Shown here: piece after piece, positions 1-64,000 of the stretch | How positions within the stretch are numbered: the first letter of the stretch is position 1 | Layout: every line of letters starts with the position of its first letter | Assembly: GCA_031414955.1 (NCBI GenBank) | Contig: JANOQV010000067.1 | Location: forward strand, 1 to 64,000 | From: Pedosphaera sp. | GTDB taxonomy: Bacteria; Verrucomicrobiota; Verrucomicrobiia; Limisphaerales; SIBH01 | Length of the DNA: 64,000 bases | Direction of reading: 5' to 3' | The notes under the pieces: generated by a model | The model's input: the letters and a program-made list of their open reading frames with translations, nothing else | Database searches by the model: none | Told to the model about the DNA's origin: nothing | Translations under genes and position numbers: made by a program

Positions 1-1
1 T

Positions 2-101
2 GGATCGCGGCCTTCAGGCCGCTTCAGCGTCCAAGCGGGCGATGACGGATCGATTGACCAGCGGGCTTACGAACGGTGAAGCGGCGTAAACGCCGCGCTC
101 C
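2..101. repeat. GGAG-type REP doublet (family A)
   Basis: Arm ggatcgcggccttcaggccgcttca (2-26) is inverted against tgaagcggcgtaaacgccgcgctcc (77-101); a near-identical arm recurs at 27157. Confidence 0.75.
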
Positions 102-174
102 GCACTGGTTGGCAAACAAGAACAGTGTCAAGATGCACCCGACTTCTGAGGGCATTCGATCGCCCACACCACTC

Positions 175-281
175 GGAGCGCGGGCTTTCCAGCCCGCAGC
201 GATATGGAAGGACGAAAAGCCCGCGCGAGCTGAAGCAGTCCGCCCATTGAGTTTTTCTGCGGACTGGAAAGTCCGCGCTCC
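175..281. repeat. GGAG-type REP doublet (ttccag/ctggaa family)
   Basis: ggagcgcgggctttccagcccgcag (175-199) inverted against ctgcggactggaaagtccgcgctcc (257-281); related element at 34628-34750. Confidence 0.75.
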
Positions 282-360
282 GGCACGGCTTCGATCAAAA
301 GAGCCTGCGATCAAAAATCCTCTTCGCTTCCCGCGCCGACTTCGCGAAACTTTTCCGACG

Positions 361-1110
361 ATGAAAGCAGTCATACTCGCCGCCGGCAAAGGCACGCGCA
401 TGAAGGAACTCACCAATGATGTTCCCAAGCCGATGCTCAAAGTGCGGGGCGTGCCCATCCTCGAACACATCATCCTCGGCCTGAAGGCGGCGGGGATTCA
501 TGAGATTTTCATTGTCACCGGCTGGCGGTCGGAGGTCATCGAAGGCTACTTCGGCGACGGCTCGCGCTGGGGCTGCCAGATTGCTTACGGACGGCAGGAA
601 GTGCAGGACGGCACGGGCAAAGCGCCCGAACTGGCGCGCGAATTCATCGGCCCGGCGTGCTTCATCCTCACCTACGGCGACATCCTCGTGAAGCCCGAGA
701 CCTACGCGCAGATGATCCGCCACTACAACACGGACTATTTTTCCGGCGTGGTGACGGTGACCGGCAGCGAGGACGTGACCAAGGGCGGGTTGTTTTTCTT
801 CGACGACAAATTCTGCCTCAAGCACCTCGTGGAGAAACCTTCCGCAGCGCAGTTGGAACAATTGTGCCAGGAGGGCTGGCTGAAACCCGGCGAACTGGGC
901 TGGTATAATGCCGGCATCTACATCTTCCGTCCGTCGCTCTTCGAGTACACCGCGCGCCTCCAGAAATCGCCGCGCGGCGAATACGAACTGACCGACGCCA
1001 TCGCCGCGCTCATCCAAGGCCATCATCCCATGGCGGGTTTCCGCATCGAGGGCCGCTGGGTCGATGTGCGCGATCCGCAGGTGCTGGCCGAGCTGGAGCG
1101 CGAAGGTTAG
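361..1110 (+). CDS. Sugar-phosphate nucleotidyltransferase (RmlA/GlmU-N-like)
   Basis: MKAVILAAGKGTRMKELTNDVPKPM signature and SPRGEYELTDA motif; start moved to ATG 361 because the upstream extension is REP sequence. Confidence 0.9.
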   Translation: MKAVILAAGKGTRMKELTNDVPKPMLKVRGVPILEHIILGLKAAGIHEIFIVTGWRSEVIEGYFGDGSRWGCQIAYGRQEVQDGTGKAPELAREFIGPACFILTYGDILVKPETYAQMIRHYNTDYFSGVVTVTGSEDVTKGGLFFFDDKFCLKHLVEKPSAAQLEQLCQEGWLKPGELGWYNAGIYIFRPSLFEYTARLQKSPRGEYELTDAIAALIQGHHPMAGFRIEGRWVDVRDPQVLAELEREG

Positions 1111-2270
1111 CGCAATTGGTCGGCGCGGAAAACCTGCGTCGGGCCGCGCCGGGGAAAAACAATCAGTTGTGCGTCGTCCGGCCGCTCGGCGAACCGGGCG
1201 ACCACCTTCGCCATCGACCGATAATTCCTCGGCTCGGGAATCGGCGGCACATCCAGCGACGTCAACGCCCAAGTCTGCATGTCGAACACCCAGAGGCCTT
1301 TCATGCCTGGATTCAGAGCGATGACGTCCGCGTGCAAGGGATGGGCGAAGCCGCGCATCGCCTCCGGCAGGCGTGGCACCAGGGAAGGCACGATGATCAA
1401 GTCCGCCTTGGCCGTGTTGCCCGAATAGAGGGCGAAGGAGAAATAGGAATCCCACCAGCCCAGATAGCTGAACGCCGGCAGCAGCGTGATCAGGCTCGTC
1501 AGCACGAGCGCGGAGATCGAGCGGCGCAAGTCATGCCACGCTTCCCTGATGTTCACTTGCGGAAACAGGATGATCACGAACGCCACCATCGCAAGGTTCC
1601 AAGGCCAGACCACGAGATTGTGATTGTGGCCCAAGGGTCCGAGGATCAAGAGCGCGGCGGCATGCACCAGCACCGTGAGGATGATGGCTCCGCGCCGCAG
1701 CTTCGGTATCCACAGACCGGCTCCGATGAACATCTCCACGCCGGGCGCGGCGAGCAGACTCCACTTCACCAGCACCGCCACCGATGCCGGCAGCCAGTTT
1801 GTCACCGGCTGCATCATGTAGGGTACGACGGATTGCTGGTAATCAGGACCGAGCTTTTGCAGACCGGCCCAGAGGTAAACCACCGAGATGATCAGCCGGC
1901 TGGCCGCCAGCGCGGGGGCAGCGGGCAGCAGCGTGCCCAAGAGCAACACCCCATAGAGATAGAACCACGGTTGGCCGCGATTCTGATCGCCGCCGTAAAG
2001 AAACAGCGCGCCCAGCAGCAGGACCGCGATAGCTGGCCGGTAGAAACGAAAGGACGCGACGAGCGCCGCGAACATCAGCCCGAGCAAGGCCACATCCCAC
2101 GGCACCGGAGCTTGAGGAAACCACGAGGCCACGGGCAGGAATGGAAATGTCCGCGCAGCAATCCAAAGCTTCCAACTCGCCAGCATCCCGAGCAGCAAAG
2201 CCAGGAGAATGGCGCAGCGCAGGGCCAGCAACCGCGGCGGAACATCCGCCATCCATCGGGGCAGGGACAT
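1107..2270 (-). CDS. Multi-pass membrane protein, HTTM/DoxX-like, function unknown
   Basis: About 8 hydrophobic segments; motifs DQNRGQPWFY, YLWAGLQKL, HNHNLVVWPWN, WDSYFSFALYSG; TAACCT box 6 nt before the ATG. Confidence 0.7.
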   Translation of the reverse strand: MSLPRWMADVPPRLLALRCAILLALLLGMLASWKLWIAARTFPFLPVASWFPQAPVPWDVALLGLMFAALVASFRFYRPAIAVLLLGALFLYGGDQNRGQPWFYLYGVLLLGTLLPAAPALAASRLIISVVYLWAGLQKLGPDYQQSVVPYMMQPVTNWLPASVAVLVKWSLLAAPGVEMFIGAGLWIPKLRRGAIILTVLVHAAALLILGPLGHNHNLVVWPWNLAMVAFVIILFPQVNIREAWHDLRRSISALVLTSLITLLPAFSYLGWWDSYFSFALYSGNTAKADLIIVPSLVPRLPEAMRGFAHPLHADVIALNPGMKGLWVFDMQTWALTSLDVPPIPEPRNYRSMAKVVARFAERPDDAQLIVFPRRGPTQVFRADQLR

Positions 2271-2350
2271 GGAAGGAGGTTAGTCAGCGAGTGGGCCGCG
2301 CGCAATCGCATCCATCGGGCGCGGTGGATGGGCGAGGGCGGCGCTCCGGT

Positions 2351-3238
2351 TCAACGCACGTAATTCGGATCGAACACCGGCCCCAGTCCGTGCTTGCGCA
2401 GCAGTTCCGCGAACTTCGCCAGTCCGCGCTTCTCGTCCGAGCCGAGGTGATAATGAATGTGCCAGCCGAGGTAATCCGTGCGGAAGTCGAGGTCGTATTC
2501 CGTGCGGGTGCGGATGATGTAGTCGAGCGTGTCCACGCCGAACTCCTTCGCCTCGCGCAGGTGCCGCCGCAGTTCCTTGTTTTCGATTCCTCGGCGCAAG
2601 GCCCACACCGCATAGACAAAAGGCAGTCTGGTGAGATCGTACCAAGCCGCGCCCAAATCCCAAATCTGGTGCTTCGGCTCGGCGCGCAGGAAGTCGATGG
2701 CCTGATCGCCGATGAGCAACACCGCGTCGCAGCTCGGGGCGATCTCGTAGTCGGGCAGGGGAATCAGATCGGCATTCAGGCCACGCTCGGCGAGCAGCAC
2801 TTTGAGCAGGTTCACGCTGGTCAGCGACGCCGCGTCGCAAAAAATCTCGCGAGTTTCCGCCAGCGGATAGCGGTGCGCCACGAACACGCTCTTCACCTCG
2901 CCCAACGACGCTATGGCCACGCCGTCCAGCACGTCGTAGCGGTCATTGAACAGAACCTCGGTCACGCTCACGAGCGCCGCGTCGAGTTCGTCGCGCCGCA
3001 GCATCTCGGCGAGTTTCGCCGGCGTGACGAATTGAATCTCGTCCTCCAGCCCGCGAGTCACCGGCACGGCGTTGAGATACGGCACCGACCCGACGCGGAA
3101 GGGTTTGAGCGAGTGTTCGAGTTCCTGTTCGCGCTGCCGCTCGGTGGTGAGGCGGTCGCGCTCCACGCGCCGCGCCAGTTGCTCCGCCGATTCCGGCGCG
3201 GCCATGCGGAGCTTGGGTGTTTCGTCAGCAGGATTCAT
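2351..3238 (-). CDS. mqnA: Chorismate dehydratase (futalosine menaquinone pathway)
   Basis: VGSVPYLNAVP, SLTSVNLLKVLL, LLIGDQA and DLGAAWYDLTRLPFVYAVW motifs; close to mqnE. Confidence 0.9.
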   Translation of the reverse strand: MNPADETPKLRMAAPESAEQLARRVERDRLTTERQREQELEHSLKPFRVGSVPYLNAVPVTRGLEDEIQFVTPAKLAEMLRRDELDAALVSVTEVLFNDRYDVLDGVAIASLGEVKSVFVAHRYPLAETREIFCDAASLTSVNLLKVLLAERGLNADLIPLPDYEIAPSCDAVLLIGDQAIDFLRAEPKHQIWDLGAAWYDLTRLPFVYAVWALRRGIENKELRRHLREAKEFGVDTLDYIIRTRTEYDLDFRTDYLGWHIHYHLGSDEKRGLAKFAELLRKHGLGPVFDPNYVR

Positions 3239-3585
3239 TTGCTCAGTGCCTTGGGTTTGAGCGTTCGCAACCGGATCAAAAGTTCCTTCGCGTGATGGCG
3301 CAAACTGACTTCGCCAAAGTTGCCCAGCTTCCCTTTGGTGACGCGACGAATGGTTGAGCCAAGCTTCATTTCGTCAATCAACTGGGCGAACCGCATGACC
3401 ACAAATTCATCGATCACCGATTCCGGCAGACAGACGCCGCTCGGTTTCTGTCCGCGCTTCAGTTTCCATGTCTTGACGCCTGTAGCCCAGCCGGAATCCT
3501 TCCAGGAATCCTCGCCGTCAGCCGCCCAAAGATGGACGCCGTCCGCTCCCGACCAGACGTAATGTTTGCCGCGCAAGTACGACAT
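3235..3585 (-). CDS. Hypothetical protein inserted between mqnE and mqnA
   Basis: More AT-rich ORF, likely start ATG 3585 (frame open up to 3699); stop overlaps the mqnA ATG (ATGA). Confidence 0.6.
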   Translation of the reverse strand: MSYLRGKHYVWSGADGVHLWAADGEDSWKDSGWATGVKTWKLKRGQKPSGVCLPESVIDEFVVMRFAQLIDEMKLGSTIRRVTKGKLGNFGEVSLRHHAKELLIRLRTLKPKALSK

Positions 3586-3695
3586 AGCCCTGCCAGTTTG
3601 CGTTGCTGGTGGAATTGGCGCGAGCCATTTCAAGAGCATGGCCTCGGCAAAAATTGACGCGATGAGGCGAAGGACCAAAGCCCTGCGAGTTTGGT

Positions 3696-4865
3696 TCAGG
3701 CCGTGGCCAGATTGTCCTCCAGCACTTTCGATTTTCCGGCGGACGGTTCAGCGGCTGCGGACGGCGTTTCGTCCCACACCTTGAGCGGCTCGTAGAAGGT
3801 TCCGCGCTGGACGGGCGTGCGGCCGGCTTCGCGGATGGCCTTGACCATCGCGGCCTCGGTCTGGAGTTGCGGCGATTTCGCGCCAGCCATGTGGAAGATG
3901 TGTTCTTCGATGATGGTGCCGTGCAGGTCGTCCGCGCCGTAGCTGAGGGCGACTTGCGCGAGCTTGAGGCCGAGGCCCACCCAGTAGGCGGTGACGTGAT
4001 CGAAGTTGTCGAGGTAGAGGCGGCTGACGGCGATGGTGCGGAGCGAGTCGAAGCCGGTGGGTGGATGTTTAACCTCGATCTTGTTGTTGTCCGGCTGATA
4101 GGCGAGCGGGACAAAACCGGTGAAGCCGTGCGTCTCGTCCTGGAGCGCGCGGAGCTGGCGCAGATGATCCACGCGGTCGGCCAGCGTCTCGACGTGGCCG
4201 TAGAGCATGGTGCAGGTGCTGCGCCCGCCGAGGCGGTGCCAGGTGCGATGCACGTCGAGATATTCCTCGGCGGACTCCTTGCCCTTGGCGATTTGCGAGC
4301 GGACTTCCTTCTGGAAAATCTCCGCGCCGCCGCCGGTGAGCGAGGCGAGGCCGGCGTCCTGCAATTCGCGCAGCGTTTGTTCCACCGTGCGTTTGCCGAG
4401 CCAGGCGAGGTGGAGAATTTCAATGGCGGTGAAGCACTTGAGTTGCAGCCGCGCGTCGAGCGCCTTGAGCGCGTGCAGCATGTCCGTGTAGTAGCTGAAC
4501 GGCAGCGACGGATGCAGTCCGCCGACGATGTGCAACTCGGTGATGCCGAGGCGCAACGCTTCGCGCGCCTTCTCGACGATCTGCTCGGTGGTGAGCTGGA
4601 AGCCGTCCGCGTCGCGCTTCTTCTTCGCGAAGGCGCAGAACTGGCAGGAGAGGATGCAGTAATTCGAGTAGTTGATGTAGCGGTTGACGATGTAGCTGGC
4701 GCGGTTGCCGACCTTGCGCTGGCGCGCGAAGTCGGCCATCGCACCGAGGGCGTTCAAGTCCTTGCTCTCGAAGAGCCGCAGCGCGTCGGCTTCGGACAGG
4801 CGCTCTCCGGCCACGACCTTGTCGTAGAGGTCGCGCAGTTCGGAGCGTCGCAGGTGAAAACTCAT
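3696..4865 (-). CDS. mqnE: Aminofutalosine synthase, radical SAM
   Basis: NYSNYCILSCQFCAF CxxxCxxC motif, GGGAEIF, TMLYGHVET, LYLDNFDHVTAYW, GTIIEEHIFHMAG. Confidence 0.88.
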   Translation of the reverse strand: MSFHLRRSELRDLYDKVVAGERLSEADALRLFESKDLNALGAMADFARQRKVGNRASYIVNRYINYSNYCILSCQFCAFAKKKRDADGFQLTTEQIVEKAREALRLGITELHIVGGLHPSLPFSYYTDMLHALKALDARLQLKCFTAIEILHLAWLGKRTVEQTLRELQDAGLASLTGGGAEIFQKEVRSQIAKGKESAEEYLDVHRTWHRLGGRSTCTMLYGHVETLADRVDHLRQLRALQDETHGFTGFVPLAYQPDNNKIEVKHPPTGFDSLRTIAVSRLYLDNFDHVTAYWVGLGLKLAQVALSYGADDLHGTIIEEHIFHMAGAKSPQLQTEAAMVKAIREAGRTPVQRGTFYEPLKVWDETPSAAAEPSAGKSKVLEDNLATA

Positions 4866-4994
4866 CCACGGAGAAGAAGGCACAGTTGGCCCGGGAAATA
4901 AAACTTTTTCAGGCGCGGCTTGGGGAACACCGGTTCTTAACTGGCCTTCCAGGCGAAACCACGCTTGGGCTTTGAGCTGGGAAGTGGTGACAAG

Positions 4995-5055
4995 CGAATG
5001 GGGTCAAACGAATCAGGGAGTCAACTATTCGATCTCATTCGTTTGACCCCTTTCG
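4995..5055. repeat. GGGGTCA-type inverted repeat
   Basis: cgaatggggtcaaacgaat (4995-5013) inverted against attcgtttgacccctttcg (5037-5055). Confidence 0.7.
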
Positions 5056-5100
5056 TTTGGCTTCAAGCCCGTTTGGTTCTTGGAAAGGATGCCTTCGAGT

Positions 5101-5487
5101 TCAGCCCCGTGGCCCGCGCTTGAGCACGAAGACTACGAGCCAGAGCGCCGCACAGATGGCCACGGCGAGCATGATCTCCGCAGGGTTCGGAGAAAAAATG
5201 AGGATGAAGTTTTTCCCCTTCACCAGCGCGGCGAAACTGGAGACGCAGAAGGGCATCAGAAAGAGCCGGAAGAGTTGCCAGCGATCCAGCTGCACTTTCG
5301 TGGTGCCCGATCCGGCGGTGCTGAGATAGAGCGCGAAGCCGATGATGCCGCTCAGTCCGAGCGAGGTGAGCCAGAGCCGGGGAGCAGCGTCGAAGTATTG
5401 CACCAGCACCACGCAGTACCAGATGAAGTAGCACCAGAGGATCAATCGTCCCCTGGAGAGCGTGGCCAGATATCGCCGCAGATTCAT
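5101..5487 (-). CDS. Small membrane protein, hypothetical
   Basis: 128 aa with four hydrophobic segments and host-like codons. Confidence 0.7.
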   Translation of the reverse strand: MNLRRYLATLSRGRLILWCYFIWYCVVLVQYFDAAPRLWLTSLGLSGIIGFALYLSTAGSGTTKVQLDRWQLFRLFLMPFCVSSFAALVKGKNFILIFSPNPAEIMLAVAICAALWLVVFVLKRGPRG

Positions 5488-5539
5488 GCGCGGGGAGAGT
5501 TGGCCTGAACTTCCGCCGGCTCACAAGCGGGGAGACGGG

Positions 5540-8224
5540 CTACTCCTTTTGCAAGGCTGCCTTCTCGGTCGCGCTGGAGATCCTCTTTTCGAGGGCGGGG
5601 TTGGTTTTCAATTCGGGAATCAATTCGATCAACCGCCGATAAAGTTCCAGGGCCGGTTTCCATTTGCCTTGCTCTTCCAAGATGACGCCCGCATCCAGGG
5701 CGGCCTCCTTGACCCAGAAGGGGTCGGGCGCATCTCCTTCCCGGATGGTGTAAACCACGCGCAGGAAATTGTTCAGCGCCGCGTCGAGCAGTCCAGCGGC
5801 CTCGGCCTTCCGGCCTTCCTCCAGGGCCAGCCGGGCCTGCTGCTTTTGCACCCGGCCGAGGCCGACCTCAGCCTGGTTGAGGATGGCCACATCCGGGGGC
5901 ACGGCGTTGGTCACCTTCTGGTAGAGGGCCAGGGCCAGGGCGTATTTCGCGGGGTCAGTGCTGGCCAGTTGGAACTGGCAATTGGCCATCTGGCCCCAGG
6001 CCCGCAACACCAGTGGATCGCTGCTGTAGCCCGCCGGAGCCTGAGTTTTGATGAACTGCTCGATTTGGGAATAAATGTTCAGCGCCTTGGAGAATCGATC
6101 GAGCGCGTTGGTGGAGGGACGTTGCAGGTAGGCGTCGCCGTAGGCGAAATAGGCGAGCACGATTATTTTCGCCGGGCTTCGGTCGTCATTGATGATGGCG
6201 GTAAAGTAGTTCGTGGCGTCATCGAAGCTGAAACGCTGGAGCGCGGCCCGGCCCGCCTTGAGCTGGGCGTGGTAGCTCAACTCGGTCGCGGGCCAGTTCT
6301 GGGAAACGAGCTGGTAGTTTTGCTCGGCGGCGACGAATTGGTCGTGGCGATAATAAAAATCACCGACCCAATCCTGCGCGCGCGCGCCCAGCGCATTGGT
6401 CGGGAAGCGCGCGATAAAGTTCGTGAAGAGGACGAGGGCATTGGTCTCGCGGCCGGCCTGGTCGCTGGCGAGGGCGCGCTGGAACTCGGCCTGGGCGAGG
6501 TTTGCGTTCGAGGGGTAAGCTCCGACCCAGGACTCATAGCGCGCCACCGCTTCCGGCCAGTTGCGCTCACGCTCGAAGGTGCGGATGATGGCCAGTTCCA
6601 CTGCGGGCCGGTTGGTGGAGGAGGGGAAGTGCTTCCGCAGGTTGAAGAGAATTTGTCGCGCGCTGGCGGCCTGGCCCAGTTCATCCGTGACCTGGCCGTA
6701 GAGCAGCAGCGTGCGTTCGGTGTGACCTTGGACCGGATACTCGGCGAGCAGTGGAGCCATGGCTTCATCCGCCGCGGCGAGGTCGCCCGCCTCGCGGCTG
6801 GCTTGCAACATCTGGAAGCGGGCGCGCGGCACCAGTTCCTCCTGCACACGCGGCAAGGCGGCATAGTCCGTGATCACCCGGCGATAATCGCTGATGGCAT
6901 TGGTGTATTCTCGACCTTGAAACTCCAGGTCCGCCAGCTTGAACCGGGCTACGGCGCCCGCTTCCGACCAGGGCAGGTGCTCGGTGGCGGCGCGAAACGC
7001 GGACTGGCTCTCGGCAGCCCGGCCCTGGGCCAAGAGCGCCCAACCACGCACGAGTTGCGCGTTGCCAGCGAACGGGCTGTTGGTGAAATCACGCAGCAGA
7101 CGGCCGCACTCCTCAATGGCGTCGGCGAGCAGCTTGGCGTCGGGCGTGGGATTGGTGGAGATGGTGTTCCACATCTGGTGCTGGCGCAGCCGCAATTCCG
7201 CCAGCGTGACGAGCGCCATGTCGGAGCCGTTTTCGCCCGGATGCTCTTGGAGGAAAGCCTCCATCTGGGCCACGGCATTCGTGATCCGCCCTTGGGCCAG
7301 AGTGAGTTTCACGGTTTTGAACACCGCCTCGCGCAACCGTTCCAGTGGCACGCCCACGCGCTGGTTTTGCTGATAGGCCACGATGGCGGCGTCCGGCTGG
7401 TTCAGACCTTCCAGGATTTCACCCTGCAACGCGATGCTCGCGGCTTCCAGCGCGGGCTGGCGCGTGGTCGCCGCCGTGGCCACGAGGTTTGAGGAACTGG
7501 CCAGTGCGGCCTCGAGCTGTTGCCCGCCGAACTGCGCCTTGGTGTGGAGGTAATCGCGCCGCCATTTCCGCTCGCCCGTGACGCCCGCTGGCGGGATGAC
7601 ATCAAGCGTCTGCACGGCCTCGGCGAACTGGCGCTGTTCGAGCAGCGCTTCGGCCAGCAGGAGTCGGCCTTGCAGGACCGAGCCGCTCTCCGGCGCGCGC
7701 GCCGCCTCGCTTTGAAACGCCCCGGCGGGATGGCGCAGCAGTTCGGAGACGCGCCGCCATTGCCGCAGTTCAAAACGTGCCTGCGCCTCGCCTAGCGCCG
7801 CCTCAAGCCGCAGGGTGGAGTTGGTGTGCCGGGCGATCAGCAGGGCAAAGCTGTTTGCGGCCGGCTCATGCTGGCCCCCGAGAAACTGCACGCGCCCGAG
7901 CCAGTATTGAAACTGGTCGGTGATGCCGGCCGCATAGGTCATGTTGGTGCTGAGCAACTGGATGGCCGCCCTGAAATTCTTTTGCTCCAGCGCGGCCTGG
8001 GCCTGGCGCAGCACCGCCTGGGAGAGGCGCAGGGAAGCCGGATAACTCCGGGCGAAATCCGCGAAAGCCCGCTCCGCCTGCGGATAAAGCCCGTCGCTAT
8101 AAAGCTTTTCCGCCGAAGTGAAGGCGCGTGTCTCCGCATCCGCCGCGCGGGCGGAAATGGCCGCCATGAGGGCGAAGAGCAGCGCGGCCAGGACCGCAGT
8201 TCCTCTGGGGGAGCGAAACAACAT
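5540..8224 (-). CDS. Exported tetratricopeptide-repeat protein
   Basis: Signal peptide ending ARA, many TPR-like helical repeats with YP/FP turns, 894 aa. Confidence 0.85.
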   Translation of the reverse strand: MLFRSPRGTAVLAALLFALMAAISARAADAETRAFTSAEKLYSDGLYPQAERAFADFARSYPASLRLSQAVLRQAQAALEQKNFRAAIQLLSTNMTYAAGITDQFQYWLGRVQFLGGQHEPAANSFALLIARHTNSTLRLEAALGEAQARFELRQWRRVSELLRHPAGAFQSEAARAPESGSVLQGRLLLAEALLEQRQFAEAVQTLDVIPPAGVTGERKWRRDYLHTKAQFGGQQLEAALASSSNLVATAATTRQPALEAASIALQGEILEGLNQPDAAIVAYQQNQRVGVPLERLREAVFKTVKLTLAQGRITNAVAQMEAFLQEHPGENGSDMALVTLAELRLRQHQMWNTISTNPTPDAKLLADAIEECGRLLRDFTNSPFAGNAQLVRGWALLAQGRAAESQSAFRAATEHLPWSEAGAVARFKLADLEFQGREYTNAISDYRRVITDYAALPRVQEELVPRARFQMLQASREAGDLAAADEAMAPLLAEYPVQGHTERTLLLYGQVTDELGQAASARQILFNLRKHFPSSTNRPAVELAIIRTFERERNWPEAVARYESWVGAYPSNANLAQAEFQRALASDQAGRETNALVLFTNFIARFPTNALGARAQDWVGDFYYRHDQFVAAEQNYQLVSQNWPATELSYHAQLKAGRAALQRFSFDDATNYFTAIINDDRSPAKIIVLAYFAYGDAYLQRPSTNALDRFSKALNIYSQIEQFIKTQAPAGYSSDPLVLRAWGQMANCQFQLASTDPAKYALALALYQKVTNAVPPDVAILNQAEVGLGRVQKQQARLALEEGRKAEAAGLLDAALNNFLRVVYTIREGDAPDPFWVKEAALDAGVILEEQGKWKPALELYRRLIELIPELKTNPALEKRISSATEKAALQKE

Positions 8225-8362
8225 CGGCGTTCGTTATCCGACACGGCCGCGCGGGACGCGACTCAAAAAACATTTCCGGAACCAACGGGGCCTCGCGCTT
8301 CGAACTCAGGCGTCCTCGCGCCAGCTTCGAGGGCCCGCCGCAGTGAACGCGGCGGGCATTGG

Positions 8363-9001
8363 TCAGGCTCCAGCGAGTCGCTGCTTGAAGGCACGACAGG
8401 CCGTCGCGATGTCCGGCGCATTCAGGATCGCGGACACCACACAGATTCGCTTTGCGCCCGCAGCCAGAACTTGATCCAGGTTTTGCAACGTGATCCCGCC
8501 AATAGCGAACCACGGCACCGTAAGGTTCGCCGCCGCCCAGCGCACGTAATCGAGTGTCACCGGCGCGCGTCCGGGCTTCGTCCCAGTGGCGAACACCGGC
8601 CCGATGGCGACGTAGTCCGCGCCCGCCGCCACCGCCCGCTGGGCTTGATCGGGCGCGTGGCTGCTCAGGCCAAGTTGAGCCTCAAGGGTTGGAAGCTGGG
8701 CACGGTGCGAGAAACCAGCGTCGAAACAATCCTCCTGGCCCAGATGCAGGAATTCCGCGCCCAGTCGTTGTGCGATGTCCAAATGGTCATTGATGACCAG
8801 CGGTACGCCCGCCGCGCGCGTCACGGGCAGGATGGCTTCCGCCAGTAGCCACACCGCATCAGCCGATGCGGCCTTCGCGCGCAGTTGGATGATGTCCGAA
8901 CCGCCATCGCAAAGCTGGCGTGCCACCTCGGCGGCCTCGCGTCCGTGCAGCCAGGAGGTATCGACGAAGGTGTAGAGGTGGCAGTTGACGATCGAGTTCA
9001 T
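8363..9001 (-). CDS. thiE: Thiamine-phosphate synthase
   Basis: IIQLRAK, VINDHL, HLGQED, GLSSH, GPVFATGTK, AIGGIT motifs; GGAGG upstream. Confidence 0.93.
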   Translation of the reverse strand: MNSIVNCHLYTFVDTSWLHGREAAEVARQLCDGGSDIIQLRAKAASADAVWLLAEAILPVTRAAGVPLVINDHLDIAQRLGAEFLHLGQEDCFDAGFSHRAQLPTLEAQLGLSSHAPDQAQRAVAAGADYVAIGPVFATGTKPGRAPVTLDYVRWAAANLTVPWFAIGGITLQNLDQVLAAGAKRICVVSAILNAPDIATACRAFKQRLAGA

Positions 9002-9033
9002 GGCCTCCGCGGAAGGGTCGGTCCGCCCTGTGA

Positions 9034-10416
9034 TTACGCCTTCTCTTCGATCAACTCGCGGCGGGCTCCGCCCAGGAGTTGCTCGATGAAGTTCGTGGAG
9101 TACACGCCGCGGCGAAAATTGGGATCCTGGAGAATCGCCATTTCAAACGGAATGGTCGTCTTGACCCCGGTGATCATGTACTCGCTCAAGGCCCGGCTCA
9201 TCTTGTCCATGGCTTCGCGGCGGTCTTTGCCGAAGGTGATCAGTTTGCCGATCATTGAATCGTAGTGGGGCGGAATCATGTAGCCGGCGTAGGCGTGCGA
9301 ATCCACACGCACGCCGCGCCCGCCCGGCGAGTAATACATCTCGATGCGGCCGGGGGAGGGACGGAAATCATCGAAGGGGTCTTCGGCATTGATGCGACAC
9401 TCGATGGCGTGGCCTTTGACGTGAACGTCGCTTTGCGCGATGCGCAACGGCTCGCCCATGGCGATCATGATTTGCTGCCGCACCAAGTCGATCCCGGTGA
9501 CTTCCTCGGTGATGGGGTGTTCCACCTGAATGCGCTTGTTGACTTCGAGGAAATAGAAGTTGCCGTGGTCATCGACGATGAACTCCACCGTGCCGGCATT
9601 GGTGTAATGAGCCATCTCGGCAATCTTGATCGCGGCCTTGCCCATGGTCTTGCGCAGGCTCTTGAACTTGTGCTCCAGGAGCGGCGAGGGGCTTTCCTCC
9701 ACGACCTTCTGGTTGCGGCGCTGAATGGAACAATCGCGCTCGTTCAGGTGAATGATGTTGCCCCGCGTGTCGCCGAGAATCTGAAACTCGATGTGGTGCG
9801 GGTTCTCGATGTATTTCTCGATGTAAACGCCGGAATTGCCGAAGGATTTCTCCGCCTCGGAGCGCGCCGTGTGGTAGCCCTTGACCAGCGAAATATCATT
9901 GTGCGCCACGCGCATCCCGCGTCCGCCGCCGCCCGCCACGGCCTTGATCATCACGGGGTAGCCGATTTTTTTGGCCGTCGCGAGAGCTTCCTGCTCCTTC
10001 TCGACCGTGCCTTCCGAGCCAGGTGGCGTGGGCACGCCGGCCTTCTTGGCCAGCGCGCGGCTCACGGCCTTGTCTTCCAAGGCGTTCATGGCCCGTGAGC
10101 TGGGTCCGATGAAGCGGATGTTGCAGTTCTCGCAGACGTCGGCGAAGTGCGCGTTCTCGGAGAGAAACCCGTAGCCCGGATGGATGGCATCCACGTCGGC
10201 AATCTCCGCCGCGCTGATGATGCGGTCGATGCGCAGATAGCTTTCGCTGCTGGGCGCCTTGCCGATGCAGATGGCCTCATCGGCCAGTTGCACATGCATC
10301 GAGTTCGCGTCCGCCTCCGAGTAAACGGCCACGGTGCGGACATTCAGCTCCTTGCAGGCGCGAATGATGCGGACTGCAATTTCACCGCGATTGGCGACCA
10401 GAATTTTTTCGAACAT
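9034..10416 (-). CDS. accC: Acetyl-CoA carboxylase biotin carboxylase
   Basis: [47 protein letters not shown]. Confidence 0.96.
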
Positions 10417-10455
10417 GGGGAAATTCACCGGCGGCGCTGGGCCACCGCTTCAACG

Positions 10456-10932
10456 TCACAATGGACGCACCTTGAACATGGGCTGGCCGAATTCAACCGG
10501 CTTGGCGTTCTCGACCAGAATTTGCGTCACCACGCCCTTTACCTCGGCCTTGATCTCGTTCATCACCTTCATGGCTTCGATGATGCAAACGACCGTGTCC
10601 GGGGTGACCTCGGTACCGATCTCGACGTACGAGCCAGCCTCAGGCGAGGGCGAACGGTAAATGGTGCCAATCATGGGCGACTTGATCTCGATTTCGTTCG
10701 AGGCGGGAGCCACGGGAGCGGTCATCGCGGTTCCAGCCGTGGCCGCCGCCAAGGCCGCCGAGGGGAAGGCTGCGACCTGCGGGAGGTAAACCTGATTCGG
10801 CAGATCTTCACCCGAGCCGCCCATGCTGCCACGCTTGAGCTTGATCTTGAATTCCTGACGCTCGAGCTCGAACTCCGAGATCGAGTTCTTCTTCATCAGA
10901 TCGATGATGGCCTTGATGTCTTTCAGATCCAC
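10456..10932 (-). CDS. accB: Biotin carboxyl carrier protein
   Basis: SPMIGTIYRSPSP and EAMKVMNEI biotinylation motif; GTG start at 10932. Confidence 0.95.
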   Translation of the reverse strand: MDLKDIKAIIDLMKKNSISEFELERQEFKIKLKRGSMGGSGEDLPNQVYLPQVAAFPSAALAAATAGTAMTAPVAPASNEIEIKSPMIGTIYRSPSPEAGSYVEIGTEVTPDTVVCIIEAMKVMNEIKAEVKGVVTQILVENAKPVEFGQPMFKVRPL

Positions 10933-11106
10933 AGGTGTCCTTCCGCTTTCCGGCCGTTGTCGTGTTTCAAATTCATTCAGCAAAAAAGCAGTCACCACGT
11001 TCGCGGCACTGCTGGTTGATTCTCAAAGGCGGCGCGAAAGTAGATTTTGACTTGTCGGAGCGTCAAGCAGCGATTTCCATGAATCCAGAGCGGGATTGTC
11101 GAAGCT

Positions 11107-11541
11107 CTAAACTGGATTATCGCTAACCACAGCTTCGAGCGCGAGCAGGTAGGAGTTCGCCCCGAAGCCAGTGATCTGTCCACGGCACACCGGAGCAATC
11201 AGGCTCTTATGACGGAATTCTTCCCGAGCGTGAACATTAGAGAGGTGAATTTCGATGGTGGGAACCTGAATTGCCGCAATGGCATCCCGCAAGGCGATGC
11301 TGGTGTGGGTGTAAGCCGCCGCGTTGAGGATGATCCAGTCGAACTGACCCTTGGCCTGTTGAACCCAATCGACCAATTCCCCCTCTAGGTTGGATTGCCG
11401 AAATTCAATCTCCACCTCCAGGGCGGCGGCGCGGTGCCGGACGCGCGATTCGATCTCGGGCAGGGTCGTGCGCCCATACTTCTCCGGCTCGCGTGTGCCG
11501 AGCAGGTTCAAATTGGGACCATTGAGGTAAAGGATACGCAT
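11107..11541 (-). CDS. aroQ: Type II 3-dehydroquinate dehydratase
   Basis: [48 protein letters not shown]; common aroQ-accB-accC order. Confidence 0.95.
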
Positions 11542-11595
11542 CGGGGTGCAGGCTAGTGATCTAGGGCGAACCATGTCCACGCGAAATTCCCGGCC

Positions 11596-12624
11596 TCAGA
11601 ACTTCAATTGGAGCAGCCCGACCTCCAGGGCCAGTGCCTCCTGCACGTTCGAGTTCAGTTGCCGCTGAAGCCGCTCCAGCACTCGGAGGTTGGCCGTGGC
11701 GGCGGAGGGAGTGGTGCGGGATGCCAGAGCCTGGGTGCCCACCTGTAGATTGGGAAAAGCCAGCAAATCGGCATTACCCAGCGACAGGAGCCACACATCA
11801 CGCAGCCAGAACTGAAGTCCGGTCAGGATTTCAGCCCGTTGCCGGCGATATTCGGCCTCAATGGCGGCAGTCAGTTCGTCTTCCCACTTTTCGCGCAGCT
11901 TCGGGTCCAGATCATCGTATTTCTCCAGCGGAGACCGGGCGGTCAGATCTGTCTCAATGCTCTCCTTCAAGCCGCTCAAACGGGTTAGCAGCACCGACAG
12001 CAAGCGATAACGGCTCAGGATCGAACCGCGTTCTGCCACCGCCGTGTCGTTGAATTGCTTCAACCAGCCCAGGAAGGACTCGTCCTGAAACCGTCCCCGT
12101 TCGCCGGCAAAACTCAGCCGCAAACAGCGCGAGAGAATGGTCTCCAGGATCTTGCCCGGCTCCGTCGAGAGAAGGATCAGCACCGACCGCGCCGGCGGTT
12201 CCTCCAGCGTCTTGAGGAATGCGTTCGCCGCCTGCGGGTTCAATCGGTCTGCGCCCACGATGACCGCGACTTTATATTCCGCCTCGGTGGGCTTCAGGAA
12301 AATCGTCTGCATCAGCTCCCGCACCTGGTCGATCAGGATGACCCGCGAACGCGATTCAGGTCGGACCCATTGCACGTCGGCATGCGCGCTGTTCTCGATC
12401 TTTCGGCAGGAGGCGCATTCGTCACAGCAATCCACGGCCGGGCCACCTGAGTTGGTGCTCCGCCGCTCGCAGTTCAACGTCTTGGCCAGGGTGCGCGCGA
12501 CCAATTCGAGATGGGCCAGGTCGTCCCCGGAGAAGAGGTAAGCGTGGCCCAAACGCTGCCGGGCGAGACTGCGCTGCAGCAGTTGCACGGCGTCTTCCTG
12601 CTGGGTGAACTGGGCGAAGGACAT
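11596..12624 (-). CDS. holB: DNA polymerase III delta-prime subunit
   Basis: HAYLFSG, zinc motif CDECASC, AANAFLKTLEEPP, TILSRC. Confidence 0.9.
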   Translation of the reverse strand: MSFAQFTQQEDAVQLLQRSLARQRLGHAYLFSGDDLAHLELVARTLAKTLNCERRSTNSGGPAVDCCDECASCRKIENSAHADVQWVRPESRSRVILIDQVRELMQTIFLKPTEAEYKVAVIVGADRLNPQAANAFLKTLEEPPARSVLILLSTEPGKILETILSRCLRLSFAGERGRFQDESFLGWLKQFNDTAVAERGSILSRYRLLSVLLTRLSGLKESIETDLTARSPLEKYDDLDPKLREKWEDELTAAIEAEYRRQRAEILTGLQFWLRDVWLLSLGNADLLAFPNLQVGTQALASRTTPSAATANLRVLERLQRQLNSNVQEALALEVGLLQLKF

Positions 12625-12630
12625 GCGGCT

Positions 12631-12816
12631 AAAACTCCAAACTCCAAACTCCAAACCCCAAAGAAACTTCAAATGCCAAACTCCAAGGCCGGTCTGCGCC
12701 CCGGCGATTCACCCTCCCCAGCCTGCGCCACGCTACCGCCAGGGTGGTGCGGCACCCCATTTGGAACTTGGAGTTTGGTGTTTCCCTGGGGCTTGGAGCT
12801 TGGTGCTTGGCGCTTT
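12631..12816. repeat. Inverted heptamer tandem-repeat element (CCAAACT arm / TTGGAGY arm) carrying mini-ORF 12820-12629 (-)
   Basis: aaactcc x3-4 at 12631-12687 and ttggagc/ttggtgc repeats at 12760-12816. Confidence 0.8.
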
Positions 12817-12819
12817 CCA

Positions 12820-13239
12820 TCAAGCCTCCTGCGCCGGCGGTTGCGCCCCTGGCATGTGCCGCACCAAGAGCGGTATGCTGCCGATATAATTTCCCGCCAC
12901 CGCGATGTCGATGCCGTATTGCCCGGCCCGCTCGAAGCGCAGTTGCTGGATGTTGATGATGAAATTGCGCGAGATGAAACTCGTGTCCTCCGGCACCGCC
13001 ACATCCACCGGGATGTCGATGCTCGGCATGACCAGCTTCCCGTCCTCATCCACGAAGTTGAGTTTAATCTCCTTGTGGCCCTCCTCCATCTTGCTGAAGA
13101 CGAGCCGCAGGGCGATGGAACACTGCGCATGCACGGCCGGCAGTTGACCCGCGTTGATGGTGTCAAACGTGCCGAGAATGTTCAGCTTGCCGTGAGAATC
13201 CGTCGCTGCGTCGCACAAAGCCGCGATTTGAATGTCCAT
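12820..13239 (-). CDS. Conserved hypothetical protein (DUF6941-like)
   Basis: ALCDAATDSHGKLNILGTFDTI N-terminus and FERAGQYGIDI C-terminal strand recalled for this family. Confidence 0.75.
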   Translation of the reverse strand: MDIQIAALCDAATDSHGKLNILGTFDTINAGQLPAVHAQCSIALRLVFSKMEEGHKEIKLNFVDEDGKLVMPSIDIPVDVAVPEDTSFISRNFIINIQQLRFERAGQYGIDIAVAGNYIGSIPLLVRHMPGAQPPAQEA

Positions 13240-13422
13240 ACCGGCGCGAGACTAGGCCGGGTTCCCCCAACATGAAACGCAAAAGGTGAACTGTTTCCCG
13301 TTCTGAACCCGCCACGTGCCGTCCGGCTTGAGCGATGTGTGATCGATGGATTGGGACATGGTCCTAGGATTCAACAACCCGATCCTGCGCTGTGTTCTAA
13401 TCGCCGAGGCCGGTGGTGTCCG

Positions 13423-13573
13423 CAGCTCCAAGGGCGCGGCATCTTTGTGGAACACGCCCGAAGCAGCTTCCCCAGCTCCGTCAGGAGCGACATCGTCCGC
13501 AGATGCCGCCCCGCTGGGGCTGGAAAGGATGTGGCTGGTGCTTCTACACAGATTTCGCCCCGAACGGGGCTGG
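13423..13573. repeat. Four-arm palindromic REP-like element
   Basis: Outer arms cagctccaagggcgcggcatctttgtggaa / ttctacacagatttcgccccgaacggggctg; inner arms cagctccgtcaggagcgacatc / gatgccgccccgctggggctg. Confidence 0.7.
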
Positions 13574-13728
13574 GCTGTCCCACCTCAAAACCTCCAAGCC
13601 CCCGCAATGGACAGCCACCGGCAGGTTTGATTCACTGCCCTCTGTGAAACCAAAGGCCGCACTGATCACTCTTCATGCACGATGCATCGCCTGTCGTGCG
13701 GTTCGATGACAATGTGAGGCAACAATAT

Positions 13729-14220
13729 ATGGCTAATACCCAACTAACTCGTCAGATCGGCGAGCATCTTGTTGTTTCAGAACTGGGTCGTTACGGAATT
13801 ATCGCGACACCATTTTCCGGCAACATGCCTGATTTCGACGTAGTCGCTTTAGCTCCCTCCGGCGATTCACTTTACATTCAAGTCAAAGCAATTAACACGG
13901 GTGACTGGCAGTTGGATGCGAACCGCTTTCTACGTCTCGAATACGATAAGCAGACAGACTTGCAGGCCAGGCTCGGATTGCGGACTCCCGCTGTTACTCC
14001 CTTGGTGTTCGTCTTGATCAAGATCATCGAGTCAGGACGAGATGAGTTTTATGTAATTCCTTACTTTGATGTTCAGAAGATCGTAGCGGGCGGCTATCGC
14101 AGAACCAAAGGTAAGAGTTTTCATTTCGCGTTACGGCGGAAGGTGATTTCGAAATTCAAAGTCGACAATTTACGAGATGTTACCCGTGCCATCGAAAGAC
14201 GACACGGTCATCCTCACTAG
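13729..14220 (+). CDS. Putative PD-(D/E)XK endonuclease, AT-rich
   Basis: GEHLVVSEL helix, then FDVVA and IQVKA in the E...D...QxK arrangement; many A/T-ending codons. Confidence 0.65.
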   Translation: MANTQLTRQIGEHLVVSELGRYGIIATPFSGNMPDFDVVALAPSGDSLYIQVKAINTGDWQLDANRFLRLEYDKQTDLQARLGLRTPAVTPLVFVLIKIIESGRDEFYVIPYFDVQKIVAGGYRRTKGKSFHFALRRKVISKFKVDNLRDVTRAIERRHGHPH

Positions 14221-14270
14221 CGTTGAGCTTAGCGCGTTAATTCCCCCCTCCGCCCGCCAGCCTTAGCGCT

Positions 14271-14348
14271 CTCCAGCGGTTGCACCTCGGCCAGTTCCTT
14301 GCCCGCTTCGGTGGCGCCGAGCTTGAGCAGGTGCTCGCCGCTCGGACG
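14271..14348 (-). pseudogene. Duplicated relic of the rmuC 3-prime end
   Basis: 78 bp with 4 mismatches to 14876-14953; translates RPSGEHLLKLGATEAGKELAEVQPLE. Confidence 0.9.
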
Positions 14349-14393
14349 GAAGGGCGGCTTGCGCGAGGGGATCAGGACGGATAATCTACCCGC

Positions 14394-14615
14394 ATGACTG
14401 GCGTGGAAGTGATCGAAGAAATCAAGCGATTGCCGAAAGAGGAACGCACCAAGGTGATCGAGTTCACCCGCCAGTTAGCCGACAATCAACTCCTCACCCC
14501 GGAAGAACTGGGCCAACTGGCCAAGCGCATGGCTGAAACCAAAGACCCCGCCGAGGCAGACCGACTGCAAGAGAAGATCGTCCGCGGTTTCTACGGCGGC
14601 GAATCCCATGCCTAA
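14394..14615 (+). CDS. Putative antitoxin-like small protein
   Basis: MTGVEVIEEIKRLPKEER start resembles addiction-module antitoxins; TTGCGC-17-TAATCT promoter 6 nt upstream; overlaps next ORF. Confidence 0.6.
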   Translation: MTGVEVIEEIKRLPKEERTKVIEFTRQLADNQLLTPEELGQLAKRMAETKDPAEADRLQEKIVRGFYGGESHA

Positions 14616-14853
14616 AATCCGGCGTCGCCACCTGCCGGAACCGTTGCTGGCGCATCTCCTCCTGCGCGTCCGCGAGCGGAACATTTCTCACGAACAAATC
14701 ATCCTGCTGGCCCGCTGGCTTGATACGGAACCGGAGGCGCCGGCCGGGCGTCGGTTCAGGAAGTTCTCCGGGTTCACCCTTTGCGGCGAAGGCGAACTCA
14801 TCAAAACGTTTCTACTGCCCGGTCAATTGCCGGACGGCGTGGAGATCATTTGA
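14608..14853 (+). CDS. Putative toxin-like small basic protein
   Basis: 81 aa, basic, overlaps the upstream small ORF by 8 nt; CGEGELIKTFLLPGQ C-terminal motif. Confidence 0.6.
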   Translation: MPKIRRRHLPEPLLAHLLLRVRERNISHEQIILLARWLDTEPEAPAGRRFRKFSGFTLCGEGELIKTFLLPGQLPDGVEII

Positions 14854-16213
14854 CGGTCTCGATTCGCAATGAAGCCTCCAGCGGTTGCACCTCGGCCAGT
14901 TCCTTGCCCGCATCGGTGCCGCCGAGCTTGAGCAGGCGCTCGCCGCTCGGGCGCACCATCCGTTCGTAGCTGCCCACCGCGTCGTTGAAGGCGGCATTGG
15001 CCCGCTCCAGCCCGCCGCGAATCTTCTCGAAGTGCTCGGTAAACTTCACCACGCGCGTGAACAGTTCCTGCGCCGCCTCGGCAATGGCCCGCGCGTTCTC
15101 CGTCTGCGCGTGTTGCTGCCAGCTCAAGCTCACCGAGCGCAGGATGGCAATGAGCGAGATGGGCGTGGCGATGAGAATGCGCTTGGTCTGCGCCCACATC
15201 ATCAGCTCGTGGTCGCCCTCGAGCGCGGCGCTGAAGAGGGATTCCGCCGGGAGGAAGAGGACGACGTAGTCGAGCGCGTTCGGGAACTGGCTCGGGTAAT
15301 CGCGGTCAGCCAGGGCCTTGACCGTGCCCTTGAGCTTGGCCGCGTGCTGGGCGAGGGCGTCGGCGCGCTTGGTCGCGTCGGCTGTGTCGATGGCGCTGAG
15401 GAAGTCCAGCTCCGGCACCTTGGAATCGACGATGATGACGCGGTCGCCCGGCAGCCGCACCACGAGGTCGGGCTTGCCGTCGCCTTCCTTGGTCTGCTCG
15501 GTGAAGTCGCAGTGCGCGCTCATCCCGGCGGTCTCGACCACGCGACGCAAGGTCTCTTCGCCCCAGCGTCCGCGGGCTTGGTTGGAGCTGAGCACTTTGC
15601 GCAGTTGAAAGGTCTCGGTGGAGAGGGTCTGGCTTTGCTGGGCGAGTGTCTCGAGTTGCTTCTTCACTTCGCCGAGCGTGGCGGCCTGGGTGTTCTCGGA
15701 TTGCTGGAGACGCTGCTGATAGGTGGCGAGGTGCTGCTTCAACGGCTCGACCAGCGTGGCGATGGCTTGCTGGCGTTCCTTCAAGTCACCCTTCGCCGAT
15801 TCCTGGAGCTTGCCGAAACTCTGCTCGGCCAGGCGCAGGAACTCGGGCGCGGTTTGTTTGAGGGCATCCGCGCTCAACGCCTTGAAAGCTTCGCGCAAGT
15901 CGGCGAGTGCCTTGTCCTGCGCGGCTTTGGCTTCGCGCAGGGATTGTTCGTGCCGCTCCTGCTGTTGGGCAACGAGTTGTTTGGCGGCGTCACGCTCGGC
16001 GGAAGCGCCGGCGGTCTGGGCTTTGGCGTCGGTGAGTTGCGCGCGCAGCGAACCGAGGTCGGTCTCGGATTGGGCGGCGCGGGCGCGGAGTTCATCCACG
16101 AGCGGCTGGAGACTGGAGGCGGGCGCAGCGGCGGACTTGCGCGCGCCCAACAGCCAGCCGATGAGGCCGCCGAGCGCAATGCCGATTCCCAAGCCCAGAA
16201 GGAGATACTGCAT
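14846..16213 (-). CDS. rmuC: DNA recombination protein RmuC
   Basis: N-terminal TM, coiled coil, RGRWGEETL, PDLVVRLP, IVDSKVP, VVLFLPAES, ATPISLIAIL. Confidence 0.93.
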   Translation of the reverse strand: MQYLLLGLGIGIALGGLIGWLLGARKSAAAPASSLQPLVDELRARAAQSETDLGSLRAQLTDAKAQTAGASAERDAAKQLVAQQQERHEQSLREAKAAQDKALADLREAFKALSADALKQTAPEFLRLAEQSFGKLQESAKGDLKERQQAIATLVEPLKQHLATYQQRLQQSENTQAATLGEVKKQLETLAQQSQTLSTETFQLRKVLSSNQARGRWGEETLRRVVETAGMSAHCDFTEQTKEGDGKPDLVVRLPGDRVIIVDSKVPELDFLSAIDTADATKRADALAQHAAKLKGTVKALADRDYPSQFPNALDYVVLFLPAESLFSAALEGDHELMMWAQTKRILIATPISLIAILRSVSLSWQQHAQTENARAIAEAAQELFTRVVKFTEHFEKIRGGLERANAAFNDAVGSYERMVRPSGERLLKLGGTDAGKELAEVQPLEASLRIETVK

Positions 16214-16306
16214 GGAGGGAGAATGACGGACACAGGGAAGCGCGCAAGAATTCTGCGGGGAGATTCCTCAAGAGACAGTTCGCGCGGCAGGCAGTTCAAA
16301 CGCTCC

Positions 16307-16514
16307 CGGCCCCAGCGGGGCCGAATATGAATAGCCCCGGATGAAATCCGGGGTGGAAAGCGAAGCAAGACCACGACCCCGGAGGGGTCGAACCTTGCGA
16401 TGTGATTTGGCTGTCTGAGGCGCGGGAGTTCAACCCCTCTGGGGTTGGGGCGTTCGGAGCTTCTCCGCCCCGGATTTCATCCGGGGCTATTCACCTTCAA
16501 TCGCTCCGCGATTG
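16307..16514. repeat. Four-arm palindromic REP-like element (aatagcccc family)
   Basis: Perfect 26-bp inverted arms tgaatagccccggatgaaatccgggg (16328-16353) / 16468-16493, plus inner accccggaggggtcgaac / gttcaacccctctggggt. Confidence 0.8.
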
Positions 16515-16525
16515 TCCCAGGAGAG

Positions 16526-17065
16526 TTACTTCACCGCCGACTCGATCATTTTCTTGAAGTCGTCCTCGGCGGATTTCACGAGCGCGGCCGGGCCGGTCAT
16601 CTTCACGAACACATTGCCCTCGGCGCTCTCGACGATGGCGCCGAGCAAGGCCGAACCGGGCTGCGGAGTACGCGCGCCGCCGGGCATGCCACTCAGGTAA
16701 GTGCCTTCCGCGCGCACGAAGGTGACCTTGCGCTTGCCGATGGTGGTCTCCTCGCTCTTGGCGCCGATCTTCTCACGCGGCCCCTCGAACTGGCCGTACC
16801 AACGCTCGACGTTGGCCTGCACGCCGCCGCCGTTGCTCGGCCCGAAGTGGAAGAACACGACCTCTGCAGAGTTCTTCTTGTCCGCATCGTTGACCTTGAA
16901 CTGCGCCTTGCGCATGGGCGACGCGCTCTCGATGCGCTCCCATTTGGCCGGTTGTTTGAAGGTGAATTCGCTGACCTTGAAAGTAGTGACAGCATCAGCG
17001 GCCGTGGCTGTCCCGGCGAAGGAGAGCGCGAGTGTGGCGGTCAGCAGACAAATGAGTTTGTTCAT
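16526..17065 (-). CDS. Secreted conserved hypothetical protein
   Basis: Signal peptide; SPMRKAQF, GGGVQANVERWYGQF, FVKMTGP motifs; TTGACA-17-TACGAA promoter 6 nt upstream. Confidence 0.8.
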   Translation of the reverse strand: MNKLICLLTATLALSFAGTATAADAVTTFKVSEFTFKQPAKWERIESASPMRKAQFKVNDADKKNSAEVVFFHFGPSNGGGVQANVERWYGQFEGPREKIGAKSEETTIGKRKVTFVRAEGTYLSGMPGGARTPQPGSALLGAIVESAEGNVFVKMTGPAALVKSAEDDFKKMIESAVK

Positions 17066-17144
17066 GCGCGGTTCGTACCGGGCAGGGCGGGAACTGTCAA
17101 CCGCCTGCTGCTGGGCAGGTGCGATTGGAAGTGGCGGGAAACTG

Positions 17145-17337
17145 GAGCGCCGTAGGCGCGGCGAGAGAGTAGCCCATGGCGGCAGCCGTGGGATCAGATG
17201 GACCAGATGACCCAGCCCCAGCGGGGCGAGAGAATCCCAGCGACGGCCAGTCTTTCGCCCCGCTGGGGCTGGCGGCGGGCGGGCTTTTTCCCACGGCTTG
17301 CGCCATGGGCTACTCTCTGGCCGCGCCTACGGCGCTC
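17145..17337. repeat. Four-arm palindromic REP-like element (tagccca family)
   Basis: About 49-bp outer inverted arms (17145-17193 / 17289-17337) and inner arms cagccccagcggggcgagaga / tctttcgccccgctggggctg. Confidence 0.8.
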
Positions 17338-17403
17338 AGGAACGGCGCACTTCGTCTTCGCGCCGTCTGGCCCGCCACTTTCAATCGCACCCTGGCCGTT
17401 CCG

Positions 17404-18915
17404 TCACCGCGCCGGTTTGACCTGCACATCAAACACGCCGGTCAGCACCCGGCCTTTGATGCGCACCTGCGCCCAGAGCCGGTAATCGCCCGCGCGCGGG
17501 AAGGCGTAGGGAAAGGAGACTTCGCTCATCGCGGTCGGAGCCTTGGTGCGCAGCGAGTTGGTCGTCGGCAGGCCTTCGCGGCGCGTGAACAATTCCTGCG
17601 CGGCCATGGAAATAGTTCCGATGGGATGAAGATGCGTGAACACTTCGCCGCCCTCACGGCGCACCACGGCGTGGCCAAGCATTCCCATGTAATGCTGCAA
17701 GGTCGCGGGCTGGCCGTCAGCCGCGAGCACCTGGAAGCGCAACGAAGTTTCCCGGTTCTCGACCAACCCCTCCGCGTTCTGGAACACCATGTTCAAGCCG
17801 CCCATCAACCGGCTGGTCTTGCCCCGCGCCGCCGTGGGCGAAGTCGCGCTCATGCTGGTGTGCCACGAATCGTCGGCGTCGAGGGCGAAGGGTTGCGCAC
17901 CATTCGTCGCGCCCAGCAGCGGCGATTGGCAGATGACATCGAGCATGTTGGACGTGAGCGCCATTTGCGGCGCGCGACCCGCCGGCTCGGGCAGCGCGAC
18001 TCGGGCGATGAGCGTCTGGTTCAACCCATTCTCGTGCGTGATTTCCGCGTAGAGCTGGTAGTCGCCGGCGGGCAGGGGCGGCAGAACATTTTCAAACGTC
18101 CGTGCGTCGCGTCGCACGGGATGCAGATGGGCGAAGGCGTTGAAGTCCGGCGCGCGCAGCAGGAACAAGTGCATGAGCTTGCCGTGATCGGCCGCGAGCG
18201 TGTCCCACGACGACGCGCCGGTGACATCCGCCGAGGGCGTGAGACGCAGCAGGTGGAGGTTGCCGTTGGTGTGCGTGGACGCGAGGACCGGGACCGGCTT
18301 GGCCAGGGCGTTGTTGCGGAATTCGCAGTCCATGCGCTGCCAACGGTTTTTCCCCGCGTAAATCGCGCCGGCAAAAATCCCGGCGGCCAGCACCGTGACG
18401 AAGCGCGCGGGAAGTTGCGGCAACGAGGCGCGGGCCGAGGCACCGACGAGCCACACGGCCCACGCAAACAAAACGATTCCCAGCGCGATCAACACCGCCG
18501 CCAGACCGGCGGACATGCTCGGCTGGCGCAAAGCAGCCGAGGTGATCGGCACGACGGCCGTGCCACTGCCGCGCTCTCCCTCGACCCGCACCTGCACGCT
18601 GTACGAGCCGTTGTAGAAAAACCACACCACGGCGTTGAAGAGATTCGTTTCCCCTGCGACCGCAGTGGCCGTGACGGGAGCCGCCGATGCCTGCGGTCCT
18701 GCTCCCCAGAGCGCTGCTTGCAACGAGACGCTGCTCGCGCCCTCCACGCGCACGTCCACTTGCGCCGCGCCCGGCAGCACGGCAGGCGGGCGGATGATCA
18801 CGCGCACCGGGTATGGCCCGGCCTGTCCCTCGAAGAAAACATTCGGGCTGCCGACATGCGCGCAGAGTAACGCAGGCAGACACGCGAGCAGCATGATGAT
18901 TGGCCAATTCCTCAT
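17404..18915 (-). CDS. His-rich membrane-anchored periplasmic protein, putative metal (Cu) binding
   Basis: ATG 18915 overlaps upstream stop; signal peptide then HVGSP; two central TMs; HGKLMHLF, FAHLHP, HYMGMLGH, FTHLHP. Confidence 0.75.
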   Translation of the reverse strand: MRNWPIIMLLACLPALLCAHVGSPNVFFEGQAGPYPVRVIIRPPAVLPGAAQVDVRVEGASSVSLQAALWGAGPQASAAPVTATAVAGETNLFNAVVWFFYNGSYSVQVRVEGERGSGTAVVPITSAALRQPSMSAGLAAVLIALGIVLFAWAVWLVGASARASLPQLPARFVTVLAAGIFAGAIYAGKNRWQRMDCEFRNNALAKPVPVLASTHTNGNLHLLRLTPSADVTGASSWDTLAADHGKLMHLFLLRAPDFNAFAHLHPVRRDARTFENVLPPLPAGDYQLYAEITHENGLNQTLIARVALPEPAGRAPQMALTSNMLDVICQSPLLGATNGAQPFALDADDSWHTSMSATSPTAARGKTSRLMGGLNMVFQNAEGLVENRETSLRFQVLAADGQPATLQHYMGMLGHAVVRREGGEVFTHLHPIGTISMAAQELFTRREGLPTTNSLRTKAPTAMSEVSFPYAFPRAGDYRLWAQVRIKGRVLTGVFDVQVKPAR

Positions 18916-20066
18916 CGTGTCCCTCGTTTCATCCACGCTCCCAGCCACAGCCCGAGCCGCGCCGCGATCATCGACAGTCCGAGCGCGCGCAAGGCGTTGA
19001 CTCCCGTCATCACGTCCGGGCCCGACTCCCAGAAGGCCACGCGCGCGGGCGGACTTATCTTGAGGAAGAACGGCCAGTGCTTGCCGCCTCCGGCGAAGAA
19101 CCAGTTGTCTGCGGCGGGTGAGAGCAGAAATCCCGCGAAGGTCCATTGCGCGCAGAGGAACAGAAAGAAGAACACCAACCCCAGCACGCCCGCTTGCAAC
19201 CAGCCCAACCCAGGCCGATCCGACCACCGAACTCTTCTGAGCAGGAGGTCCACTGCGATGGCCGGCACCATGAGCAGCAACGGGAACGGCGGCGGCATCA
19301 GATGATCGAGCGGGTTGTAAATCGGTCCGGTCATCGGACGCGCGGCCATCAAAGGCAACAGCCAGACCATGGCCCCGGCCACCACGAGGTACGTCGCCGC
19401 ACCCAACGTGGCCGACCAGCGGAGCCGCCCCGCCTTCGCCATCGCCACGAGCAGAATCGGATAGGTGGCGCAGGCGATCTGATAGAACGACGCCGAGTGC
19501 TGGTAGTTGGGATAGCTCTGCGTGACCGTGACGATGCTGATCAAAGTCAGCAGCAGCCCGCCCGCCACGGGAAAAACTGCCGCCGTCACGGCGGAGTTTC
19601 GTCCGGGTTCATCCCTGGCCGCGAGTCCGATCATCCACACGCCCGCCAGCGTCACGAAATAGGCCGTGGCTTTCAGAATCTGCGGCGGATGCCAGATGCC
19701 GGCCCCCATCCCGTAGGCGGACTGCCACCAGCGGTCGAAGAGCACGGCGGTGATGAAGGCCAGCGTACCCCAGGCCGCCAGCCATCCACCCGCCGGCGCG
19801 ATCACGCGACCGAGTTGGATCAAGCCGGGAGTTGGCCCGGTCGCGCGCGTTCCTTTGAACATCAACCACCCCGCGCCCACCCCGATCGTGGCCATTGCCA
19901 GGTAGGTGAGCGAGTGCGGGGGCGACCAGAACTGGTCGATGCCCACGGTGGATTCCCACGAGAAGTCCCAGAGCAAACTCACCGGAATGGCGAGCGCCGC
20001 CAGCAGGAAGCAGACGCTGCCCCGCGCCGTCCGCGCTGCGCCGGTGGGGATGGATGAAGGATTCAC
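18912..20066 (-). CDS. Polytopic membrane protein with duplicated PmoC/AmoC-like motif
   Basis: WDFSWESTVGIDQFWSPPH and FDRWWQSAYGMGAGIWHPPQ; about 9-10 TMs. Confidence 0.75.
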   Translation of the reverse strand: MNPSSIPTGAARTARGSVCFLLAALAIPVSLLWDFSWESTVGIDQFWSPPHSLTYLAMATIGVGAGWLMFKGTRATGPTPGLIQLGRVIAPAGGWLAAWGTLAFITAVLFDRWWQSAYGMGAGIWHPPQILKATAYFVTLAGVWMIGLAARDEPGRNSAVTAAVFPVAGGLLLTLISIVTVTQSYPNYQHSASFYQIACATYPILLVAMAKAGRLRWSATLGAATYLVVAGAMVWLLPLMAARPMTGPIYNPLDHLMPPPFPLLLMVPAIAVDLLLRRVRWSDRPGLGWLQAGVLGLVFFFLFLCAQWTFAGFLLSPAADNWFFAGGGKHWPFFLKISPPARVAFWESGPDVMTGVNALRALGLSMIAARLGLWLGAWMKRGTR

Positions 20067-20235
20067 GCGCCCGACTAGCTACATGAAAACACCGGGCGCG
20101 GCTAGTGCCGAGGCTGCGGGGCACCTCGATCACGGGCAAACCCGGCGTCAGCCGGTCATTCTGTGCTTGGCACGGACGGGGGGTGCGTGGCAACACTCCC
20201 CCCGCTCCAAAACAACCTGACTTGCAGAAAATACT

Positions 20236-21267
20236 ATGAGCAAAAATGAATTCAGTTCTCCGGTTGGCGCTCGCTCGTTAGCCCGCACTCTGGCCTCTGG
20301 TCTGATGCTCGGTCTCGTCTTGCTGCCCGCGACCCCGGTGCAGGCTGGTTTGCACCTTTGGACGATTCGCGAGATTTACACGGACGCCAGTGGCGGCTTG
20401 CAGTTCGTCGAGTTCTTCACCACCTCACCTGGTGAGATCTTTGTGAATGGAGCCTCGATTACGCTGACGCCGACTGGGGGAGGTGCGCCGCGGTCCATCA
20501 CGCTCGCGGGCAATTTCGTCGGGAGCACCGCGAACAAGGCTTTCATCATCGGCACTGCTGCCATCACCAACTTCGGCGGGCCAAAACCTGACTTTATCAT
20601 TCCTTCGAACTTCGTCTCGGCGGCGGGTGGATCGATCTCCTATTTTGGCCAGGGCGGCGGTCCTTATACGGCCTTGCCCACGGATGGCACTTTTTCACGA
20701 ACCTGGGTGGGCGGTGCCAACGCCACCAACAGCCCGCGAAACTTCGCCGATCAGACCGGGCGGATCACCATCCCGCCCGTGAACGCTCCGCCGGTCGTGG
20801 TCATCACCAGTCCAGCCAACAACTCCGGTTTCAGTCCGCTGGCCACCATCCCGATCGTGGTGGCGGCCACGGACGATGTGGCTGTGGCTAGCGTCCGTTT
20901 GGAGACGAACGGTGTCGTGGCGGCCACCAACACCGTCGCGCCGTTCGGGTTCACTCTGACCAATCTGGCCAACGGAGATTATGTCTTGCGCGCGCTGGCT
21001 TTTGACGGCCAGTCGCTCAGCGCCACCTCCGCGCCGGTTATCATCCGGGTGACGGATGGACCGGTGCTGGTCTTTTCGCGCGGCCTCAACGGGCCGATCC
21101 AGTTTCAGTTCAACTCCATCACCGGGGCCAGCTACGTGGTGGAGCGCGCCTCGCCGCTGACCAACTTCACCCCCATCGTGACCAATCCCGGCAACGGCGG
21201 CATCATTCAGTTCTCCGAGACGAACAGCAGCGATGCCCAGCGCACCTACCGGGTGCGCAGGCAATAG
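20236..21267 (+). CDS. Secreted protein with Ig-like domain and C-terminal beta domain
   Basis: Signal peptide ending VQA, mature GLHLWTIREIY, NAPPVVVITSPANN Ig-like domain, C-terminal YVVERAS...TYRV. Confidence 0.8.
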   Translation: MSKNEFSSPVGARSLARTLASGLMLGLVLLPATPVQAGLHLWTIREIYTDASGGLQFVEFFTTSPGEIFVNGASITLTPTGGGAPRSITLAGNFVGSTANKAFIIGTAAITNFGGPKPDFIIPSNFVSAAGGSISYFGQGGGPYTALPTDGTFSRTWVGGANATNSPRNFADQTGRITIPPVNAPPVVVITSPANNSGFSPLATIPIVVAATDDVAVASVRLETNGVVAATNTVAPFGFTLTNLANGDYVLRALAFDGQSLSATSAPVIIRVTDGPVLVFSRGLNGPIQFQFNSITGASYVVERASPLTNFTPIVTNPGNGGIIQFSETNSSDAQRTYRVRRQ

Positions 21268-21492
21268 CCTCGGGGTCTGGCAATCCTCCCGACGGAAACT
21301 CGCGCGGACCCCGTTTGCGGCTGGCCTTTCCGCCCGTTGGTTCGCCCCTGTCTCCAAGCCGCTCCGCTTGATTGGATGGCGGTTCCTTAGCTCATCGTTT
21401 AGTGGTCACCCGCCGCCGGAACTGCGAAAACTTTCGGCGCGCTTGAGAGAATCAAAACTGTTCACCTGCTGGCAAACTACTACGATGAATCC

Positions 21493-21753
21493 ATGAAGAC
21501 GCTGACCGTCGCGCAGGCTAAGTCAAAGTTGGGCAAACTGGTGGACCAGGTTCATGCTGGCACGCCGATCATCCTGGTTCATAACGCCAAGCTGGTGAAG
21601 GTGGAACGCTACGTGCCCTTCGATCCGGCCGAGGACCGCCCGGAGTTGGAAGCGATGTTGTTGGAAGGCGTGCGCTCTCACTTCACACCCTACTCCGAGG
21701 ACGAAATGCAGAGCCTCCTCGATAAACTGCGGAGGAGGCAGCGCAAGAAGTGA
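21493..21753 (+). CDS. Phd/YefM-family antitoxin
   Basis: MKTLTVAQAKSKLGKLVDQVHAGTPIIL; overlaps toxin gene. Confidence 0.8.
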   Translation: MKTLTVAQAKSKLGKLVDQVHAGTPIILVHNAKLVKVERYVPFDPAEDRPELEAMLLEGVRSHFTPYSEDEMQSLLDKLRRRQRKK

Positions 21754-22091
21754 CGCTGGCCCTCCAAAAAGGCGAAGTCTTCAAACGCGACTTTGAATGG
21801 CAGGCCGGATGGTATCTGCGCCGCGCGGGCGATGAGATCGCCCAAGGATACCTCGATTGCTTGAATGAGTCGCTGCGGCTGCTGGTCGTTCATCCCGGCC
21901 TCGGTTTCGCCCGCCGCTATCGCCATCCTGAGCTCAGGGGGCTGCGCTCGTTTCCGGTCAACCGCCCCTTCCAACCACATCTGATTTTTTATCGCCACGA
22001 TTCCACCACGCTCTTTGCCGTCCGAGTAATCCACGGCGCGCGTGACCTGCCCCGTCGGTTGCTGGAGCCATCCGGAGATCACGATGACTAG
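21750..22091 (+). CDS. RelE/ParE-family toxin
   Basis: HPGLG, LRSFPV, HLIFYR, VRVIHGARDL motifs. Confidence 0.85.
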   Translation: MTLALQKGEVFKRDFEWQAGWYLRRAGDEIAQGYLDCLNESLRLLVVHPGLGFARRYRHPELRGLRSFPVNRPFQPHLIFYRHDSTTLFAVRVIHGARDLPRRLLEPSGDHDD

Positions 22092-22151
22092 CCATCCCGC
22101 CCGTCTTCACCATCAAGTCCATGCGGGTCGTGCGCTGGTGCGTGGTGCCGG

Positions 22152-22188
22152 TGGAATTTGGGGTTTGGAGTTTGGAGTTTGGAGTTTC
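22152..22188. repeat. Heptamer tandem repeat (TTTGGAG), single arm, inside mini-ORF 22084-22191
   Basis: ggaatttggggtttggagtttggagtttggagttt immediately before ATG 22192. Confidence 0.75.
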
Positions 22189-22191
22189 TAA

Positions 22192-24405
22192 ATGGGCTTC
22201 CTCAATCCATTGCTCCTCTTCGGCCTCGCGGCGGTCTCCGTGCCGATCATCATCCACCTGCTCAACCGGCGAAAATTCCAGAAGGTCGTGTGGGCGGCGA
22301 TGCGGTTCATCCAGACCAGCGTGGAGAAAAACCAGCGCCGGATGCGCATCGAGGACATGATTCTGCTCGCGCTGCGCTGCCTGCTGCTGGCGTTGCTGGC
22401 GTTGGCCCTGGCCCGGCCGGCCTTCCGAAACTCAGGCTCCAATTTCCTCGGCCAATCGAAGGCGACCGCCGTGCTCATTCTCGACAACTCGGCCAGCATG
22501 GGCATGAGCGACGGGACCGCGACGCGCTTCGAGAAGGCGAAGCAGGCGGCGGAACAGGCCCTCAACGGCATGCCCGCTGGCTCGGCCACCGCGGTGTTGC
22601 TCGCATCGGACATTGCGCAAGGCGCCATCGCCGAGCCGACGTTTGATCTCAATCTCGCGCGCAAAGTGATCCGCGAAGCGCCGCTGACCGACCGCGCCAC
22701 CGATTTGCTGCCGTCGCTCCAGCGCGCGCTCGACACGCTCAAGCAACGCATCGGCTTGCGGAAGGAGATTTACCTCATCACCGATGGCCAACTCGCCGGC
22801 TGGAAACAGATGACGGAGATCCAGAAGCTGCTCGAAAACTCGCAACGCGACATCCGCACGCATGTCGTGCTGGTGAGCGAGCATGAGGAGCGCAACCTGG
22901 CCGTGACGGAACTGCGCAACACCGGAGGGCTGACGCCGGTGAATCAACCGCTACGTTTCGAGGCCCGCGTGAGCAACTTCGGCCGCGAAGCCGTGAGCAA
23001 CGTGCGCGTGAGCCTGAACGTGGACAGCGAGCCACCCAGCGATGAATTCACCATCGACTCACTGCCCGTCGGCGGGAGCAAGAGCGTGTCGCTCTTCGCC
23101 AAAATTCGCGCCGAGGGCTTTCACTCCGTCGTCGCGCGCATTCCCGAGGATCGTCTGCCGGCGGATGACAAGCGCGCCCTGGCCGTGCGCGCCATCAAGG
23201 AAGTGCGCGTGTTATTGGTGGACGGCGATCCCGGTGCCGAGCCGCGCGACAGTGAAATCTTCTTCCTCCGTCACGCGCTCATCCCCGTGCCGGTGAGCGA
23301 GCAGCCGAATTACTTCGTCAAGGTGGCCCGCCTCGCTGCGCCTGAATTCCCGACCGCGCGGCTGGATGACTTCGACGCCGTGGTTCTGGCCAACGTCGCC
23401 GACTTGGCGGAGCCAGTGGCCAAAGGCTTGGAGCAATACGTCCGGCGGGGCGGGGGGCTGATGATCTTCTCCGGCAACCGTCTCAATCCCTCGTTCTACA
23501 ACGAGCAGTTGTCAGCCAAGCAGCACTTGTTGCCCGCGACCTTTGGTCCCATGCGCGGCGACGCCGAGCAGGACGTGAACTACTTCACGCTCCAGGATCG
23601 CGGGCTGGAGCACGGCATTGTCTCGCTGTGGAATGATCCGAACGCGGGCACACTATCCTCGGCGAGATTTTATCGCGCTTATGATTTGCTGCCGGTGACG
23701 AACGGAGCGCCGGCTTCCAGCACGGCGCAAGCAGGCGCGTCCTCCAGCAATGCCGTGCTGGAAGCCGGCGCTCCGCAAGTCGTCGCCAAGTTCAGCCACG
23801 GCACGCCCGCCATCGTGGAACACACCTTCGGCCTCGGGCGCGTGGTCATGTTTGCCAGCACGGCGGACACGGCCTGGAATGATTTCCCGGTCCGGCCCGC
23901 GTTTGTGCCGCTGCTGCATCGCACGCTCGGTGCGCTGGTCCAGCGACAGGACGAGGGCTTGAACGTGCGCGTCGGGCAAAAATTCGTGCGGCAGGTCGCC
24001 TCCGAACTGCTGGACAAGGAGGCGCGCGTCTTCAAGCCGCGCCAGACCGACGCCCTGCTCGAACAGCGCCGCATCGAACTGGTCAACGGCTGGCCCATGC
24101 TGCAATTCGAGGGCACCGATCTGGGCGGCATCTACGAAGTGGGCGTGGGTGACGCGCGCGGTGTGCTGCGCTTTGCGGCCCAAGCAGACGCGAACGAGTC
24201 GTCCCTCGACGAGCTTTCCGCCGAACAGAAAAAGCTCCTGAACGCCTCCGCCCACGTGGTCGAGTGGGCACCGGGGCTCTCGTTCAAAGACTCGATGCAG
24301 TTCGCAGGCAGCGGGGCCGAGTTCTGGCTGCCCATCGTGATCCTCGCCCTCCTCCTCGCGGGCGCGGAGACGTTTCTGGGCCAGTGGTTCAGCCGAAGCA
24401 AATGA
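22192..24405 (+). CDS. BatA-domain / vWA / CARDB-like membrane protein
   Basis: MGFLNPLLL...PIIIHLLNRR BatA N-terminus, LDNSASM MIDAS, ITDGQ, C-terminal TM. Confidence 0.88.
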   Translation: MGFLNPLLLFGLAAVSVPIIIHLLNRRKFQKVVWAAMRFIQTSVEKNQRRMRIEDMILLALRCLLLALLALALARPAFRNSGSNFLGQSKATAVLILDNSASMGMSDGTATRFEKAKQAAEQALNGMPAGSATAVLLASDIAQGAIAEPTFDLNLARKVIREAPLTDRATDLLPSLQRALDTLKQRIGLRKEIYLITDGQLAGWKQMTEIQKLLENSQRDIRTHVVLVSEHEERNLAVTELRNTGGLTPVNQPLRFEARVSNFGREAVSNVRVSLNVDSEPPSDEFTIDSLPVGGSKSVSLFAKIRAEGFHSVVARIPEDRLPADDKRALAVRAIKEVRVLLVDGDPGAEPRDSEIFFLRHALIPVPVSEQPNYFVKVARLAAPEFPTARLDDFDAVVLANVADLAEPVAKGLEQYVRRGGGLMIFSGNRLNPSFYNEQLSAKQHLLPATFGPMRGDAEQDVNYFTLQDRGLEHGIVSLWNDPNAGTLSSARFYRAYDLLPVTNGAPASSTAQAGASSSNAVLEAGAPQVVAKFSHGTPAIVEHTFGLGRVVMFASTADTAWNDFPVRPAFVPLLHRTLGALVQRQDEGLNVRVGQKFVRQVASELLDKEARVFKPRQTDALLEQRRIELVNGWPMLQFEGTDLGGIYEVGVGDARGVLRFAAQADANESSLDELSAEQKKLLNASAHVVEWAPGLSFKDSMQFAGSGAEFWLPIVILALLLAGAETFLGQWFSRSK

Positions 24406-24686
24406 AAGCTCCAAGCTCCAAACCCCAACCAACTTTCAACACTCAAGCTTCAACTTGGTGGTGTCGGTATGGTTTGAAGTCGCGGACTGGTCCGGGACGG
24501 AGCGCAAAAACTTCGCCCCGGAGCGCGGCTGTGCCCGTAGGGCCAGCCGCAGCACGCGAATTATGCCGGGCGCTCTCGATTTGCCAACGTGCTGCGGCTG
24601 GTCTTCGACACAGCCGCGCTCCAAGGGCGTGTCGAAGTTTGAAGGTTGGAGTTTTGTTGGAGTTTGGGATTTGGATTTTGGAATTT
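24405..24686. repeat. Inverted heptamer element with nested GGAG REP doublet
   Basis: aagctcc repeats 24405-24455; REP arms 24520-24557 / 24588-24622; ttggag/ttggat repeats 24638-24686. Confidence 0.8.
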
Positions 24687-24696
24687 CGCCGCGCGC

Positions 24697-27126
24697 ATGA
24701 CCGACTTCTTCCTCAAACTCCTCGGCGTGCCCATCACCGACGCTCTCGCCGTCAGCAAGACCTCGCTGGCGCTGCGCGGCGGCGTGCCGATGGGCTGGGT
24801 GTTCTTCGCTGCCATCGTCTTTGGGCTGCTTACCTGGTGGAGCTTCGCGAAGACCCCGCAGGCCATCAGCCGCGCGCGCAAGGTTTTGCTCACCGCGTTG
24901 CGTCTGGTGTTCTTCGCCCTCGTGCTCGGGTTGCTGTTGCGACCGATTCTCGCGCTAACAGTCGAGGGCAGCATCCGCCGCTCGCTGGTGGTGCTGGTGG
25001 ATGATTCCTCAAGCATGAACATCAAGGATCCGCGCCTCGACCCGGCGGACCAGAAGCGCGCCGCTCTGGCCCGCAACCTTCTCGATCCGACGAAGGGCTT
25101 GAGCCAGAACCTCGGAGCTGGTGCCGGCAAAGGCGTGGACCAACTCGCCCGTGTCGAAGTGGCGCGCGGCGCGCTCAAGAATCCGCGCCTGAATCTCTTG
25201 CCGCGACTCGAGAAAAACTTTGACCTCGACCCGTTTACATTTGGCCAGGGCGTGGCGCGGTTGCCGCAGCCCGAAACCAAGACCAACGAGTCGCGCAAAA
25301 TCGAGGACTACGTCTGGATCGACCAGCTCGCGCCGGCCAGTCCGCTCACGCCCATCGGCGACGCGTTGCGCGAAGTGTTGAACCGCAAGCGGGGCCAACC
25401 CCTCGCGGGCGTCGTTCTCGTCACCGACGGCGCGAACAACAGCGGTTCGCAGCCGCGTGAGGCCGCCGCGCTGCTGCGGGCCGAGGGCATCCCGCTTTAC
25501 GTCTATGGCGTCGGCATCACCTCGCCGCGCGACATCATCGTGGCCAACATCTTCGCGCCCGATGTGACCTTTGTGCGCGACGAAGTGACGGCCACGGTGC
25601 GCGTCCGCTCGCAAGGTTTGAGCGGGCACACGGCGCGGCTGAAGTTGCAACTCAACACCACCACCGTGGCCGAGAAGGAGATTCAGTTCGGCGCGGACGG
25701 CGAGCAGGTGATTCCAATGACTTTCACGCCGCAGAACCAGGGACAGTTTGAGTTGACCGCGTCCATCGAGCCGCGCGACGACGAGACGGTGAAGGAGAAC
25801 AACTCGGCGACGCACCAACTGCGCGTGGTGGACAGCCGCATTCGCGTGTTGCTGGCCGACCAGTCGCCGCGCTGGGAGTTCCGCTACCTGCAAGCCATGC
25901 TCCTGCGCGACCGGCGCGTGGACTTGAAGTGCTATCTCGTCGAGTCCGATCCGGCCATCGCGCGCGGTACGAACTCGCCTTACATCGACAGCTTCCCGGC
26001 GCGGCAGGACGACATCGCGAAATACGATCTCGTCATCTTCGGTGACATTGACCCGCGCAAGCTCACCCCGGGCCAGTTGGAAACGGTAAGCTACTTTGTC
26101 TCGGAACTGGGCGGCTCCTTCGTGCTGCTCGCCGGCAAGAAGTTCGCGCCGCACGCCTATCGCCGCACTGTGTTCGACCGCATGTTGCCGGTGGAGTTTG
26201 ACGCGCCTGCGGTCACCGCCACCGAGCCGGTGGCGGACAAACCAGTGAAGCTGGAACTCACTGCCGGCGGCCGCGCCAACCTGATGATGCGCCTCTCCGA
26301 TCGCGACGAGGAGAGTCTGGCGGTGTGGAAACAACTGCCGCCAGTTTATTGGGTGGCGAAGGTGTCGCGCCCGAAACCCGCGGCCGAAGTGCTGCTCGTC
26401 GATCCCGACCCCGGCAAGGAATCGCGTTTCGGCAAAATGCCTGTCGTCGCGATGCAGCAATACGGCCAGGGCCAGGTCATGTATGTCGGCACCGACAACA
26501 CCTGGCGTTGGCGCAAGAACTCGGGCGACTTCTATCACTCCGCCTTCTGGGGACAGATCGTCCAGCGCATGGCCATGCTGCACGTGCTCGGTGGCTCGAA
26601 GCGCACCCGGCTCTCGACCGACCGCAAGACTTACGTGACCGGCGAACGCGTGCAGGTCTTCGCGCGCTTGCAGACGGCGGGCGCGGAGCCATTGCAGGAT
26701 ACCACGGTGAAAGGCATCTACGGCCTGCGCACTGGCGGCCAACAGACGGAAGTGGTGCTGCGCGCCACGCCGGATCATCCCGGCCTGTATCGCGGCGAGT
26801 TCCTTGCGCCGCTCGCGGGCCAGTATCAGATCTACACGGAGCTGGACCTCGACGCGCCGGCGGATTTCACCGTCACGGAGCCGAAGTTCGAGTTTGGTGA
26901 AACGGCGATGAACGAGCCGTTGCTGCGCGACCTCGCGGTGACTACGGGAGGCGCGTTCTTTCGCGAGGAAGATTTGTTCAAACTGCCCGACACCATCGCG
27001 GCCAGGACCGAGCGCGTGAAGTCGCCGCTGGAAATCGAGCTGTGGTCATCGCCGCTTTATTTCATCCTGATGCTGCTGGTGCTGACCGGCGAATGGGTGC
27101 TGCGCAAGATGTCGTATTTGAAATGA
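24697..27126 (+). CDS. vWA and glutamine-amidotransferase-like domain membrane protein
   Basis: VDDSSSM MIDAS, VLVTDGANNSG, PRWEFRYL, TWRWR, C-terminal EWVLRK. Confidence 0.85.
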   Translation: MTDFFLKLLGVPITDALAVSKTSLALRGGVPMGWVFFAAIVFGLLTWWSFAKTPQAISRARKVLLTALRLVFFALVLGLLLRPILALTVEGSIRRSLVVLVDDSSSMNIKDPRLDPADQKRAALARNLLDPTKGLSQNLGAGAGKGVDQLARVEVARGALKNPRLNLLPRLEKNFDLDPFTFGQGVARLPQPETKTNESRKIEDYVWIDQLAPASPLTPIGDALREVLNRKRGQPLAGVVLVTDGANNSGSQPREAAALLRAEGIPLYVYGVGITSPRDIIVANIFAPDVTFVRDEVTATVRVRSQGLSGHTARLKLQLNTTTVAEKEIQFGADGEQVIPMTFTPQNQGQFELTASIEPRDDETVKENNSATHQLRVVDSRIRVLLADQSPRWEFRYLQAMLLRDRRVDLKCYLVESDPAIARGTNSPYIDSFPARQDDIAKYDLVIFGDIDPRKLTPGQLETVSYFVSELGGSFVLLAGKKFAPHAYRRTVFDRMLPVEFDAPAVTATEPVADKPVKLELTAGGRANLMMRLSDRDEESLAVWKQLPPVYWVAKVSRPKPAAEVLLVDPDPGKESRFGKMPVVAMQQYGQGQVMYVGTDNTWRWRKNSGDFYHSAFWGQIVQRMAMLHVLGGSKRTRLSTDRKTYVTGERVQVFARLQTAGAEPLQDTTVKGIYGLRTGGQQTEVVLRATPDHPGLYRGEFLAPLAGQYQIYTELDLDAPADFTVTEPKFEFGETAMNEPLLRDLAVTTGGAFFREEDLFKLPDTIAARTERVKSPLEIELWSSPLYFILMLLVLTGEWVLRKMSYLK

Positions 27127-27156
27127 AGGCGAGCGTGAGCAGAGTCGATGCGCCCC

Positions 27157-27184
27157 GGAGCGCGGCCTTCAGGCCGCTTCACCG
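27157..27184. repeat. GGAG REP arm (family A) within mini-ORF 27123-27284
   Basis: ggagcgcggccttcaggccgcttcaccg, nearly identical to the arm at 2-26. Confidence 0.75.
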
Positions 27185-27280
27185 TGATGACGGAGCGGCA
27201 GTTTGTGTGATTTCACCGCTGGTTGGTTTGCGGTCGCTTCAGCGCCGCTTTCAGACCATGCGCAGGGGCTGCCAATTGAA

Positions 27281-28966
27281 ATGATCATCGGACCTCCAAC
27301 CACCGAACCACGCCTCGCCCCAAGCGCCTTGCTCGCGGAGAAGCTCGCCGCCGTGCGCCGCAAGCAGGTGGGCGTCGCGGCGGGCACTGGTGCGGGCATG
27401 GTGCTGGGCGCGTTCGTCATCCTGATCGCGGCGGTGATGCTGCTCGACTGGTGGCTCGACTTGCGCATGGCCGTGCGCGTGGCCGGATTGCTCCTCTTCC
27501 TTGGCGTGCCGGCGGTTCTGGCCTGGCGTTACATCATCACGCCCCTTCGTCGCCAGCCGGATGACGACTCGGTGGCGCTGCGGGTCGAGAAGTCATTCCC
27601 GCAATTCCGCTCCCGGCTCATTTCCTCGATCCAATTTCCCCGGCCGAGTGGATTGCCGGAAGGCGCCGCGACCTCGCTCGTGCGCATGACCATGGCCGAG
27701 ACGGAGGAACTGGCGCGGCCACTCGACTTCACGGAAGTCATCCCTACGAAGGAACTGACCAAGGTGTCCGGCTGGGCCGTAGCGGTGCTGGCTCTCGGGC
27801 TGTTCTCGTTCCTTTACGGCGGCGAGGTGAGCCGCGATTTGCTCAAGCGCGCGTTCCTTTCCTCGACGCTCGTGCCGCGTCACACCCGCGTGGAAGTCGT
27901 CACCGGCGACACGCGCATCGGGCGCGGCGACGCCCTCCGCATCGAGGCCCTGGCGCGCGGCGTGGTGCCGAAGGCCGGCAAGCTGTTCGTGAAAACTTCC
28001 GGCAAGCGCACGCAGGAATATCCGCTCGACCGCGACAAGAACGGCCGGTTCGTCCGTGCGCTGGAGAACGTGCAACAGGAGTTCACTTACACGGTCCGGC
28101 TGAACGACGGCGTGAGCCGCGAGCATCGCATCACCGTCGTGCCGCGTCCGAGCGTGGCCATGATCCAGTGCGAGCAGACTTTTCCGGCTTACACGGGCTT
28201 GCCCGTCGCCCGGCGCTCGCTGGGTGATCTCACCCTGCTCGCCGGCAGCAAGCTCTCCCTCGCCGTCACCGCCACGCACGACATCAAGAAAGCCTCCATC
28301 CGCCTCGTGGGCCTGAGCAACGACGTGCCCATGCAAATCAGCGCGCAGAATCCGCGCGAGCTGCGCGGCCAGTTTGACATTCCCGCGAAAGGCCTGTCCG
28401 GTTTCGCCGTGGACATGGTGGATCAGAACGACATGAAGTCGCTCGACTCGGCGGTCTATCGCATCGACGTCGTGCCCGATCGCGCGCCCAAGATTCGCAT
28501 CGTCTATCCCGACCGCCGCGAGGAACTCGTCACGCGCCAGGCTGTGCAGCCGATTGGCTTTGAGGCTAGCGACGATTTCCGCATCGCCCTCGCGCGGTTG
28601 CGCTACCGCGTGGGCGAGTCCGAGGAGGCCGAGATCAAAACCATCGAACTCGATCTGGGCACGAATGCGGTGAAGGACTTGAAGAACCGTTACGAGTGGA
28701 GCATCCGTGACTTCCAGCCGCCGCTCGCCGAAGGCACGCGGGTCGAGTTCTGGATCGAGATGCAGGACAACAACGACGTGACCGGTCCTGGCCTTGGGAC
28801 CACGGAGCACCAACTCCTGCGCGTGGTAAGCGAGAACGAGAAGCGCGCCGACTTGCTCAACCGCGCGGGTGATTTCATCGGCACCATCAGCGACGTGGCG
28901 GGCGATCAGGAGAAGCTCAACGCCAATCTTGGCGTGCTCATCATGGAGAAGTCCAAACCGCGTTGA
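27281..28966 (+). CDS. DUF4175-like membrane protein of the BatA cluster
   Basis: Three N-terminal TMs, ALRVEKSFPQFRSRLISSIQF, Ig-like domains, DRAPKI, DDFRI. Confidence 0.75.
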   Translation: MIIGPPTTEPRLAPSALLAEKLAAVRRKQVGVAAGTGAGMVLGAFVILIAAVMLLDWWLDLRMAVRVAGLLLFLGVPAVLAWRYIITPLRRQPDDDSVALRVEKSFPQFRSRLISSIQFPRPSGLPEGAATSLVRMTMAETEELARPLDFTEVIPTKELTKVSGWAVAVLALGLFSFLYGGEVSRDLLKRAFLSSTLVPRHTRVEVVTGDTRIGRGDALRIEALARGVVPKAGKLFVKTSGKRTQEYPLDRDKNGRFVRALENVQQEFTYTVRLNDGVSREHRITVVPRPSVAMIQCEQTFPAYTGLPVARRSLGDLTLLAGSKLSLAVTATHDIKKASIRLVGLSNDVPMQISAQNPRELRGQFDIPAKGLSGFAVDMVDQNDMKSLDSAVYRIDVVPDRAPKIRIVYPDRREELVTRQAVQPIGFEASDDFRIALARLRYRVGESEEAEIKTIELDLGTNAVKDLKNRYEWSIRDFQPPLAEGTRVEFWIEMQDNNDVTGPGLGTTEHQLLRVVSENEKRADLLNRAGDFIGTISDVAGDQEKLNANLGVLIMEKSKPR

Positions 28967-28985
28967 ACTGCGGAATGACGAACCC

Positions 28986-29093
28986 GGAGTGCGCCCGTCT
29001 CGGGCGCAGAAGCATCCGCCGTTTCCAGGTCGCGGTGTTTTTCCGATGTCATCTGCGCCTCGGACATTGCAGCGCCCGGGACGGGCGCACTCC
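28986..29093. repeat. GGAG-type REP doublet between convergent genes
   Basis: ggagtgcgcccgtctcgggcgc inverted against gcgcccgggacgggcgcactcc. Confidence 0.8.
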
Positions 29094-29108
29094 GCGCCTG
29101 GGCCTTCC

Positions 29109-29606
29109 TCACGCCCCCAACATCAGGCGCGTGTCCTCGCTGAGCACCTTCTGCAAGTTCGGCCACTGCGCCTCGTTCATGGCGTAGAAGGCGTGCAGGT
29201 AAAGCGCCACCGATTCCGCCGGATGCTTGCCCAGCAGAAGTTCGACTGCGCTGGTTAACTCCGCGTCGCCGACCGTGGCGGGCAAATTTTCCACCACGCC
29301 CTTGTCGTTCTTGATCTTGAGCGCATCAAGGAAGTCGATCAGCAGCGCGGACTGCGTCTTGACCAGCCAGCCGCTGATGACGTTGCCCGCGATCATGTTC
29401 AGGTCGGTGCGCGCCAGGGCGGGGGCCATGCTGCGGTGGCGATCGGCGCGGGACTGGCGTTCGAGGAACACCGGCCGCACCTTTTTGGCCTGGGCCACGG
29501 CGGCGATGGCCACGCGGTAAAGATCCTTGTCGGCGGTGGCAACTTCGTCCAGCACGCGCTGGGCGAGCGCGGGCGACATCTCTTTGAACATTTGACTGGC
29601 CGTCAT
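29109..29606 (-). CDS. Conserved hypothetical protein
   Basis: Host-like codons; KVRPVFLERQ and LIDFLDALKI motifs; promoter-like TTGCAC-17-TACAAG upstream. Confidence 0.8.
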   Translation of the reverse strand: MTASQMFKEMSPALAQRVLDEVATADKDLYRVAIAAVAQAKKVRPVFLERQSRADRHRSMAPALARTDLNMIAGNVISGWLVKTQSALLIDFLDALKIKNDKGVVENLPATVGDAELTSAVELLLGKHPAESVALYLHAFYAMNEAQWPNLQKVLSEDTRLMLGA

Positions 29607-29764
29607 GCGGGCGCACTTGTACGGGGTGAGAGGGCGGGGTGCAATGATTTCGATGCGGCGGACTGGTGCGCAAAACCCCACCTTTTTTGAAATGACTTTT
29701 GGCTGCCACTCCAACGAAGCCCGACTTGCGAATTTCCATCAAGGACTATTTCGTGCGCCCGCAT

Positions 29765-30187
29765 CTATTTTGGAAGCTGCTCGTAAGATACTGCCTTTGC
29801 TCGAAACACCCTTCTATCACCCCAACCGGAGCGAGATGGTGGAAGTATTATGACTGCGCTTGCTCCCACCACGCGCGCTCGGTAAATGATGGCTTCGGTC
29901 ATTTCCGCCTCTTCACCGGGTGTTCCTTCGCACGTTAGAACGGCGATGTCCTTGTGTGGGCGCTGAACTGGCCGTGTCTCGTCGAAAATGTCCACATGAT
30001 CTGATTCGGCCCGTGGCGAAGTATCATACATGACAATCTTCACGCGAGCGATAAGCTTGGCTTTCCTTTGTGTGATTTTTCTTTCTGTTGCTATCTTCTC
30101 CGCCGTTTTTTGACGTTCCGGATCACTCGCGCAACCCACGACAACCAAAGAAACGAGTATGAATGTGAACAGCGTACGGTTCTGCAT
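29765..30187 (-). CDS. Putative lipoprotein, AT-rich, YbjQ/RcsF-like C-terminal fold
   Basis: Lipobox VVGC; ARVVGASAVII motif; atypical codons. Confidence 0.65.
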   Translation of the reverse strand: MQNRTLFTFILVSLVVVGCASDPERQKTAEKIATERKITQRKAKLIARVKIVMYDTSPRAESDHVDIFDETRPVQRPHKDIAVLTCEGTPGEEAEMTEAIIYRARVVGASAVIILPPSRSGWGDRRVFRAKAVSYEQLPK

Positions 30188-30353
30188 AAGGTGCCTTTTG
30201 AAGGCAGTATTCTAACGCTGCGTAGCGTGGTCAAGTGAGTTTGAGGTCGGAGTGCAGCAGGACATTGCACGGAACATCGGCTTGGTTCAGCGTGGAGATA
30301 TTCCCGATAGCTCGAATTCTCTGCGTCGGTTCTGAACTTGAGCCCTCAGGTTC

Positions 30354-30476
30354 ATGCACCGGCTGACTTGGAAACTGTGGGCGTGCGCTTGCGCCGTCAC
30401 GTTGCTCCTCACCGCCTTCCGATCAGGTTTGTCGCTGTTGTCATTCCAAGCGTGCTGCCGTAGTCTGCGCCCATGA
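30354..30476 (+). pseudogene. Relic 5-prime end (signal peptide) of the downstream ASPIC/UnbV lipoprotein gene
   Basis: MHRLTWKLWACACAVTLLLTAFR is in exact register with MNRSSLNVLVLFLTALSLLTACR; 18-bp repeat 30404-30421 vs 31250-31267 with 1 mismatch. Confidence 0.65.
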
Positions 30477-30787
30477 TCGCAACGGCTTCCAGCAGTCACA
30501 TCCGCGTGGACAAGTCCGGCGTGGCTTGGATTGATGACACCAACGTGAAGGTCGTCGAGGTCATGCTCGACCATCTGGCCTACGGGCACAGTCCCGAGGA
30601 GATTCATCTGCAACATCCGCACCTCTCGCTGGCTCAGATTCATGCTGGCTTCACCTACTACTTCGACCACCAGGAAGCGATGGATGCGGAACTGGCCCGT
30701 CGTTATGCGCGCACTGAGGCGCTCCGGGCCAAGGCTGCTCCGCAACTCTCCCGCAAGAAACTCTTCGCGCGTCTCCAGAAGCGGTGA
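30473..30787 (+). CDS. DUF433-family antitoxin
   Basis: GVAWIDDTNVKV, GHSPEEIHLQHPHLSLAQIHAGFTYY; TTGTCA-17-TAGTCT promoter 6 nt upstream. Confidence 0.88.
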   Translation: MIATASSSHIRVDKSGVAWIDDTNVKVVEVMLDHLAYGHSPEEIHLQHPHLSLAQIHAGFTYYFDHQEAMDAELARRYARTEALRAKAAPQLSRKKLFARLQKR

Positions 30788-31134
30788 GCCTGCGCCTCTA
30801 CATGGATGTGCATGTCCGCCGTCCCGTCACGACTGGCCTCCGTCGGCGCGGCGTCGAGGTCATCACCGCGCAGGACGATGGCACGACCCGCCTGGCCGAC
30901 GACAAGTTGCTCGACCGGGCGCACCAATTGAACTGTGTGCTCTTCAGCCAGGACGATGACTTGCTGGAGGAAGCGGCCACGCGCCAGCGGAAGGGCGTGG
31001 CCTTTGCCGGCGTCATCTACGCGCATCAACAGAACGTGACCGTGCGCCAGACCATCGAGGATTTGGAATTGATGGCGAAGGCGTGCGAGCCGGAGGAGTT
31101 GGCAAATCGGGTGACGTATCTGCCTTTGCGCTAA
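30784..31134 (+). CDS. DUF5615 PIN-like toxin
   Basis: LYMDVHV, DDKLLDRA, LFSQDDDL, GVIY; coupled to the DUF433 gene. Confidence 0.88.
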   Translation: MSLRLYMDVHVRRPVTTGLRRRGVEVITAQDDGTTRLADDKLLDRAHQLNCVLFSQDDDLLEEAATRQRKGVAFAGVIYAHQQNVTVRQTIEDLELMAKACEPEELANRVTYLPLR

Positions 31135-31199
31135 CGCCACTCCTGCGGGCGGAGTTTCGCTCGCCACGGTGATGGAGATTCGTATGCTGTCCCCATCCT

Positions 31200-34100
31200 A
31201 TGAATCGGTCGTCGCTCAACGTGCTCGTGCTGTTTCTCACGGCGCTCTCGCTCCTCACCGCCTGCCGCGAGAAGAAGGCGGCGGCGACCGGCGACGAGTT
31301 CCTCCGCTTGAGCAACGTGGGCAAGGCCCAGCTCGACCGAGGGGAGGGCGCGCCGGCGTTGGCCACCTTCGAGAAGGCGCTGGCCCTCCAGCCCGATCAT
31401 CCCGACGCGAAGTTGAACCTCGCCAACGCCCTCCTGCTCACGGACCAGCCGGAGCGCGCCCGGCAACTGGCCACGGCGGTGCTGGAGGCGGAGCGCAGTT
31501 CGGCGACGGCGCTTTACGTGGCGGGCGTGGCGTCGTTGCGCCTGCGCGACCACACCAACGCCATCCAGTTCCTCCAGCAGGCGCGCGACCTCGACGTCCG
31601 CGTGAACGCCGTGAGCCTGCAACTGGGCCTGGCCTACGAGGGGCTGGGGAAGTTCGAGGAGGCGCTGGCGTTGTATGAGGAGTTGGCGCAGTTCGACGCG
31701 GAGTTTCCCGGCATTCACTTCCGCCTCGCCACGGTTTATCGCCGGCTCAATCGCGAAGCCGACGCCCAGACCCAGACCACCGCGCACACTGCCTGGATGG
31801 CGAAGAACCCCGGCGCGAATCTCACGCCCGTCGGACTGGAGCGTTGCAAATACACCGAGGCGCGCGTGCCCTTCCAACTGGAGCAGCCCGAGCGCGAGGG
31901 CGTGAAGGTGGTCTTCACCGACGCGACGGCGCAGGTCTTCCCGGATGTGAACGGCGCGTCATTCACCGGCCCGGTGGGCACGATCGACTTCGCGCGCGAT
32001 GGCACGAATCATTTGCTCGTGCGGCAGGGTGACAGCTTTCGCCTGTTGCGGAATGCAGGCGGGAAGTTCATCACCACGGAGCAGAGCTGGCCTTTCACCA
32101 ATGGCGGCACCTACTCGCGCTGGCTCGTCGCCGACTTGAACAAGGACGCCATCCCCGACGCGCTGGTGCTCGGCGACCGTGGCGTGCATCTCTATCGCTT
32201 CACCACCAACGGCACCGCCACCGAAACGACGCGCTTCGCCGGCCTGCAAGACTTCGCCGCCGTCGATGGCCTCTTCGCCGACCTGAACTTCCGCGGCGAT
32301 CTCGACCTCGTGACCGTGGACACGAACGGCGCGCTCCGCGTGATGAGCAACCTCCAGAACATGTATTTCGTCGATACGAGCACGAACGTGCCGGTGATGA
32401 CCAAGGTGAATCAGCTCGCGACCGATGATTGGAACAACGACGAGACGGGGGATTTGTTTGTGTCGAGCGCAGGCGCTGGGGTGAGTTTGCTGCTCAAGCA
32501 GCGCGGCGGCGCGTGGTCGAATGACGTGTCGGTAGGGCGCGGTGTCCCCACCGCGCCGGGCGAGGGTGCCATCGCAGTCAGCGACTTGAACAATGACCTG
32601 CGCCCTGACCTGATCACCGTGCGTGACGGACTTATGGAACTCACCTTCAACGGCACCACCAACCGCGCGGTCATCGCTCTCGGCGGCTTTCAGCCCAGCC
32701 AGTTGAAACTCATCGACTACGACAACGACGGCTGGCTGGACATTGTCGGGCTTGGCACCGGCTTGCGCGTCTTCCGCAACCTCGGCGCGAATGGATTCAC
32801 TGATGTCACCACCGCACTCGGCCTCGACAAACTCACCGGCCGCATCGACTCCTTCGTCGCGGCCGACTTTGACGGTGACTGCGACACGGATTTTGTCGTC
32901 AGCCTCATCGGCGGCGGCCTGCACTTTCTGCGCAACGACGGCGGGAACAAGAATCACCAACTACGGCTTGCCTTGCAGGGCACGCGCTCGAACACCAGCG
33001 CGCTGGGCATTCGCGTGGATGTGGTCGCGGGCGGGTTGCGCGTGTCGCGCCGGGTCCAGGAACTGCCCGTGGAGATTGGCGTGGGCCAGCACCAGATGCT
33101 CGATGCGGTGAACGCGCATTGGTTTGAACTCAGCCCGAGCTACACCGAGATCAATCTCACCAACTGTGCTCCACTCAGCATCATCGAACTGGCTTTGCCC
33201 ACTGGCTCATGCCCGTATCTCTACTCGTGGGATGGCGAGGGAATGCGTTTCGTGAGCGACCTGTTGTGCTCCGCGCCGCTCGGCCTGCCTGTCGCGCCCG
33301 GCATCTACATCGAAGCGGACGAGGACGAGATCGTTCATCTCGGGAACGAGCAGAACTTCAAGCCGAAGATGTCGCGCGAAGGGGCGAAGGGGGCGAAGGA
33401 AAGCTACGTGCTGAACATCACTGAGGAGTTGCGCGAGGTGCTTTATTTGGATGAGGCCAAGCTGCTTGTGGTGGACCATCCGCCCGGCACGGAGGTTCAC
33501 ACCACCGAGAAAATGCTGGCCCGCCGACCGGCCGGCGGGTTCTCCAAGGATGAAATCGTGACGCTCAAGAATCGCTGGCCGCTCCGCTCTGCTGTGAACG
33601 ATGCGGGCTTGGATGTGACGCGGGCCGTCGCTGAGATCGACGAAGTATTCGCCTCGCCCACCAAGCTGCGTGAGCCGCAACTGCGCGGTCTGGCCGAACC
33701 GCACAGCGTCGCCTTCGCCTTCGGTGCCTTGCCGGCGGATAAGCCGCTCGTGCTCGCGCTCACCGGCTGGCTGCGCTTCGGCGGGGGCATGGCCAACATC
33801 GCCGCTTCCAGTTACCGCGACTTTCCGTTTCCGTTCCCGGTGTTGGAAGCCGAGGTCAACGGTCAGTGGCGGAAGTTGGAGGTCGAGGTCGGCGCGCCTT
33901 CCGGCCGGGCCAAGACCATCCTCGTCGATCTGGCGGGCATGCTTCCGGCGGGCGCGCAACGGCTGCGACTGACTGCAGCCTTCGAGATTCACTGGGACCG
34001 AATCGCCCTCTTCGAGCGTGCGGGCGAAGGGCAAACCACTGTGACGCGCTTCGCCCCGACGCAGACCGGCCTGCATCGTCGCGGCTACAGCGAGATGGCG

Positions 34101-34658
34101 CCGCTGGCCAAGGTAGGGCGCGGTGTCCTCACCGCGCCGGTCTCCGGCGAGATCGATGATGCTGGAGCGACCGATGCCCGCGGCGCGGTGAGGACACCGC
34201 GCCCTACCATTCTGGGCGCGCCGACGCTCATCATCCCGGATTACGAACGCGTTCAATCGGCTCCGCTCTGGCGGCTCACGCCCAGCGGTTGGGCCACGCG
34301 CTACGGCGAGGTGAACAAACTCATCGCCAGCCGCGACAACTCTCTGGCGCTCATCTGCGCGGGTGACGAACTCACGCTGGAGTTCCCCGCCAGCCAGCTT
34401 CCGCCCAAGCCCGCCGGTCAGGTGCGCGACTTTTTCCTGTTCGTTTCCGGCTGGGACAAGGACTCCGACTTCCACGTGGCCAGCGGCACGACCATCGAGC
34501 CGCTGCCCTGGCATGGGATGAACGACCAGACGTACGCGACTGCACCGCGGCCTGCCTTCACGAACGACGCGTGGATCCAGAAATACAACACGCGCTGGGT
34601 GGGGCCGCGCATCCTCTCATCCGGCGCGCGTAACGCCGGCTTTCCAGCCCGCAGGTAA
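31200..34658 (+). CDS. TPR + FG-GAP/VCBS + ASPIC/UnbV (CRTAC1-like) lipoprotein
   Basis: Lipobox LTAC, TPRs, DxNxDxxxD repeats, LQGTRSNTSALGIRV, SCPYLYSWDG. Confidence 0.88.
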   Translation: MNRSSLNVLVLFLTALSLLTACREKKAAATGDEFLRLSNVGKAQLDRGEGAPALATFEKALALQPDHPDAKLNLANALLLTDQPERARQLATAVLEAERSSATALYVAGVASLRLRDHTNAIQFLQQARDLDVRVNAVSLQLGLAYEGLGKFEEALALYEELAQFDAEFPGIHFRLATVYRRLNREADAQTQTTAHTAWMAKNPGANLTPVGLERCKYTEARVPFQLEQPEREGVKVVFTDATAQVFPDVNGASFTGPVGTIDFARDGTNHLLVRQGDSFRLLRNAGGKFITTEQSWPFTNGGTYSRWLVADLNKDAIPDALVLGDRGVHLYRFTTNGTATETTRFAGLQDFAAVDGLFADLNFRGDLDLVTVDTNGALRVMSNLQNMYFVDTSTNVPVMTKVNQLATDDWNNDETGDLFVSSAGAGVSLLLKQRGGAWSNDVSVGRGVPTAPGEGAIAVSDLNNDLRPDLITVRDGLMELTFNGTTNRAVIALGGFQPSQLKLIDYDNDGWLDIVGLGTGLRVFRNLGANGFTDVTTALGLDKLTGRIDSFVAADFDGDCDTDFVVSLIGGGLHFLRNDGGNKNHQLRLALQGTRSNTSALGIRVDVVAGGLRVSRRVQELPVEIGVGQHQMLDAVNAHWFELSPSYTEINLTNCAPLSIIELALPTGSCPYLYSWDGEGMRFVSDLLCSAPLGLPVAPGIYIEADEDEIVHLGNEQNFKPKMSREGAKGAKESYVLNITEELREVLYLDEAKLLVVDHPPGTEVHTTEKMLARRPAGGFSKDEIVTLKNRWPLRSAVNDAGLDVTRAVAEIDEVFASPTKLREPQLRGLAEPHSVAFAFGALPADKPLVLALTGWLRFGGGMANIAASSYRDFPFPFPVLEAEVNGQWRKLEVEVGAPSGRAKTILVDLAGMLPAGAQRLRLTAAFEIHWDRIALFERAGEGQTTVTRFAPTQTGLHRRGYSEMAPLAKVGRGVLTAPVSGEIDDAGATDARGAVRTPRPTILGAPTLIIPDYERVQSAPLWRLTPSGWATRYGEVNKLIASRDNSLALICAGDELTLEFPASQLPPKPAGQVRDFFLFVSGWDKDSDFHVASGTTIEPLPWHGMNDQTYATAPRPAFTNDAWIQKYNTRWVGPRILSSGARNAGFPARR
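32531..32558 (+). repeat. Single GTAG REP translated in frame
   Basis: ggtagggcgcggtgtccccaccgcgccg, 1 mismatch to 34112-34139; encodes VGRGVPTAP. Confidence 0.8.
34112..34208. repeat. GTAG REP doublet translated in frame
   Basis: Perfect 28-bp inverted arms 34112-34139 / 34181-34208. Confidence 0.88.
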
Positions 34659-34750
34659 AGAGGTTTTCCAACCTCGTGTTCGCGGGCTTCAGCATCTTCA
34701 CCGCGAGACTGGAAAGTCTCGCGACCTGCCGCCTGGAAAGCCGGCCCTAC
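34628..34750. repeat. GTAG-type REP doublet overlapping the gene end
   Basis: cgtaacgccggctttccagcccgcaggt... inverted against ...acctgccgcctggaaagccggccctac; contains the TAA of the upstream gene. Confidence 0.7.
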
Positions 34751-34799
34751 TTTTTGCTCGGACCGTATTTGTCCCACCTCGCGCATTACTCTGGCGCCC

Positions 34800-37700
34800 G
34801 TGAATGAGTTGCGAGAGAACAGCGCGGTGCAAATCCGCTTCCTGCTCGGCCCCGCCGGCACTGGGAAAACTTTCCGGTGCCTGGCGGAGGTTCGTGCTGA
34901 GTTGAAGGGGGATCCGGCCGGCGCGCCGCTGCTCTTCCTTGCTCCCAAGCAGGCCACGTTTCAAATCGAGCGCCAGTTGCTGGCTGATCCGGAACTGCCG
35001 GGATACACCCGGCTGCACATTCTTTCCTTCGAGCGGCTGGCGGATCACATCCTCGACGCCTTGGGTCGTCCGCCGCCCCGGCTCCTGGATGACGAGGGGC
35101 GCGTGATGGTGCTGCGCGCGCTGCTCACCGAGCATCACGCCCGGCTCGAGTTGTTCCGCGCCAGCGCCCGGCTGCCGGGTTTCGCGCAGCAACTCAGCAC
35201 GCTCCTGCGCGAGTTGCAGCGGGCCCGTCTGGGCCCGGACGCGGTGGCGGTCGCGGCCCGCGGACTGGGGGAGACGCCGCTGGCCCGCAAGCTCCGCGAC
35301 GTGGCGCTGATTTTCCGCGAATACCTTGCCTGGCTGGACCGCGAAAAACTGGAGGACGCGGACCGTCTGCTTGAGCTGGCGGCCCGAGCCTTGGAGGAGC
35401 AGGGGGCGAGGTCTGGCCCCAAGGCGTTGTTCGGCGGCCTGTGGCTGGACGGCTTCGCGGAAATGACCGAGCAGGAACTGTCGTTGCTGCGCCAGGTGCT
35501 GCCGTGGACAGCCGGCGCCACGCTGGCTTTCTGTTGCGAGCCGGAGGCGCTCGCTCCCCGGGAAGAGTTTTCCCCGTGGTCGGTCATTGCCCAGACCGCG
35601 CGCCGGTGTCTGCATGCCCTGGAGCCGCTCGTTCCGAACCTGAGGCCCGAAGCCTTGCCCCGCGCCGCGCCGCACCATCGCTTTTCGGAGTCATCGGAGC
35701 TGGCGCACCTGGAACGGCACTGGACCTCAGCCACACCCCGGGCTGGTGCAACAAAACCGGAGTCCGTGCGCGTGGTCCGCGCGGCCACGCCGGAGGAGGA
35801 AGTCGTTTTTGCGGCGCGGGAGATTCTGCGCCATGTCCAGGCCGGCGGACGCTACCGGGAGACCGCCGTGCTGGTGCGCCGGTTGCAGGCTTATCAGGAC
35901 ATTCTGCGCCGCGTGTTCACGCGTTACGGCATCCCGCACTTCATCGACCAGCGTGAGTCCATCGCACATCACCCGCTGGCCGAGTTGACGCGCTACGCCG
36001 TGCGCACGCTCGCGTTTGGGTGGAAGCAGGAGGACTGGTTCGGCCTGCTCAAGAGTGGTCTCGTCGGCGTGCCGGACCTGGAAATCGACTGGCTGGAAAA
36101 CGAGGCGCTGGCCCGGGGCTGGGAAGGCCACGCCTGGCTGGAGCCCATCCGGCTGGAGAACGATCCGTCGCTCGGCGAGCGATTGGAATCGTTGCGTCGG
36201 CAGGCGATTGGTCCGGTGCGCGCATTTCACTTCTCCCTGACCGGGGACGGCGGCAGCCACCGGTCCAACGGAACGGAACTGGCGGCTGCGCTTCGCCGGT
36301 TGTGGCAGGCGTATCGAGTCAGCGATCAACTCGACGAGTGGGCCCGCGAGTCCAGCGGCAGCGCCATTCACGCCACGGTTTGGGAACAGATGGAACGCTG
36401 GCTGCAAACCATCGCGCTCGGCTTTGCCCGTCAACCACTGCCGTTGCGCGAGTGGCTGCCCATCATTGAAGCCGGGCTGGCTGGCCTGACCGTCGGCGTC
36501 ATTCCGCCGGTGCTCGATGAGGTGCTGGTCGGCAGCATCGACCGCTCACGCAATCCCGATTTGCAACTCGCCCTGGTGCTCGGCGTGAACGAGGGCGTGT
36601 TCCCGGCGCCGCCCGCCGAGCCGGTTCTGCTGACCGAGATGGAGCGCGCGCAAATCGAAGGCCCGCTCCGGCTCGGGGGTGGCGTGCGCCAGCAACTCGC
36701 CCACGAGCGATTCTACGGTTACATCGCCTTCACCCGTGCGCGGCGGAAGCTGGTCGTCCTGTTCAGCGACGCGGACCGGCTGGGGCGCAAACACAACCCA
36801 TCCGTCTTTGTCGCGCATTTGCAGCGCCTCTTTCCGGCGCTGGCGGTTGAATCCGCCGCTGAGGATCAGGAGCCGTTGCACCTGAGTGAATGGACGGTGC
36901 CGCTGCTGCGCGCTGACGCGGCCGGCGATCCGGCGGCCGGCACCTGGCTGGCCGCCCCGGCCTTCGCCCCGGTCCGGGCCCTGGCCGAGAGGCTGCGCGC
37001 ACGCGGGCGCGATCAATTGTCCCCGCCCGTCGTGGCCCGGCTGTATCCGGCCCGGCTCCTCACCTCCGTCAGCCGCCTGGAGGAGTTTGCCGCCTGCCGG
37101 TTCCGCTTCTTTGTCAAAGTCGGCTTGCGCGCCCGGGAACGCCTGCGCTACGAGGTGGATGTGCGCCACCGGGGAACTTTTCAGCACGAGGTGCTCAAGG
37201 CCTTTCACGAAGCGGTGATGGTGCGGCCCGGAAGCTGGAGAAAAATCGAACCCGGCCCGGCCCGGATACTGATCCGCGACCTCGCCGTGGAGATGCAGCC
37301 GAAGTTCAACGACGGCGTGCTCGTCGCCACCGAGCGCGACCGGGTCGAGAGCGGGAATTTGATTTCGGCGCTCGAAGATTTCATCGAGACGATCATCGGC
37401 TGGATGCGGTCATACGAATTCGAACCGCGCGCGGTCGAACTGCGCTTCGGGCCGGAAGGGCCGTTGCCACCGTGGGAGCTGCCGCTGGACGGCGGGCGCA
37501 CGCTGGCCTTCACCGGCTCGGTGGACCGGGTTGATCTGCTGGTCGATCCGGCCACGCGGCGCGCGCGGGTGGTGGTGATGGATTACAAGTCCAGTGCGCG
37601 TACGGTGGACGAGAGGCAATTGGCGGGCGGCGTGCAGTTGCAACTCTTCGCCTACCTCGCGGCACTCCGTCGGCTGCCGGAGGCCGCGCGCCACTTCCAA

Positions 37701-38159
37701 GTGGAGAGCCTCGAGGCGGCGGGCGCATTCTACGTCACGCTGCGGGGCGATTACGACGCGGCCGAGGGCCGCGACGAGGCGCTGGCGGAAGCGGCCTCGG
37801 CCCGGCGCGCGGCCTACAAGCATCGCGGGCGTTTTCTCGCCGACCTGCTGCCCAGTTTCGATTCCACGGCCGGGCCGGGCGGTTCCGGGGATCAGTTCAG
37901 TTTCCGCCTGAAGAAAGATGGCGGGATCTATTCCAATTCGACCGACCCGGTCGCGCCTTTGGAATTCAAAGCCCTGTTGGACGGGGTCGAGCAGCAACTC
38001 GTCGCCATGGGCAATGCCATCTTCACGGGCGACATCAGCGTGAATCCCTATCGACATGGCAGCAAGACGCCGTGCGATTACTGCGACTATGCGGCGGTCT
38101 GCCGCATTGACCACTGGACGCATGAGTTTCGCGCCCTGCCGCCATGGAGGAACGAATGA
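34800..38159 (+). CDS. addB: ATP-dependent helicase/nuclease subunit B
   Basis: GPAGTGKT, VDRVD and DYKSS nuclease motifs, Fe-S cysteines (FAAC ... CDYCDYAAVC); start 34800 or 34827. Confidence 0.9.
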   Translation: MNELRENSAVQIRFLLGPAGTGKTFRCLAEVRAELKGDPAGAPLLFLAPKQATFQIERQLLADPELPGYTRLHILSFERLADHILDALGRPPPRLLDDEGRVMVLRALLTEHHARLELFRASARLPGFAQQLSTLLRELQRARLGPDAVAVAARGLGETPLARKLRDVALIFREYLAWLDREKLEDADRLLELAARALEEQGARSGPKALFGGLWLDGFAEMTEQELSLLRQVLPWTAGATLAFCCEPEALAPREEFSPWSVIAQTARRCLHALEPLVPNLRPEALPRAAPHHRFSESSELAHLERHWTSATPRAGATKPESVRVVRAATPEEEVVFAAREILRHVQAGGRYRETAVLVRRLQAYQDILRRVFTRYGIPHFIDQRESIAHHPLAELTRYAVRTLAFGWKQEDWFGLLKSGLVGVPDLEIDWLENEALARGWEGHAWLEPIRLENDPSLGERLESLRRQAIGPVRAFHFSLTGDGGSHRSNGTELAAALRRLWQAYRVSDQLDEWARESSGSAIHATVWEQMERWLQTIALGFARQPLPLREWLPIIEAGLAGLTVGVIPPVLDEVLVGSIDRSRNPDLQLALVLGVNEGVFPAPPAEPVLLTEMERAQIEGPLRLGGGVRQQLAHERFYGYIAFTRARRKLVVLFSDADRLGRKHNPSVFVAHLQRLFPALAVESAAEDQEPLHLSEWTVPLLRADAAGDPAAGTWLAAPAFAPVRALAERLRARGRDQLSPPVVARLYPARLLTSVSRLEEFAACRFRFFVKVGLRARERLRYEVDVRHRGTFQHEVLKAFHEAVMVRPGSWRKIEPGPARILIRDLAVEMQPKFNDGVLVATERDRVESGNLISALEDFIETIIGWMRSYEFEPRAVELRFGPEGPLPPWELPLDGGRTLAFTGSVDRVDLLVDPATRRARVVVMDYKSSARTVDERQLAGGVQLQLFAYLAALRRLPEAARHFQVESLEAAGAFYVTLRGDYDAAEGRDEALAEAASARRAAYKHRGRFLADLLPSFDSTAGPGGSGDQFSFRLKKDGGIYSNSTDPVAPLEFKALLDGVEQQLVAMGNAIFTGDISVNPYRHGSKTPCDYCDYAAVCRIDHWTHEFRALPPWRNE

Positions 38160-41100
38160 CGACGACGGACGCACAACGGCAGGCGGTCGAGGCAGGCGGC
38201 AACGTGCTGGTGGCGGCGGGCGCGGGCGCGGGCAAGACCAGCACGCTGGTGGCGCGGGTGCTGCGGTTGCTGGGCGAAGGCGTTTCGCTGCAAAACATCC
38301 TGATGGTGACGTTCACCGAGGCGGCCGCGGCGGAGATGCGGGGGCGAATTCGCAAGGCGTTAGAAGATGCGCGGAGCGCGGAGTGCGAAACGCGGAAGGA
38401 CGAAACTGGTTCCGCGTTGGAGGAGCAGATCGCGCTCCTGGACACGGCGCCCATTTCCACGCTGCACGGCTTCTGCCTGCAACTGGTGCGCCGGAATTTC
38501 CACCAGTTGGATCTCGATCCGCAACTCAGCGTGCTCGACGAGGCCCAGGGCGCGGTGCTGCTGGAGGAGACGCTGGATGAACTGCTGCGCCACCACTACT
38601 CGGGCGAAGGCGCGCTGGGCGGAGCCTTGGAGGAATTGATTCTGACCCACGCCGGCGGGCGCGAGGAGCCGGCGCGCGAACTGGTGCTCAAGATTCATCG
38701 TTACACTCAGACCCTGCCCAATCCCGGGGCGTGGCTTGATGCGCAGTTGAGTGTCTTCCGCGCACGCGAGCCGGGGGCGTGGCGGGTGTGGCTGCTGGAG
38801 GCACTGCACCAGTGGCGCGTGGAATGGCCGGGGCGGTTGCGGGCCCAACCGGTGGAAAACAAATCCGCGCGGGAGATCGCCGGGGTCATCGAGTCGCTCG
38901 GCGCGGGTTCGTCGCGCGAGGACTTCGCAACGGTGCTGGAGAAAATTCCGGCGGCCAAAGACTTGAAGCCCGCGCAGCGACATCCGGCTGATTTTTTCGA
39001 GGAGACCAAATTCCTCCGCGAACTGACCCTGGTTGGCGAGAAGGGCGATCCGCTGGCCCAGGACTGGGACTGGTCGCGGGCCGGCATGGAGACGCTGCTG
39101 CTGCTGGCGCGCGAATTCGCCGCGCGCTTCGCCGCCGCGAAGCGCGAGCAGGCCGCGCTGGATTTCAACGATCTCGAACAGTTCGCGCTGCGGCTGCTCT
39201 GGGATGGAACTGCGGACGCACCCACCGCGCTGGGCCGCGCGTGCCGCGAGTCGTTCGAGCATGTGTTCGTGGACGAGTGCCAGGACATCAACGCCGTTCA
39301 GGACGCGATCATTCGCGCCGTGAGCCGCACCGCTCCAGGCAACCGCTTCCTGGTCGGCGATGTGAAGCAGAGCATCTACCGCTTCCGCCTCGCCGACCCG
39401 CGCATCTTCCAGAATTACACGGCCGTCTGGCGGGATGGGGCGGGGGCGCGGGTCATCGAACTAAGCGACAATTTCCGCAGCCGCGAGGCGTTGCTGGATT
39501 TCTTCAACGCCGTCTTCGCCGACCTGATGCGGCCCGAAGTCGGGCGTGTGCAGTTTGACGAGGCGGCCCGATTGCAATTTGGAGCGCGGGAGCAACGGCG
39601 GGCACTGTCCTTGTCGGAGAGCCCCGGCCCGCGCGTGCATCTGCATCTGCGGCTGACGGAAAAGGCAGACGAGCCAGCGTTGGAAGGTGGCGCGGACGTG
39701 GCGGAGTTGACCGACGCCGAGCACGAGGCCCGCCTGGTGGCCCATCGACTGCGCGAGTTGCGTGGACAGGGGCATTTGGTGGCCAAGGCCCAGGGACTGG
39801 TGCCGGTGGATTGGGGCGACATGGCGGTGCTGTTGCGCGCACCCGGGGCCAAGGCGGAAATTTACGCGCGTGAATTCGCCCGGCAGAATATTCCGCTGGA
39901 AGTCGCATCTGGAAATTTCTTCGATGCGCTCGAAGTCGCGGACCTGCTCAACGTGCTCCTGCTCCTGGACAACCCGCTCCAGGACGTGCCCTTGCTGGCC
40001 GTGCTGCATTCACCGCTGGTTGGATTGACGGCGGACGATCTGGCCACGATTCGGCTCGCCCAGCGCGGTGGTTATTTCTGGACGGCGCTGAACGCCTTCC
40101 ACGCCGCCGGCCGGGCTGAACCAGCGTGGCCGAAGGTCGAACAATTCCTCGAACGGTTTGCCCGCTGGCGGAGCATGGGCCGCGATTCCTCCATCGGCCA
40201 GCGGCTGGAGACGATCCTGGCCGAAACGCATTATCAGGAATGGCTCGCGGCCTCGGCGGCGAATCCGCAGCGGGCCGCGCAACGGGAATTCAATGTGCGC
40301 CGCCTGCTCACGCTGGCACGGCGCTTCGATCCATTCCAGCGCCAGGGCGTGCCGCGCTTCCTGCGTTTCGTCGAAGCCCAGCGCGCGGTGGTGGCGCGCG
40401 AGCCGCTGGCGGGCAGTGGCCGCGCGGTGCAGTTGTTCAGCATCCACCGCAGCAAGGGCCTGGAGTATCCCGTCGTGGTGGTGCCGGACCTGGGCAAGCG
40501 ATTCCACCTCGACGATCTGCGGGCGGATGTTCTGCTCCATGAGCGTTTCGGCCCGTGCCCGCGCATCAAGCCACCGCACACCGGGCAGCGCTACCCGAGC
40601 CTCACGCACTGGCTTTACACCCGCGACGAGCGCCGCGAACTGCTGGGCGAGGAGATGCGTTTGCTCTACGTGGCGCTGACCCGCGCGCGCGACACGCTGC
40701 TCCTCGTGGGCACCGCGACCCGCAAGCGCGCCGGGGACAAGTGGGCCGAAGACAATTCTTCGCCGGCGAAATTGCTCGCGGCCGGCTCCATGCTGGACTG
40801 GCTGGGCCCGTGGTTCACGCGCCGGGCCGGTGCTGGGAACTGGCTCGATCTGCCTGCCGGAGCGAATGAGCTTTTCTCGTGGCGGGTTTACTCCGGGGAA
40901 GAGGCAACGGGATCGGATGCCGCGGGAGAAGCGCCGGCGTCCGCCGCTCCCGCATGGGCAAACCTCGCGCGTTCGTCGCCGGGCCTCGTGTGGAAGTATC
41001 CTTTTGAATCCGCGACCCGGGAAGCGGCGAAGACGTCCGTATCTGTTCTGCGTCGCAAACTGGCCGAAGCGGCTGAGGAGGCGCGCCCTTGGTGGCGCGT

Positions 41101-41674
41101 CCGGGCGGAGAAGGCGCGCCCGGTCGAGGGACTTTCGGCGGCGGACATCGGTACCGCGCACCACACTTTTCTGGAGTTCGCCGACTTGGCCCGGTTGCCC
41201 ACCGGTGCGGGAGTCGCGGCTGAGGCCGAGCGCCTCGTGGCCGCCGGCGTCCTGTCCGCCGAGGAGGCCGGGCAATTGAACCGCGCGGCCTTGGCGGGAT
41301 TCTGGAGTTCGCGCGAGGGAGCGCGCTTGCTTGGCGCCCTGCCGGATTTGCGACGCGAACTGCCCTTTACCGCGCGTCTGACCACGGCCCGCCTGGTCGA
41401 ACTGGGTTTGTCCGCAGACCCCTGGTCGTCGGAGGAATTTGTGGTCGTGCAAGGCGTCGTGGACCTGGCGGTGATTCGCCCCAAGGAAATCTGGATTGTT
41501 GATTTCAAGACCGACGACGTGGCCCGGGCCGCCCTCCCGGCCAGGGTCGAACTTTACACGCCGCAATTGCGCCTTTACGCCGCCTCCCTGGCGCTCATTT
41601 ACGCGAGACCAGTCACCTGGCTGGCGCTGCACTTCCTGAGTGCGGGTGAGACTTCGCCAATTTCCGTGAACTAA
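38156..41674 (+). CDS. addA: ATP-dependent helicase/nuclease subunit A
   Basis: AGAGAGKT, VDECQD, VGDVKQSIYRFR, SIHRSKGLEY, YVALTRA, C-terminal VDFKTD. Confidence 0.92.
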   Translation: MTTTDAQRQAVEAGGNVLVAAGAGAGKTSTLVARVLRLLGEGVSLQNILMVTFTEAAAAEMRGRIRKALEDARSAECETRKDETGSALEEQIALLDTAPISTLHGFCLQLVRRNFHQLDLDPQLSVLDEAQGAVLLEETLDELLRHHYSGEGALGGALEELILTHAGGREEPARELVLKIHRYTQTLPNPGAWLDAQLSVFRAREPGAWRVWLLEALHQWRVEWPGRLRAQPVENKSAREIAGVIESLGAGSSREDFATVLEKIPAAKDLKPAQRHPADFFEETKFLRELTLVGEKGDPLAQDWDWSRAGMETLLLLAREFAARFAAAKREQAALDFNDLEQFALRLLWDGTADAPTALGRACRESFEHVFVDECQDINAVQDAIIRAVSRTAPGNRFLVGDVKQSIYRFRLADPRIFQNYTAVWRDGAGARVIELSDNFRSREALLDFFNAVFADLMRPEVGRVQFDEAARLQFGAREQRRALSLSESPGPRVHLHLRLTEKADEPALEGGADVAELTDAEHEARLVAHRLRELRGQGHLVAKAQGLVPVDWGDMAVLLRAPGAKAEIYAREFARQNIPLEVASGNFFDALEVADLLNVLLLLDNPLQDVPLLAVLHSPLVGLTADDLATIRLAQRGGYFWTALNAFHAAGRAEPAWPKVEQFLERFARWRSMGRDSSIGQRLETILAETHYQEWLAASAANPQRAAQREFNVRRLLTLARRFDPFQRQGVPRFLRFVEAQRAVVAREPLAGSGRAVQLFSIHRSKGLEYPVVVVPDLGKRFHLDDLRADVLLHERFGPCPRIKPPHTGQRYPSLTHWLYTRDERRELLGEEMRLLYVALTRARDTLLLVGTATRKRAGDKWAEDNSSPAKLLAAGSMLDWLGPWFTRRAGAGNWLDLPAGANELFSWRVYSGEEATGSDAAGEAPASAAPAWANLARSSPGLVWKYPFESATREAAKTSVSVLRRKLAEAAEEARPWWRVRAEKARPVEGLSAADIGTAHHTFLEFADLARLPTGAGVAAEAERLVAAGVLSAEEAGQLNRAALAGFWSSREGARLLGALPDLRRELPFTARLTTARLVELGLSADPWSSEEFVVVQGVVDLAVIRPKEIWIVDFKTDDVARAALPARVELYTPQLRLYAASLALIYARPVTWLALHFLSAGETSPISVN

Positions 41675-41701
41675 TGTTGAATGCATTCCTCAAAATCCGC
41701 G

Positions 41702-41707
41702 TATAAT
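41702..41707 (+). promoter_or_regulatory. -10 box for the metal-binding/cus operon
   Basis: Perfect TATAAT 10 nt before ATG 41718, no Shine-Dalgarno. Confidence 0.55.
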
Positions 41708-41717
41708 CCCCACGAAG

Positions 41718-42011
41718 ATGAAACCAACATTGTTTTTGACCCTGGCCGCGATTCTGTTCGTCTTGAATTCCGGTTGCGTGGCGGCGGATCAGAAGCCGGC
41801 GGCGGCCAAAGCCAAGCCTTACCCCCTCAAAGTCTGCCTCGTTTCTGACGAGAAGTTTGGCGGCGACATGGGCGATCCGTATGTGTTTGTCCACGAAGGG
41901 CGTGAGGTGAAACTTTGCTGCAAGGGGTGCCTTGATGATTTCAAGAAGGACACGGCCAAGTTTGTGAAGAAGATGGAGGACGCCCAAGCCAAGGCAGCCC
42001 CGAAGAAGTAA
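41718..42011 (+). CDS. Exported YHS/TRASH-like metal-binding protein
   Basis: Signal peptide, YPLKVCLVS, KLCCKGCLDDF. Confidence 0.85.
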   Translation: MKPTLFLTLAAILFVLNSGCVAADQKPAAAKAKPYPLKVCLVSDEKFGGDMGDPYVFVHEGREVKLCCKGCLDDFKKDTAKFVKKMEDAQAKAAPKK

Positions 42012-42045
42012 GGAGCGCGGACCGCCGGGTCCGCGTGTTCGTGAA

Positions 42046-42417
42046 ATGAAGCGAACGAAAACAACGATGATGCTGATGGCCCGCTGGCTGGTGGTGCTGG
42101 CGGTGGGCTGGTTCGTTGCGGTAGGGCCAGTCTTCGCTTCGACTCAGCCCTCCAGTAAATCGGTCTGCACCGAGTCCTGCGCCCAGCATTGCCCATGCTG
42201 CATCTCCAAATCGACCCCGGCTGATTCGTCCGCGCCGCTCGCGCCCACGCCCTCGACGCGCCCGGCCGTCGCCCAGGACTTCCAACTCATCGCGGCCTGT
42301 CAGGCGCTTTGGTTGAAGGAGCTTGAAGCGCAAGTAACGGTTCCGCCGCACCTGTCTGTCCCCCATTTTTCCGCCTCCCTTGCTGTCTTCGTCCGCCACT
42401 GCACCTTTCTCATCTGA
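42046..42417 (+). CDS. Cys-rich leader-like protein upstream of the metal efflux genes
   Basis: Hydrophobic N-terminus, CTESCAQHCPCC, ends VFVRHCTFLI. Confidence 0.65.
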   Translation: MKRTKTTMMLMARWLVVLAVGWFVAVGPVFASTQPSSKSVCTESCAQHCPCCISKSTPADSSAPLAPTPSTRPAVAQDFQLIAACQALWLKELEAQVTVPPHLSVPHFSASLAVFVRHCTFLI

Positions 42418-42497
42418 GTCTTTTTGCATGACCCGCACGGAGTGTGCCCACGCGGCACGCTGCTTCCGCTCCATTCCTGTCCGGTCGGTCTGTGGTT

Positions 42498-43817
42498 ATG
42501 AAAAAAGTTTTCGTTCATTGTTCGTTGTTCGTTGTGCTGTGTCATCGCGCGCTGGCGGCTGAAGAAGCTGTCCCGGCCATCATCGTCACAGCGCAGTTCA
42601 TTGATGCGCTTGCCACCGAGGCGCGCACCAACCATCCCGCCTTGCGCGCGGCGGATTTGCGCGCTGATGCCGCGGGGTGGAATGCCGCCGGCATCCGCGC
42701 CTGGGAAGATCCGATGGCGAAGTTCGGCGTGATGGGCGCCGACCGCGCCAAACGCGCCGATGACGGCGATTTGATTTACGGGGTGGAACAGAAACTTCCG
42801 CTTTTCGGCAAAGCGCAGGCGCTGCGCGCCTTGGCCCAGGCCGAGGCCACGACGCAGCGGCATGAGGCGATGTTTCGGGGCGTGCAGTTGCGCCGGGACA
42901 TTCACCGGCAGGCGCTCAAGGTGGCCCTCGTCGAACGGACGGTGGAATTGGGACGCGATGATCTGGCCTCGCTGGAACTGCTCGTCGCCACCACCGAGGA
43001 CAAGTATCGTAACGGCTTCGCCACGCAGGTCGAGGTGCTTGCTTCACAGAACGAGCGAGCGCGCCGCGCCAACCTGTTGCGCACGGACGAGAATCTTCTT
43101 CAGTCCGGGAAGGCGTCGCTGGAGCGGTTGCTGAATCGCCGCACCAATTCCGTCTGGCCGAGATTTCTCCTGCCCGCCGCCGCCACGAATCTTCCGCCGG
43201 TCGATCTGATGGTCGCGCACGCCACTGCGATGGCGCCGCAACTGGACGTGATGCGCGGCTCGCTGCGGCAGGCTGAGCTGTCGGTAAAGCTGGCGCGCAA
43301 GCAGCGTCTGCCGGACGTGACCGTCGGGTTGGATGGCCGGCAGTACGCCGACACAGGCGAGTTTCGCGAAGGCGTGGTGAGCCTTGGCTTCTCGTTGCCG
43401 TGGGGCAATCGCTCGCGCTACGCCGCCGAGATCAAGCGTGAGCAACTCAAGGCGGAGGCGGCGCAACTGGAGATTGCCGACATGCAACTCGGGCTGCGCG
43501 AGGAAATTTTCCGGTTGGCCGCGCAAATCGAAAACGCCCGGCGCGAAGCCTTGCTCTATCGCGACGACATCATCCCGCGCACGGATCAAGCGGTGGACGC
43601 CGCACGCATCAACTGGCTGAACAACCGTGGCCCGCTGCGCGACGTGCTGGAGACGCGCCGGATGTGGATTGAAGGCCGCGTCATGGAAGCGCGCGCCCTG
43701 GCCGAGCAGCACGCCATGCTGGCCGAGCTTTCCCTGCACTGCGGCGTGGAGGATTTGAATCAACTCGCGGTGAAACGCACCGAATCAGCCCAGCCGTCGA
43801 AAGGAACGAAACCATGA
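42498..43817 (+). CDS. TolC/CusC-family outer membrane efflux protein
   Basis: Signal peptide, NHPALRAA, EQKLPLFGK, RLPDVTVG, SLPW. Confidence 0.88.
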   Translation: MKKVFVHCSLFVVLCHRALAAEEAVPAIIVTAQFIDALATEARTNHPALRAADLRADAAGWNAAGIRAWEDPMAKFGVMGADRAKRADDGDLIYGVEQKLPLFGKAQALRALAQAEATTQRHEAMFRGVQLRRDIHRQALKVALVERTVELGRDDLASLELLVATTEDKYRNGFATQVEVLASQNERARRANLLRTDENLLQSGKASLERLLNRRTNSVWPRFLLPAAATNLPPVDLMVAHATAMAPQLDVMRGSLRQAELSVKLARKQRLPDVTVGLDGRQYADTGEFREGVVSLGFSLPWGNRSRYAAEIKREQLKAEAAQLEIADMQLGLREEIFRLAAQIENARREALLYRDDIIPRTDQAVDAARINWLNNRGPLRDVLETRRMWIEGRVMEARALAEQHAMLAELSLHCGVEDLNQLAVKRTESAQPSKGTKP

Positions 43818-45595
43818 AAGCAAAATCTCTTATCGTCCTGATTACGGTTGGCGCGAGCGCCGCTGGCACGGGCTGGTTTGCCGCCAAACAATTCGGCGAC
43901 GCCAAACCCGCCGCGAGTTCCAGCACCAGGAGAATCCTCTACTACCAAAGCCCGATGCACCCGTGGATCACCTCCGACAAGGCGGGGCGCTGCACGATCT
44001 GCGGCATGAAGCTGGAGCCGGTCTTTGAAGGCGAGCGCGGCTTCGGCGGGATCGAGGGCGTGGTGATGCTCGGCTCGAACAGCGTCCAGGTGATTAACGT
44101 GCAGACCGAAGTGGTCACGAACCGTGTGCTCGCGCGCACGCTGAAGGTCGCTGGCGTGATCGAGGACGACGACACACGGCATCGCCGGATGTCGGCTTAC
44201 GCGGACGGGCGCATCGAGAAGTTGTTCGTGAATCATCTTGGAGCCGAAGTGGTTGAAGGCCAGCCGCTGGCCGTGCTCTACAGCCCGGCGCTGCTCGCGA
44301 CTGAGAGCGAGTATCTCACCCTGCTTCGACAAGTCTCGCCAGATGGCTTGTCCGCCACCGTGCGGCAGGAGCGCGCGCGGCTGGTCGAAGCCGCAGCCCA
44401 GCGGCTGAAACGGCTGGGTTATTCCGACGCGCAACTTGCCGCGCTGGCGAAGAAAGATGCCTCTGATGCACGCACGGAGATTCTCTCGTCCATGACCGGC
44501 ACGGTGGTGTTGCGCAACGTGTACGAGGGGCAGTACGTGAAGGAGGGCGAGCTGCTCTTTGAAATCGCTGACTTCGGCACCATGTGGTTTCAGTTCGATG
44601 CCTACGAACGTGACTTGGGCGGGTTGAACGCCGGCCAGGTTGTGGAAGTCACCAGCAGTTCCTTGCCTGGGAAAACTCTTTCGGCACCGATTAAATTCAT
44701 CGATCCAAATCTCAACGAGATGACGCGCAGCGCCAGGGTGCGCGTGGAACTGGAGAACCCGATGGTGGATGACGGCGGGCGCAAGCGCCGCCTGCTTTAC
44801 CATCGCCTCTTCGCCGAAGGGACCGTGAAGCTGCAATCGGCTGCGGTGCTGACGGTGCCGCGCAGCGCGGTGCTGTCCGCCGGGCAGCCGGTGGTCTATG
44901 TCGAGGCTGGTTCGGGAGCCTACGAGCAGCGCCCGGTGAAGCTCGGCCAGCGCGGCGATGATTATTGGGAAGTGCTCAGCGGAGTGCAGGCTGGCGAGCG
45001 TGTGGTGACGACCGGCAATCTGCTTATCGACGCCCAGGCGCAACTGAACGCCAGCACCATTTCCCTGCCTGGGTCTGGCCCGCTGGCGCCGGGGCAATCC
45101 TCCACCATGACGAACCAGGGGCTGATGAAACCCGCCCCTCCCGCAACGACTGAAACGCAGCTTGCCGTGGCCACGGAGTTCTTCACCGTGACCAGTGAGT
45201 TGGGAGCCGCGCTGGCTGCTGATTCGCTTCCGCTCTTCAACGAACGGGTGCCGCAGGTCCATGCCATGATTCCCAAGTTGATCGAGGCGTTTGGTGAAAC
45301 CAAGTCGCTGCGCCCGACGCTGGCGAAGTTCGAGCAGTCCGGCCATCTCGAAACGGCCAAAGACCTCACCCAGGCGCGCAAGGAATTTCTGCCTTTCAGC
45401 ATGGCGACGGCAGAACTGGCGGCGCAGTTGCGCACGCAGCCGGGTGCGCCAGCCGTGAAGATTTTCAACTGCCCGATGGTGAACCGCGCGGTGCCCGGCG
45501 CGGACAAGAACGGGCGCTGGGTGCAGATGGAAGGTCCGTTGCGTAATCCATACTTCGGCGCGCAGATGCTGGAGTGCGGGAGTGAAGTGAAATGA
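43814..45595 (+). CDS. cusB: CusB-like RND periplasmic adaptor with N-terminal metal-binding and C-terminal DUF3347-like domains
   Basis: YYQSPMHP...CTICGMKL, GRIEKL, YSPALL, CPM...NPYFGAQMLECG. Confidence 0.85.
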   Translation: MKAKSLIVLITVGASAAGTGWFAAKQFGDAKPAASSSTRRILYYQSPMHPWITSDKAGRCTICGMKLEPVFEGERGFGGIEGVVMLGSNSVQVINVQTEVVTNRVLARTLKVAGVIEDDDTRHRRMSAYADGRIEKLFVNHLGAEVVEGQPLAVLYSPALLATESEYLTLLRQVSPDGLSATVRQERARLVEAAAQRLKRLGYSDAQLAALAKKDASDARTEILSSMTGTVVLRNVYEGQYVKEGELLFEIADFGTMWFQFDAYERDLGGLNAGQVVEVTSSSLPGKTLSAPIKFIDPNLNEMTRSARVRVELENPMVDDGGRKRRLLYHRLFAEGTVKLQSAAVLTVPRSAVLSAGQPVVYVEAGSGAYEQRPVKLGQRGDDYWEVLSGVQAGERVVTTGNLLIDAQAQLNASTISLPGSGPLAPGQSSTMTNQGLMKPAPPATTETQLAVATEFFTVTSELGAALAADSLPLFNERVPQVHAMIPKLIEAFGETKSLRPTLAKFEQSGHLETAKDLTQARKEFLPFSMATAELAAQLRTQPGAPAVKIFNCPMVNRAVPGADKNGRWVQMEGPLRNPYFGAQMLECGSEVK

Positions 45596-45596
45596 A

Positions 45597-45730
45597 AACA
45601 CCAAGATCCAAGATCCAAGATCCAGAGAAACACCAAGCACCAAGATCCGATCGCGGAGCGGTCGCCGGTGGGCCGGTGGTGCTTGGATCTTGGAGCTTTT
45701 CTGGATCTTGGATCTTGGATCTTGGATCTT
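45597..45730. repeat. Inverted heptamer element (CCAAGAT)n / (ATCTTGG)n carrying mini-ORF 45592-45738
   Basis: ccaagat x3 at 45601 and gatcttg x3-4 at 45704-45730. Confidence 0.85.
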
Positions 45731-45734
45731 TCTT

Positions 45735-48700
45735 ATGATCAACCGCCTCATCGAATGGTCGCTGCGCAACCGCTTCCTCGTGGTGGTGGCCGCGTTGTTC
45801 CTCATCGGTTGGGGCATCCGCTCTGTATATCGCACGCCGGTGGATGCCATCCCCGACCTGAGCGAGAACCAGGTGATCGTGTTTGCCGACTGGATGGGGC
45901 GCAGTCCGCAGGAGGTCGAGGATCAGGTCACGTATCCGCTCTCGGTGAACTTGCAGGGACTGGCGGGCGTGAACACGGTGCGAGCGAACTCGATGTTCGG
46001 CTTCTCGCTCATCACGATCATCTTCGAGGACAAGATTGACAACTACTTCGCCCGGTCACGCGTGCTGGAACGGCTGAATTATCTCGGCAACGTGCTGCCA
46101 GCCGGAGTGACGCCGCAGCTCGGGCCGGACGCGACGGGCTTGGGGTGGGTTTATCAGTACTATCTCGACGTCGATCCAAAGACGGTCGCACCGGCCCAGA
46201 CGGTGCGAATCGCCGGGCCTGCTTCTCCCTCTCCCCTCAACGGGGAGAGGGCTGGGGTGAGGGGTGGGAAGGACGAGACGCGCCCGCAAGGTCAAGCCGC
46301 TACGACCGAACCACCCCTCACCCTTACCCTCTCCCCGTGGAGGGGAGAGGGGACCGGAGCTGTCGCGGTGGCTCAGAGTCCGGGTGAGTCGCGAATCGGC
46401 TACGACCTCGGCCAGTTGCGCGCGGTGCAGGACTGGTTCATTCGCTACCAACTCAACTCTGTGCCGGGCGTGGCGGAAGTGGCGAGCATCGGCGGCTTTG
46501 TCCGGCAGTATCAGATCGAAGTTTCCTCGGTGAAGATGCGCGTGGCGAACGTGTCATTGCAGGAAGTGATGCGCGCGGTCAGCGAAAACAACCTGAACGT
46601 CGGGGGCAAGGTCATCGAGGAGAACGGCATGGAGTTCGTGGTGCGCGGCCTGGGGCTGATCAACAAGGTCAGTGATCTGGAGAACATCGTCCTGACCGAG
46701 ACGAACGGGACGCCCGTTTATCTGCGCGATGTGGCCGAGATCCAGATTGGCGGGGACTTCCGGCGCGGCACGCTCGACGTGAACGGGCGCGAAGTGGTCG
46801 GCGGCATCGTCGTGATGCGCACGGGCGAGAATGCGCGCGATGTCATCGCCCGGGTGAAGGAGAAGGTGGCGCAGATTTCCCCCAGCCTGCCGCCCGGCGT
46901 GACCATCAAGTCCTTCTACGACCGCAGCGACTTAATCGAGCGAACTCTCGCCACGCTGCGGCACTCGCTTTGGGAGGAAATCATTCTCGTGACGCTGGCG
47001 CACATCCTCTTCCTTTGGCACTTCCGCAGCATCCTGATTGTCACACTGCCGCTGCCGATTTCGATTCTGGTGTCCTTTGTCCTGATGAAGCAGTTCGGCA
47101 TCACCTCGAACATCATGTCGCTCTCTGGCATCGCCATCGCCATCGGCGTGCTGGTGGATGCGGCGATTGTGATGACGGAAAATGTGATCCGGAGGTGTGA
47201 GCAGGCGGAGGAGGAAAAGGGGAAAGGAATCAGCAAGGCGGTAATCGGTGAAGCACAGGCAGACGCGAAGTCGCGAAGCCCGGAGGGCTTCAATTTGAAT
47301 AGCCCCGGGTGCAACCCGGGGAATAGTGCGCGCCTCACTCCCGCCGAAACCTGGCAAGTCGTCCTGGATGCTTCAAAGCAAGTCGGGCGGCCCATCTTCT
47401 TCGCCATGGTGATCATCATCCTGGCGTTCATCCCGGTGTTCGCGCTGGAGGGGCAGTCGGGGAAACTGTTTCACCCGCTGGCTTTCACGAAGACGTTTGC
47501 GATGGCGGGCGCGACCTTGCTGGCGGTGACGCTGGTGCCGGTGCTTTGCACGCTGATGGTGCGCGGGCCGTTTCACTCCGAGGATCGCAACTGGATCATG
47601 CGTGTGCTGCTGCGCATCTACGACCCGGTGCTGGACTGGGCGCTCGGGCATCGCAAAACTGTTTTGTCCGGTGCGGTCATGTTGCTGGTGAGCGCGTTGG
47701 TCATCGCGATTGGATTGCCACGTCCATGGCTGCAACAACTTGACACCTTCAACATTCAACCCGCCACTCGCCTCCTCTCCGGCATCGGCTCCGAGTTTAT
47801 GCCGCCGCTCAACGAAGGTTCCATGCTCTTCATGCCGGTGTTGCTGCCCAGCACTTCGCTCACCGAGGTGAAGCGCATCATGGCCTGGCAAGACACGGTG
47901 ATCTCCCAGACGCCCGAGGTCGCTTCCGTTGGCGGCAAACTTGGGCGCAGCGAAACGGCCACCGACCCCGCGCCCGTCGAGATGATCGAGACGACGATCA
48001 TGTTGAAGCCCGAGTTCCTGGTCACGAACCGCGCGCTGCTCGGCTTCATCAAGATTCCGCGCACCATCCGGAATCCCGAGTGGCGTCCGGACATGACGAT
48101 GGACAAGTTGCGGGCCGAACTTTCCGAGAAGCTCACGCAGGTGCCGGGCTACGTGCCGGGCTTTCTCCAGCCGATTGAGAACCGGCTCCTGATGTTGAGC
48201 ACGGGCATTCGCGCGCAGGTGGGCGTGAAGATTCTGGGCGACAATCTCGACGAGCTTCAGGCTAAGGCCTTCGAGGTCGAGCGCGTGGTGCGCGCGGTCG
48301 AAGGAGCCACCGGCGTCGCGTCCTCGCGCATGCAAGGCAAACCTTACGTCGAGATCGAAGTGGACCGCGTGGCCATGTCACGGTTCGGCCTGCGCGCGCA
48401 GGAGGTGCTGGACGTGGTCGAGGCCGGGCTGGGTGGAAAGAATGTCACCACGACCATCGAGGGCCGTCAGCGTTTCCCCATTCAGGTCCGGCTCCAGCGC
48501 GGCGAGCGCGATGACATTGAGCGCCTCGCCGAAGTGCTGGTGGCCACGCCCTCGGGCAAGTTTGTTCCTCTCGGTCAGGTGGCGAGAATTCGCCGGACGT
48601 CTGGCGCGAGTGAGATTGCCAGCGAGAACGGACGGCTGCGCGTCTTCGTGCAGGCCAACGTGCAGGGGCGCGATCTCGGTGGGTTCATGAAGGAGCTTCA

Positions 48701-49355
48701 GCAGCGCCTGCGCGCCGAAGTGAAGCTGGAGCGCGGCATGATCATTGAATACTCCGGCCAGTACGAAAGCCAGTTGCGCGCGCAGCGCACGCTCAGCGTG
48801 ATCGTCCCGACCGTCATGGTCATCATCTTCCTGCTGCTCTTCATGGTTTATCACTCGGCCAAGGAAGCGGCGCACGTCATTCTGGCCGTGCCGTTCGCGC
48901 TCACTGGCGGCGTCTTCCTGCAGTACCTCCTCGGCTACAACTTCAGCGTGGCGGTGTGGGTCGGCTACATCGCGCTGTTTGGCACGGCCATTCAGACGGG
49001 CGTCGTGATGGTCGTGTATCTCGAGGAGATGCTGAAGAAGAAGCAGGCCGAGCGCGCAGCGGAAGGAAAAGCCTTCACGCGCGAGGACTTGATTCAAGCG
49101 ATCAAGGACGGTGCGCGCCTGCGCCTGCGGCCCAAGGTCATGACCGTCGCCACCATCGTGGCCAGCCTCCTGCCCATCATGTGGAGCGACCGCACCGGGG
49201 CGGAGGTGATGAAGCCGCTGGCCACGCCGGTGATGGGCGGGATGGTGAGCAGCTTGATTCACATCCTGATTGTGACCCCGGTGATTTTTGCGTGGCTGAG
49301 GGAGCGGGAAATGAAAAACGCCCAGCGCTCGCATGGTCAGGGCGTAGTTCGTTGA
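45735..49355 (+). CDS. cusA: CusA/SilA-family heavy-metal RND permease with two in-frame palindrome inserts
   Basis: DAIPDLSENQVIV, GPDATGLGWVYQY, GSEFMPPLNEG, TDPAPVEMIET, RLRPKVMT. Confidence 0.92.
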   Translation: MINRLIEWSLRNRFLVVVAALFLIGWGIRSVYRTPVDAIPDLSENQVIVFADWMGRSPQEVEDQVTYPLSVNLQGLAGVNTVRANSMFGFSLITIIFEDKIDNYFARSRVLERLNYLGNVLPAGVTPQLGPDATGLGWVYQYYLDVDPKTVAPAQTVRIAGPASPSPLNGERAGVRGGKDETRPQGQAATTEPPLTLTLSPWRGEGTGAVAVAQSPGESRIGYDLGQLRAVQDWFIRYQLNSVPGVAEVASIGGFVRQYQIEVSSVKMRVANVSLQEVMRAVSENNLNVGGKVIEENGMEFVVRGLGLINKVSDLENIVLTETNGTPVYLRDVAEIQIGGDFRRGTLDVNGREVVGGIVVMRTGENARDVIARVKEKVAQISPSLPPGVTIKSFYDRSDLIERTLATLRHSLWEEIILVTLAHILFLWHFRSILIVTLPLPISILVSFVLMKQFGITSNIMSLSGIAIAIGVLVDAAIVMTENVIRRCEQAEEEKGKGISKAVIGEAQADAKSRSPEGFNLNSPGCNPGNSARLTPAETWQVVLDASKQVGRPIFFAMVIIILAFIPVFALEGQSGKLFHPLAFTKTFAMAGATLLAVTLVPVLCTLMVRGPFHSEDRNWIMRVLLRIYDPVLDWALGHRKTVLSGAVMLLVSALVIAIGLPRPWLQQLDTFNIQPATRLLSGIGSEFMPPLNEGSMLFMPVLLPSTSLTEVKRIMAWQDTVISQTPEVASVGGKLGRSETATDPAPVEMIETTIMLKPEFLVTNRALLGFIKIPRTIRNPEWRPDMTMDKLRAELSEKLTQVPGYVPGFLQPIENRLLMLSTGIRAQVGVKILGDNLDELQAKAFEVERVVRAVEGATGVASSRMQGKPYVEIEVDRVAMSRFGLRAQEVLDVVEAGLGGKNVTTTIEGRQRFPIQVRLQRGERDDIERLAEVLVATPSGKFVPLGQVARIRRTSGASEIASENGRLRVFVQANVQGRDLGGFMKELQQRLRAEVKLERGMIIEYSGQYESQLRAQRTLSVIVPTVMVIIFLLLFMVYHSAKEAAHVILAVPFALTGGVFLQYLLGYNFSVAVWVGYIALFGTAIQTGVVMVVYLEEMLKKKQAERAAEGKAFTREDLIQAIKDGARLRLRPKVMTVATIVASLLPIMWSDRTGAEVMKPLATPVMGGMVSSLIHILIVTPVIFAWLREREMKNAQRSHGQGVVR
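46226..46353. repeat. ccctctccc palindromic doublet translated in frame in cusA
   Basis: tccctctcccctcaacggggagagggctggggtgaggggtgg inverted against ccacccctcacccttaccctctccccgtggaggggagagggga. Confidence 0.85.
47275..47321. repeat. Half aatagcccc-family element translated in frame in cusA
   Basis: gaagcccggagggcttcaatttgaatagccccgggtgcaacccgggg resembles the left arm at 16307-16353. Confidence 0.75.
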
Positions 49356-49497
49356 TGAAGTTTGGCGCTGCGATCCCGGCAGCCGAACACGCTCCGGCGG
49401 CACCTCTCAATTTTCCAGCGGTCGTGGTCGGATGCGCCTACTCCGCTCTGTCCGGCAGGTTCTTCATTGCCCGCGGCGGGCAACTGCGGTTTGATCC

Positions 49498-50070
49498 GTG
49501 GCCGTGACTGAATCCGAAGCTTTACAAATTTTCCGCGACAGCGGTGCGCTGCTGGAAGGGCATTTCATCCTCCGCAGCGGTTTGCGCAGCCGCCAGTTTT
49601 TCCAATGTGCCCTCGCCTTGCAATCGATGCCGCTCGTCGAAAAAATTGGCACCGCCTTGGCGGGGAAAGTTCGATCCCTCGGGGCGGTGACGGTGATGGC
49701 CCCGGCCATGGGCGGGCTGGTTATCGGGCAGGAGGTGGCGCGGCAATTGCGCGTGCGCTTCATCTTCGTCGAGAAGGAGGAGGGCCAGCTCGTGCTGCGG
49801 CGCGGCTTCAAGATTGCCCCCGGTGAAAAAATTCTCGTGGTGGAAGACGTGGTGACGAAAGGCGGGCGGGCCCAGGAGACCATCGACATCGTGCGCGCCC
49901 ACGGCGGCGAGGTGCTTGGCGTGGCCATGGTGGTGGATCGTTCCAACGGGGCGACCCAATTGGGCGTGCCACTGTTCAGTGTCATCCAGCTCAACGTGGA
50001 GACTTTTCATCCCGATCAGTTGCCTCCGGATCTGGCGGCCCTGCCCCCGGTGAAGCCAGGGAGCAAGTGA
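49498..50070 (+). CDS. pyrE: Orotate phosphoribosyltransferase
   Basis: GALLEGHFILRSGLRS, VVEDVVTKGG PRPP motif, VDRS. Confidence 0.92.
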   Translation: MAVTESEALQIFRDSGALLEGHFILRSGLRSRQFFQCALALQSMPLVEKIGTALAGKVRSLGAVTVMAPAMGGLVIGQEVARQLRVRFIFVEKEEGQLVLRRGFKIAPGEKILVVEDVVTKGGRAQETIDIVRAHGGEVLGVAMVVDRSNGATQLGVPLFSVIQLNVETFHPDQLPPDLAALPPVKPGSK

Positions 50071-50327
50071 GGGATCCGGCCGTTGCTCAACGGGCCAGGG
50101 AAGCAAGTCCGCCTCGCCGCATCTGACCGGCTTTCCATTTTCCTGCCCCGTGTTCCATCCCCGCAACTCCGTTCCTGGCGAGGGACTTCTGGCCGGGCCA
50201 AAACATGTCCCGGCCCTTCGGTGCGCGGATTGGGCCGGTGGGCGCCACCCTCCCGCAACCCCCTCGCTGCGTCTGACAAAGATCGGCGTTGGATCGCGCG
50301 CGGACGTCTGGCAGGCTCCGCCCCGCT

Positions 50328-51050
50328 ATGGGCGCACAATGGAAACAGGCCGGGCGCGAAATCAACGCGCAGAAAAAGGGTCAGATGGTCGTGAAGCTGG
50401 TCCGCGAAATCATGGTCGCGGCCAAGCTTGGCGGGCCGGACCCGGATCTTAATGCGCGCCTCGCCGCCGCCGTCGAAAAGGCTAAGAAGTCCAGCGTCTA
50501 TCGCGACACCATCGAGCGCGCCATCAACAAGGGTGCCGGCATTGGCGCTGATGCGGTTGTTTACGAACTCACCACCTACGAGGGATTCGCGCCGCACCAG
50601 GTGCCGGTCATCGTCGAGTGCTTGACCGATAATCGCAACCGCACCGCGCCGGAGCTGCGCCGACTGTTCCTCGCCGGATCGCTGGGGCAACCGGGCAGCG
50701 TGGCCTTCTTCTTCAACCACGTCGGCGTGATCGAGGCGACCCACCCCGAGATCAACCGCGACATCGACACGGACGCCATCGAGGCTGGCGCCCAGGAAGT
50801 CGAGCCTTTGGAGGCGGACGAAGTGCCCGAAGGTCAGAAGGGCGCGCGCTTCGTCACCGCGATGAAAGAACTGGACCATGTGACCAAGGCCTTGAAAGCC
50901 GCAGGCTGGAAAGTTACCGCTTCAGAGATGCGCTACGTGGCCAAGACTTATCCCGAGTTGAGCCCGGAAGCGCACAAGCAGGTCGCGGCCTTTCTCCAGA
51001 CCCTGGACGACCATGACGACGTGCATCACGTCTATGCGGCGATGAAATGA
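50328..51050 (+). CDS. yebC: YebC/PmpR-family protein
   Basis: GGPDPDLNARL, IERAI, YEGFAPHQV, LTDNRNRT, DDHDDVHHVY. Confidence 0.9.
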   Translation: MGAQWKQAGREINAQKKGQMVVKLVREIMVAAKLGGPDPDLNARLAAAVEKAKKSSVYRDTIERAINKGAGIGADAVVYELTTYEGFAPHQVPVIVECLTDNRNRTAPELRRLFLAGSLGQPGSVAFFFNHVGVIEATHPEINRDIDTDAIEAGAQEVEPLEADEVPEGQKGARFVTAMKELDHVTKALKAAGWKVTASEMRYVAKTYPELSPEAHKQVAAFLQTLDDHDDVHHVYAAMK

Positions 51051-51191
51051 GCCGAGTGCGGACCTCCGGTCTGCATGTTCGTCCGGCGAGGCACCTGCGG
51101 AACGCCGGGTTTGACCCGGGCCGGGAAGTGTTTGGCCCTCCCCTGTGTCTTGCTCATTGCCTCGCGCCAGTTCGACCGATTTAATCCCCTC

Positions 51192-52076
51192 GTGCCGTTC
51201 CGCAAAATAGCCCTCGTGGGAGTCGGCTTGCTCGGTGGATCGCTGGCCCTGGCGATTCGCGAACGCAAGCTGGCCCCGGTCGTGCGCGGTTATGTTCGAC
51301 GGGCAACTTCCATCCTTGAATGCGAGCAGGCCGGCCTGCGGGACTTCGCCACCCTTGATCTCGCCGAGGCCGTGCGTGACGCCGATCTGGTGGTCCTCTG
51401 CACTCCGCTGGCGCAGATGGGCGAACTTGCGGCGCGCATGGTGCCGGCCCTGAAGCCCGGTGCCATCGTCACCGATGTTGGCAGCGTCAAGGGCAGCGTG
51501 GTCGCGGAACTGGAACCAATCCTCGCTCCGACCGGTGCCCATTTTATCGGCGCGCATCCCATGGCGGGGGGCGAGAAAATGGGCGTGCTCGCGGCGCGCT
51601 CTGACTTGTTCGACCACGCCGTCTGTATTCTTACGCCCACGCCGCACACCCACGCGGCGGCTCTCCAACAATCCGAGGTCTTCTGGCGCGCGCTTGGCAC
51701 CCGGCTGCTGACCCTGGCTCCGCAACGGCACGATGAGTTGGTGGCGCGGTGCAGCCACCTGCCGCACGCCTTGGCGGCGGGCTTGGCCAACTATGTCCTC
51801 GATTCGGCGCATCCGGCGGAGCAACCGCAGCTCTGTGCCGCCGGTTTTCGTGACACCACGCGCATCGCCTCCGGTTCCCCGGAGATGTGGCGCGACATCG
51901 CGGTGGCCAATCGCGAGCAGCTAGCCCGCGCGCTGGGAGTGTTCATCGGGGATTTGCAGAAGCTCCAGGGTGCCATCGCTGCGGGTGACGCCGAGGCCGT
52001 CGAGAAGTTTTTCACCACGGCCAAGCTGCGCCGTGACGAGTGGTCGGCGCAAGCGGCTTCGCCCTCGCCGGAATGA
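51192..52076 (+). CDS. tyrA: Prephenate/arogenate dehydrogenase
   Basis: GVGLLGGS, TDVGSVK, HPMAGGEK, SHLPH, GFRDTTRIA. Confidence 0.9.
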   Translation: MPFRKIALVGVGLLGGSLALAIRERKLAPVVRGYVRRATSILECEQAGLRDFATLDLAEAVRDADLVVLCTPLAQMGELAARMVPALKPGAIVTDVGSVKGSVVAELEPILAPTGAHFIGAHPMAGGEKMGVLAARSDLFDHAVCILTPTPHTHAAALQQSEVFWRALGTRLLTLAPQRHDELVARCSHLPHALAAGLANYVLDSAHPAEQPQLCAAGFRDTTRIASGSPEMWRDIAVANREQLARALGVFIGDLQKLQGAIAAGDAEAVEKFFTTAKLRRDEWSAQAASPSPE

Positions 52077-52210
52077 AGATCCAAGATCCAAGATCCAAGA
52101 TCCAGGGAAGCACCAAACCCCAAGCTCCAAAGAGCGTCCGGCGCGGGTTCGTTTGGAGCTTGCTGCTTGAAGTTTCTCTGGAGCTTGGAGCCTGGAGCTT
52201 GGAGCTTTCC
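52076..52210. repeat. Inverted heptamer element carrying mini-ORF 52073-52213
   Basis: ccaagat x3 on the left and ttggagc/ctggagc x4 on the right. Confidence 0.85.
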
Positions 52211-52216
52211 TGAAAA

Positions 52217-53692
52217 ATGCTTCGTGACCTCATTGAAATCGTCCCGCTCTCCGCTCCGGTTCACGCCGAGATCACCGTGCCCGGCTCCAAGAGCATCACT
52301 AATCGCGCGCTCATCCTGGCCGCGCTGGCCGATGGCGAGGTGCGGCTCGAGGGCGCGCTTTGGAGCGAGGACACGCAGGTGATGGTCGATGGCCTGCAAC
52401 GCCTCGGCTTCGAGGTGAAAGTGGAGCCGGACCCGAATGAGTTCTGCAACCGCACCATCACCGTGCGCGGGCGCGGCGGAGAAATTCCCAAGTCAGGCAC
52501 GGCGGAAAAGCCCCTGGAGTTGTTCGTGGGCAATGCCGGCACGGCGGCGCGTTTTCTCTCCGCGATGGTCTGCCTCGGCCGCGGCGTGTATCGCCTGAGC
52601 GGTGTGCCGCGCATGCACGAGCGCCCGCAGGCGGCGCTGTTCCGCGCGTTGCGCGAACTGGGTTATCGGGTGGACTCGGCGAATGACAAATTGCCGGTGG
52701 TGATTCAAGGCACGGGGCCGCGCGCCGGGAAATGCCGCGTGAGCATCGAAGCCAGCTCGCAATTCGCCAGCGCGCTCCTGCTCTGCGCCGCCCGCGGCGG
52801 CTGGCAAATCGAAGTCATGGGCGAGAACGCCGACGAGTCGCCCTACGTCGCAATGACGTCGGAGATGGTGAGGGTGTTCCCGAAGAAAGGCGGACATTTT
52901 CAAATCGAGCCGGATGCGTCGAGCGGGAGTTATTTTTGGGCGGCCGGATTAGTTGCAACATTGTTCCCCAATGCTTCGCACGAGAACACGGGCCCCTTCA
53001 TTACAAGGTGGCATCCGACCTCATCAGTTCCTCTCCCGGTTCTTGTTCGCAGTTGGCCATCGTCGCAATGGCAAATCGATGCGGCCTTCTTCGTGTTTCT
53101 GGGGTTACTCACGGCTCACGATCCCATGACCGAAGAGGAACGCGCTGACATGGAAAGGAATTACGCCGAACAACATGGCCTAAAGTGGCGTGAGCGGGCG
53201 CAACGGGATTACGAAGAATGGGAGGCCAGGCATTACGCCGAGAATGGCGTGCCAGAGATTTCACGAGTTGATGATCTAGGCGATAGCATTATGACAGCGA
53301 TCGTGACAGCGTCGCTAGGTGCCTGCCGTTTGCGCTTCACCGACCTCGGCCGCCTCCGCGTTCAAGAGTGCGAGCGCGTCATCGCCTTGCGCACCGAACT
53401 GAGCAAGTGCGGCGCAAAGGTCATCGAGACCGGGGATGCCTTGGAAGTTTTCCCCTCGCAACTTCACGGCGCGGAGATCGAAACCTACGACGACCATCGC
53501 ATGGCCATGTGTTTCGCGGTGCTGGGCTTGAAGGTGCCGGGCCTCAAGCTGCGCCACCCGGCCTGCGTGAAGAAGACGTTCCCGAACTTCTTCCAGAAGC
53601 TCGCCGCCGCCCCGCCGCACGGCCTCGGGGTCACGATTCTTGACGGCCACACCGGCCGCAAGCTGTCGCACGACGAGCTGTTCGCGGATTGA
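52217..53692 (+). CDS. aroA: EPSP synthase with atypical internal segment
   Basis: PGSKSITNRAL, GNAGTAARF, SSQFASALL, YDDHRMAM, CVKKTFP. Confidence 0.92.
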   Translation: MLRDLIEIVPLSAPVHAEITVPGSKSITNRALILAALADGEVRLEGALWSEDTQVMVDGLQRLGFEVKVEPDPNEFCNRTITVRGRGGEIPKSGTAEKPLELFVGNAGTAARFLSAMVCLGRGVYRLSGVPRMHERPQAALFRALRELGYRVDSANDKLPVVIQGTGPRAGKCRVSIEASSQFASALLLCAARGGWQIEVMGENADESPYVAMTSEMVRVFPKKGGHFQIEPDASSGSYFWAAGLVATLFPNASHENTGPFITRWHPTSSVPLPVLVRSWPSSQWQIDAAFFVFLGLLTAHDPMTEEERADMERNYAEQHGLKWRERAQRDYEEWEARHYAENGVPEISRVDDLGDSIMTAIVTASLGACRLRFTDLGRLRVQECERVIALRTELSKCGAKVIETGDALEVFPSQLHGAEIETYDDHRMAMCFAVLGLKVPGLKLRHPACVKKTFPNFFQKLAAAPPHGLGVTILDGHTGRKLSHDELFAD

Positions 53693-53693
53693 T

Positions 53694-53805
53694 GGAGCGC
53701 GCCGCACCGACGTCGCGCCAGGCGCTCCGGTGTCGTGGATATCCCGGCCAGTCGAGACCGTTCTCCACCTCGCCAGCCCTGCGCGACGTCGGTGCGGCGC
53801 GCTCC
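53694..53805. repeat. GGAG-type REP doublet
   Basis: Perfect 25-bp inverted arms 53694-53718 / 53781-53805. Confidence 0.85.
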
Positions 53806-53985
53806 GCCGATGCCCCCCGCTTCAGAAACCCCCGCCACCAGCCGAAGCACTGGAGCGACTCGACGATGCGAACTCACCGGACCACGGACTTATTCCCGCC
53901 GATGCGGTTTTACTTCCCGCGCCTGAATTTTTGTTCGCGCCCTGCGCGGAGGCTGGCCTAAGCTTCGCGCGCTCGCAGTTGCTCC

Positions 53986-54933
53986 ATGATCAAGGTTGAA
54001 AATTTGTCCAAACGCTATGCCGGTCACCGTGCGGTGACGGGGCTGACGTTTTCCGTCGAGGCGGGCGAGATCGTCGGGCTGCTCGGACCGAACGGCGCGG
54101 GCAAGTCCACCATCATGCGCATTCTCTCCTGCTTCATGCCGGCCACCTCCGGCACGGCGCGGGTGGCGGGCTTCGACGTATTCACCGAGGCGGACGAGGT
54201 GCGCCGGCGCATCGGCTACATGCCGGAGAGCAATCCGTTGCACCGCGACATGCGGGTGCGCGATTACCTGAAGTTTCGCGCCCGGCTCAAGGGGTTGGGC
54301 CGGCAGCGTTCCCGTGATCGGGTCGATGTCGTGATGGAGCAGTGCGGCCTGGCGGACGTGGGCAAGCGCGTCATCGGCCAGCTCTCCAAAGGCTACCAGC
54401 AGCGTGTCGGCCTGGCGGACGCGCTGGTGCATGAGCCGGACCTGATCATTCTCGACGAGCCGACGGCGGGCCTGGACCCGAACCAGATCCGCTCGGTGCG
54501 GCAGTTGATCAAAGACCTGGCAGGTCAGCACACCGTGCTGCTTTCGACGCACATTCTCCCGGAGGTCGAGATGATGTGCAGCCGGGTGCTTATCCTGCAT
54601 CAAGGCCGGATGCTGGCGGATGACACGCCGCGCAACCTGGAGAAGCTGATGAGCGCCGGAGGGCAGGTTCTGGCCGAGATTGCCGCGCCGATGCATGAAT
54701 TGCAGGACTGCTGGGAGCACGCGGCCGAGATCGAGCATTTCGATCTGGTGCATGTGGAGGGCGATTACATCCGCTGTGCCCTGACCTCGCGGCCCGGACT
54801 GGATTTGCGCCCGCAGATTTTCGAGGTGGTGCGCAAGCGCGGCTGGAAGCTGCGCGAACTGACCAGCAGCCGGCATTCTCTGGAGGATATTTTCGTGCGC
54901 GTGACCCGGGCGGACCGAGAGGAGGAGCACTGA
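53986..54933 (+). CDS. ABC transporter ATP-binding protein (GldA-like)
   Basis: GPNGAGKST, LSKGYQQRVG, LDEPTAGLDPNQI. Confidence 0.9.
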   Translation: MIKVENLSKRYAGHRAVTGLTFSVEAGEIVGLLGPNGAGKSTIMRILSCFMPATSGTARVAGFDVFTEADEVRRRIGYMPESNPLHRDMRVRDYLKFRARLKGLGRQRSRDRVDVVMEQCGLADVGKRVIGQLSKGYQQRVGLADALVHEPDLIILDEPTAGLDPNQIRSVRQLIKDLAGQHTVLLSTHILPEVEMMCSRVLILHQGRMLADDTPRNLEKLMSAGGQVLAEIAAPMHELQDCWEHAAEIEHFDLVHVEGDYIRCALTSRPGLDLRPQIFEVVRKRGWKLRELTSSRHSLEDIFVRVTRADREEEH

Positions 54934-54934
54934 G

Positions 54935-55687
54935 ATGCGCGTCTGGCGAACACTGGTGCGGCGCGAACTGGGCGGCTATTTCGTCTCTTGGACGGGCTAT
55001 GTGGTCATCTCGGTGGTGGTCTTTCTGCTCGGACTCTGCTTCGTGAACCTGCTCCAGGCGCTCAACGCCGAAAAGACCGAGCAGCCGCTGATGGAGCTGT
55101 TCTACAGCACCTACTATTTCTGGCTGATCCTGATTCTGACCTCGCCGGTCATCACCATGCGCTCGTTTGCCCTGGAGAAATCCACCGGCACGTTCGAGAC
55201 ACTGATGACGACGCCGGTGAGCGACCTGCAGGTGGTGCTGGCCAAGTTCGCCGGGGCGATGATTTTCTATCTGCTGATGTGGAGCCCGCTGGCCGCGTGC
55301 CTCTTCATTGTGCGGCACTTTAGCAATGATCCCACGGTGGTGCAGGCGGGCACAGTGGCCAGCACGGCACTGGGCATCACGCTGCTGGGCGGACTCTACA
55401 TGTCGGTGGGCTGCTTCGCCTCCTCGCTCACGCGCAATCAGATCGTCGCGGCCATGTTCAGCTTTGCCCTGGGCATTTCACTCTTCATGACCAGTTTTCT
55501 CTCGTCGGCCATGTCTGGCCGGACGGGCTGGGTGCAAAAAATTCTCGTCCACCTTTCGCTGGTCGAGCACATGCGCGACTTCGCCCACGGGGTGGTGGAT
55601 GTGCGCCCCTTGGTCTTTTACCTGTCGCTCACCGCGCTGTTTCTCTTCCTCACGCTCAAGGCGGTGGAAAGCCGGAGGTGGAAATGA
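54935..55687 (+). CDS. ABC-2 permease (GldF-like)
   Basis: TMRSFALEKSTGTFETLMTTPV, SSLTRNQIVA; six TMs. Confidence 0.88.
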   Translation: MRVWRTLVRRELGGYFVSWTGYVVISVVVFLLGLCFVNLLQALNAEKTEQPLMELFYSTYYFWLILILTSPVITMRSFALEKSTGTFETLMTTPVSDLQVVLAKFAGAMIFYLLMWSPLAACLFIVRHFSNDPTVVQAGTVASTALGITLLGGLYMSVGCFASSLTRNQIVAAMFSFALGISLFMTSFLSSAMSGRTGWVQKILVHLSLVEHMRDFAHGVVDVRPLVFYLSLTALFLFLTLKAVESRRWK

Positions 55688-57177
55688 TCGGCGACGAGCA
55701 GCGCGACGCCCCGAGTTTCTCGCTCGCCCGGCGCTGGGCGGCGGTGCTGAACCTCGTCCTCACCGCCGCTGCGGTGGCGGCACTGGTGGGCATGTTCAAC
55801 TACCTCGTCATTCGCCATCACACCCGCTTCCACTGGAACCGAGAGACGGGCGGCGAGTTGTCCAAGCGCACCCGCACCGTGCTCGCGGCGCTGACCAACC
55901 AGATCAAGGTCATCGTCTATTTCGACTCGGAAGACGGGCTGTTCCCGCGCGTGAAGTCCCTGCTCAAGGAATACGAGTTCGTCAACCCACGGGTGCAGTT
56001 GCAATTCGTCGATTACCTGCGCGATGCCGGCGCGGCCAGCCTGGTCAAGTCCCAGTTCGGCCTCAACTCGGCCAGTGACAAGAACGTGATCATCTTCTGG
56101 TGCAACGGCCGCAAGCAGATCGTGAACGCGGGCGCCCTCTCGGACTATGACTACTCGAAGCTGGTCAGCGGCGAGAGCAAGGAGGTCGAGCGCACGCACT
56201 TCAAGGGCGAACTGCTCTTCACCTCGGCCCTCTACGCGGTGGCGAGCGAGCGTTCGCCGGTGGCGTATTTCCTCATTGGCAATGGGGAGCATCCGCCGGG
56301 CGGCGCCGACCATCCGGACAGTTACGGAAAATTCGCCGAGCGTCTGCACGAGGAAAACAACTTCACCAACCGTCTGCTCACCCTGGGCGGGACCAACGAG
56401 GTGCCGGCCGATTGCAACCTGCTGGTCATTTCCGGCCCTACCCAGCCCATCCAGGCGGGCGATTTGGAGAAAATCCAGCGCTACCTCGAACGCGGCGGAC
56501 GCGCGCTCATCGCCTTCAGCAGCGCCACCGTGACCCCGGTGATCCGGCGCACGGGACTGGAACGCTTGCTCGCCCGTTGGGGCGTGGATGTGGGGGAGAA
56601 CGTCATCATCGACCGGGACAATTCCGCCAGCACCTCGGGTCTGGACGTGATGCCGGTCGATCTGGGCGCGCATCCCATCGTCAGTCCGCTGCGCAATTCG
56701 CAGGTGCTGCTCTATCTGCCGCGCTCGATCCAGATGCTGCGTCCCGCCGCGCGCGGTGAGGAAATCAAGGTGGAGGAGCTGTTGCTGACCGGCCCGAAAA
56801 GTCTGGTTTTCACCGATCTGCGCAAAAGCGAATTCGACCCGGCTCAGACGGGTCCGAAGTCGCTCATGGTGGCGGTGGAGAAAAGCGTGCCCGGCCTGCA
56901 ACGCGGATCGACCCGGCTGGTGGTGATCGGCGATTCGAGCCTGTGGGGCAACCAGCTCATCGACGTGAAGGCCAACAGCGAACTGGCCACCTCGGCCGCC
57001 AACTGGCTGGTTAACCAGACCGTGTTGCTCGCGGACATTCAGCCCCGGCCGATTCACACGTACAAACTGGCCATGACCCGCGCGCAGATGCGCTCGGTGC
57101 AATGGCTCCTGCTGCTCGGGCTGCCCGGGGGCGTCCTGCTGCTCGGGCTGCTGGTCTGGCTGCGCCGCCGCAATTGA
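55684..57177 (+). CDS. GldG-like ABC auxiliary protein
   Basis: N- and C-terminal TMs, LSKRT, YFLIGNGEH, LVVIGDS. Confidence 0.82.
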   Translation: MIGDEQRDAPSFSLARRWAAVLNLVLTAAAVAALVGMFNYLVIRHHTRFHWNRETGGELSKRTRTVLAALTNQIKVIVYFDSEDGLFPRVKSLLKEYEFVNPRVQLQFVDYLRDAGAASLVKSQFGLNSASDKNVIIFWCNGRKQIVNAGALSDYDYSKLVSGESKEVERTHFKGELLFTSALYAVASERSPVAYFLIGNGEHPPGGADHPDSYGKFAERLHEENNFTNRLLTLGGTNEVPADCNLLVISGPTQPIQAGDLEKIQRYLERGGRALIAFSSATVTPVIRRTGLERLLARWGVDVGENVIIDRDNSASTSGLDVMPVDLGAHPIVSPLRNSQVLLYLPRSIQMLRPAARGEEIKVEELLLTGPKSLVFTDLRKSEFDPAQTGPKSLMVAVEKSVPGLQRGSTRLVVIGDSSLWGNQLIDVKANSELATSAANWLVNQTVLLADIQPRPIHTYKLAMTRAQMRSVQWLLLLGLPGGVLLLGLLVWLRRRN

Positions 57178-57178
57178 A

Positions 57179-58984
57179 ATGAGCTGGAAGCACACATGGA
57201 TTCTGGTCGGACTGGCCGGCGCTCTTTTCGCCTTCATCGTCCTGGTCGAGCGGCGCTTCGACCCGACCGGCACCGTGCCCGAGCCGAAGCCGCTCTTCGC
57301 TTCCTTCAAACCCTCGGCGGCCACGGCCATCCAGATTCGGCGCGGCTCGCAGTATGTGATCAACCTGGAGCGCACCAACGGCGGCTGGGCCTTCACGAAA
57401 AAGTTTCCCTACCCGGCGGCGGCCTTCCCCGTGCAAAGTTTCCTGGAGCAACTGGAGCGCGCCGTTCCGGCCACGCGCATTTCGGCCCGCGAGATTCTGG
57501 CCCACAAACAATCCTCCGCTGACTACGGCCTCGACACCCCGGCCATTGTCGTCTCGCTCGATCAAGGCCGGGAGCGGCGCGAGCTGCGCATCGGCGCCCG
57601 CACCTCGGCGGGCGATCAGCTTTACGTCCAGGTGGGCAGCGACCCGACGGTGTGCGTGGTGGGCGTGGACTTGCTCGACAAATTGCCGCGTACCCAGAAC
57701 GACTGGCGCGACAGCGCCCTTTTCCATCTGGGCGGGGCCGGCGTGGAGCGCTGTGAGATCGCGCACCGTGGCGCGGGTTTCCGGCTCCAGCTCAATCCGA
57801 CCAACCAGCAATGGCGGCTCATCCATCCGCCGCATCGCGCCGACCAGGATGCCGTGGCCCTGCTGCTCAAACAGCTCCAGGACGCGCGGGCCGTGGAGTT
57901 CGTGACCGACACGGACACGGAGGCGGAGGCGTTTGGTTTCGCGACGCCGGATTTTGAAGTGACGCTGGGCACGGCCACTCTCTCGCAAAAGGTGCAGTTC
58001 GGTCGCGCGGCCACGAACGATCCCGCGCGCGTCTATGCGCGGATTATGGCCCAGACCAACATCGTGCTTGTGCCCAAGGCGCTGGTCGATCTGCTGGCCA
58101 CGCCCTATTCGGAATTGCGCGAGCGGCAACTGGCTCCCTTCGTGCCTGAGCTGATCGATTCCATCGAAGTGCGCGGCGACGAGACGTTCACCGTGCGGCG
58201 TGCGGCCAATGGCGGATGGATGGTCGATGAAGTTCCGGTGGATGCCTTGTTCGTGGAACAGCGGCTGTTTGAATTGAGCCGGCTGCGGGCTGCGGAATTT
58301 GTGAAAGACGTGGTCACGGATTTCGCCCCCTTCGGTCTGGAACCTTCCTTGCGGCAATACAGCCTGCGCACGGTGGTGACCAATGCCAGCGGCCCGACCA
58401 ACGTGCTGGTGGCCCGGTTTGAATTCGGAGGCATGACTCCGGGCGGCCTGGTCTATGCCCGGCGCTCGGATGAGAACTCTGTTTACTCGATCCCGCTGCT
58501 GGAATTCTCCCGCATGCCCGGCGCGGCCTGGCAGTTGCGCACCCATCGGGTCTGGAATTTCACCACCAACCAGCTCGCGAAAGTGTCGGTGCAGGAGGGT
58601 GCCGCCGGGCGCGAGGCGCTGCGCCAGCCCAATGGGGAATGGGTGCCGGTGAAAGGCTGGACGGAGAACCTCAATCCTTTCGCGCTGGAGGAAATCGCGC
58701 TCGGCCTCAGCCAGCTTCACGCCGTGGCCTGGGTGGCGCGCGGCGCGGGCGTGCGCGAAAAGTTTGGTTTCGCCGCCGACGCCACCAAACTCTCCGTCGA
58801 GTTGCGCGGCGACAAGCCGCAGGTCCTGACCATTGAATTCGGCGGCAGCACGCCGATGCAGATTCCCTACGGGCTGGTCGAGTTGAACGGCCAGCCGACG
58901 CTGTTTGAATTCCCCTGGCCGCTCTACGGGGATTTGCTGCGCTACTTCCACCTCACCACGCCGCCGCGCCGGGCTGCCAAGTGA
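57179..58984 (+). CDS. DUF4340-domain protein
   Basis: N-terminal TM and repeated YGLDTP / FGFATP / FGLEP units; usual position after gldG-like gene. Confidence 0.8.
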   Translation: MSWKHTWILVGLAGALFAFIVLVERRFDPTGTVPEPKPLFASFKPSAATAIQIRRGSQYVINLERTNGGWAFTKKFPYPAAAFPVQSFLEQLERAVPATRISAREILAHKQSSADYGLDTPAIVVSLDQGRERRELRIGARTSAGDQLYVQVGSDPTVCVVGVDLLDKLPRTQNDWRDSALFHLGGAGVERCEIAHRGAGFRLQLNPTNQQWRLIHPPHRADQDAVALLLKQLQDARAVEFVTDTDTEAEAFGFATPDFEVTLGTATLSQKVQFGRAATNDPARVYARIMAQTNIVLVPKALVDLLATPYSELRERQLAPFVPELIDSIEVRGDETFTVRRAANGGWMVDEVPVDALFVEQRLFELSRLRAAEFVKDVVTDFAPFGLEPSLRQYSLRTVVTNASGPTNVLVARFEFGGMTPGGLVYARRSDENSVYSIPLLEFSRMPGAAWQLRTHRVWNFTTNQLAKVSVQEGAAGREALRQPNGEWVPVKGWTENLNPFALEEIALGLSQLHAVAWVARGAGVREKFGFAADATKLSVELRGDKPQVLTIEFGGSTPMQIPYGLVELNGQPTLFEFPWPLYGDLLRYFHLTTPPRRAAK

Positions 58985-58985
58985 T

Positions 58986-61900
58986 ATGGGCCGCCGGTGG
59001 CAAAGCCGCGGCTGGCGCATCGCCCGACGAACCTTCCGGTGGTGCCGCATCACCGTCTGGCTGCTCCTTCTCACCCTGCTGGTCACCGCCATCTGGCTGC
59101 ATTACTACGGCCTGCCGGGCTTCATGAAGGATCAACTCGTGGTCGCGTTGCGCGAGCGAGGTCTGGAACTGCAATTCACCCGCATGAGGCTGGCCTGGGA
59201 TCGGGGCGTGGTCGCGGATAACATCCAGTTCGGACGCAGCGGCCAGCCCCGCGGCCCGCGCGCCTCGGCCAAGGAGGCGGAGGTCCATCTGAACTTCCAG
59301 GATTTGATCCGCCTGCGCCTCGACATCAAGGGCGTGGCCCTGCGCGGCGGGCACGTCACCCTCCCCATCTGGGGCACGAACGATCAGCCCCGCGATTTGG
59401 TCATCGAGAAGTTGAACGGTGAGTTGCGTTTCCTGCCGGACGATGCCTGGAACCTCACCGGGTTGAGCGCGGAATCCTTCGGAGTGGAACTTCTCCTGGG
59501 CGGCACAATCACCCACGCCTCGGAGATCCGGCATTGGAAATTCGGCCTCCAAAAACCCGACCCCAGGAGCGCGCAAGCCTTCTGGCACGATTTCATCCGG
59601 CAGTTCGAGGAGACGCAGTTCCAGCCTCCCACCAAGATCGTTGGCAACCTCTCCGGCGATGCGCGCGATTTGAGAACCTTCCGGGCCAGCCTGCGCGTCA
59701 CCTCGCCCGCCATTGATTCGCCGTGGGGGCGGGGCACCAACTTCAATCTCACGGCGCAGATCACGCCGGCCCCCGGCGAACTGATCCATGCCGAAGTCCG
59801 TCTGCAGGCCGAGCACGCCGACACGCGCTGGGGCCAGGCGCAGAGCGTGCAGCTGGAGGCGCAGATCACTCCGTCGCTCACCCAGTGGACGCCGACCAAC
59901 GCGCACCTTGATCTGCAATTGAAGCGCGCTTCCACGCCGTGGGCCGGGGCGGCGTCGCTGTCCATCAAGGCCGACTTTCGGCCCAATCCCTCCGACCCCG
60001 CCTCGGCCCTGGCGGAGTACACGATCCGCGGCCAGCAGATTCAAGGTCAGTGGGCGCGCTTCGCCCAGGCCGAATTGAGCGCGGCGGGCGTGGTCTCGGC
60101 TTCGAACGCCTGGCCTGTTTCGGCGCGGACGAAGTTTCAATTTGCCGGCGGAGAAATCGACGCGGGCCGCGCCTCCGCCGGCACCATCGAGGCGTCGCTC
60201 GTGCTCCCGCCGCTGGCTACGCTCCAGCTCACCAATGCCGCCCTCTCGTGGTGGTCGCGGCTCGATCAGGTGCAGGGCGAGGTTGCGGCGCAGTTGTCGG
60301 ACGTGCATGCGCCGAAGCTCGATCTGAAAAGCCTCCGCCTGAAATCCTCCTGGCATTCGCCGCTGCTGCTCGTGCCGGAACTGAACGCGGAACTTTACGA
60401 TGGCACCCTGCAAGGTTCGGCCCGCCTGGACACGGGGACGCGCCGGCTGTCCGCGCAGATCAAGTCTGACTTCGATCCGCAAAAGGCCGGACCGTTGCTG
60501 GGCACCAATGCGCAACAGTGGCTGACGCAGTTTGGCTGGGCGCAACCGCCGAAGCTTTCAGCCCAACTGCTGGTCACGCTGCCGGTCTGGACCAACCAGG
60601 CGCTTTGGAACGCGACAGATTGGCCGGACGAAGTGCTGCCTACGCTGGCGTTGGAGGGCGGGTTTCAAGTCGGACCGATCAAGGGCCGGGGGGTGGCGCT
60701 GCGCGGCGCGCAATCCGACTTCGCCTACAGCAATCGGATCTGGCGGCTGCCCACGCTCGTGCTCACCACGCCCGAGGGGCAGGCTCGCATTGCGCACGTC
60801 GCCAACCTGGCGACGCGCGACTTCAGCTTCGTCCTCGACAGCCGGATCGATCCCCGGCTCATTCAGCCGCTGCTCGGTCCGCAAGCGCAGCAGGCCATCG
60901 ACGAGTTCACCCTTACTTCACCGCCGGAGATTCACGCCGAGATCGCCGGGCGCTGGTCCGAACTGGAAAACCTCACGGCCCGCGCCACCATTGCCATCAC
61001 CAACGCCGGCTATCGCCAACAGGTGGCGCTGGAAGCCCGCGCCTTGATCACCTTCACCAACCGCGTCTTGAGCATCGTGGATCCGGTGGTGGTCCGCCCG
61101 GAGGGCACGGGCTACGCGGATTCCGTGGTGCTCGATTTCCCGCGCCAGCGGCTTTTCCTCAACCACGCTCACGGCTCGCTCGATGCGCGGGCCGTCGTGA
61201 CCGCCGTCGGCTCGAACGTGGCCCAGCTCATGGAGCCTTATCGCTTCCTCCAGGCGCCACACGGCCGCGTGGACGGCTACGTCAATCTCGAGGACGGTTC
61301 GTTGAGCGACTTGCGCTTTCAGCTCGGTGGCGGCCCGTTCGAGTGGCGCACGTTTCGCTTCCAACAAATCACCGGCGACATTCATTGGGCCGGAACTTCC
61401 CTCACCGTGTCCAACATCCAGGGCACCATGCACGGCGGCACGATGGAAGCCTCGATGAAGCTCGGCTTCACCGCCCGGGATGGAGTGAACTTCGCCTTCG
61501 CCTCCACGGTCACGAACATCAACCTGCGCTCGTTCATCAAGGACGTGGGCAACACCACCAACACGCTGGAAGGGACGATGGGCGGCCGGCTCGTGATCAC
61601 CAAGGCCAACAGCGATGATCCCAAAAGCTGGTTCGGCCACGGCGACACCTCGCTCAAGGACGGATTGATCTGGGAGGTGCCGGTTTTCGGTCTCTTCTCG
61701 CCCGTGCTCAATCTCGTCGTGCCCGGCTCGGGCAACAACCGCGCCAAGGAGGCGGACGCCACCTTCGTCATCACCAACAGTGTGATTCGAACCGACAACC
61801 TGGAAATCCAGGCCTCGGGCATGAGGCTCACCTACGATGGCTGGATTGATTTCGACACCCGGCTCGACGGCCGGATGGAAGCGGCGCTGTTTCGCGACAC

Positions 61901-62126
61901 ACCTGGACTAGGCCCGGTGGTCAGCACGGTTTTCTGGCCCGTGACCAAGCTGCTCGAATACAAAGTCACCGGCACCCTCAACAAACCCAAGTCCGAGCCG
62001 CTCTACGTGCCGAAGATCTTCATGGTGCCCTTCCACCCGTTGCGCAGCCTGCGGGAGTTGATGGAGATCGGCAAAGAGGAGCCGGCCCCGCCCGCTCCGC
62101 CGGTTCCGCCCAAGCCGGCAGAATGA
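58986..62126 (+). CDS. AsmA-like (YhdP/TamB-type) protein
   Basis: N-terminal TM, long amphipathic beta repeats, C-terminal YKVTGTLNKP. Confidence 0.8.
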   Translation: MGRRWQSRGWRIARRTFRWCRITVWLLLLTLLVTAIWLHYYGLPGFMKDQLVVALRERGLELQFTRMRLAWDRGVVADNIQFGRSGQPRGPRASAKEAEVHLNFQDLIRLRLDIKGVALRGGHVTLPIWGTNDQPRDLVIEKLNGELRFLPDDAWNLTGLSAESFGVELLLGGTITHASEIRHWKFGLQKPDPRSAQAFWHDFIRQFEETQFQPPTKIVGNLSGDARDLRTFRASLRVTSPAIDSPWGRGTNFNLTAQITPAPGELIHAEVRLQAEHADTRWGQAQSVQLEAQITPSLTQWTPTNAHLDLQLKRASTPWAGAASLSIKADFRPNPSDPASALAEYTIRGQQIQGQWARFAQAELSAAGVVSASNAWPVSARTKFQFAGGEIDAGRASAGTIEASLVLPPLATLQLTNAALSWWSRLDQVQGEVAAQLSDVHAPKLDLKSLRLKSSWHSPLLLVPELNAELYDGTLQGSARLDTGTRRLSAQIKSDFDPQKAGPLLGTNAQQWLTQFGWAQPPKLSAQLLVTLPVWTNQALWNATDWPDEVLPTLALEGGFQVGPIKGRGVALRGAQSDFAYSNRIWRLPTLVLTTPEGQARIAHVANLATRDFSFVLDSRIDPRLIQPLLGPQAQQAIDEFTLTSPPEIHAEIAGRWSELENLTARATIAITNAGYRQQVALEARALITFTNRVLSIVDPVVVRPEGTGYADSVVLDFPRQRLFLNHAHGSLDARAVVTAVGSNVAQLMEPYRFLQAPHGRVDGYVNLEDGSLSDLRFQLGGGPFEWRTFRFQQITGDIHWAGTSLTVSNIQGTMHGGTMEASMKLGFTARDGVNFAFASTVTNINLRSFIKDVGNTTNTLEGTMGGRLVITKANSDDPKSWFGHGDTSLKDGLIWEVPVFGLFSPVLNLVVPGSGNNRAKEADATFVITNSVIRTDNLEIQASGMRLTYDGWIDFDTRLDGRMEAALFRDTPGLGPVVSTVFWPVTKLLEYKVTGTLNKPKSEPLYVPKIFMVPFHPLRSLRELMEIGKEEPAPPAPPVPPKPAE

Positions 62127-62139
62127 GGCCGCGACTTTT

Positions 62140-64000
62140 TTACGGCAGCCAGACGGCGCGAAAGAATTGCGGCCCGTTCGTCGCTGGAGTGGTCAAGGTG
62201 AAGGTGCCGTTGGTGGGGAAGTGCGGTTCGCTCACCGTCACCCAGTTCGTCAAGCTGGCCGAGCCTTCCACGCGGTAAGCGTAGCCATCCAGCGCCTGGC
62301 AACGCAGCTCGATGCACGGCCCCGCCCGCGTGGCGAGCACCACCGGGTCGGCGCGCACCAGCGCGAGCAGTTGGGACGGCAGCAACTCATAGGCTTCGTC
62401 GTTCAAGCCATGGGACGGCTGGAAATCCGCGAGGTTCAACCACGGCGAGGCGCTGCTCAACTCCGGCACGGCGAGGAAACCGGCGACCTCCGCGAAATAC
62501 TGTCCGGGCTGCGCGGTGCGGTGGCGGCTGATCCCGTCCACCAGCGGGGCGAGTTGCGGCGAGGCGGCGGTGATGGTGTCGATGTCGAATTGCAGTTGGG
62601 TGAAGAGGGTCGGGTTGCTCAAGGAGTTGGAGAGAACGGTCAGCCCGCTGAATGTGGCCGCCCAGACCGCCGCGCTGGTGGTGTTCACCGACGTGAGCGC
62701 GCGCGGATCGTTGGTGTTGAACAGCGAGGCGATCAACGCGACCAGCCGCCAGTCATTCGTCGGGTGCGTGCGTGCCTCGGGGCTGTGCTGGAGCCAGGTG
62801 AACAGCGGGGCGGCGTCCGCTTTCAGATAGAGCGTCTGCCACGGGGTGCCACGATGAACGCGCCCGAGCCAGCCCGGGGCGAGCGGCGTGTTGACGGGGA
62901 AATCCCAGTCGTCGGCACCATAGACATGCGGGTCGCGCACCGAGCGGTCGTGAGCGGAAGGGTCCGTATTTGAACTCAACGGATTTCCACTCCAAGGCGA
63001 GTAACTTGAGTTCAGCCTGCCGAGACTGGAAGGCGCAATGTTCGTCGCCGGTTGGTTCGGTCTCAGATACTGATAGTTTGAAGTCGGCCCGTAGTTGAGG
63101 TCACTCGCACGATGGTGAATCAGCGGATCATTCGCCTGCCAGGTGGTGGCAATCGCGAGCCGGGCCGCCGGGTTGAACGGCGCGACCATGGCCAGTGAGC
63201 TGTTGGTCTGGATCAGGTTCGTGGTCAGTTGGGTAAAACCCCAAAAGACCCGGAACATGTCGATGGCCAGATCCTTGGCTCCTTGGCTCAGGGTTGGAGA
63301 CAACGTGAACGAACGCCATTCCGCCAGCGATGTCGTTATGTTTCCCAGACTAATATCCATCTGCCGACGAATGCCTTCGGTCGGACCGCTGGGACCGAGG
63401 AGGCGGTTTGTGTTCCATACGCCAGCCATCGTCGCCGAGACGCCGCCGATTGCCTGAAAGGGATTCACTCCACCGACGAGGCGCTGGTGCAGGTCCGTGC
63501 TCTGCATCGCGTCCAGGAGAACGAAGTCGATGAGCCGCCCGCCGTCCGTCATGAGAACTTGCAGGCGATTCGACACGGCGAGAATCCAGTAGGGCAGCGG
63601 AAAGCCCGGCATGTTCGTCTCAAAAGCATTCGTGCTCGTGTTGTCGAAAGTGTTGTTCGCGAATCGATAGACCGCGTTGCTCAGGAACCCCTGGTTCGTG
63701 GCCATCGGCACCGCGAAACCGCGCATGATTCCGCCCAGCCAGCCCGCCGCGATGTTCGTCGTGGCGCTGGCCGTCAGCACACGGCCCGTCTGCCAACCGA
63801 GGTCGTTGCTCATCCACAGTGTGGTCAGGTTGGACACCGAGAGCGTCACCGCGCGCGGATACGGGCCGGACACCGTGGAGTCGTGGGAATTCCACGCCTC
63901 CACGCCGAGAAAGTTGGACAGGCCGACCACATACATCTGGTTGGTGGCATTGGGGAAGATTCCGATTCGCGGCGGAGCCGTCCGCGTGATCTGCAATTTG
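62140..64000 (-). CDS. Large exported protein, C-terminal part; probably starts outside the window
   Basis: Frame open to the window edge; LGRVHRGTPWQTLYLK motif; C-terminal YRVEGSASLTNW...QFFRA. Confidence 0.7.
   Translation of the reverse strand, partial: KLQITRTAPPRIGIFPNATNQMYVVGLSNFLGVEAWNSHDSTVSGPYPRAVTLSVSNLTTLWMSNDLGWQTGRVLTASATTNIAAGWLGGIMRGFAVPMATNQGFLSNAVYRFANNTFDNTSTNAFETNMPGFPLPYWILAVSNRLQVLMTDGGRLIDFVLLDAMQSTDLHQRLVGGVNPFQAIGGVSATMAGVWNTNRLLGPSGPTEGIRRQMDISLGNITTSLAEWRSFTLSPTLSQGAKDLAIDMFRVFWGFTQLTTNLIQTNSSLAMVAPFNPAARLAIATTWQANDPLIHHRASDLNYGPTSNYQYLRPNQPATNIAPSSLGRLNSSYSPWSGNPLSSNTDPSAHDRSVRDPHVYGADDWDFPVNTPLAPGWLGRVHRGTPWQTLYLKADAAPLFTWLQHSPEARTHPTNDWRLVALIASLFNTNDPRALTSVNTTSAAVWAATFSGLTVLSNSLSNPTLFTQLQFDIDTITAASPQLAPLVDGISRHRTAQPGQYFAEVAGFLAVPELSSASPWLNLADFQPSHGLNDEAYELLPSQLLALVRADPVVLATRAGPCIELRCQALDGYAYRVEGSASLTNWVTVSEPHFPTNGTFTLTTPATNGPQFFRAVWLP

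What the first reader, a model, noticed from the sequence alone, without database searches (positions are those of the whole stretch)
12624..52217. Repeat inserts at operon junctions encode translational-relay mini-ORFs
Seen: five repeat-filled spacers between co-oriented genes each hold a short ORF that starts at the upstream stop and ends at the downstream start. (a) 12820-12629 (-): TGATG overlap, TAG 4 nt before the holB ATG. (b) 22084-22191: ATG 5 nt before the parE TAG, TAA directly abutting ATG 22192. (c) 27123-27284: ATGA overlap at both ends. (d) 45592-45738: ATGA on the cusB stop and ATGA on the cusA start. (e) 52073-52213: ATGA on the tyrA stop, TGA 3 nt before the aroA ATG. The heptamer units (CCAAGAT, CCAAGCT, CCAAACT and complements) contain no stop codon in any frame on either strand, and the last TTGGAG/TTGGAT unit puts an SD-like GGAG/GGAT 7-12 nt before the next start, which the left arm could sequester. 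Established: overlapping stop/start codons mediate termination-reinitiation coupling. Inference: these elements enter coupled junctions and persist only if a ribosome can be relayed across, or act as hairpin switches opened by translation. I do not know of a description of this.
Basis: partly seen in the sequence, partly recalled or inferred. Interest (0 to 1): 0.82.

Follow-up and report, generated by a model that had tools for sequence, protein, structure and literature searches.

The report
Hairpin repeats bridged by relay mini-ORFs
Small hairpin-forming repeats have landed between tightly spaced operon genes of this uncultured bacterium, and most keep a short reading frame from one gene's stop to the next gene's start, most likely so that ribosomes can cross the insert, a habit first described for mycobacterial MIRU repeats.

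Summary
All five mini-ORFs are real, though (c) has no heptamers, (b) has one arm, and a sixth insert (24402) that does not bridge was missed. The genome holds 110 paired heptamer hairpins: 94 co-oriented, 1 convergent. Of 60 lying tight between two genes, 39 have an ATG entering them; 35 of those ORFs stop within -8..+10 nt of the next start, against 2 of 78 other frames (expected 12.3, P 6e-15). This holds in two relatives (8 of 9) and without ATGA...ATGA cases (25 of 27). In relatives the five junctions are often empty and tightly spaced, or filled with unrelated palindromes that frequently also bridge. Best reading: selection keeps inserts that ribosomes can be relayed across. The principle is known (MIRUs, integron attC ORFs). 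Not found in my searches: this heptamer family, its link to four-helix-bundle cassettes, and its in-frame use as the hydrophobic core of signal peptides. Translation is inferred, not shown.

The parts
12629..12820 (-). (a) relay mini-ORF, 63 aa; ATG overlaps the stop of the DUF6941 gene (TGATG), TAG ends 4 nt before the holB ATG
   Evidence: empty junction 3 nt in five same-genus genomes
12631..12815 (.). (a) heptamer tandem-inverse-repeat hairpin element (CCAAG-type left arm, TTGGAG-type right arm)
   Evidence: fold -113 kcal/mol, z -4.98
12820..13239 (-). upstream gene of (a), DUF6941
11596..12624 (-). downstream gene of (a), holB-like (DNA polymerase III delta')
   Evidence: below the curated cut-off; start agrees with relatives
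21750..22091 (+). upstream gene of (b), ParE-family toxin (Phd/YefM-like antitoxin at 21493-21753)
22084..22191 (+). (b) relay mini-ORF, 35 aa, over a right-arm-only heptamer array (22152-22187); TAA abuts the BatA-domain gene at 22192
   Evidence: in three same-genus relatives the parE stop overlaps this ATG by 1 nt
22192..24405 (+). BatA/VWA-domain gene: downstream of (b), upstream of the sixth element
   Evidence: relatives: 6 empty, 4 of 5 filled ones bridge
24697..27126 (+). VWA-domain gene, upstream of (c)
27123..27284 (+). (c) relay mini-ORF, 53 aa, ATGA at both ends, over a non-heptamer REP-like insert with a 9-nt direct repeat at its ends; downstream gene starts at 27281
   Evidence: empty form is an ATGA overlap in L088, L093, L095
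45592..45738 (+). (d) relay mini-ORF, 48 aa, ATGA on the cusB stop (43814-45595) and ATGA on the cusA start (45735); heptamer hairpin 45596-45731
   Evidence: fold z -8.17; empty form ATGA/GTGA overlap in 5 relatives
52073..52213 (+). (e) relay mini-ORF, 46 aa, ATGA on the tyrA stop (52076), TGA 3 nt before the aroA ATG (52217); heptamer hairpin 52076-52207
   Evidence: fold z -3.97; 12 relatives with an empty junction of -4 to 17 nt

Best explanation
These are non-autonomous, hairpin-forming repeat elements (mostly about 120-190 nt, two arms of 7-nt units around a variable loop; other palindrome families behave alike) that insert into tightly spaced, translationally coupled junctions of operons. 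An insert separates the upstream stop from the downstream start and wraps the gap in a strong stem. It is tolerated when a start codon at the upstream stop opens a frame that stays open through the stem and stops at the downstream start: the terminating ribosome re-initiates, melts the hairpin, terminates on or next to the downstream ATG and re-initiates again. The peptide is a by-product. Shown: geometry, frame bias, strand bias, empty and filled sites. Inferred: mobility, translation, re-initiation, and selection as the cause. The heptamer elements are probably emptied derivatives of cassettes that carry a four-helix-bundle gene between the same arms (inferred; how they move is not known). 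When the frame runs straight into the next gene, the right arm can supply the hydrophobic core of that gene's signal peptide.
For: 94 of 106 classifiable elements are co-oriented and 1 convergent, against 2687/576/574 co-oriented/convergent/divergent junctions genome-wide (P 5e-6 and 6e-7). 35 of 39 ATG-frame ORFs end at the next start vs 2 of 78 other frames (P 6e-15); stable for windows -4..+4 (31 of 39) and -20..+20. GTGA starts: 9 of 14 (expected 3.3). The ATG frame is open through the element in 38 of 39 vs 46 of 78 other frames. An ATG sits outside the left arm on the sense strand in 38 of 60, the mirror-image CAT outside the right arm in 5 of 60. Element length mod 3 is even (12/10/14 of 36) and the 45 bridged spacers are at most 80% identical, so the frame is not inherited from one master copy. 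26 of 45 stops overlap the next start as ATGA/GTGA. Replicate in G008 and G004: 8 of 9, expected 3.0. Other strongly folded spacers: 15 of 26, expected 6.0. Empty sites are tight and other palindromes bridge the same junctions. Predicted unpaired probability of the downstream start region falls from 0.55 to 0.37 when the left arm is present (33 elements). In two exported proteins the most hydrophobic stretch of the leader lies in the right arm, where element-free relatives have ordinary leaders: indirect sign that the element is translated.
Against: No RNA, Ribo-seq or reporter evidence. Gene starts come from my own caller; they were checked against relatives only for the window's junctions. 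15 of 60 tight junctions are not bridged (3 of them are in-frame fusions), and only 6 of the 34 looser ones are; 33 of 94 have no continuous path by my tests. The 60 were chosen by distance to both genes. The window's sixth element overruns. At tyrA-aroA only 4 of 13 filled junctions meet the strict window, 4 end at -11 to -16 and 5 have no bridge. Medium-folded spacers show no excess (6 of 48, expected 6.7). GTG starts in the replicate bridged in 1 of 4 when read directly. Related genomes are not independent.
Confidence: 0.75

Rival explanations
1. The mini-ORF is translated to cover the insert (shielding it from Rho-dependent termination or nuclease cleavage, and melting the stem so that a fresh ribosome can bind), not to hand the same ribosome to the next gene.
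For: A rho gene above the curated cut-off is present; stems are strong (median -80 kcal/mol over about 188 nt); several ORFs in relatives stop 11-16 nt short. The review PMC12548453 treats RNA unfolding as an open alternative to scanning (passages).
Against: Shielding does not need the stop to sit on the start, yet 26 of 45 stops overlap it exactly and 31 of 39 fall within -4..+4. The two models are not exclusive.
Confidence: 0.13
2. By-product of the insertion mechanism: duplication of an ATGA/GTGA target gives a start on the left and a stop on the right, and stop-free heptamers do the rest, with no selection on translation.
For: (c) carries a 9-nt direct repeat and (d) ATGA at both ends, and both have ATGA-overlap empty forms. 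MIRU filled sites carry 4-nt direct repeats (PMC3184786 passage).
Against: A duplication does not set the frame when length mod 3 varies evenly. Only 15 of 45 bridged cases are DTGA...ATGA; without ATGA...ATGA cases 25 of 27 still bridge (expected 8.3). No genome-wide excess of longer site-specific repeats (2.45 vs 2.36, P 0.28). In (a) both the ATG and the TAG are absent from the 3-nt empty site.
Confidence: 0.06
3. Regulated hairpin switch or attenuator: translation of the mini-ORF opens a stem that hides an SD, tuning downstream genes to a signal.
For: The left arm lowers predicted access to the start region; GGAG/GGAT lies 7-12 nt before the start in 4 of the 5 listed cases.
Against: SD-like motifs in only 10 of 60 (GGAT 9 of 60) in an SD-poor genome; the same junctions are empty or hold unrelated inserts in relatives, so no conserved control element; flanking genes in the window share no function.
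Confidence: 0.04
4. The peptides themselves are functional small proteins (basic N-half, hydrophobic C-half).
For: Their composition is similar in any frame because 7-nt units cycle through frames; the hydrophobic half does serve in leaders when fused.
Against: No Pfam match for the three tested; unrelated repeats with unrelated peptides occupy the same junctions; a functional peptide would not need to end at the next start.
Confidence: 0.02

Closest known systems
MIRUs, mycobacterial interspersed repetitive units (Supply et al. 1997; original not seen, read as passages in the reviews PMC12548453 and PMC3184786)
   Same: Small dispersed repeat in operon junctions whose ORF overlaps the neighbouring genes and is coupled at -4 nt; proposed to let the insert sit with little effect on expression.
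   Different: MIRUs are 40-100 bp with 4-nt direct repeats at filled sites. Here the elements are long heptamer hairpins of variable length, only 15 of 45 have DTGA...ATGA ends, starts and stops vary in position and kind, and several unrelated families converge on the same geometry. No sequence comparison with MIRUs was made.
Short ORFs in integron attC sites, and ORF-11/17 in attI1 (Jacquier et al. 2009 and others; read as passages of the review PMC8876359)
   Same: A palindromic hairpin between co-transcribed genes blocks translation of the next gene, and a short ORF inside it relieves this by termination-reinitiation. This is the mechanism proposed here.
   Different: attC sites are integrase recombination sites of gene cassettes; these elements sit between ordinary chromosomal operon genes and number about 110 in one genome. 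No attC features were tested.
Intergenic heptamer repeats: GGGAATC inverted pairs of Xanthomonas (PMC4692102, passages) and TAACTGA repeats of Beggiatoaceae (PMC4679880, abstract and passages)
   Same: 7-nt tandem units, intergenic, near stop and start codons of co-oriented genes; Xanthomonas has inverted pairs.
   Different: Different units. The passages seen discuss G-quadruplexes or protein binding, not bridging ORFs ('coupling' does not occur in PMC4679880), and forward TAACTGA repeats carry stops in all frames.
Bacterial MITEs and REPs with coding capacity: ERIC, RPE, Yersinia RU-2, GTAG/CGTC REPs (PMC2229807 and PMC3733652, passages)
   Same: About 100-200-nt hairpin elements, some fused in frame to genes; one RU-2 fusion (YPO1552) forms part of a predicted signal peptide.
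   Different: REPs favour convergent as well as co-oriented gaps and lie at varying distance from downstream genes; here 1 of 106 is convergent and both ends are tight. No CCAA arms lie near any of the 12 Y1 transposase genes.
Four-helix-bundle protein family TIGR02436 / PF05635
   Same: All four genes in this genome are flanked by heptamer inverted arrays by eye; one uses this very family, with the left arm read as its N-terminus.
   Different: The mini-elements carry no gene; no role of the protein in mobility was tested or found in print.

Membership tests
MIRU-like junction repeat (works like) | Dispersed repeat in intergenic regions of co-oriented genes | tested here: met
   110 paired elements; 94 co-oriented, 11 divergent, 1 convergent, 4 at contig edges
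MIRU-like junction repeat (works like) | Contains an ORF whose ends overlap or abut both neighbours in the same direction | tested here: met
   45 of 60 tight junctions; 51 of 94 overall
MIRU-like junction repeat (works like) | Empty and filled sites exist in relatives | tested here: met
   All five junctions plus the sixth
MIRU (membership) | 4-nt direct repeat (DTGA; motif recalled, the review passage says only tetranucleotide repeats) flanking the filled site, -4 nt coupling | tested here: not met
   15 of 45 bridged elements have it; 30 do not
MIRU (membership) | Sequence family of 40-100 bp in mycobacteria | tested here: not met
   Bridged spacers are 117-307 nt; closest relatives of the cassette protein are mostly Verrucomicrobiota; no alignment to MIRUs was run
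MIRU-like junction repeat (works like) | Transcribed on the polycistronic mRNA and translated | not testable with these tools
   No RNA run was listed
REP/REPIN with RAYT | Same repeat flanks a Y1 (RAYT-type) transposase gene in the genome | tested here: not met
   No CCAA arm within 500 nt of 12 PF01797 matches; the REP of (c) was not tested this way
Integron attC short ORF | attC core sites and an integron integrase | not tested
   Compared as a mechanism only
MITE | Terminal inverted repeats and long stem | tested here: met
   Arms are inverted copies; z -8.2, -4.0, -5.0 for (d), (e), (a)
MITE | Target-site duplication of constant length | tested here: inconclusive
   9-nt repeat at (c), 4-nt at (d); no excess of longer repeats over shuffled pairs; that test cannot see a shared ATGA
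Derivative of a four-helix-bundle cassette | Same arms flank a TIGR02436 gene | tested here: met
   L004 in this genome; of 80 relatives, left arm 58, right arm 57, both 47, left arm inside the ORF 45
Derivative of a four-helix-bundle cassette | The protein mobilises the elements | not testable with these tools
   No test available

The most novel reading that the evidence does not exclude
The heptamer hairpins and their four-helix-bundle cassettes form an undescribed mobile system specialised for coupled stop/start junctions: stop-free 7-nt units make the arms readable in any frame, so the element passes ribosomes on as a relay ORF or, when fused in frame, replaces the signal peptide of exported proteins with repeat-encoded sequence; and translational relay is a general filter deciding which palindromic repeats of any family survive inside operons.
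Probability: 0.35. Interest if true: 0.8.

Novelty: new variant of a known kind. Interest (0 to 1): 0.6.

Why it matters
The MIRU idea rests, in the reviews I could read, on inspection of one repeat family. Here it comes with a genome-wide test of reading frame, a strand control, a replicate, and natural empty/filled series in which unrelated palindromes solve the same junction the same way. That is sequence-level evidence that coupling is under selection across ordinary operons in an SD-poor bacterium, and the spread of stop positions (+4 dominant, -5 to +8) gives a natural spacing series for testing re-initiation against RNA unfolding, which the 2025 review leaves open. It also explains a class of spurious-looking 40-65 aa ORFs and odd N-terminal extensions in annotations, and points to repeat DNA as a source of signal peptides.

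Tried and rejected
Rfam: no match at gathering score in the window. RNA runs: no RNA holder listed; no evidence either way. Target-site duplication as the general cause: rejected. ATG as an intrinsic palindromic end of the element: rejected by strand asymmetry. Clonal copies: rejected. SD sequestration as the general rule: weak. RAYT or GxxExxY genes as partners of the CCAA family: no CCAA arms near 12 and 4 such genes. The idea that the parDE module is cargo between two arms: no left arm upstream, and relatives have parDE there without the repeat. Single-arm elements: 6 of 14 bridge, expected 2.7, with some starts miscalled; not relied on. Pattern search in 121 genomes of the order was mis-phased and uninformative. 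Literature: ten searches found no description of this heptamer family, of its link to four-helix-bundle genes, or of relay ORFs across REP/heptamer inserts; the library lacks most subscription papers, and Supply 1997 and Jacquier 2009 were seen only through reviews. No supplements were read. No signal-peptide predictor was available; a hydropathy window was used instead.


Full report
Observation. The five ORFs translate as described (DNA). Flanking genes are a DUF6941 gene and holB-like gene (a), parE and a BatA/VWA gene (b), two genes of the same BatA/VWA cluster (c), cusB- and cusA-type genes (d), tyrA and aroA (e). (a), (d) and (e) are full two-armed heptamer hairpins that fold far better than shuffles (z -4.98, -8.17, -3.97). 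(b) has one arm. (c) is a different, REP-like repeat without heptamers (z -0.11). A sixth heptamer element at 24405-24686 has a second repeat nested in it; its ATG overlaps the upstream stop but the frame overruns the next start by 308 nt. Rfam has no match.

Genome-wide census. The genome (6.55 Mb, 313 contigs, 62% G+C) was annotated with a self-trained caller (about 4900 genes). A pattern scan gave 323 arms; 110 left-right pairs lie within 250 nt of each other and 103 arms are unpaired. Of the 110 pairs 94 lie between co-oriented genes, 11 between divergent, 1 between convergent and 4 at contig edges; the genome has 2687, 574 and 576 such junctions (P 5e-6 and 6e-7). Seven of the 11 divergent ones are nested in another REP. 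The closest relatives of one associated protein are mostly Verrucomicrobiota, which I take as the likely phylum (inference).

Frame test. I kept the 60 of 94 whose upstream stop and downstream start both lie within 45 nt of the arms, a choice by distance only. 39 have an ATG that enters the element; 35 of these ORFs stop within -8..+10 nt of the downstream start, against 2 of 78 for the other two frames of the same DNA (expected 12.3, exact P 6e-15). With -4..+4 it is 31 of 39, and without ATGA...ATGA cases 25 of 27. Of the 21 without ATG, 14 have GTGA at the stop and 9 of these bridge (expected 3.3). In all 45 of 60 bridge; 26 stops overlap the next start by 4 nt and the rest fall between -5 and +8. 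The ATG frame is open through the element in 38 of 39 cases, other frames in 46 of 78. An ATG overlaps the upstream stop in 29 of 60, like close-packed junctions (258 of 585) and unlike wider co-oriented (168 of 1109) or convergent ones (104 of 1152 stops). The ATG is strand-specific: 38 of 60 outside the left arm, 5 of 60 for its mirror image outside the right arm. Lengths mod 3 are even and spacers are at most 80%, median 62%, identical. Of the other 34, 4 bridge by mini-ORFs and 2 by read-through of the upstream gene; none of 12 nested in another REP does. Ten elements (3 tight, 7 loose) run in frame into the next gene. So 61 of 94 have a continuous translatable path and 33 do not by these tests.

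Beyond this family and genome. Among 822 other co-oriented spacers of 60-330 nt, those with an ATG at the stop bridge in 15 of 26 strongly folded (expected 6.0), 6 of 48 medium (6.7) and 19 of 64 weak (11.0) cases; the bridged ones include several unrelated palindrome families, a few missed heptamer elements and possibly small real genes. In 60 regions fetched around the first-listed pattern matches of G008 and G004 (not their whole genomes), 37 pairs were found (29 co-oriented, 7 divergent, 1 convergent); 15 were tight, 9 had an ATG and 8 bridged (expected 3.0, P 0.001); GTG starts bridged in 1 of 4 read directly.

Empty and filled sites (30 relatives searched each time). cusB-cusA: of 20 loci, 5 have a 4-nt ATGA/GTGA overlap and 2 a gap of 4-6 nt; L043 and L044 carry another palindrome with a bridging ORF; L048 carries a gene with a GxxExxY motif (seen by eye) between inverted arms. 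DUF6941-holB: 15 of 30 loci keep the pair; 12 are empty (five with a 3-nt gap), L062 has a different heptamer family with a bridging ORF, L064 an 82-nt gap without a start. parE-BatA: stop and start overlap by 1 nt in L196, L198, L200. Junction (c): 3 ATGA overlaps, 2 gaps of 6 nt, and 5 filled relatives whose ORFs end at -2, -2, +4, -13, -3. Sixth junction: 6 empty, 4 of 5 filled relatives bridge. tyrA-aroA: of 25 junctions 12 are empty (-4 to 17 nt) and 13 filled, this genome included; 4 bridge strictly, 4 end at -11 to -16, 5 do not. So the junctions were probably tight ancestrally (inference; no tree was built) and were invaded repeatedly by different repeats.

Origin. Four TIGR02436 four-helix-bundle genes are present, each flanked by heptamer inverted arrays by eye. 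One uses this family: its ATG lies 2 nt after the upstream stop, the left arm is read as its N-terminus, and a 57-aa mini-ORF carries on across a mini-element to an ATGA. Among the 80 best of 134 relatives, 58 have a left arm, 57 a right arm, 47 both, and 45 have the left arm inside the ORF; where a downstream start could be placed (45) and a start lay at the stop (40), 25 first ORFs bridge (expected 9.7). The mini-elements are thus plausibly emptied cassettes (inference). No CCAA arms lie near 12 Y1 transposase or 4 GxxExxY genes. The mobilising enzyme is unknown.

In-frame fusions. In about 8 of the 10 fusions the product looks like an export signal by eye: basic residues from the left arm, a hydrophobic run from the right arm, then an A-x-A-like site. 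I tested two. For an M23 peptidase, right-arm heptamers overlap the most hydrophobic 11 residues of the leader in 7 of 12 genus genomes and 0 of 8 others (20 of 28 matches fetched); the five element-free genus members have ordinary leaders of about 17-22 residues. For a prenyltransferase-fold protein the figures are 8 of 11 (two more look degenerate) and 0 of 4. If these proteins are exported, the element must be translated, which supports the relay reading indirectly. No predictor was run.

Mechanism. Established: spacings of -4 to +3 couple best and coupling decays over tens of nucleotides (PMC12548453, passages). Shown here: the insert adds 117-307 nt and a strong stem, lowers predicted access to the start region (0.55 to 0.37), and the genome rarely uses SD-like motifs (374 of 4137). 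Inferred: two rounds of termination-reinitiation carry the ribosome across, and inserts lacking such a frame are purged or sit in uncoupled gaps. Shielding from Rho (gene present) may contribute. Target duplication may create some cases, such as (c) and (d), but not the frame.

What is known. MIRUs insert at start codons with a coupled internal ORF (PMC12548453 and PMC3184786, passages), and short ORFs in attC hairpins are described as relaying ribosomes (PMC8876359, passages). Heptamer intergenic repeats (PMC4692102, passages; PMC4679880, abstract and passages), REPs in Verrucomicrobia (PMC3733652, passages) and one MITE-derived signal peptide (PMC2229807, passages) are in print. Ten searches found no account of this family or of a frame test. 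Earlier AI notes of this scan report like patterns in other genomes; they gave me the MIRU lead and are not counted as evidence.

Verdict. Real, highly non-random, and best read as translational relay kept by selection. It works like a MIRU or an attC short ORF but fails MIRU membership on size, host and the direct-repeat rule: a new variant of a known kind. Interest 0.6.

Noticed in passing
G000 C56:41425, C65:55635 (L323, L324) and 8 more sites listed: Heptamer element fused in frame to the next gene; its right arm forms the hydrophobic core of what looks like a signal peptide, replacing the ordinary leader seen in element-free relatives.
   Followed up: partly
35 sites inside called genes of G000: Short heptamer runs lie in frame inside proteins; 34 of 35 are in the CCAA (left-arm) sense, giving hydrophilic S/K/V/Q/P stretches. 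Possibly tolerated in-frame remnants of insertions.
   Followed up: partly
window 24402-25004: The sixth element's ORF overruns the downstream start; an internal 45-aa ORF (24563-24700) ends on it. A nested REP may have shifted the frame recently, or the assembly has an indel.
   Followed up: partly
G000, e.g. C105:66332, C193:19928, C311:4282: A subclass of heptamer elements is nested inside a second palindrome (GACGCATC...GATGCGTC type, CGTC-tagged REP by recall of PMC3733652), far from genes, often in divergent gaps, and not bridged (0 of 12).
   Followed up: partly
L048 (G009:C9), cusB-cusA junction: A full cassette, a GxxExxY-motif gene between inverted arms, occupies the same junction as element (d); three GxxExxY genes of G000 are flanked by other inverted tandem arrays.
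   Followed up: no
window 21493-22091: Phd/YefM-ParE toxin-antitoxin pair sits directly before the BatA gene, as in three same-genus relatives; there an upstream operon gene precedes it, which is missing at this place here.
   Followed up: partly
whole genome: Several other heptamer array families occur (AATGACG, AACCCTC, AACTCTC, AAGGTCC types), and only about 9% of called genes have an SD-like motif.
   Followed up: no
L325:120-926 (G000:C231): Element-fused gene whose product has a weak, below-cut-off match to the ATLF (zinc metalloprotease-like) Pfam domain.
   Followed up: no
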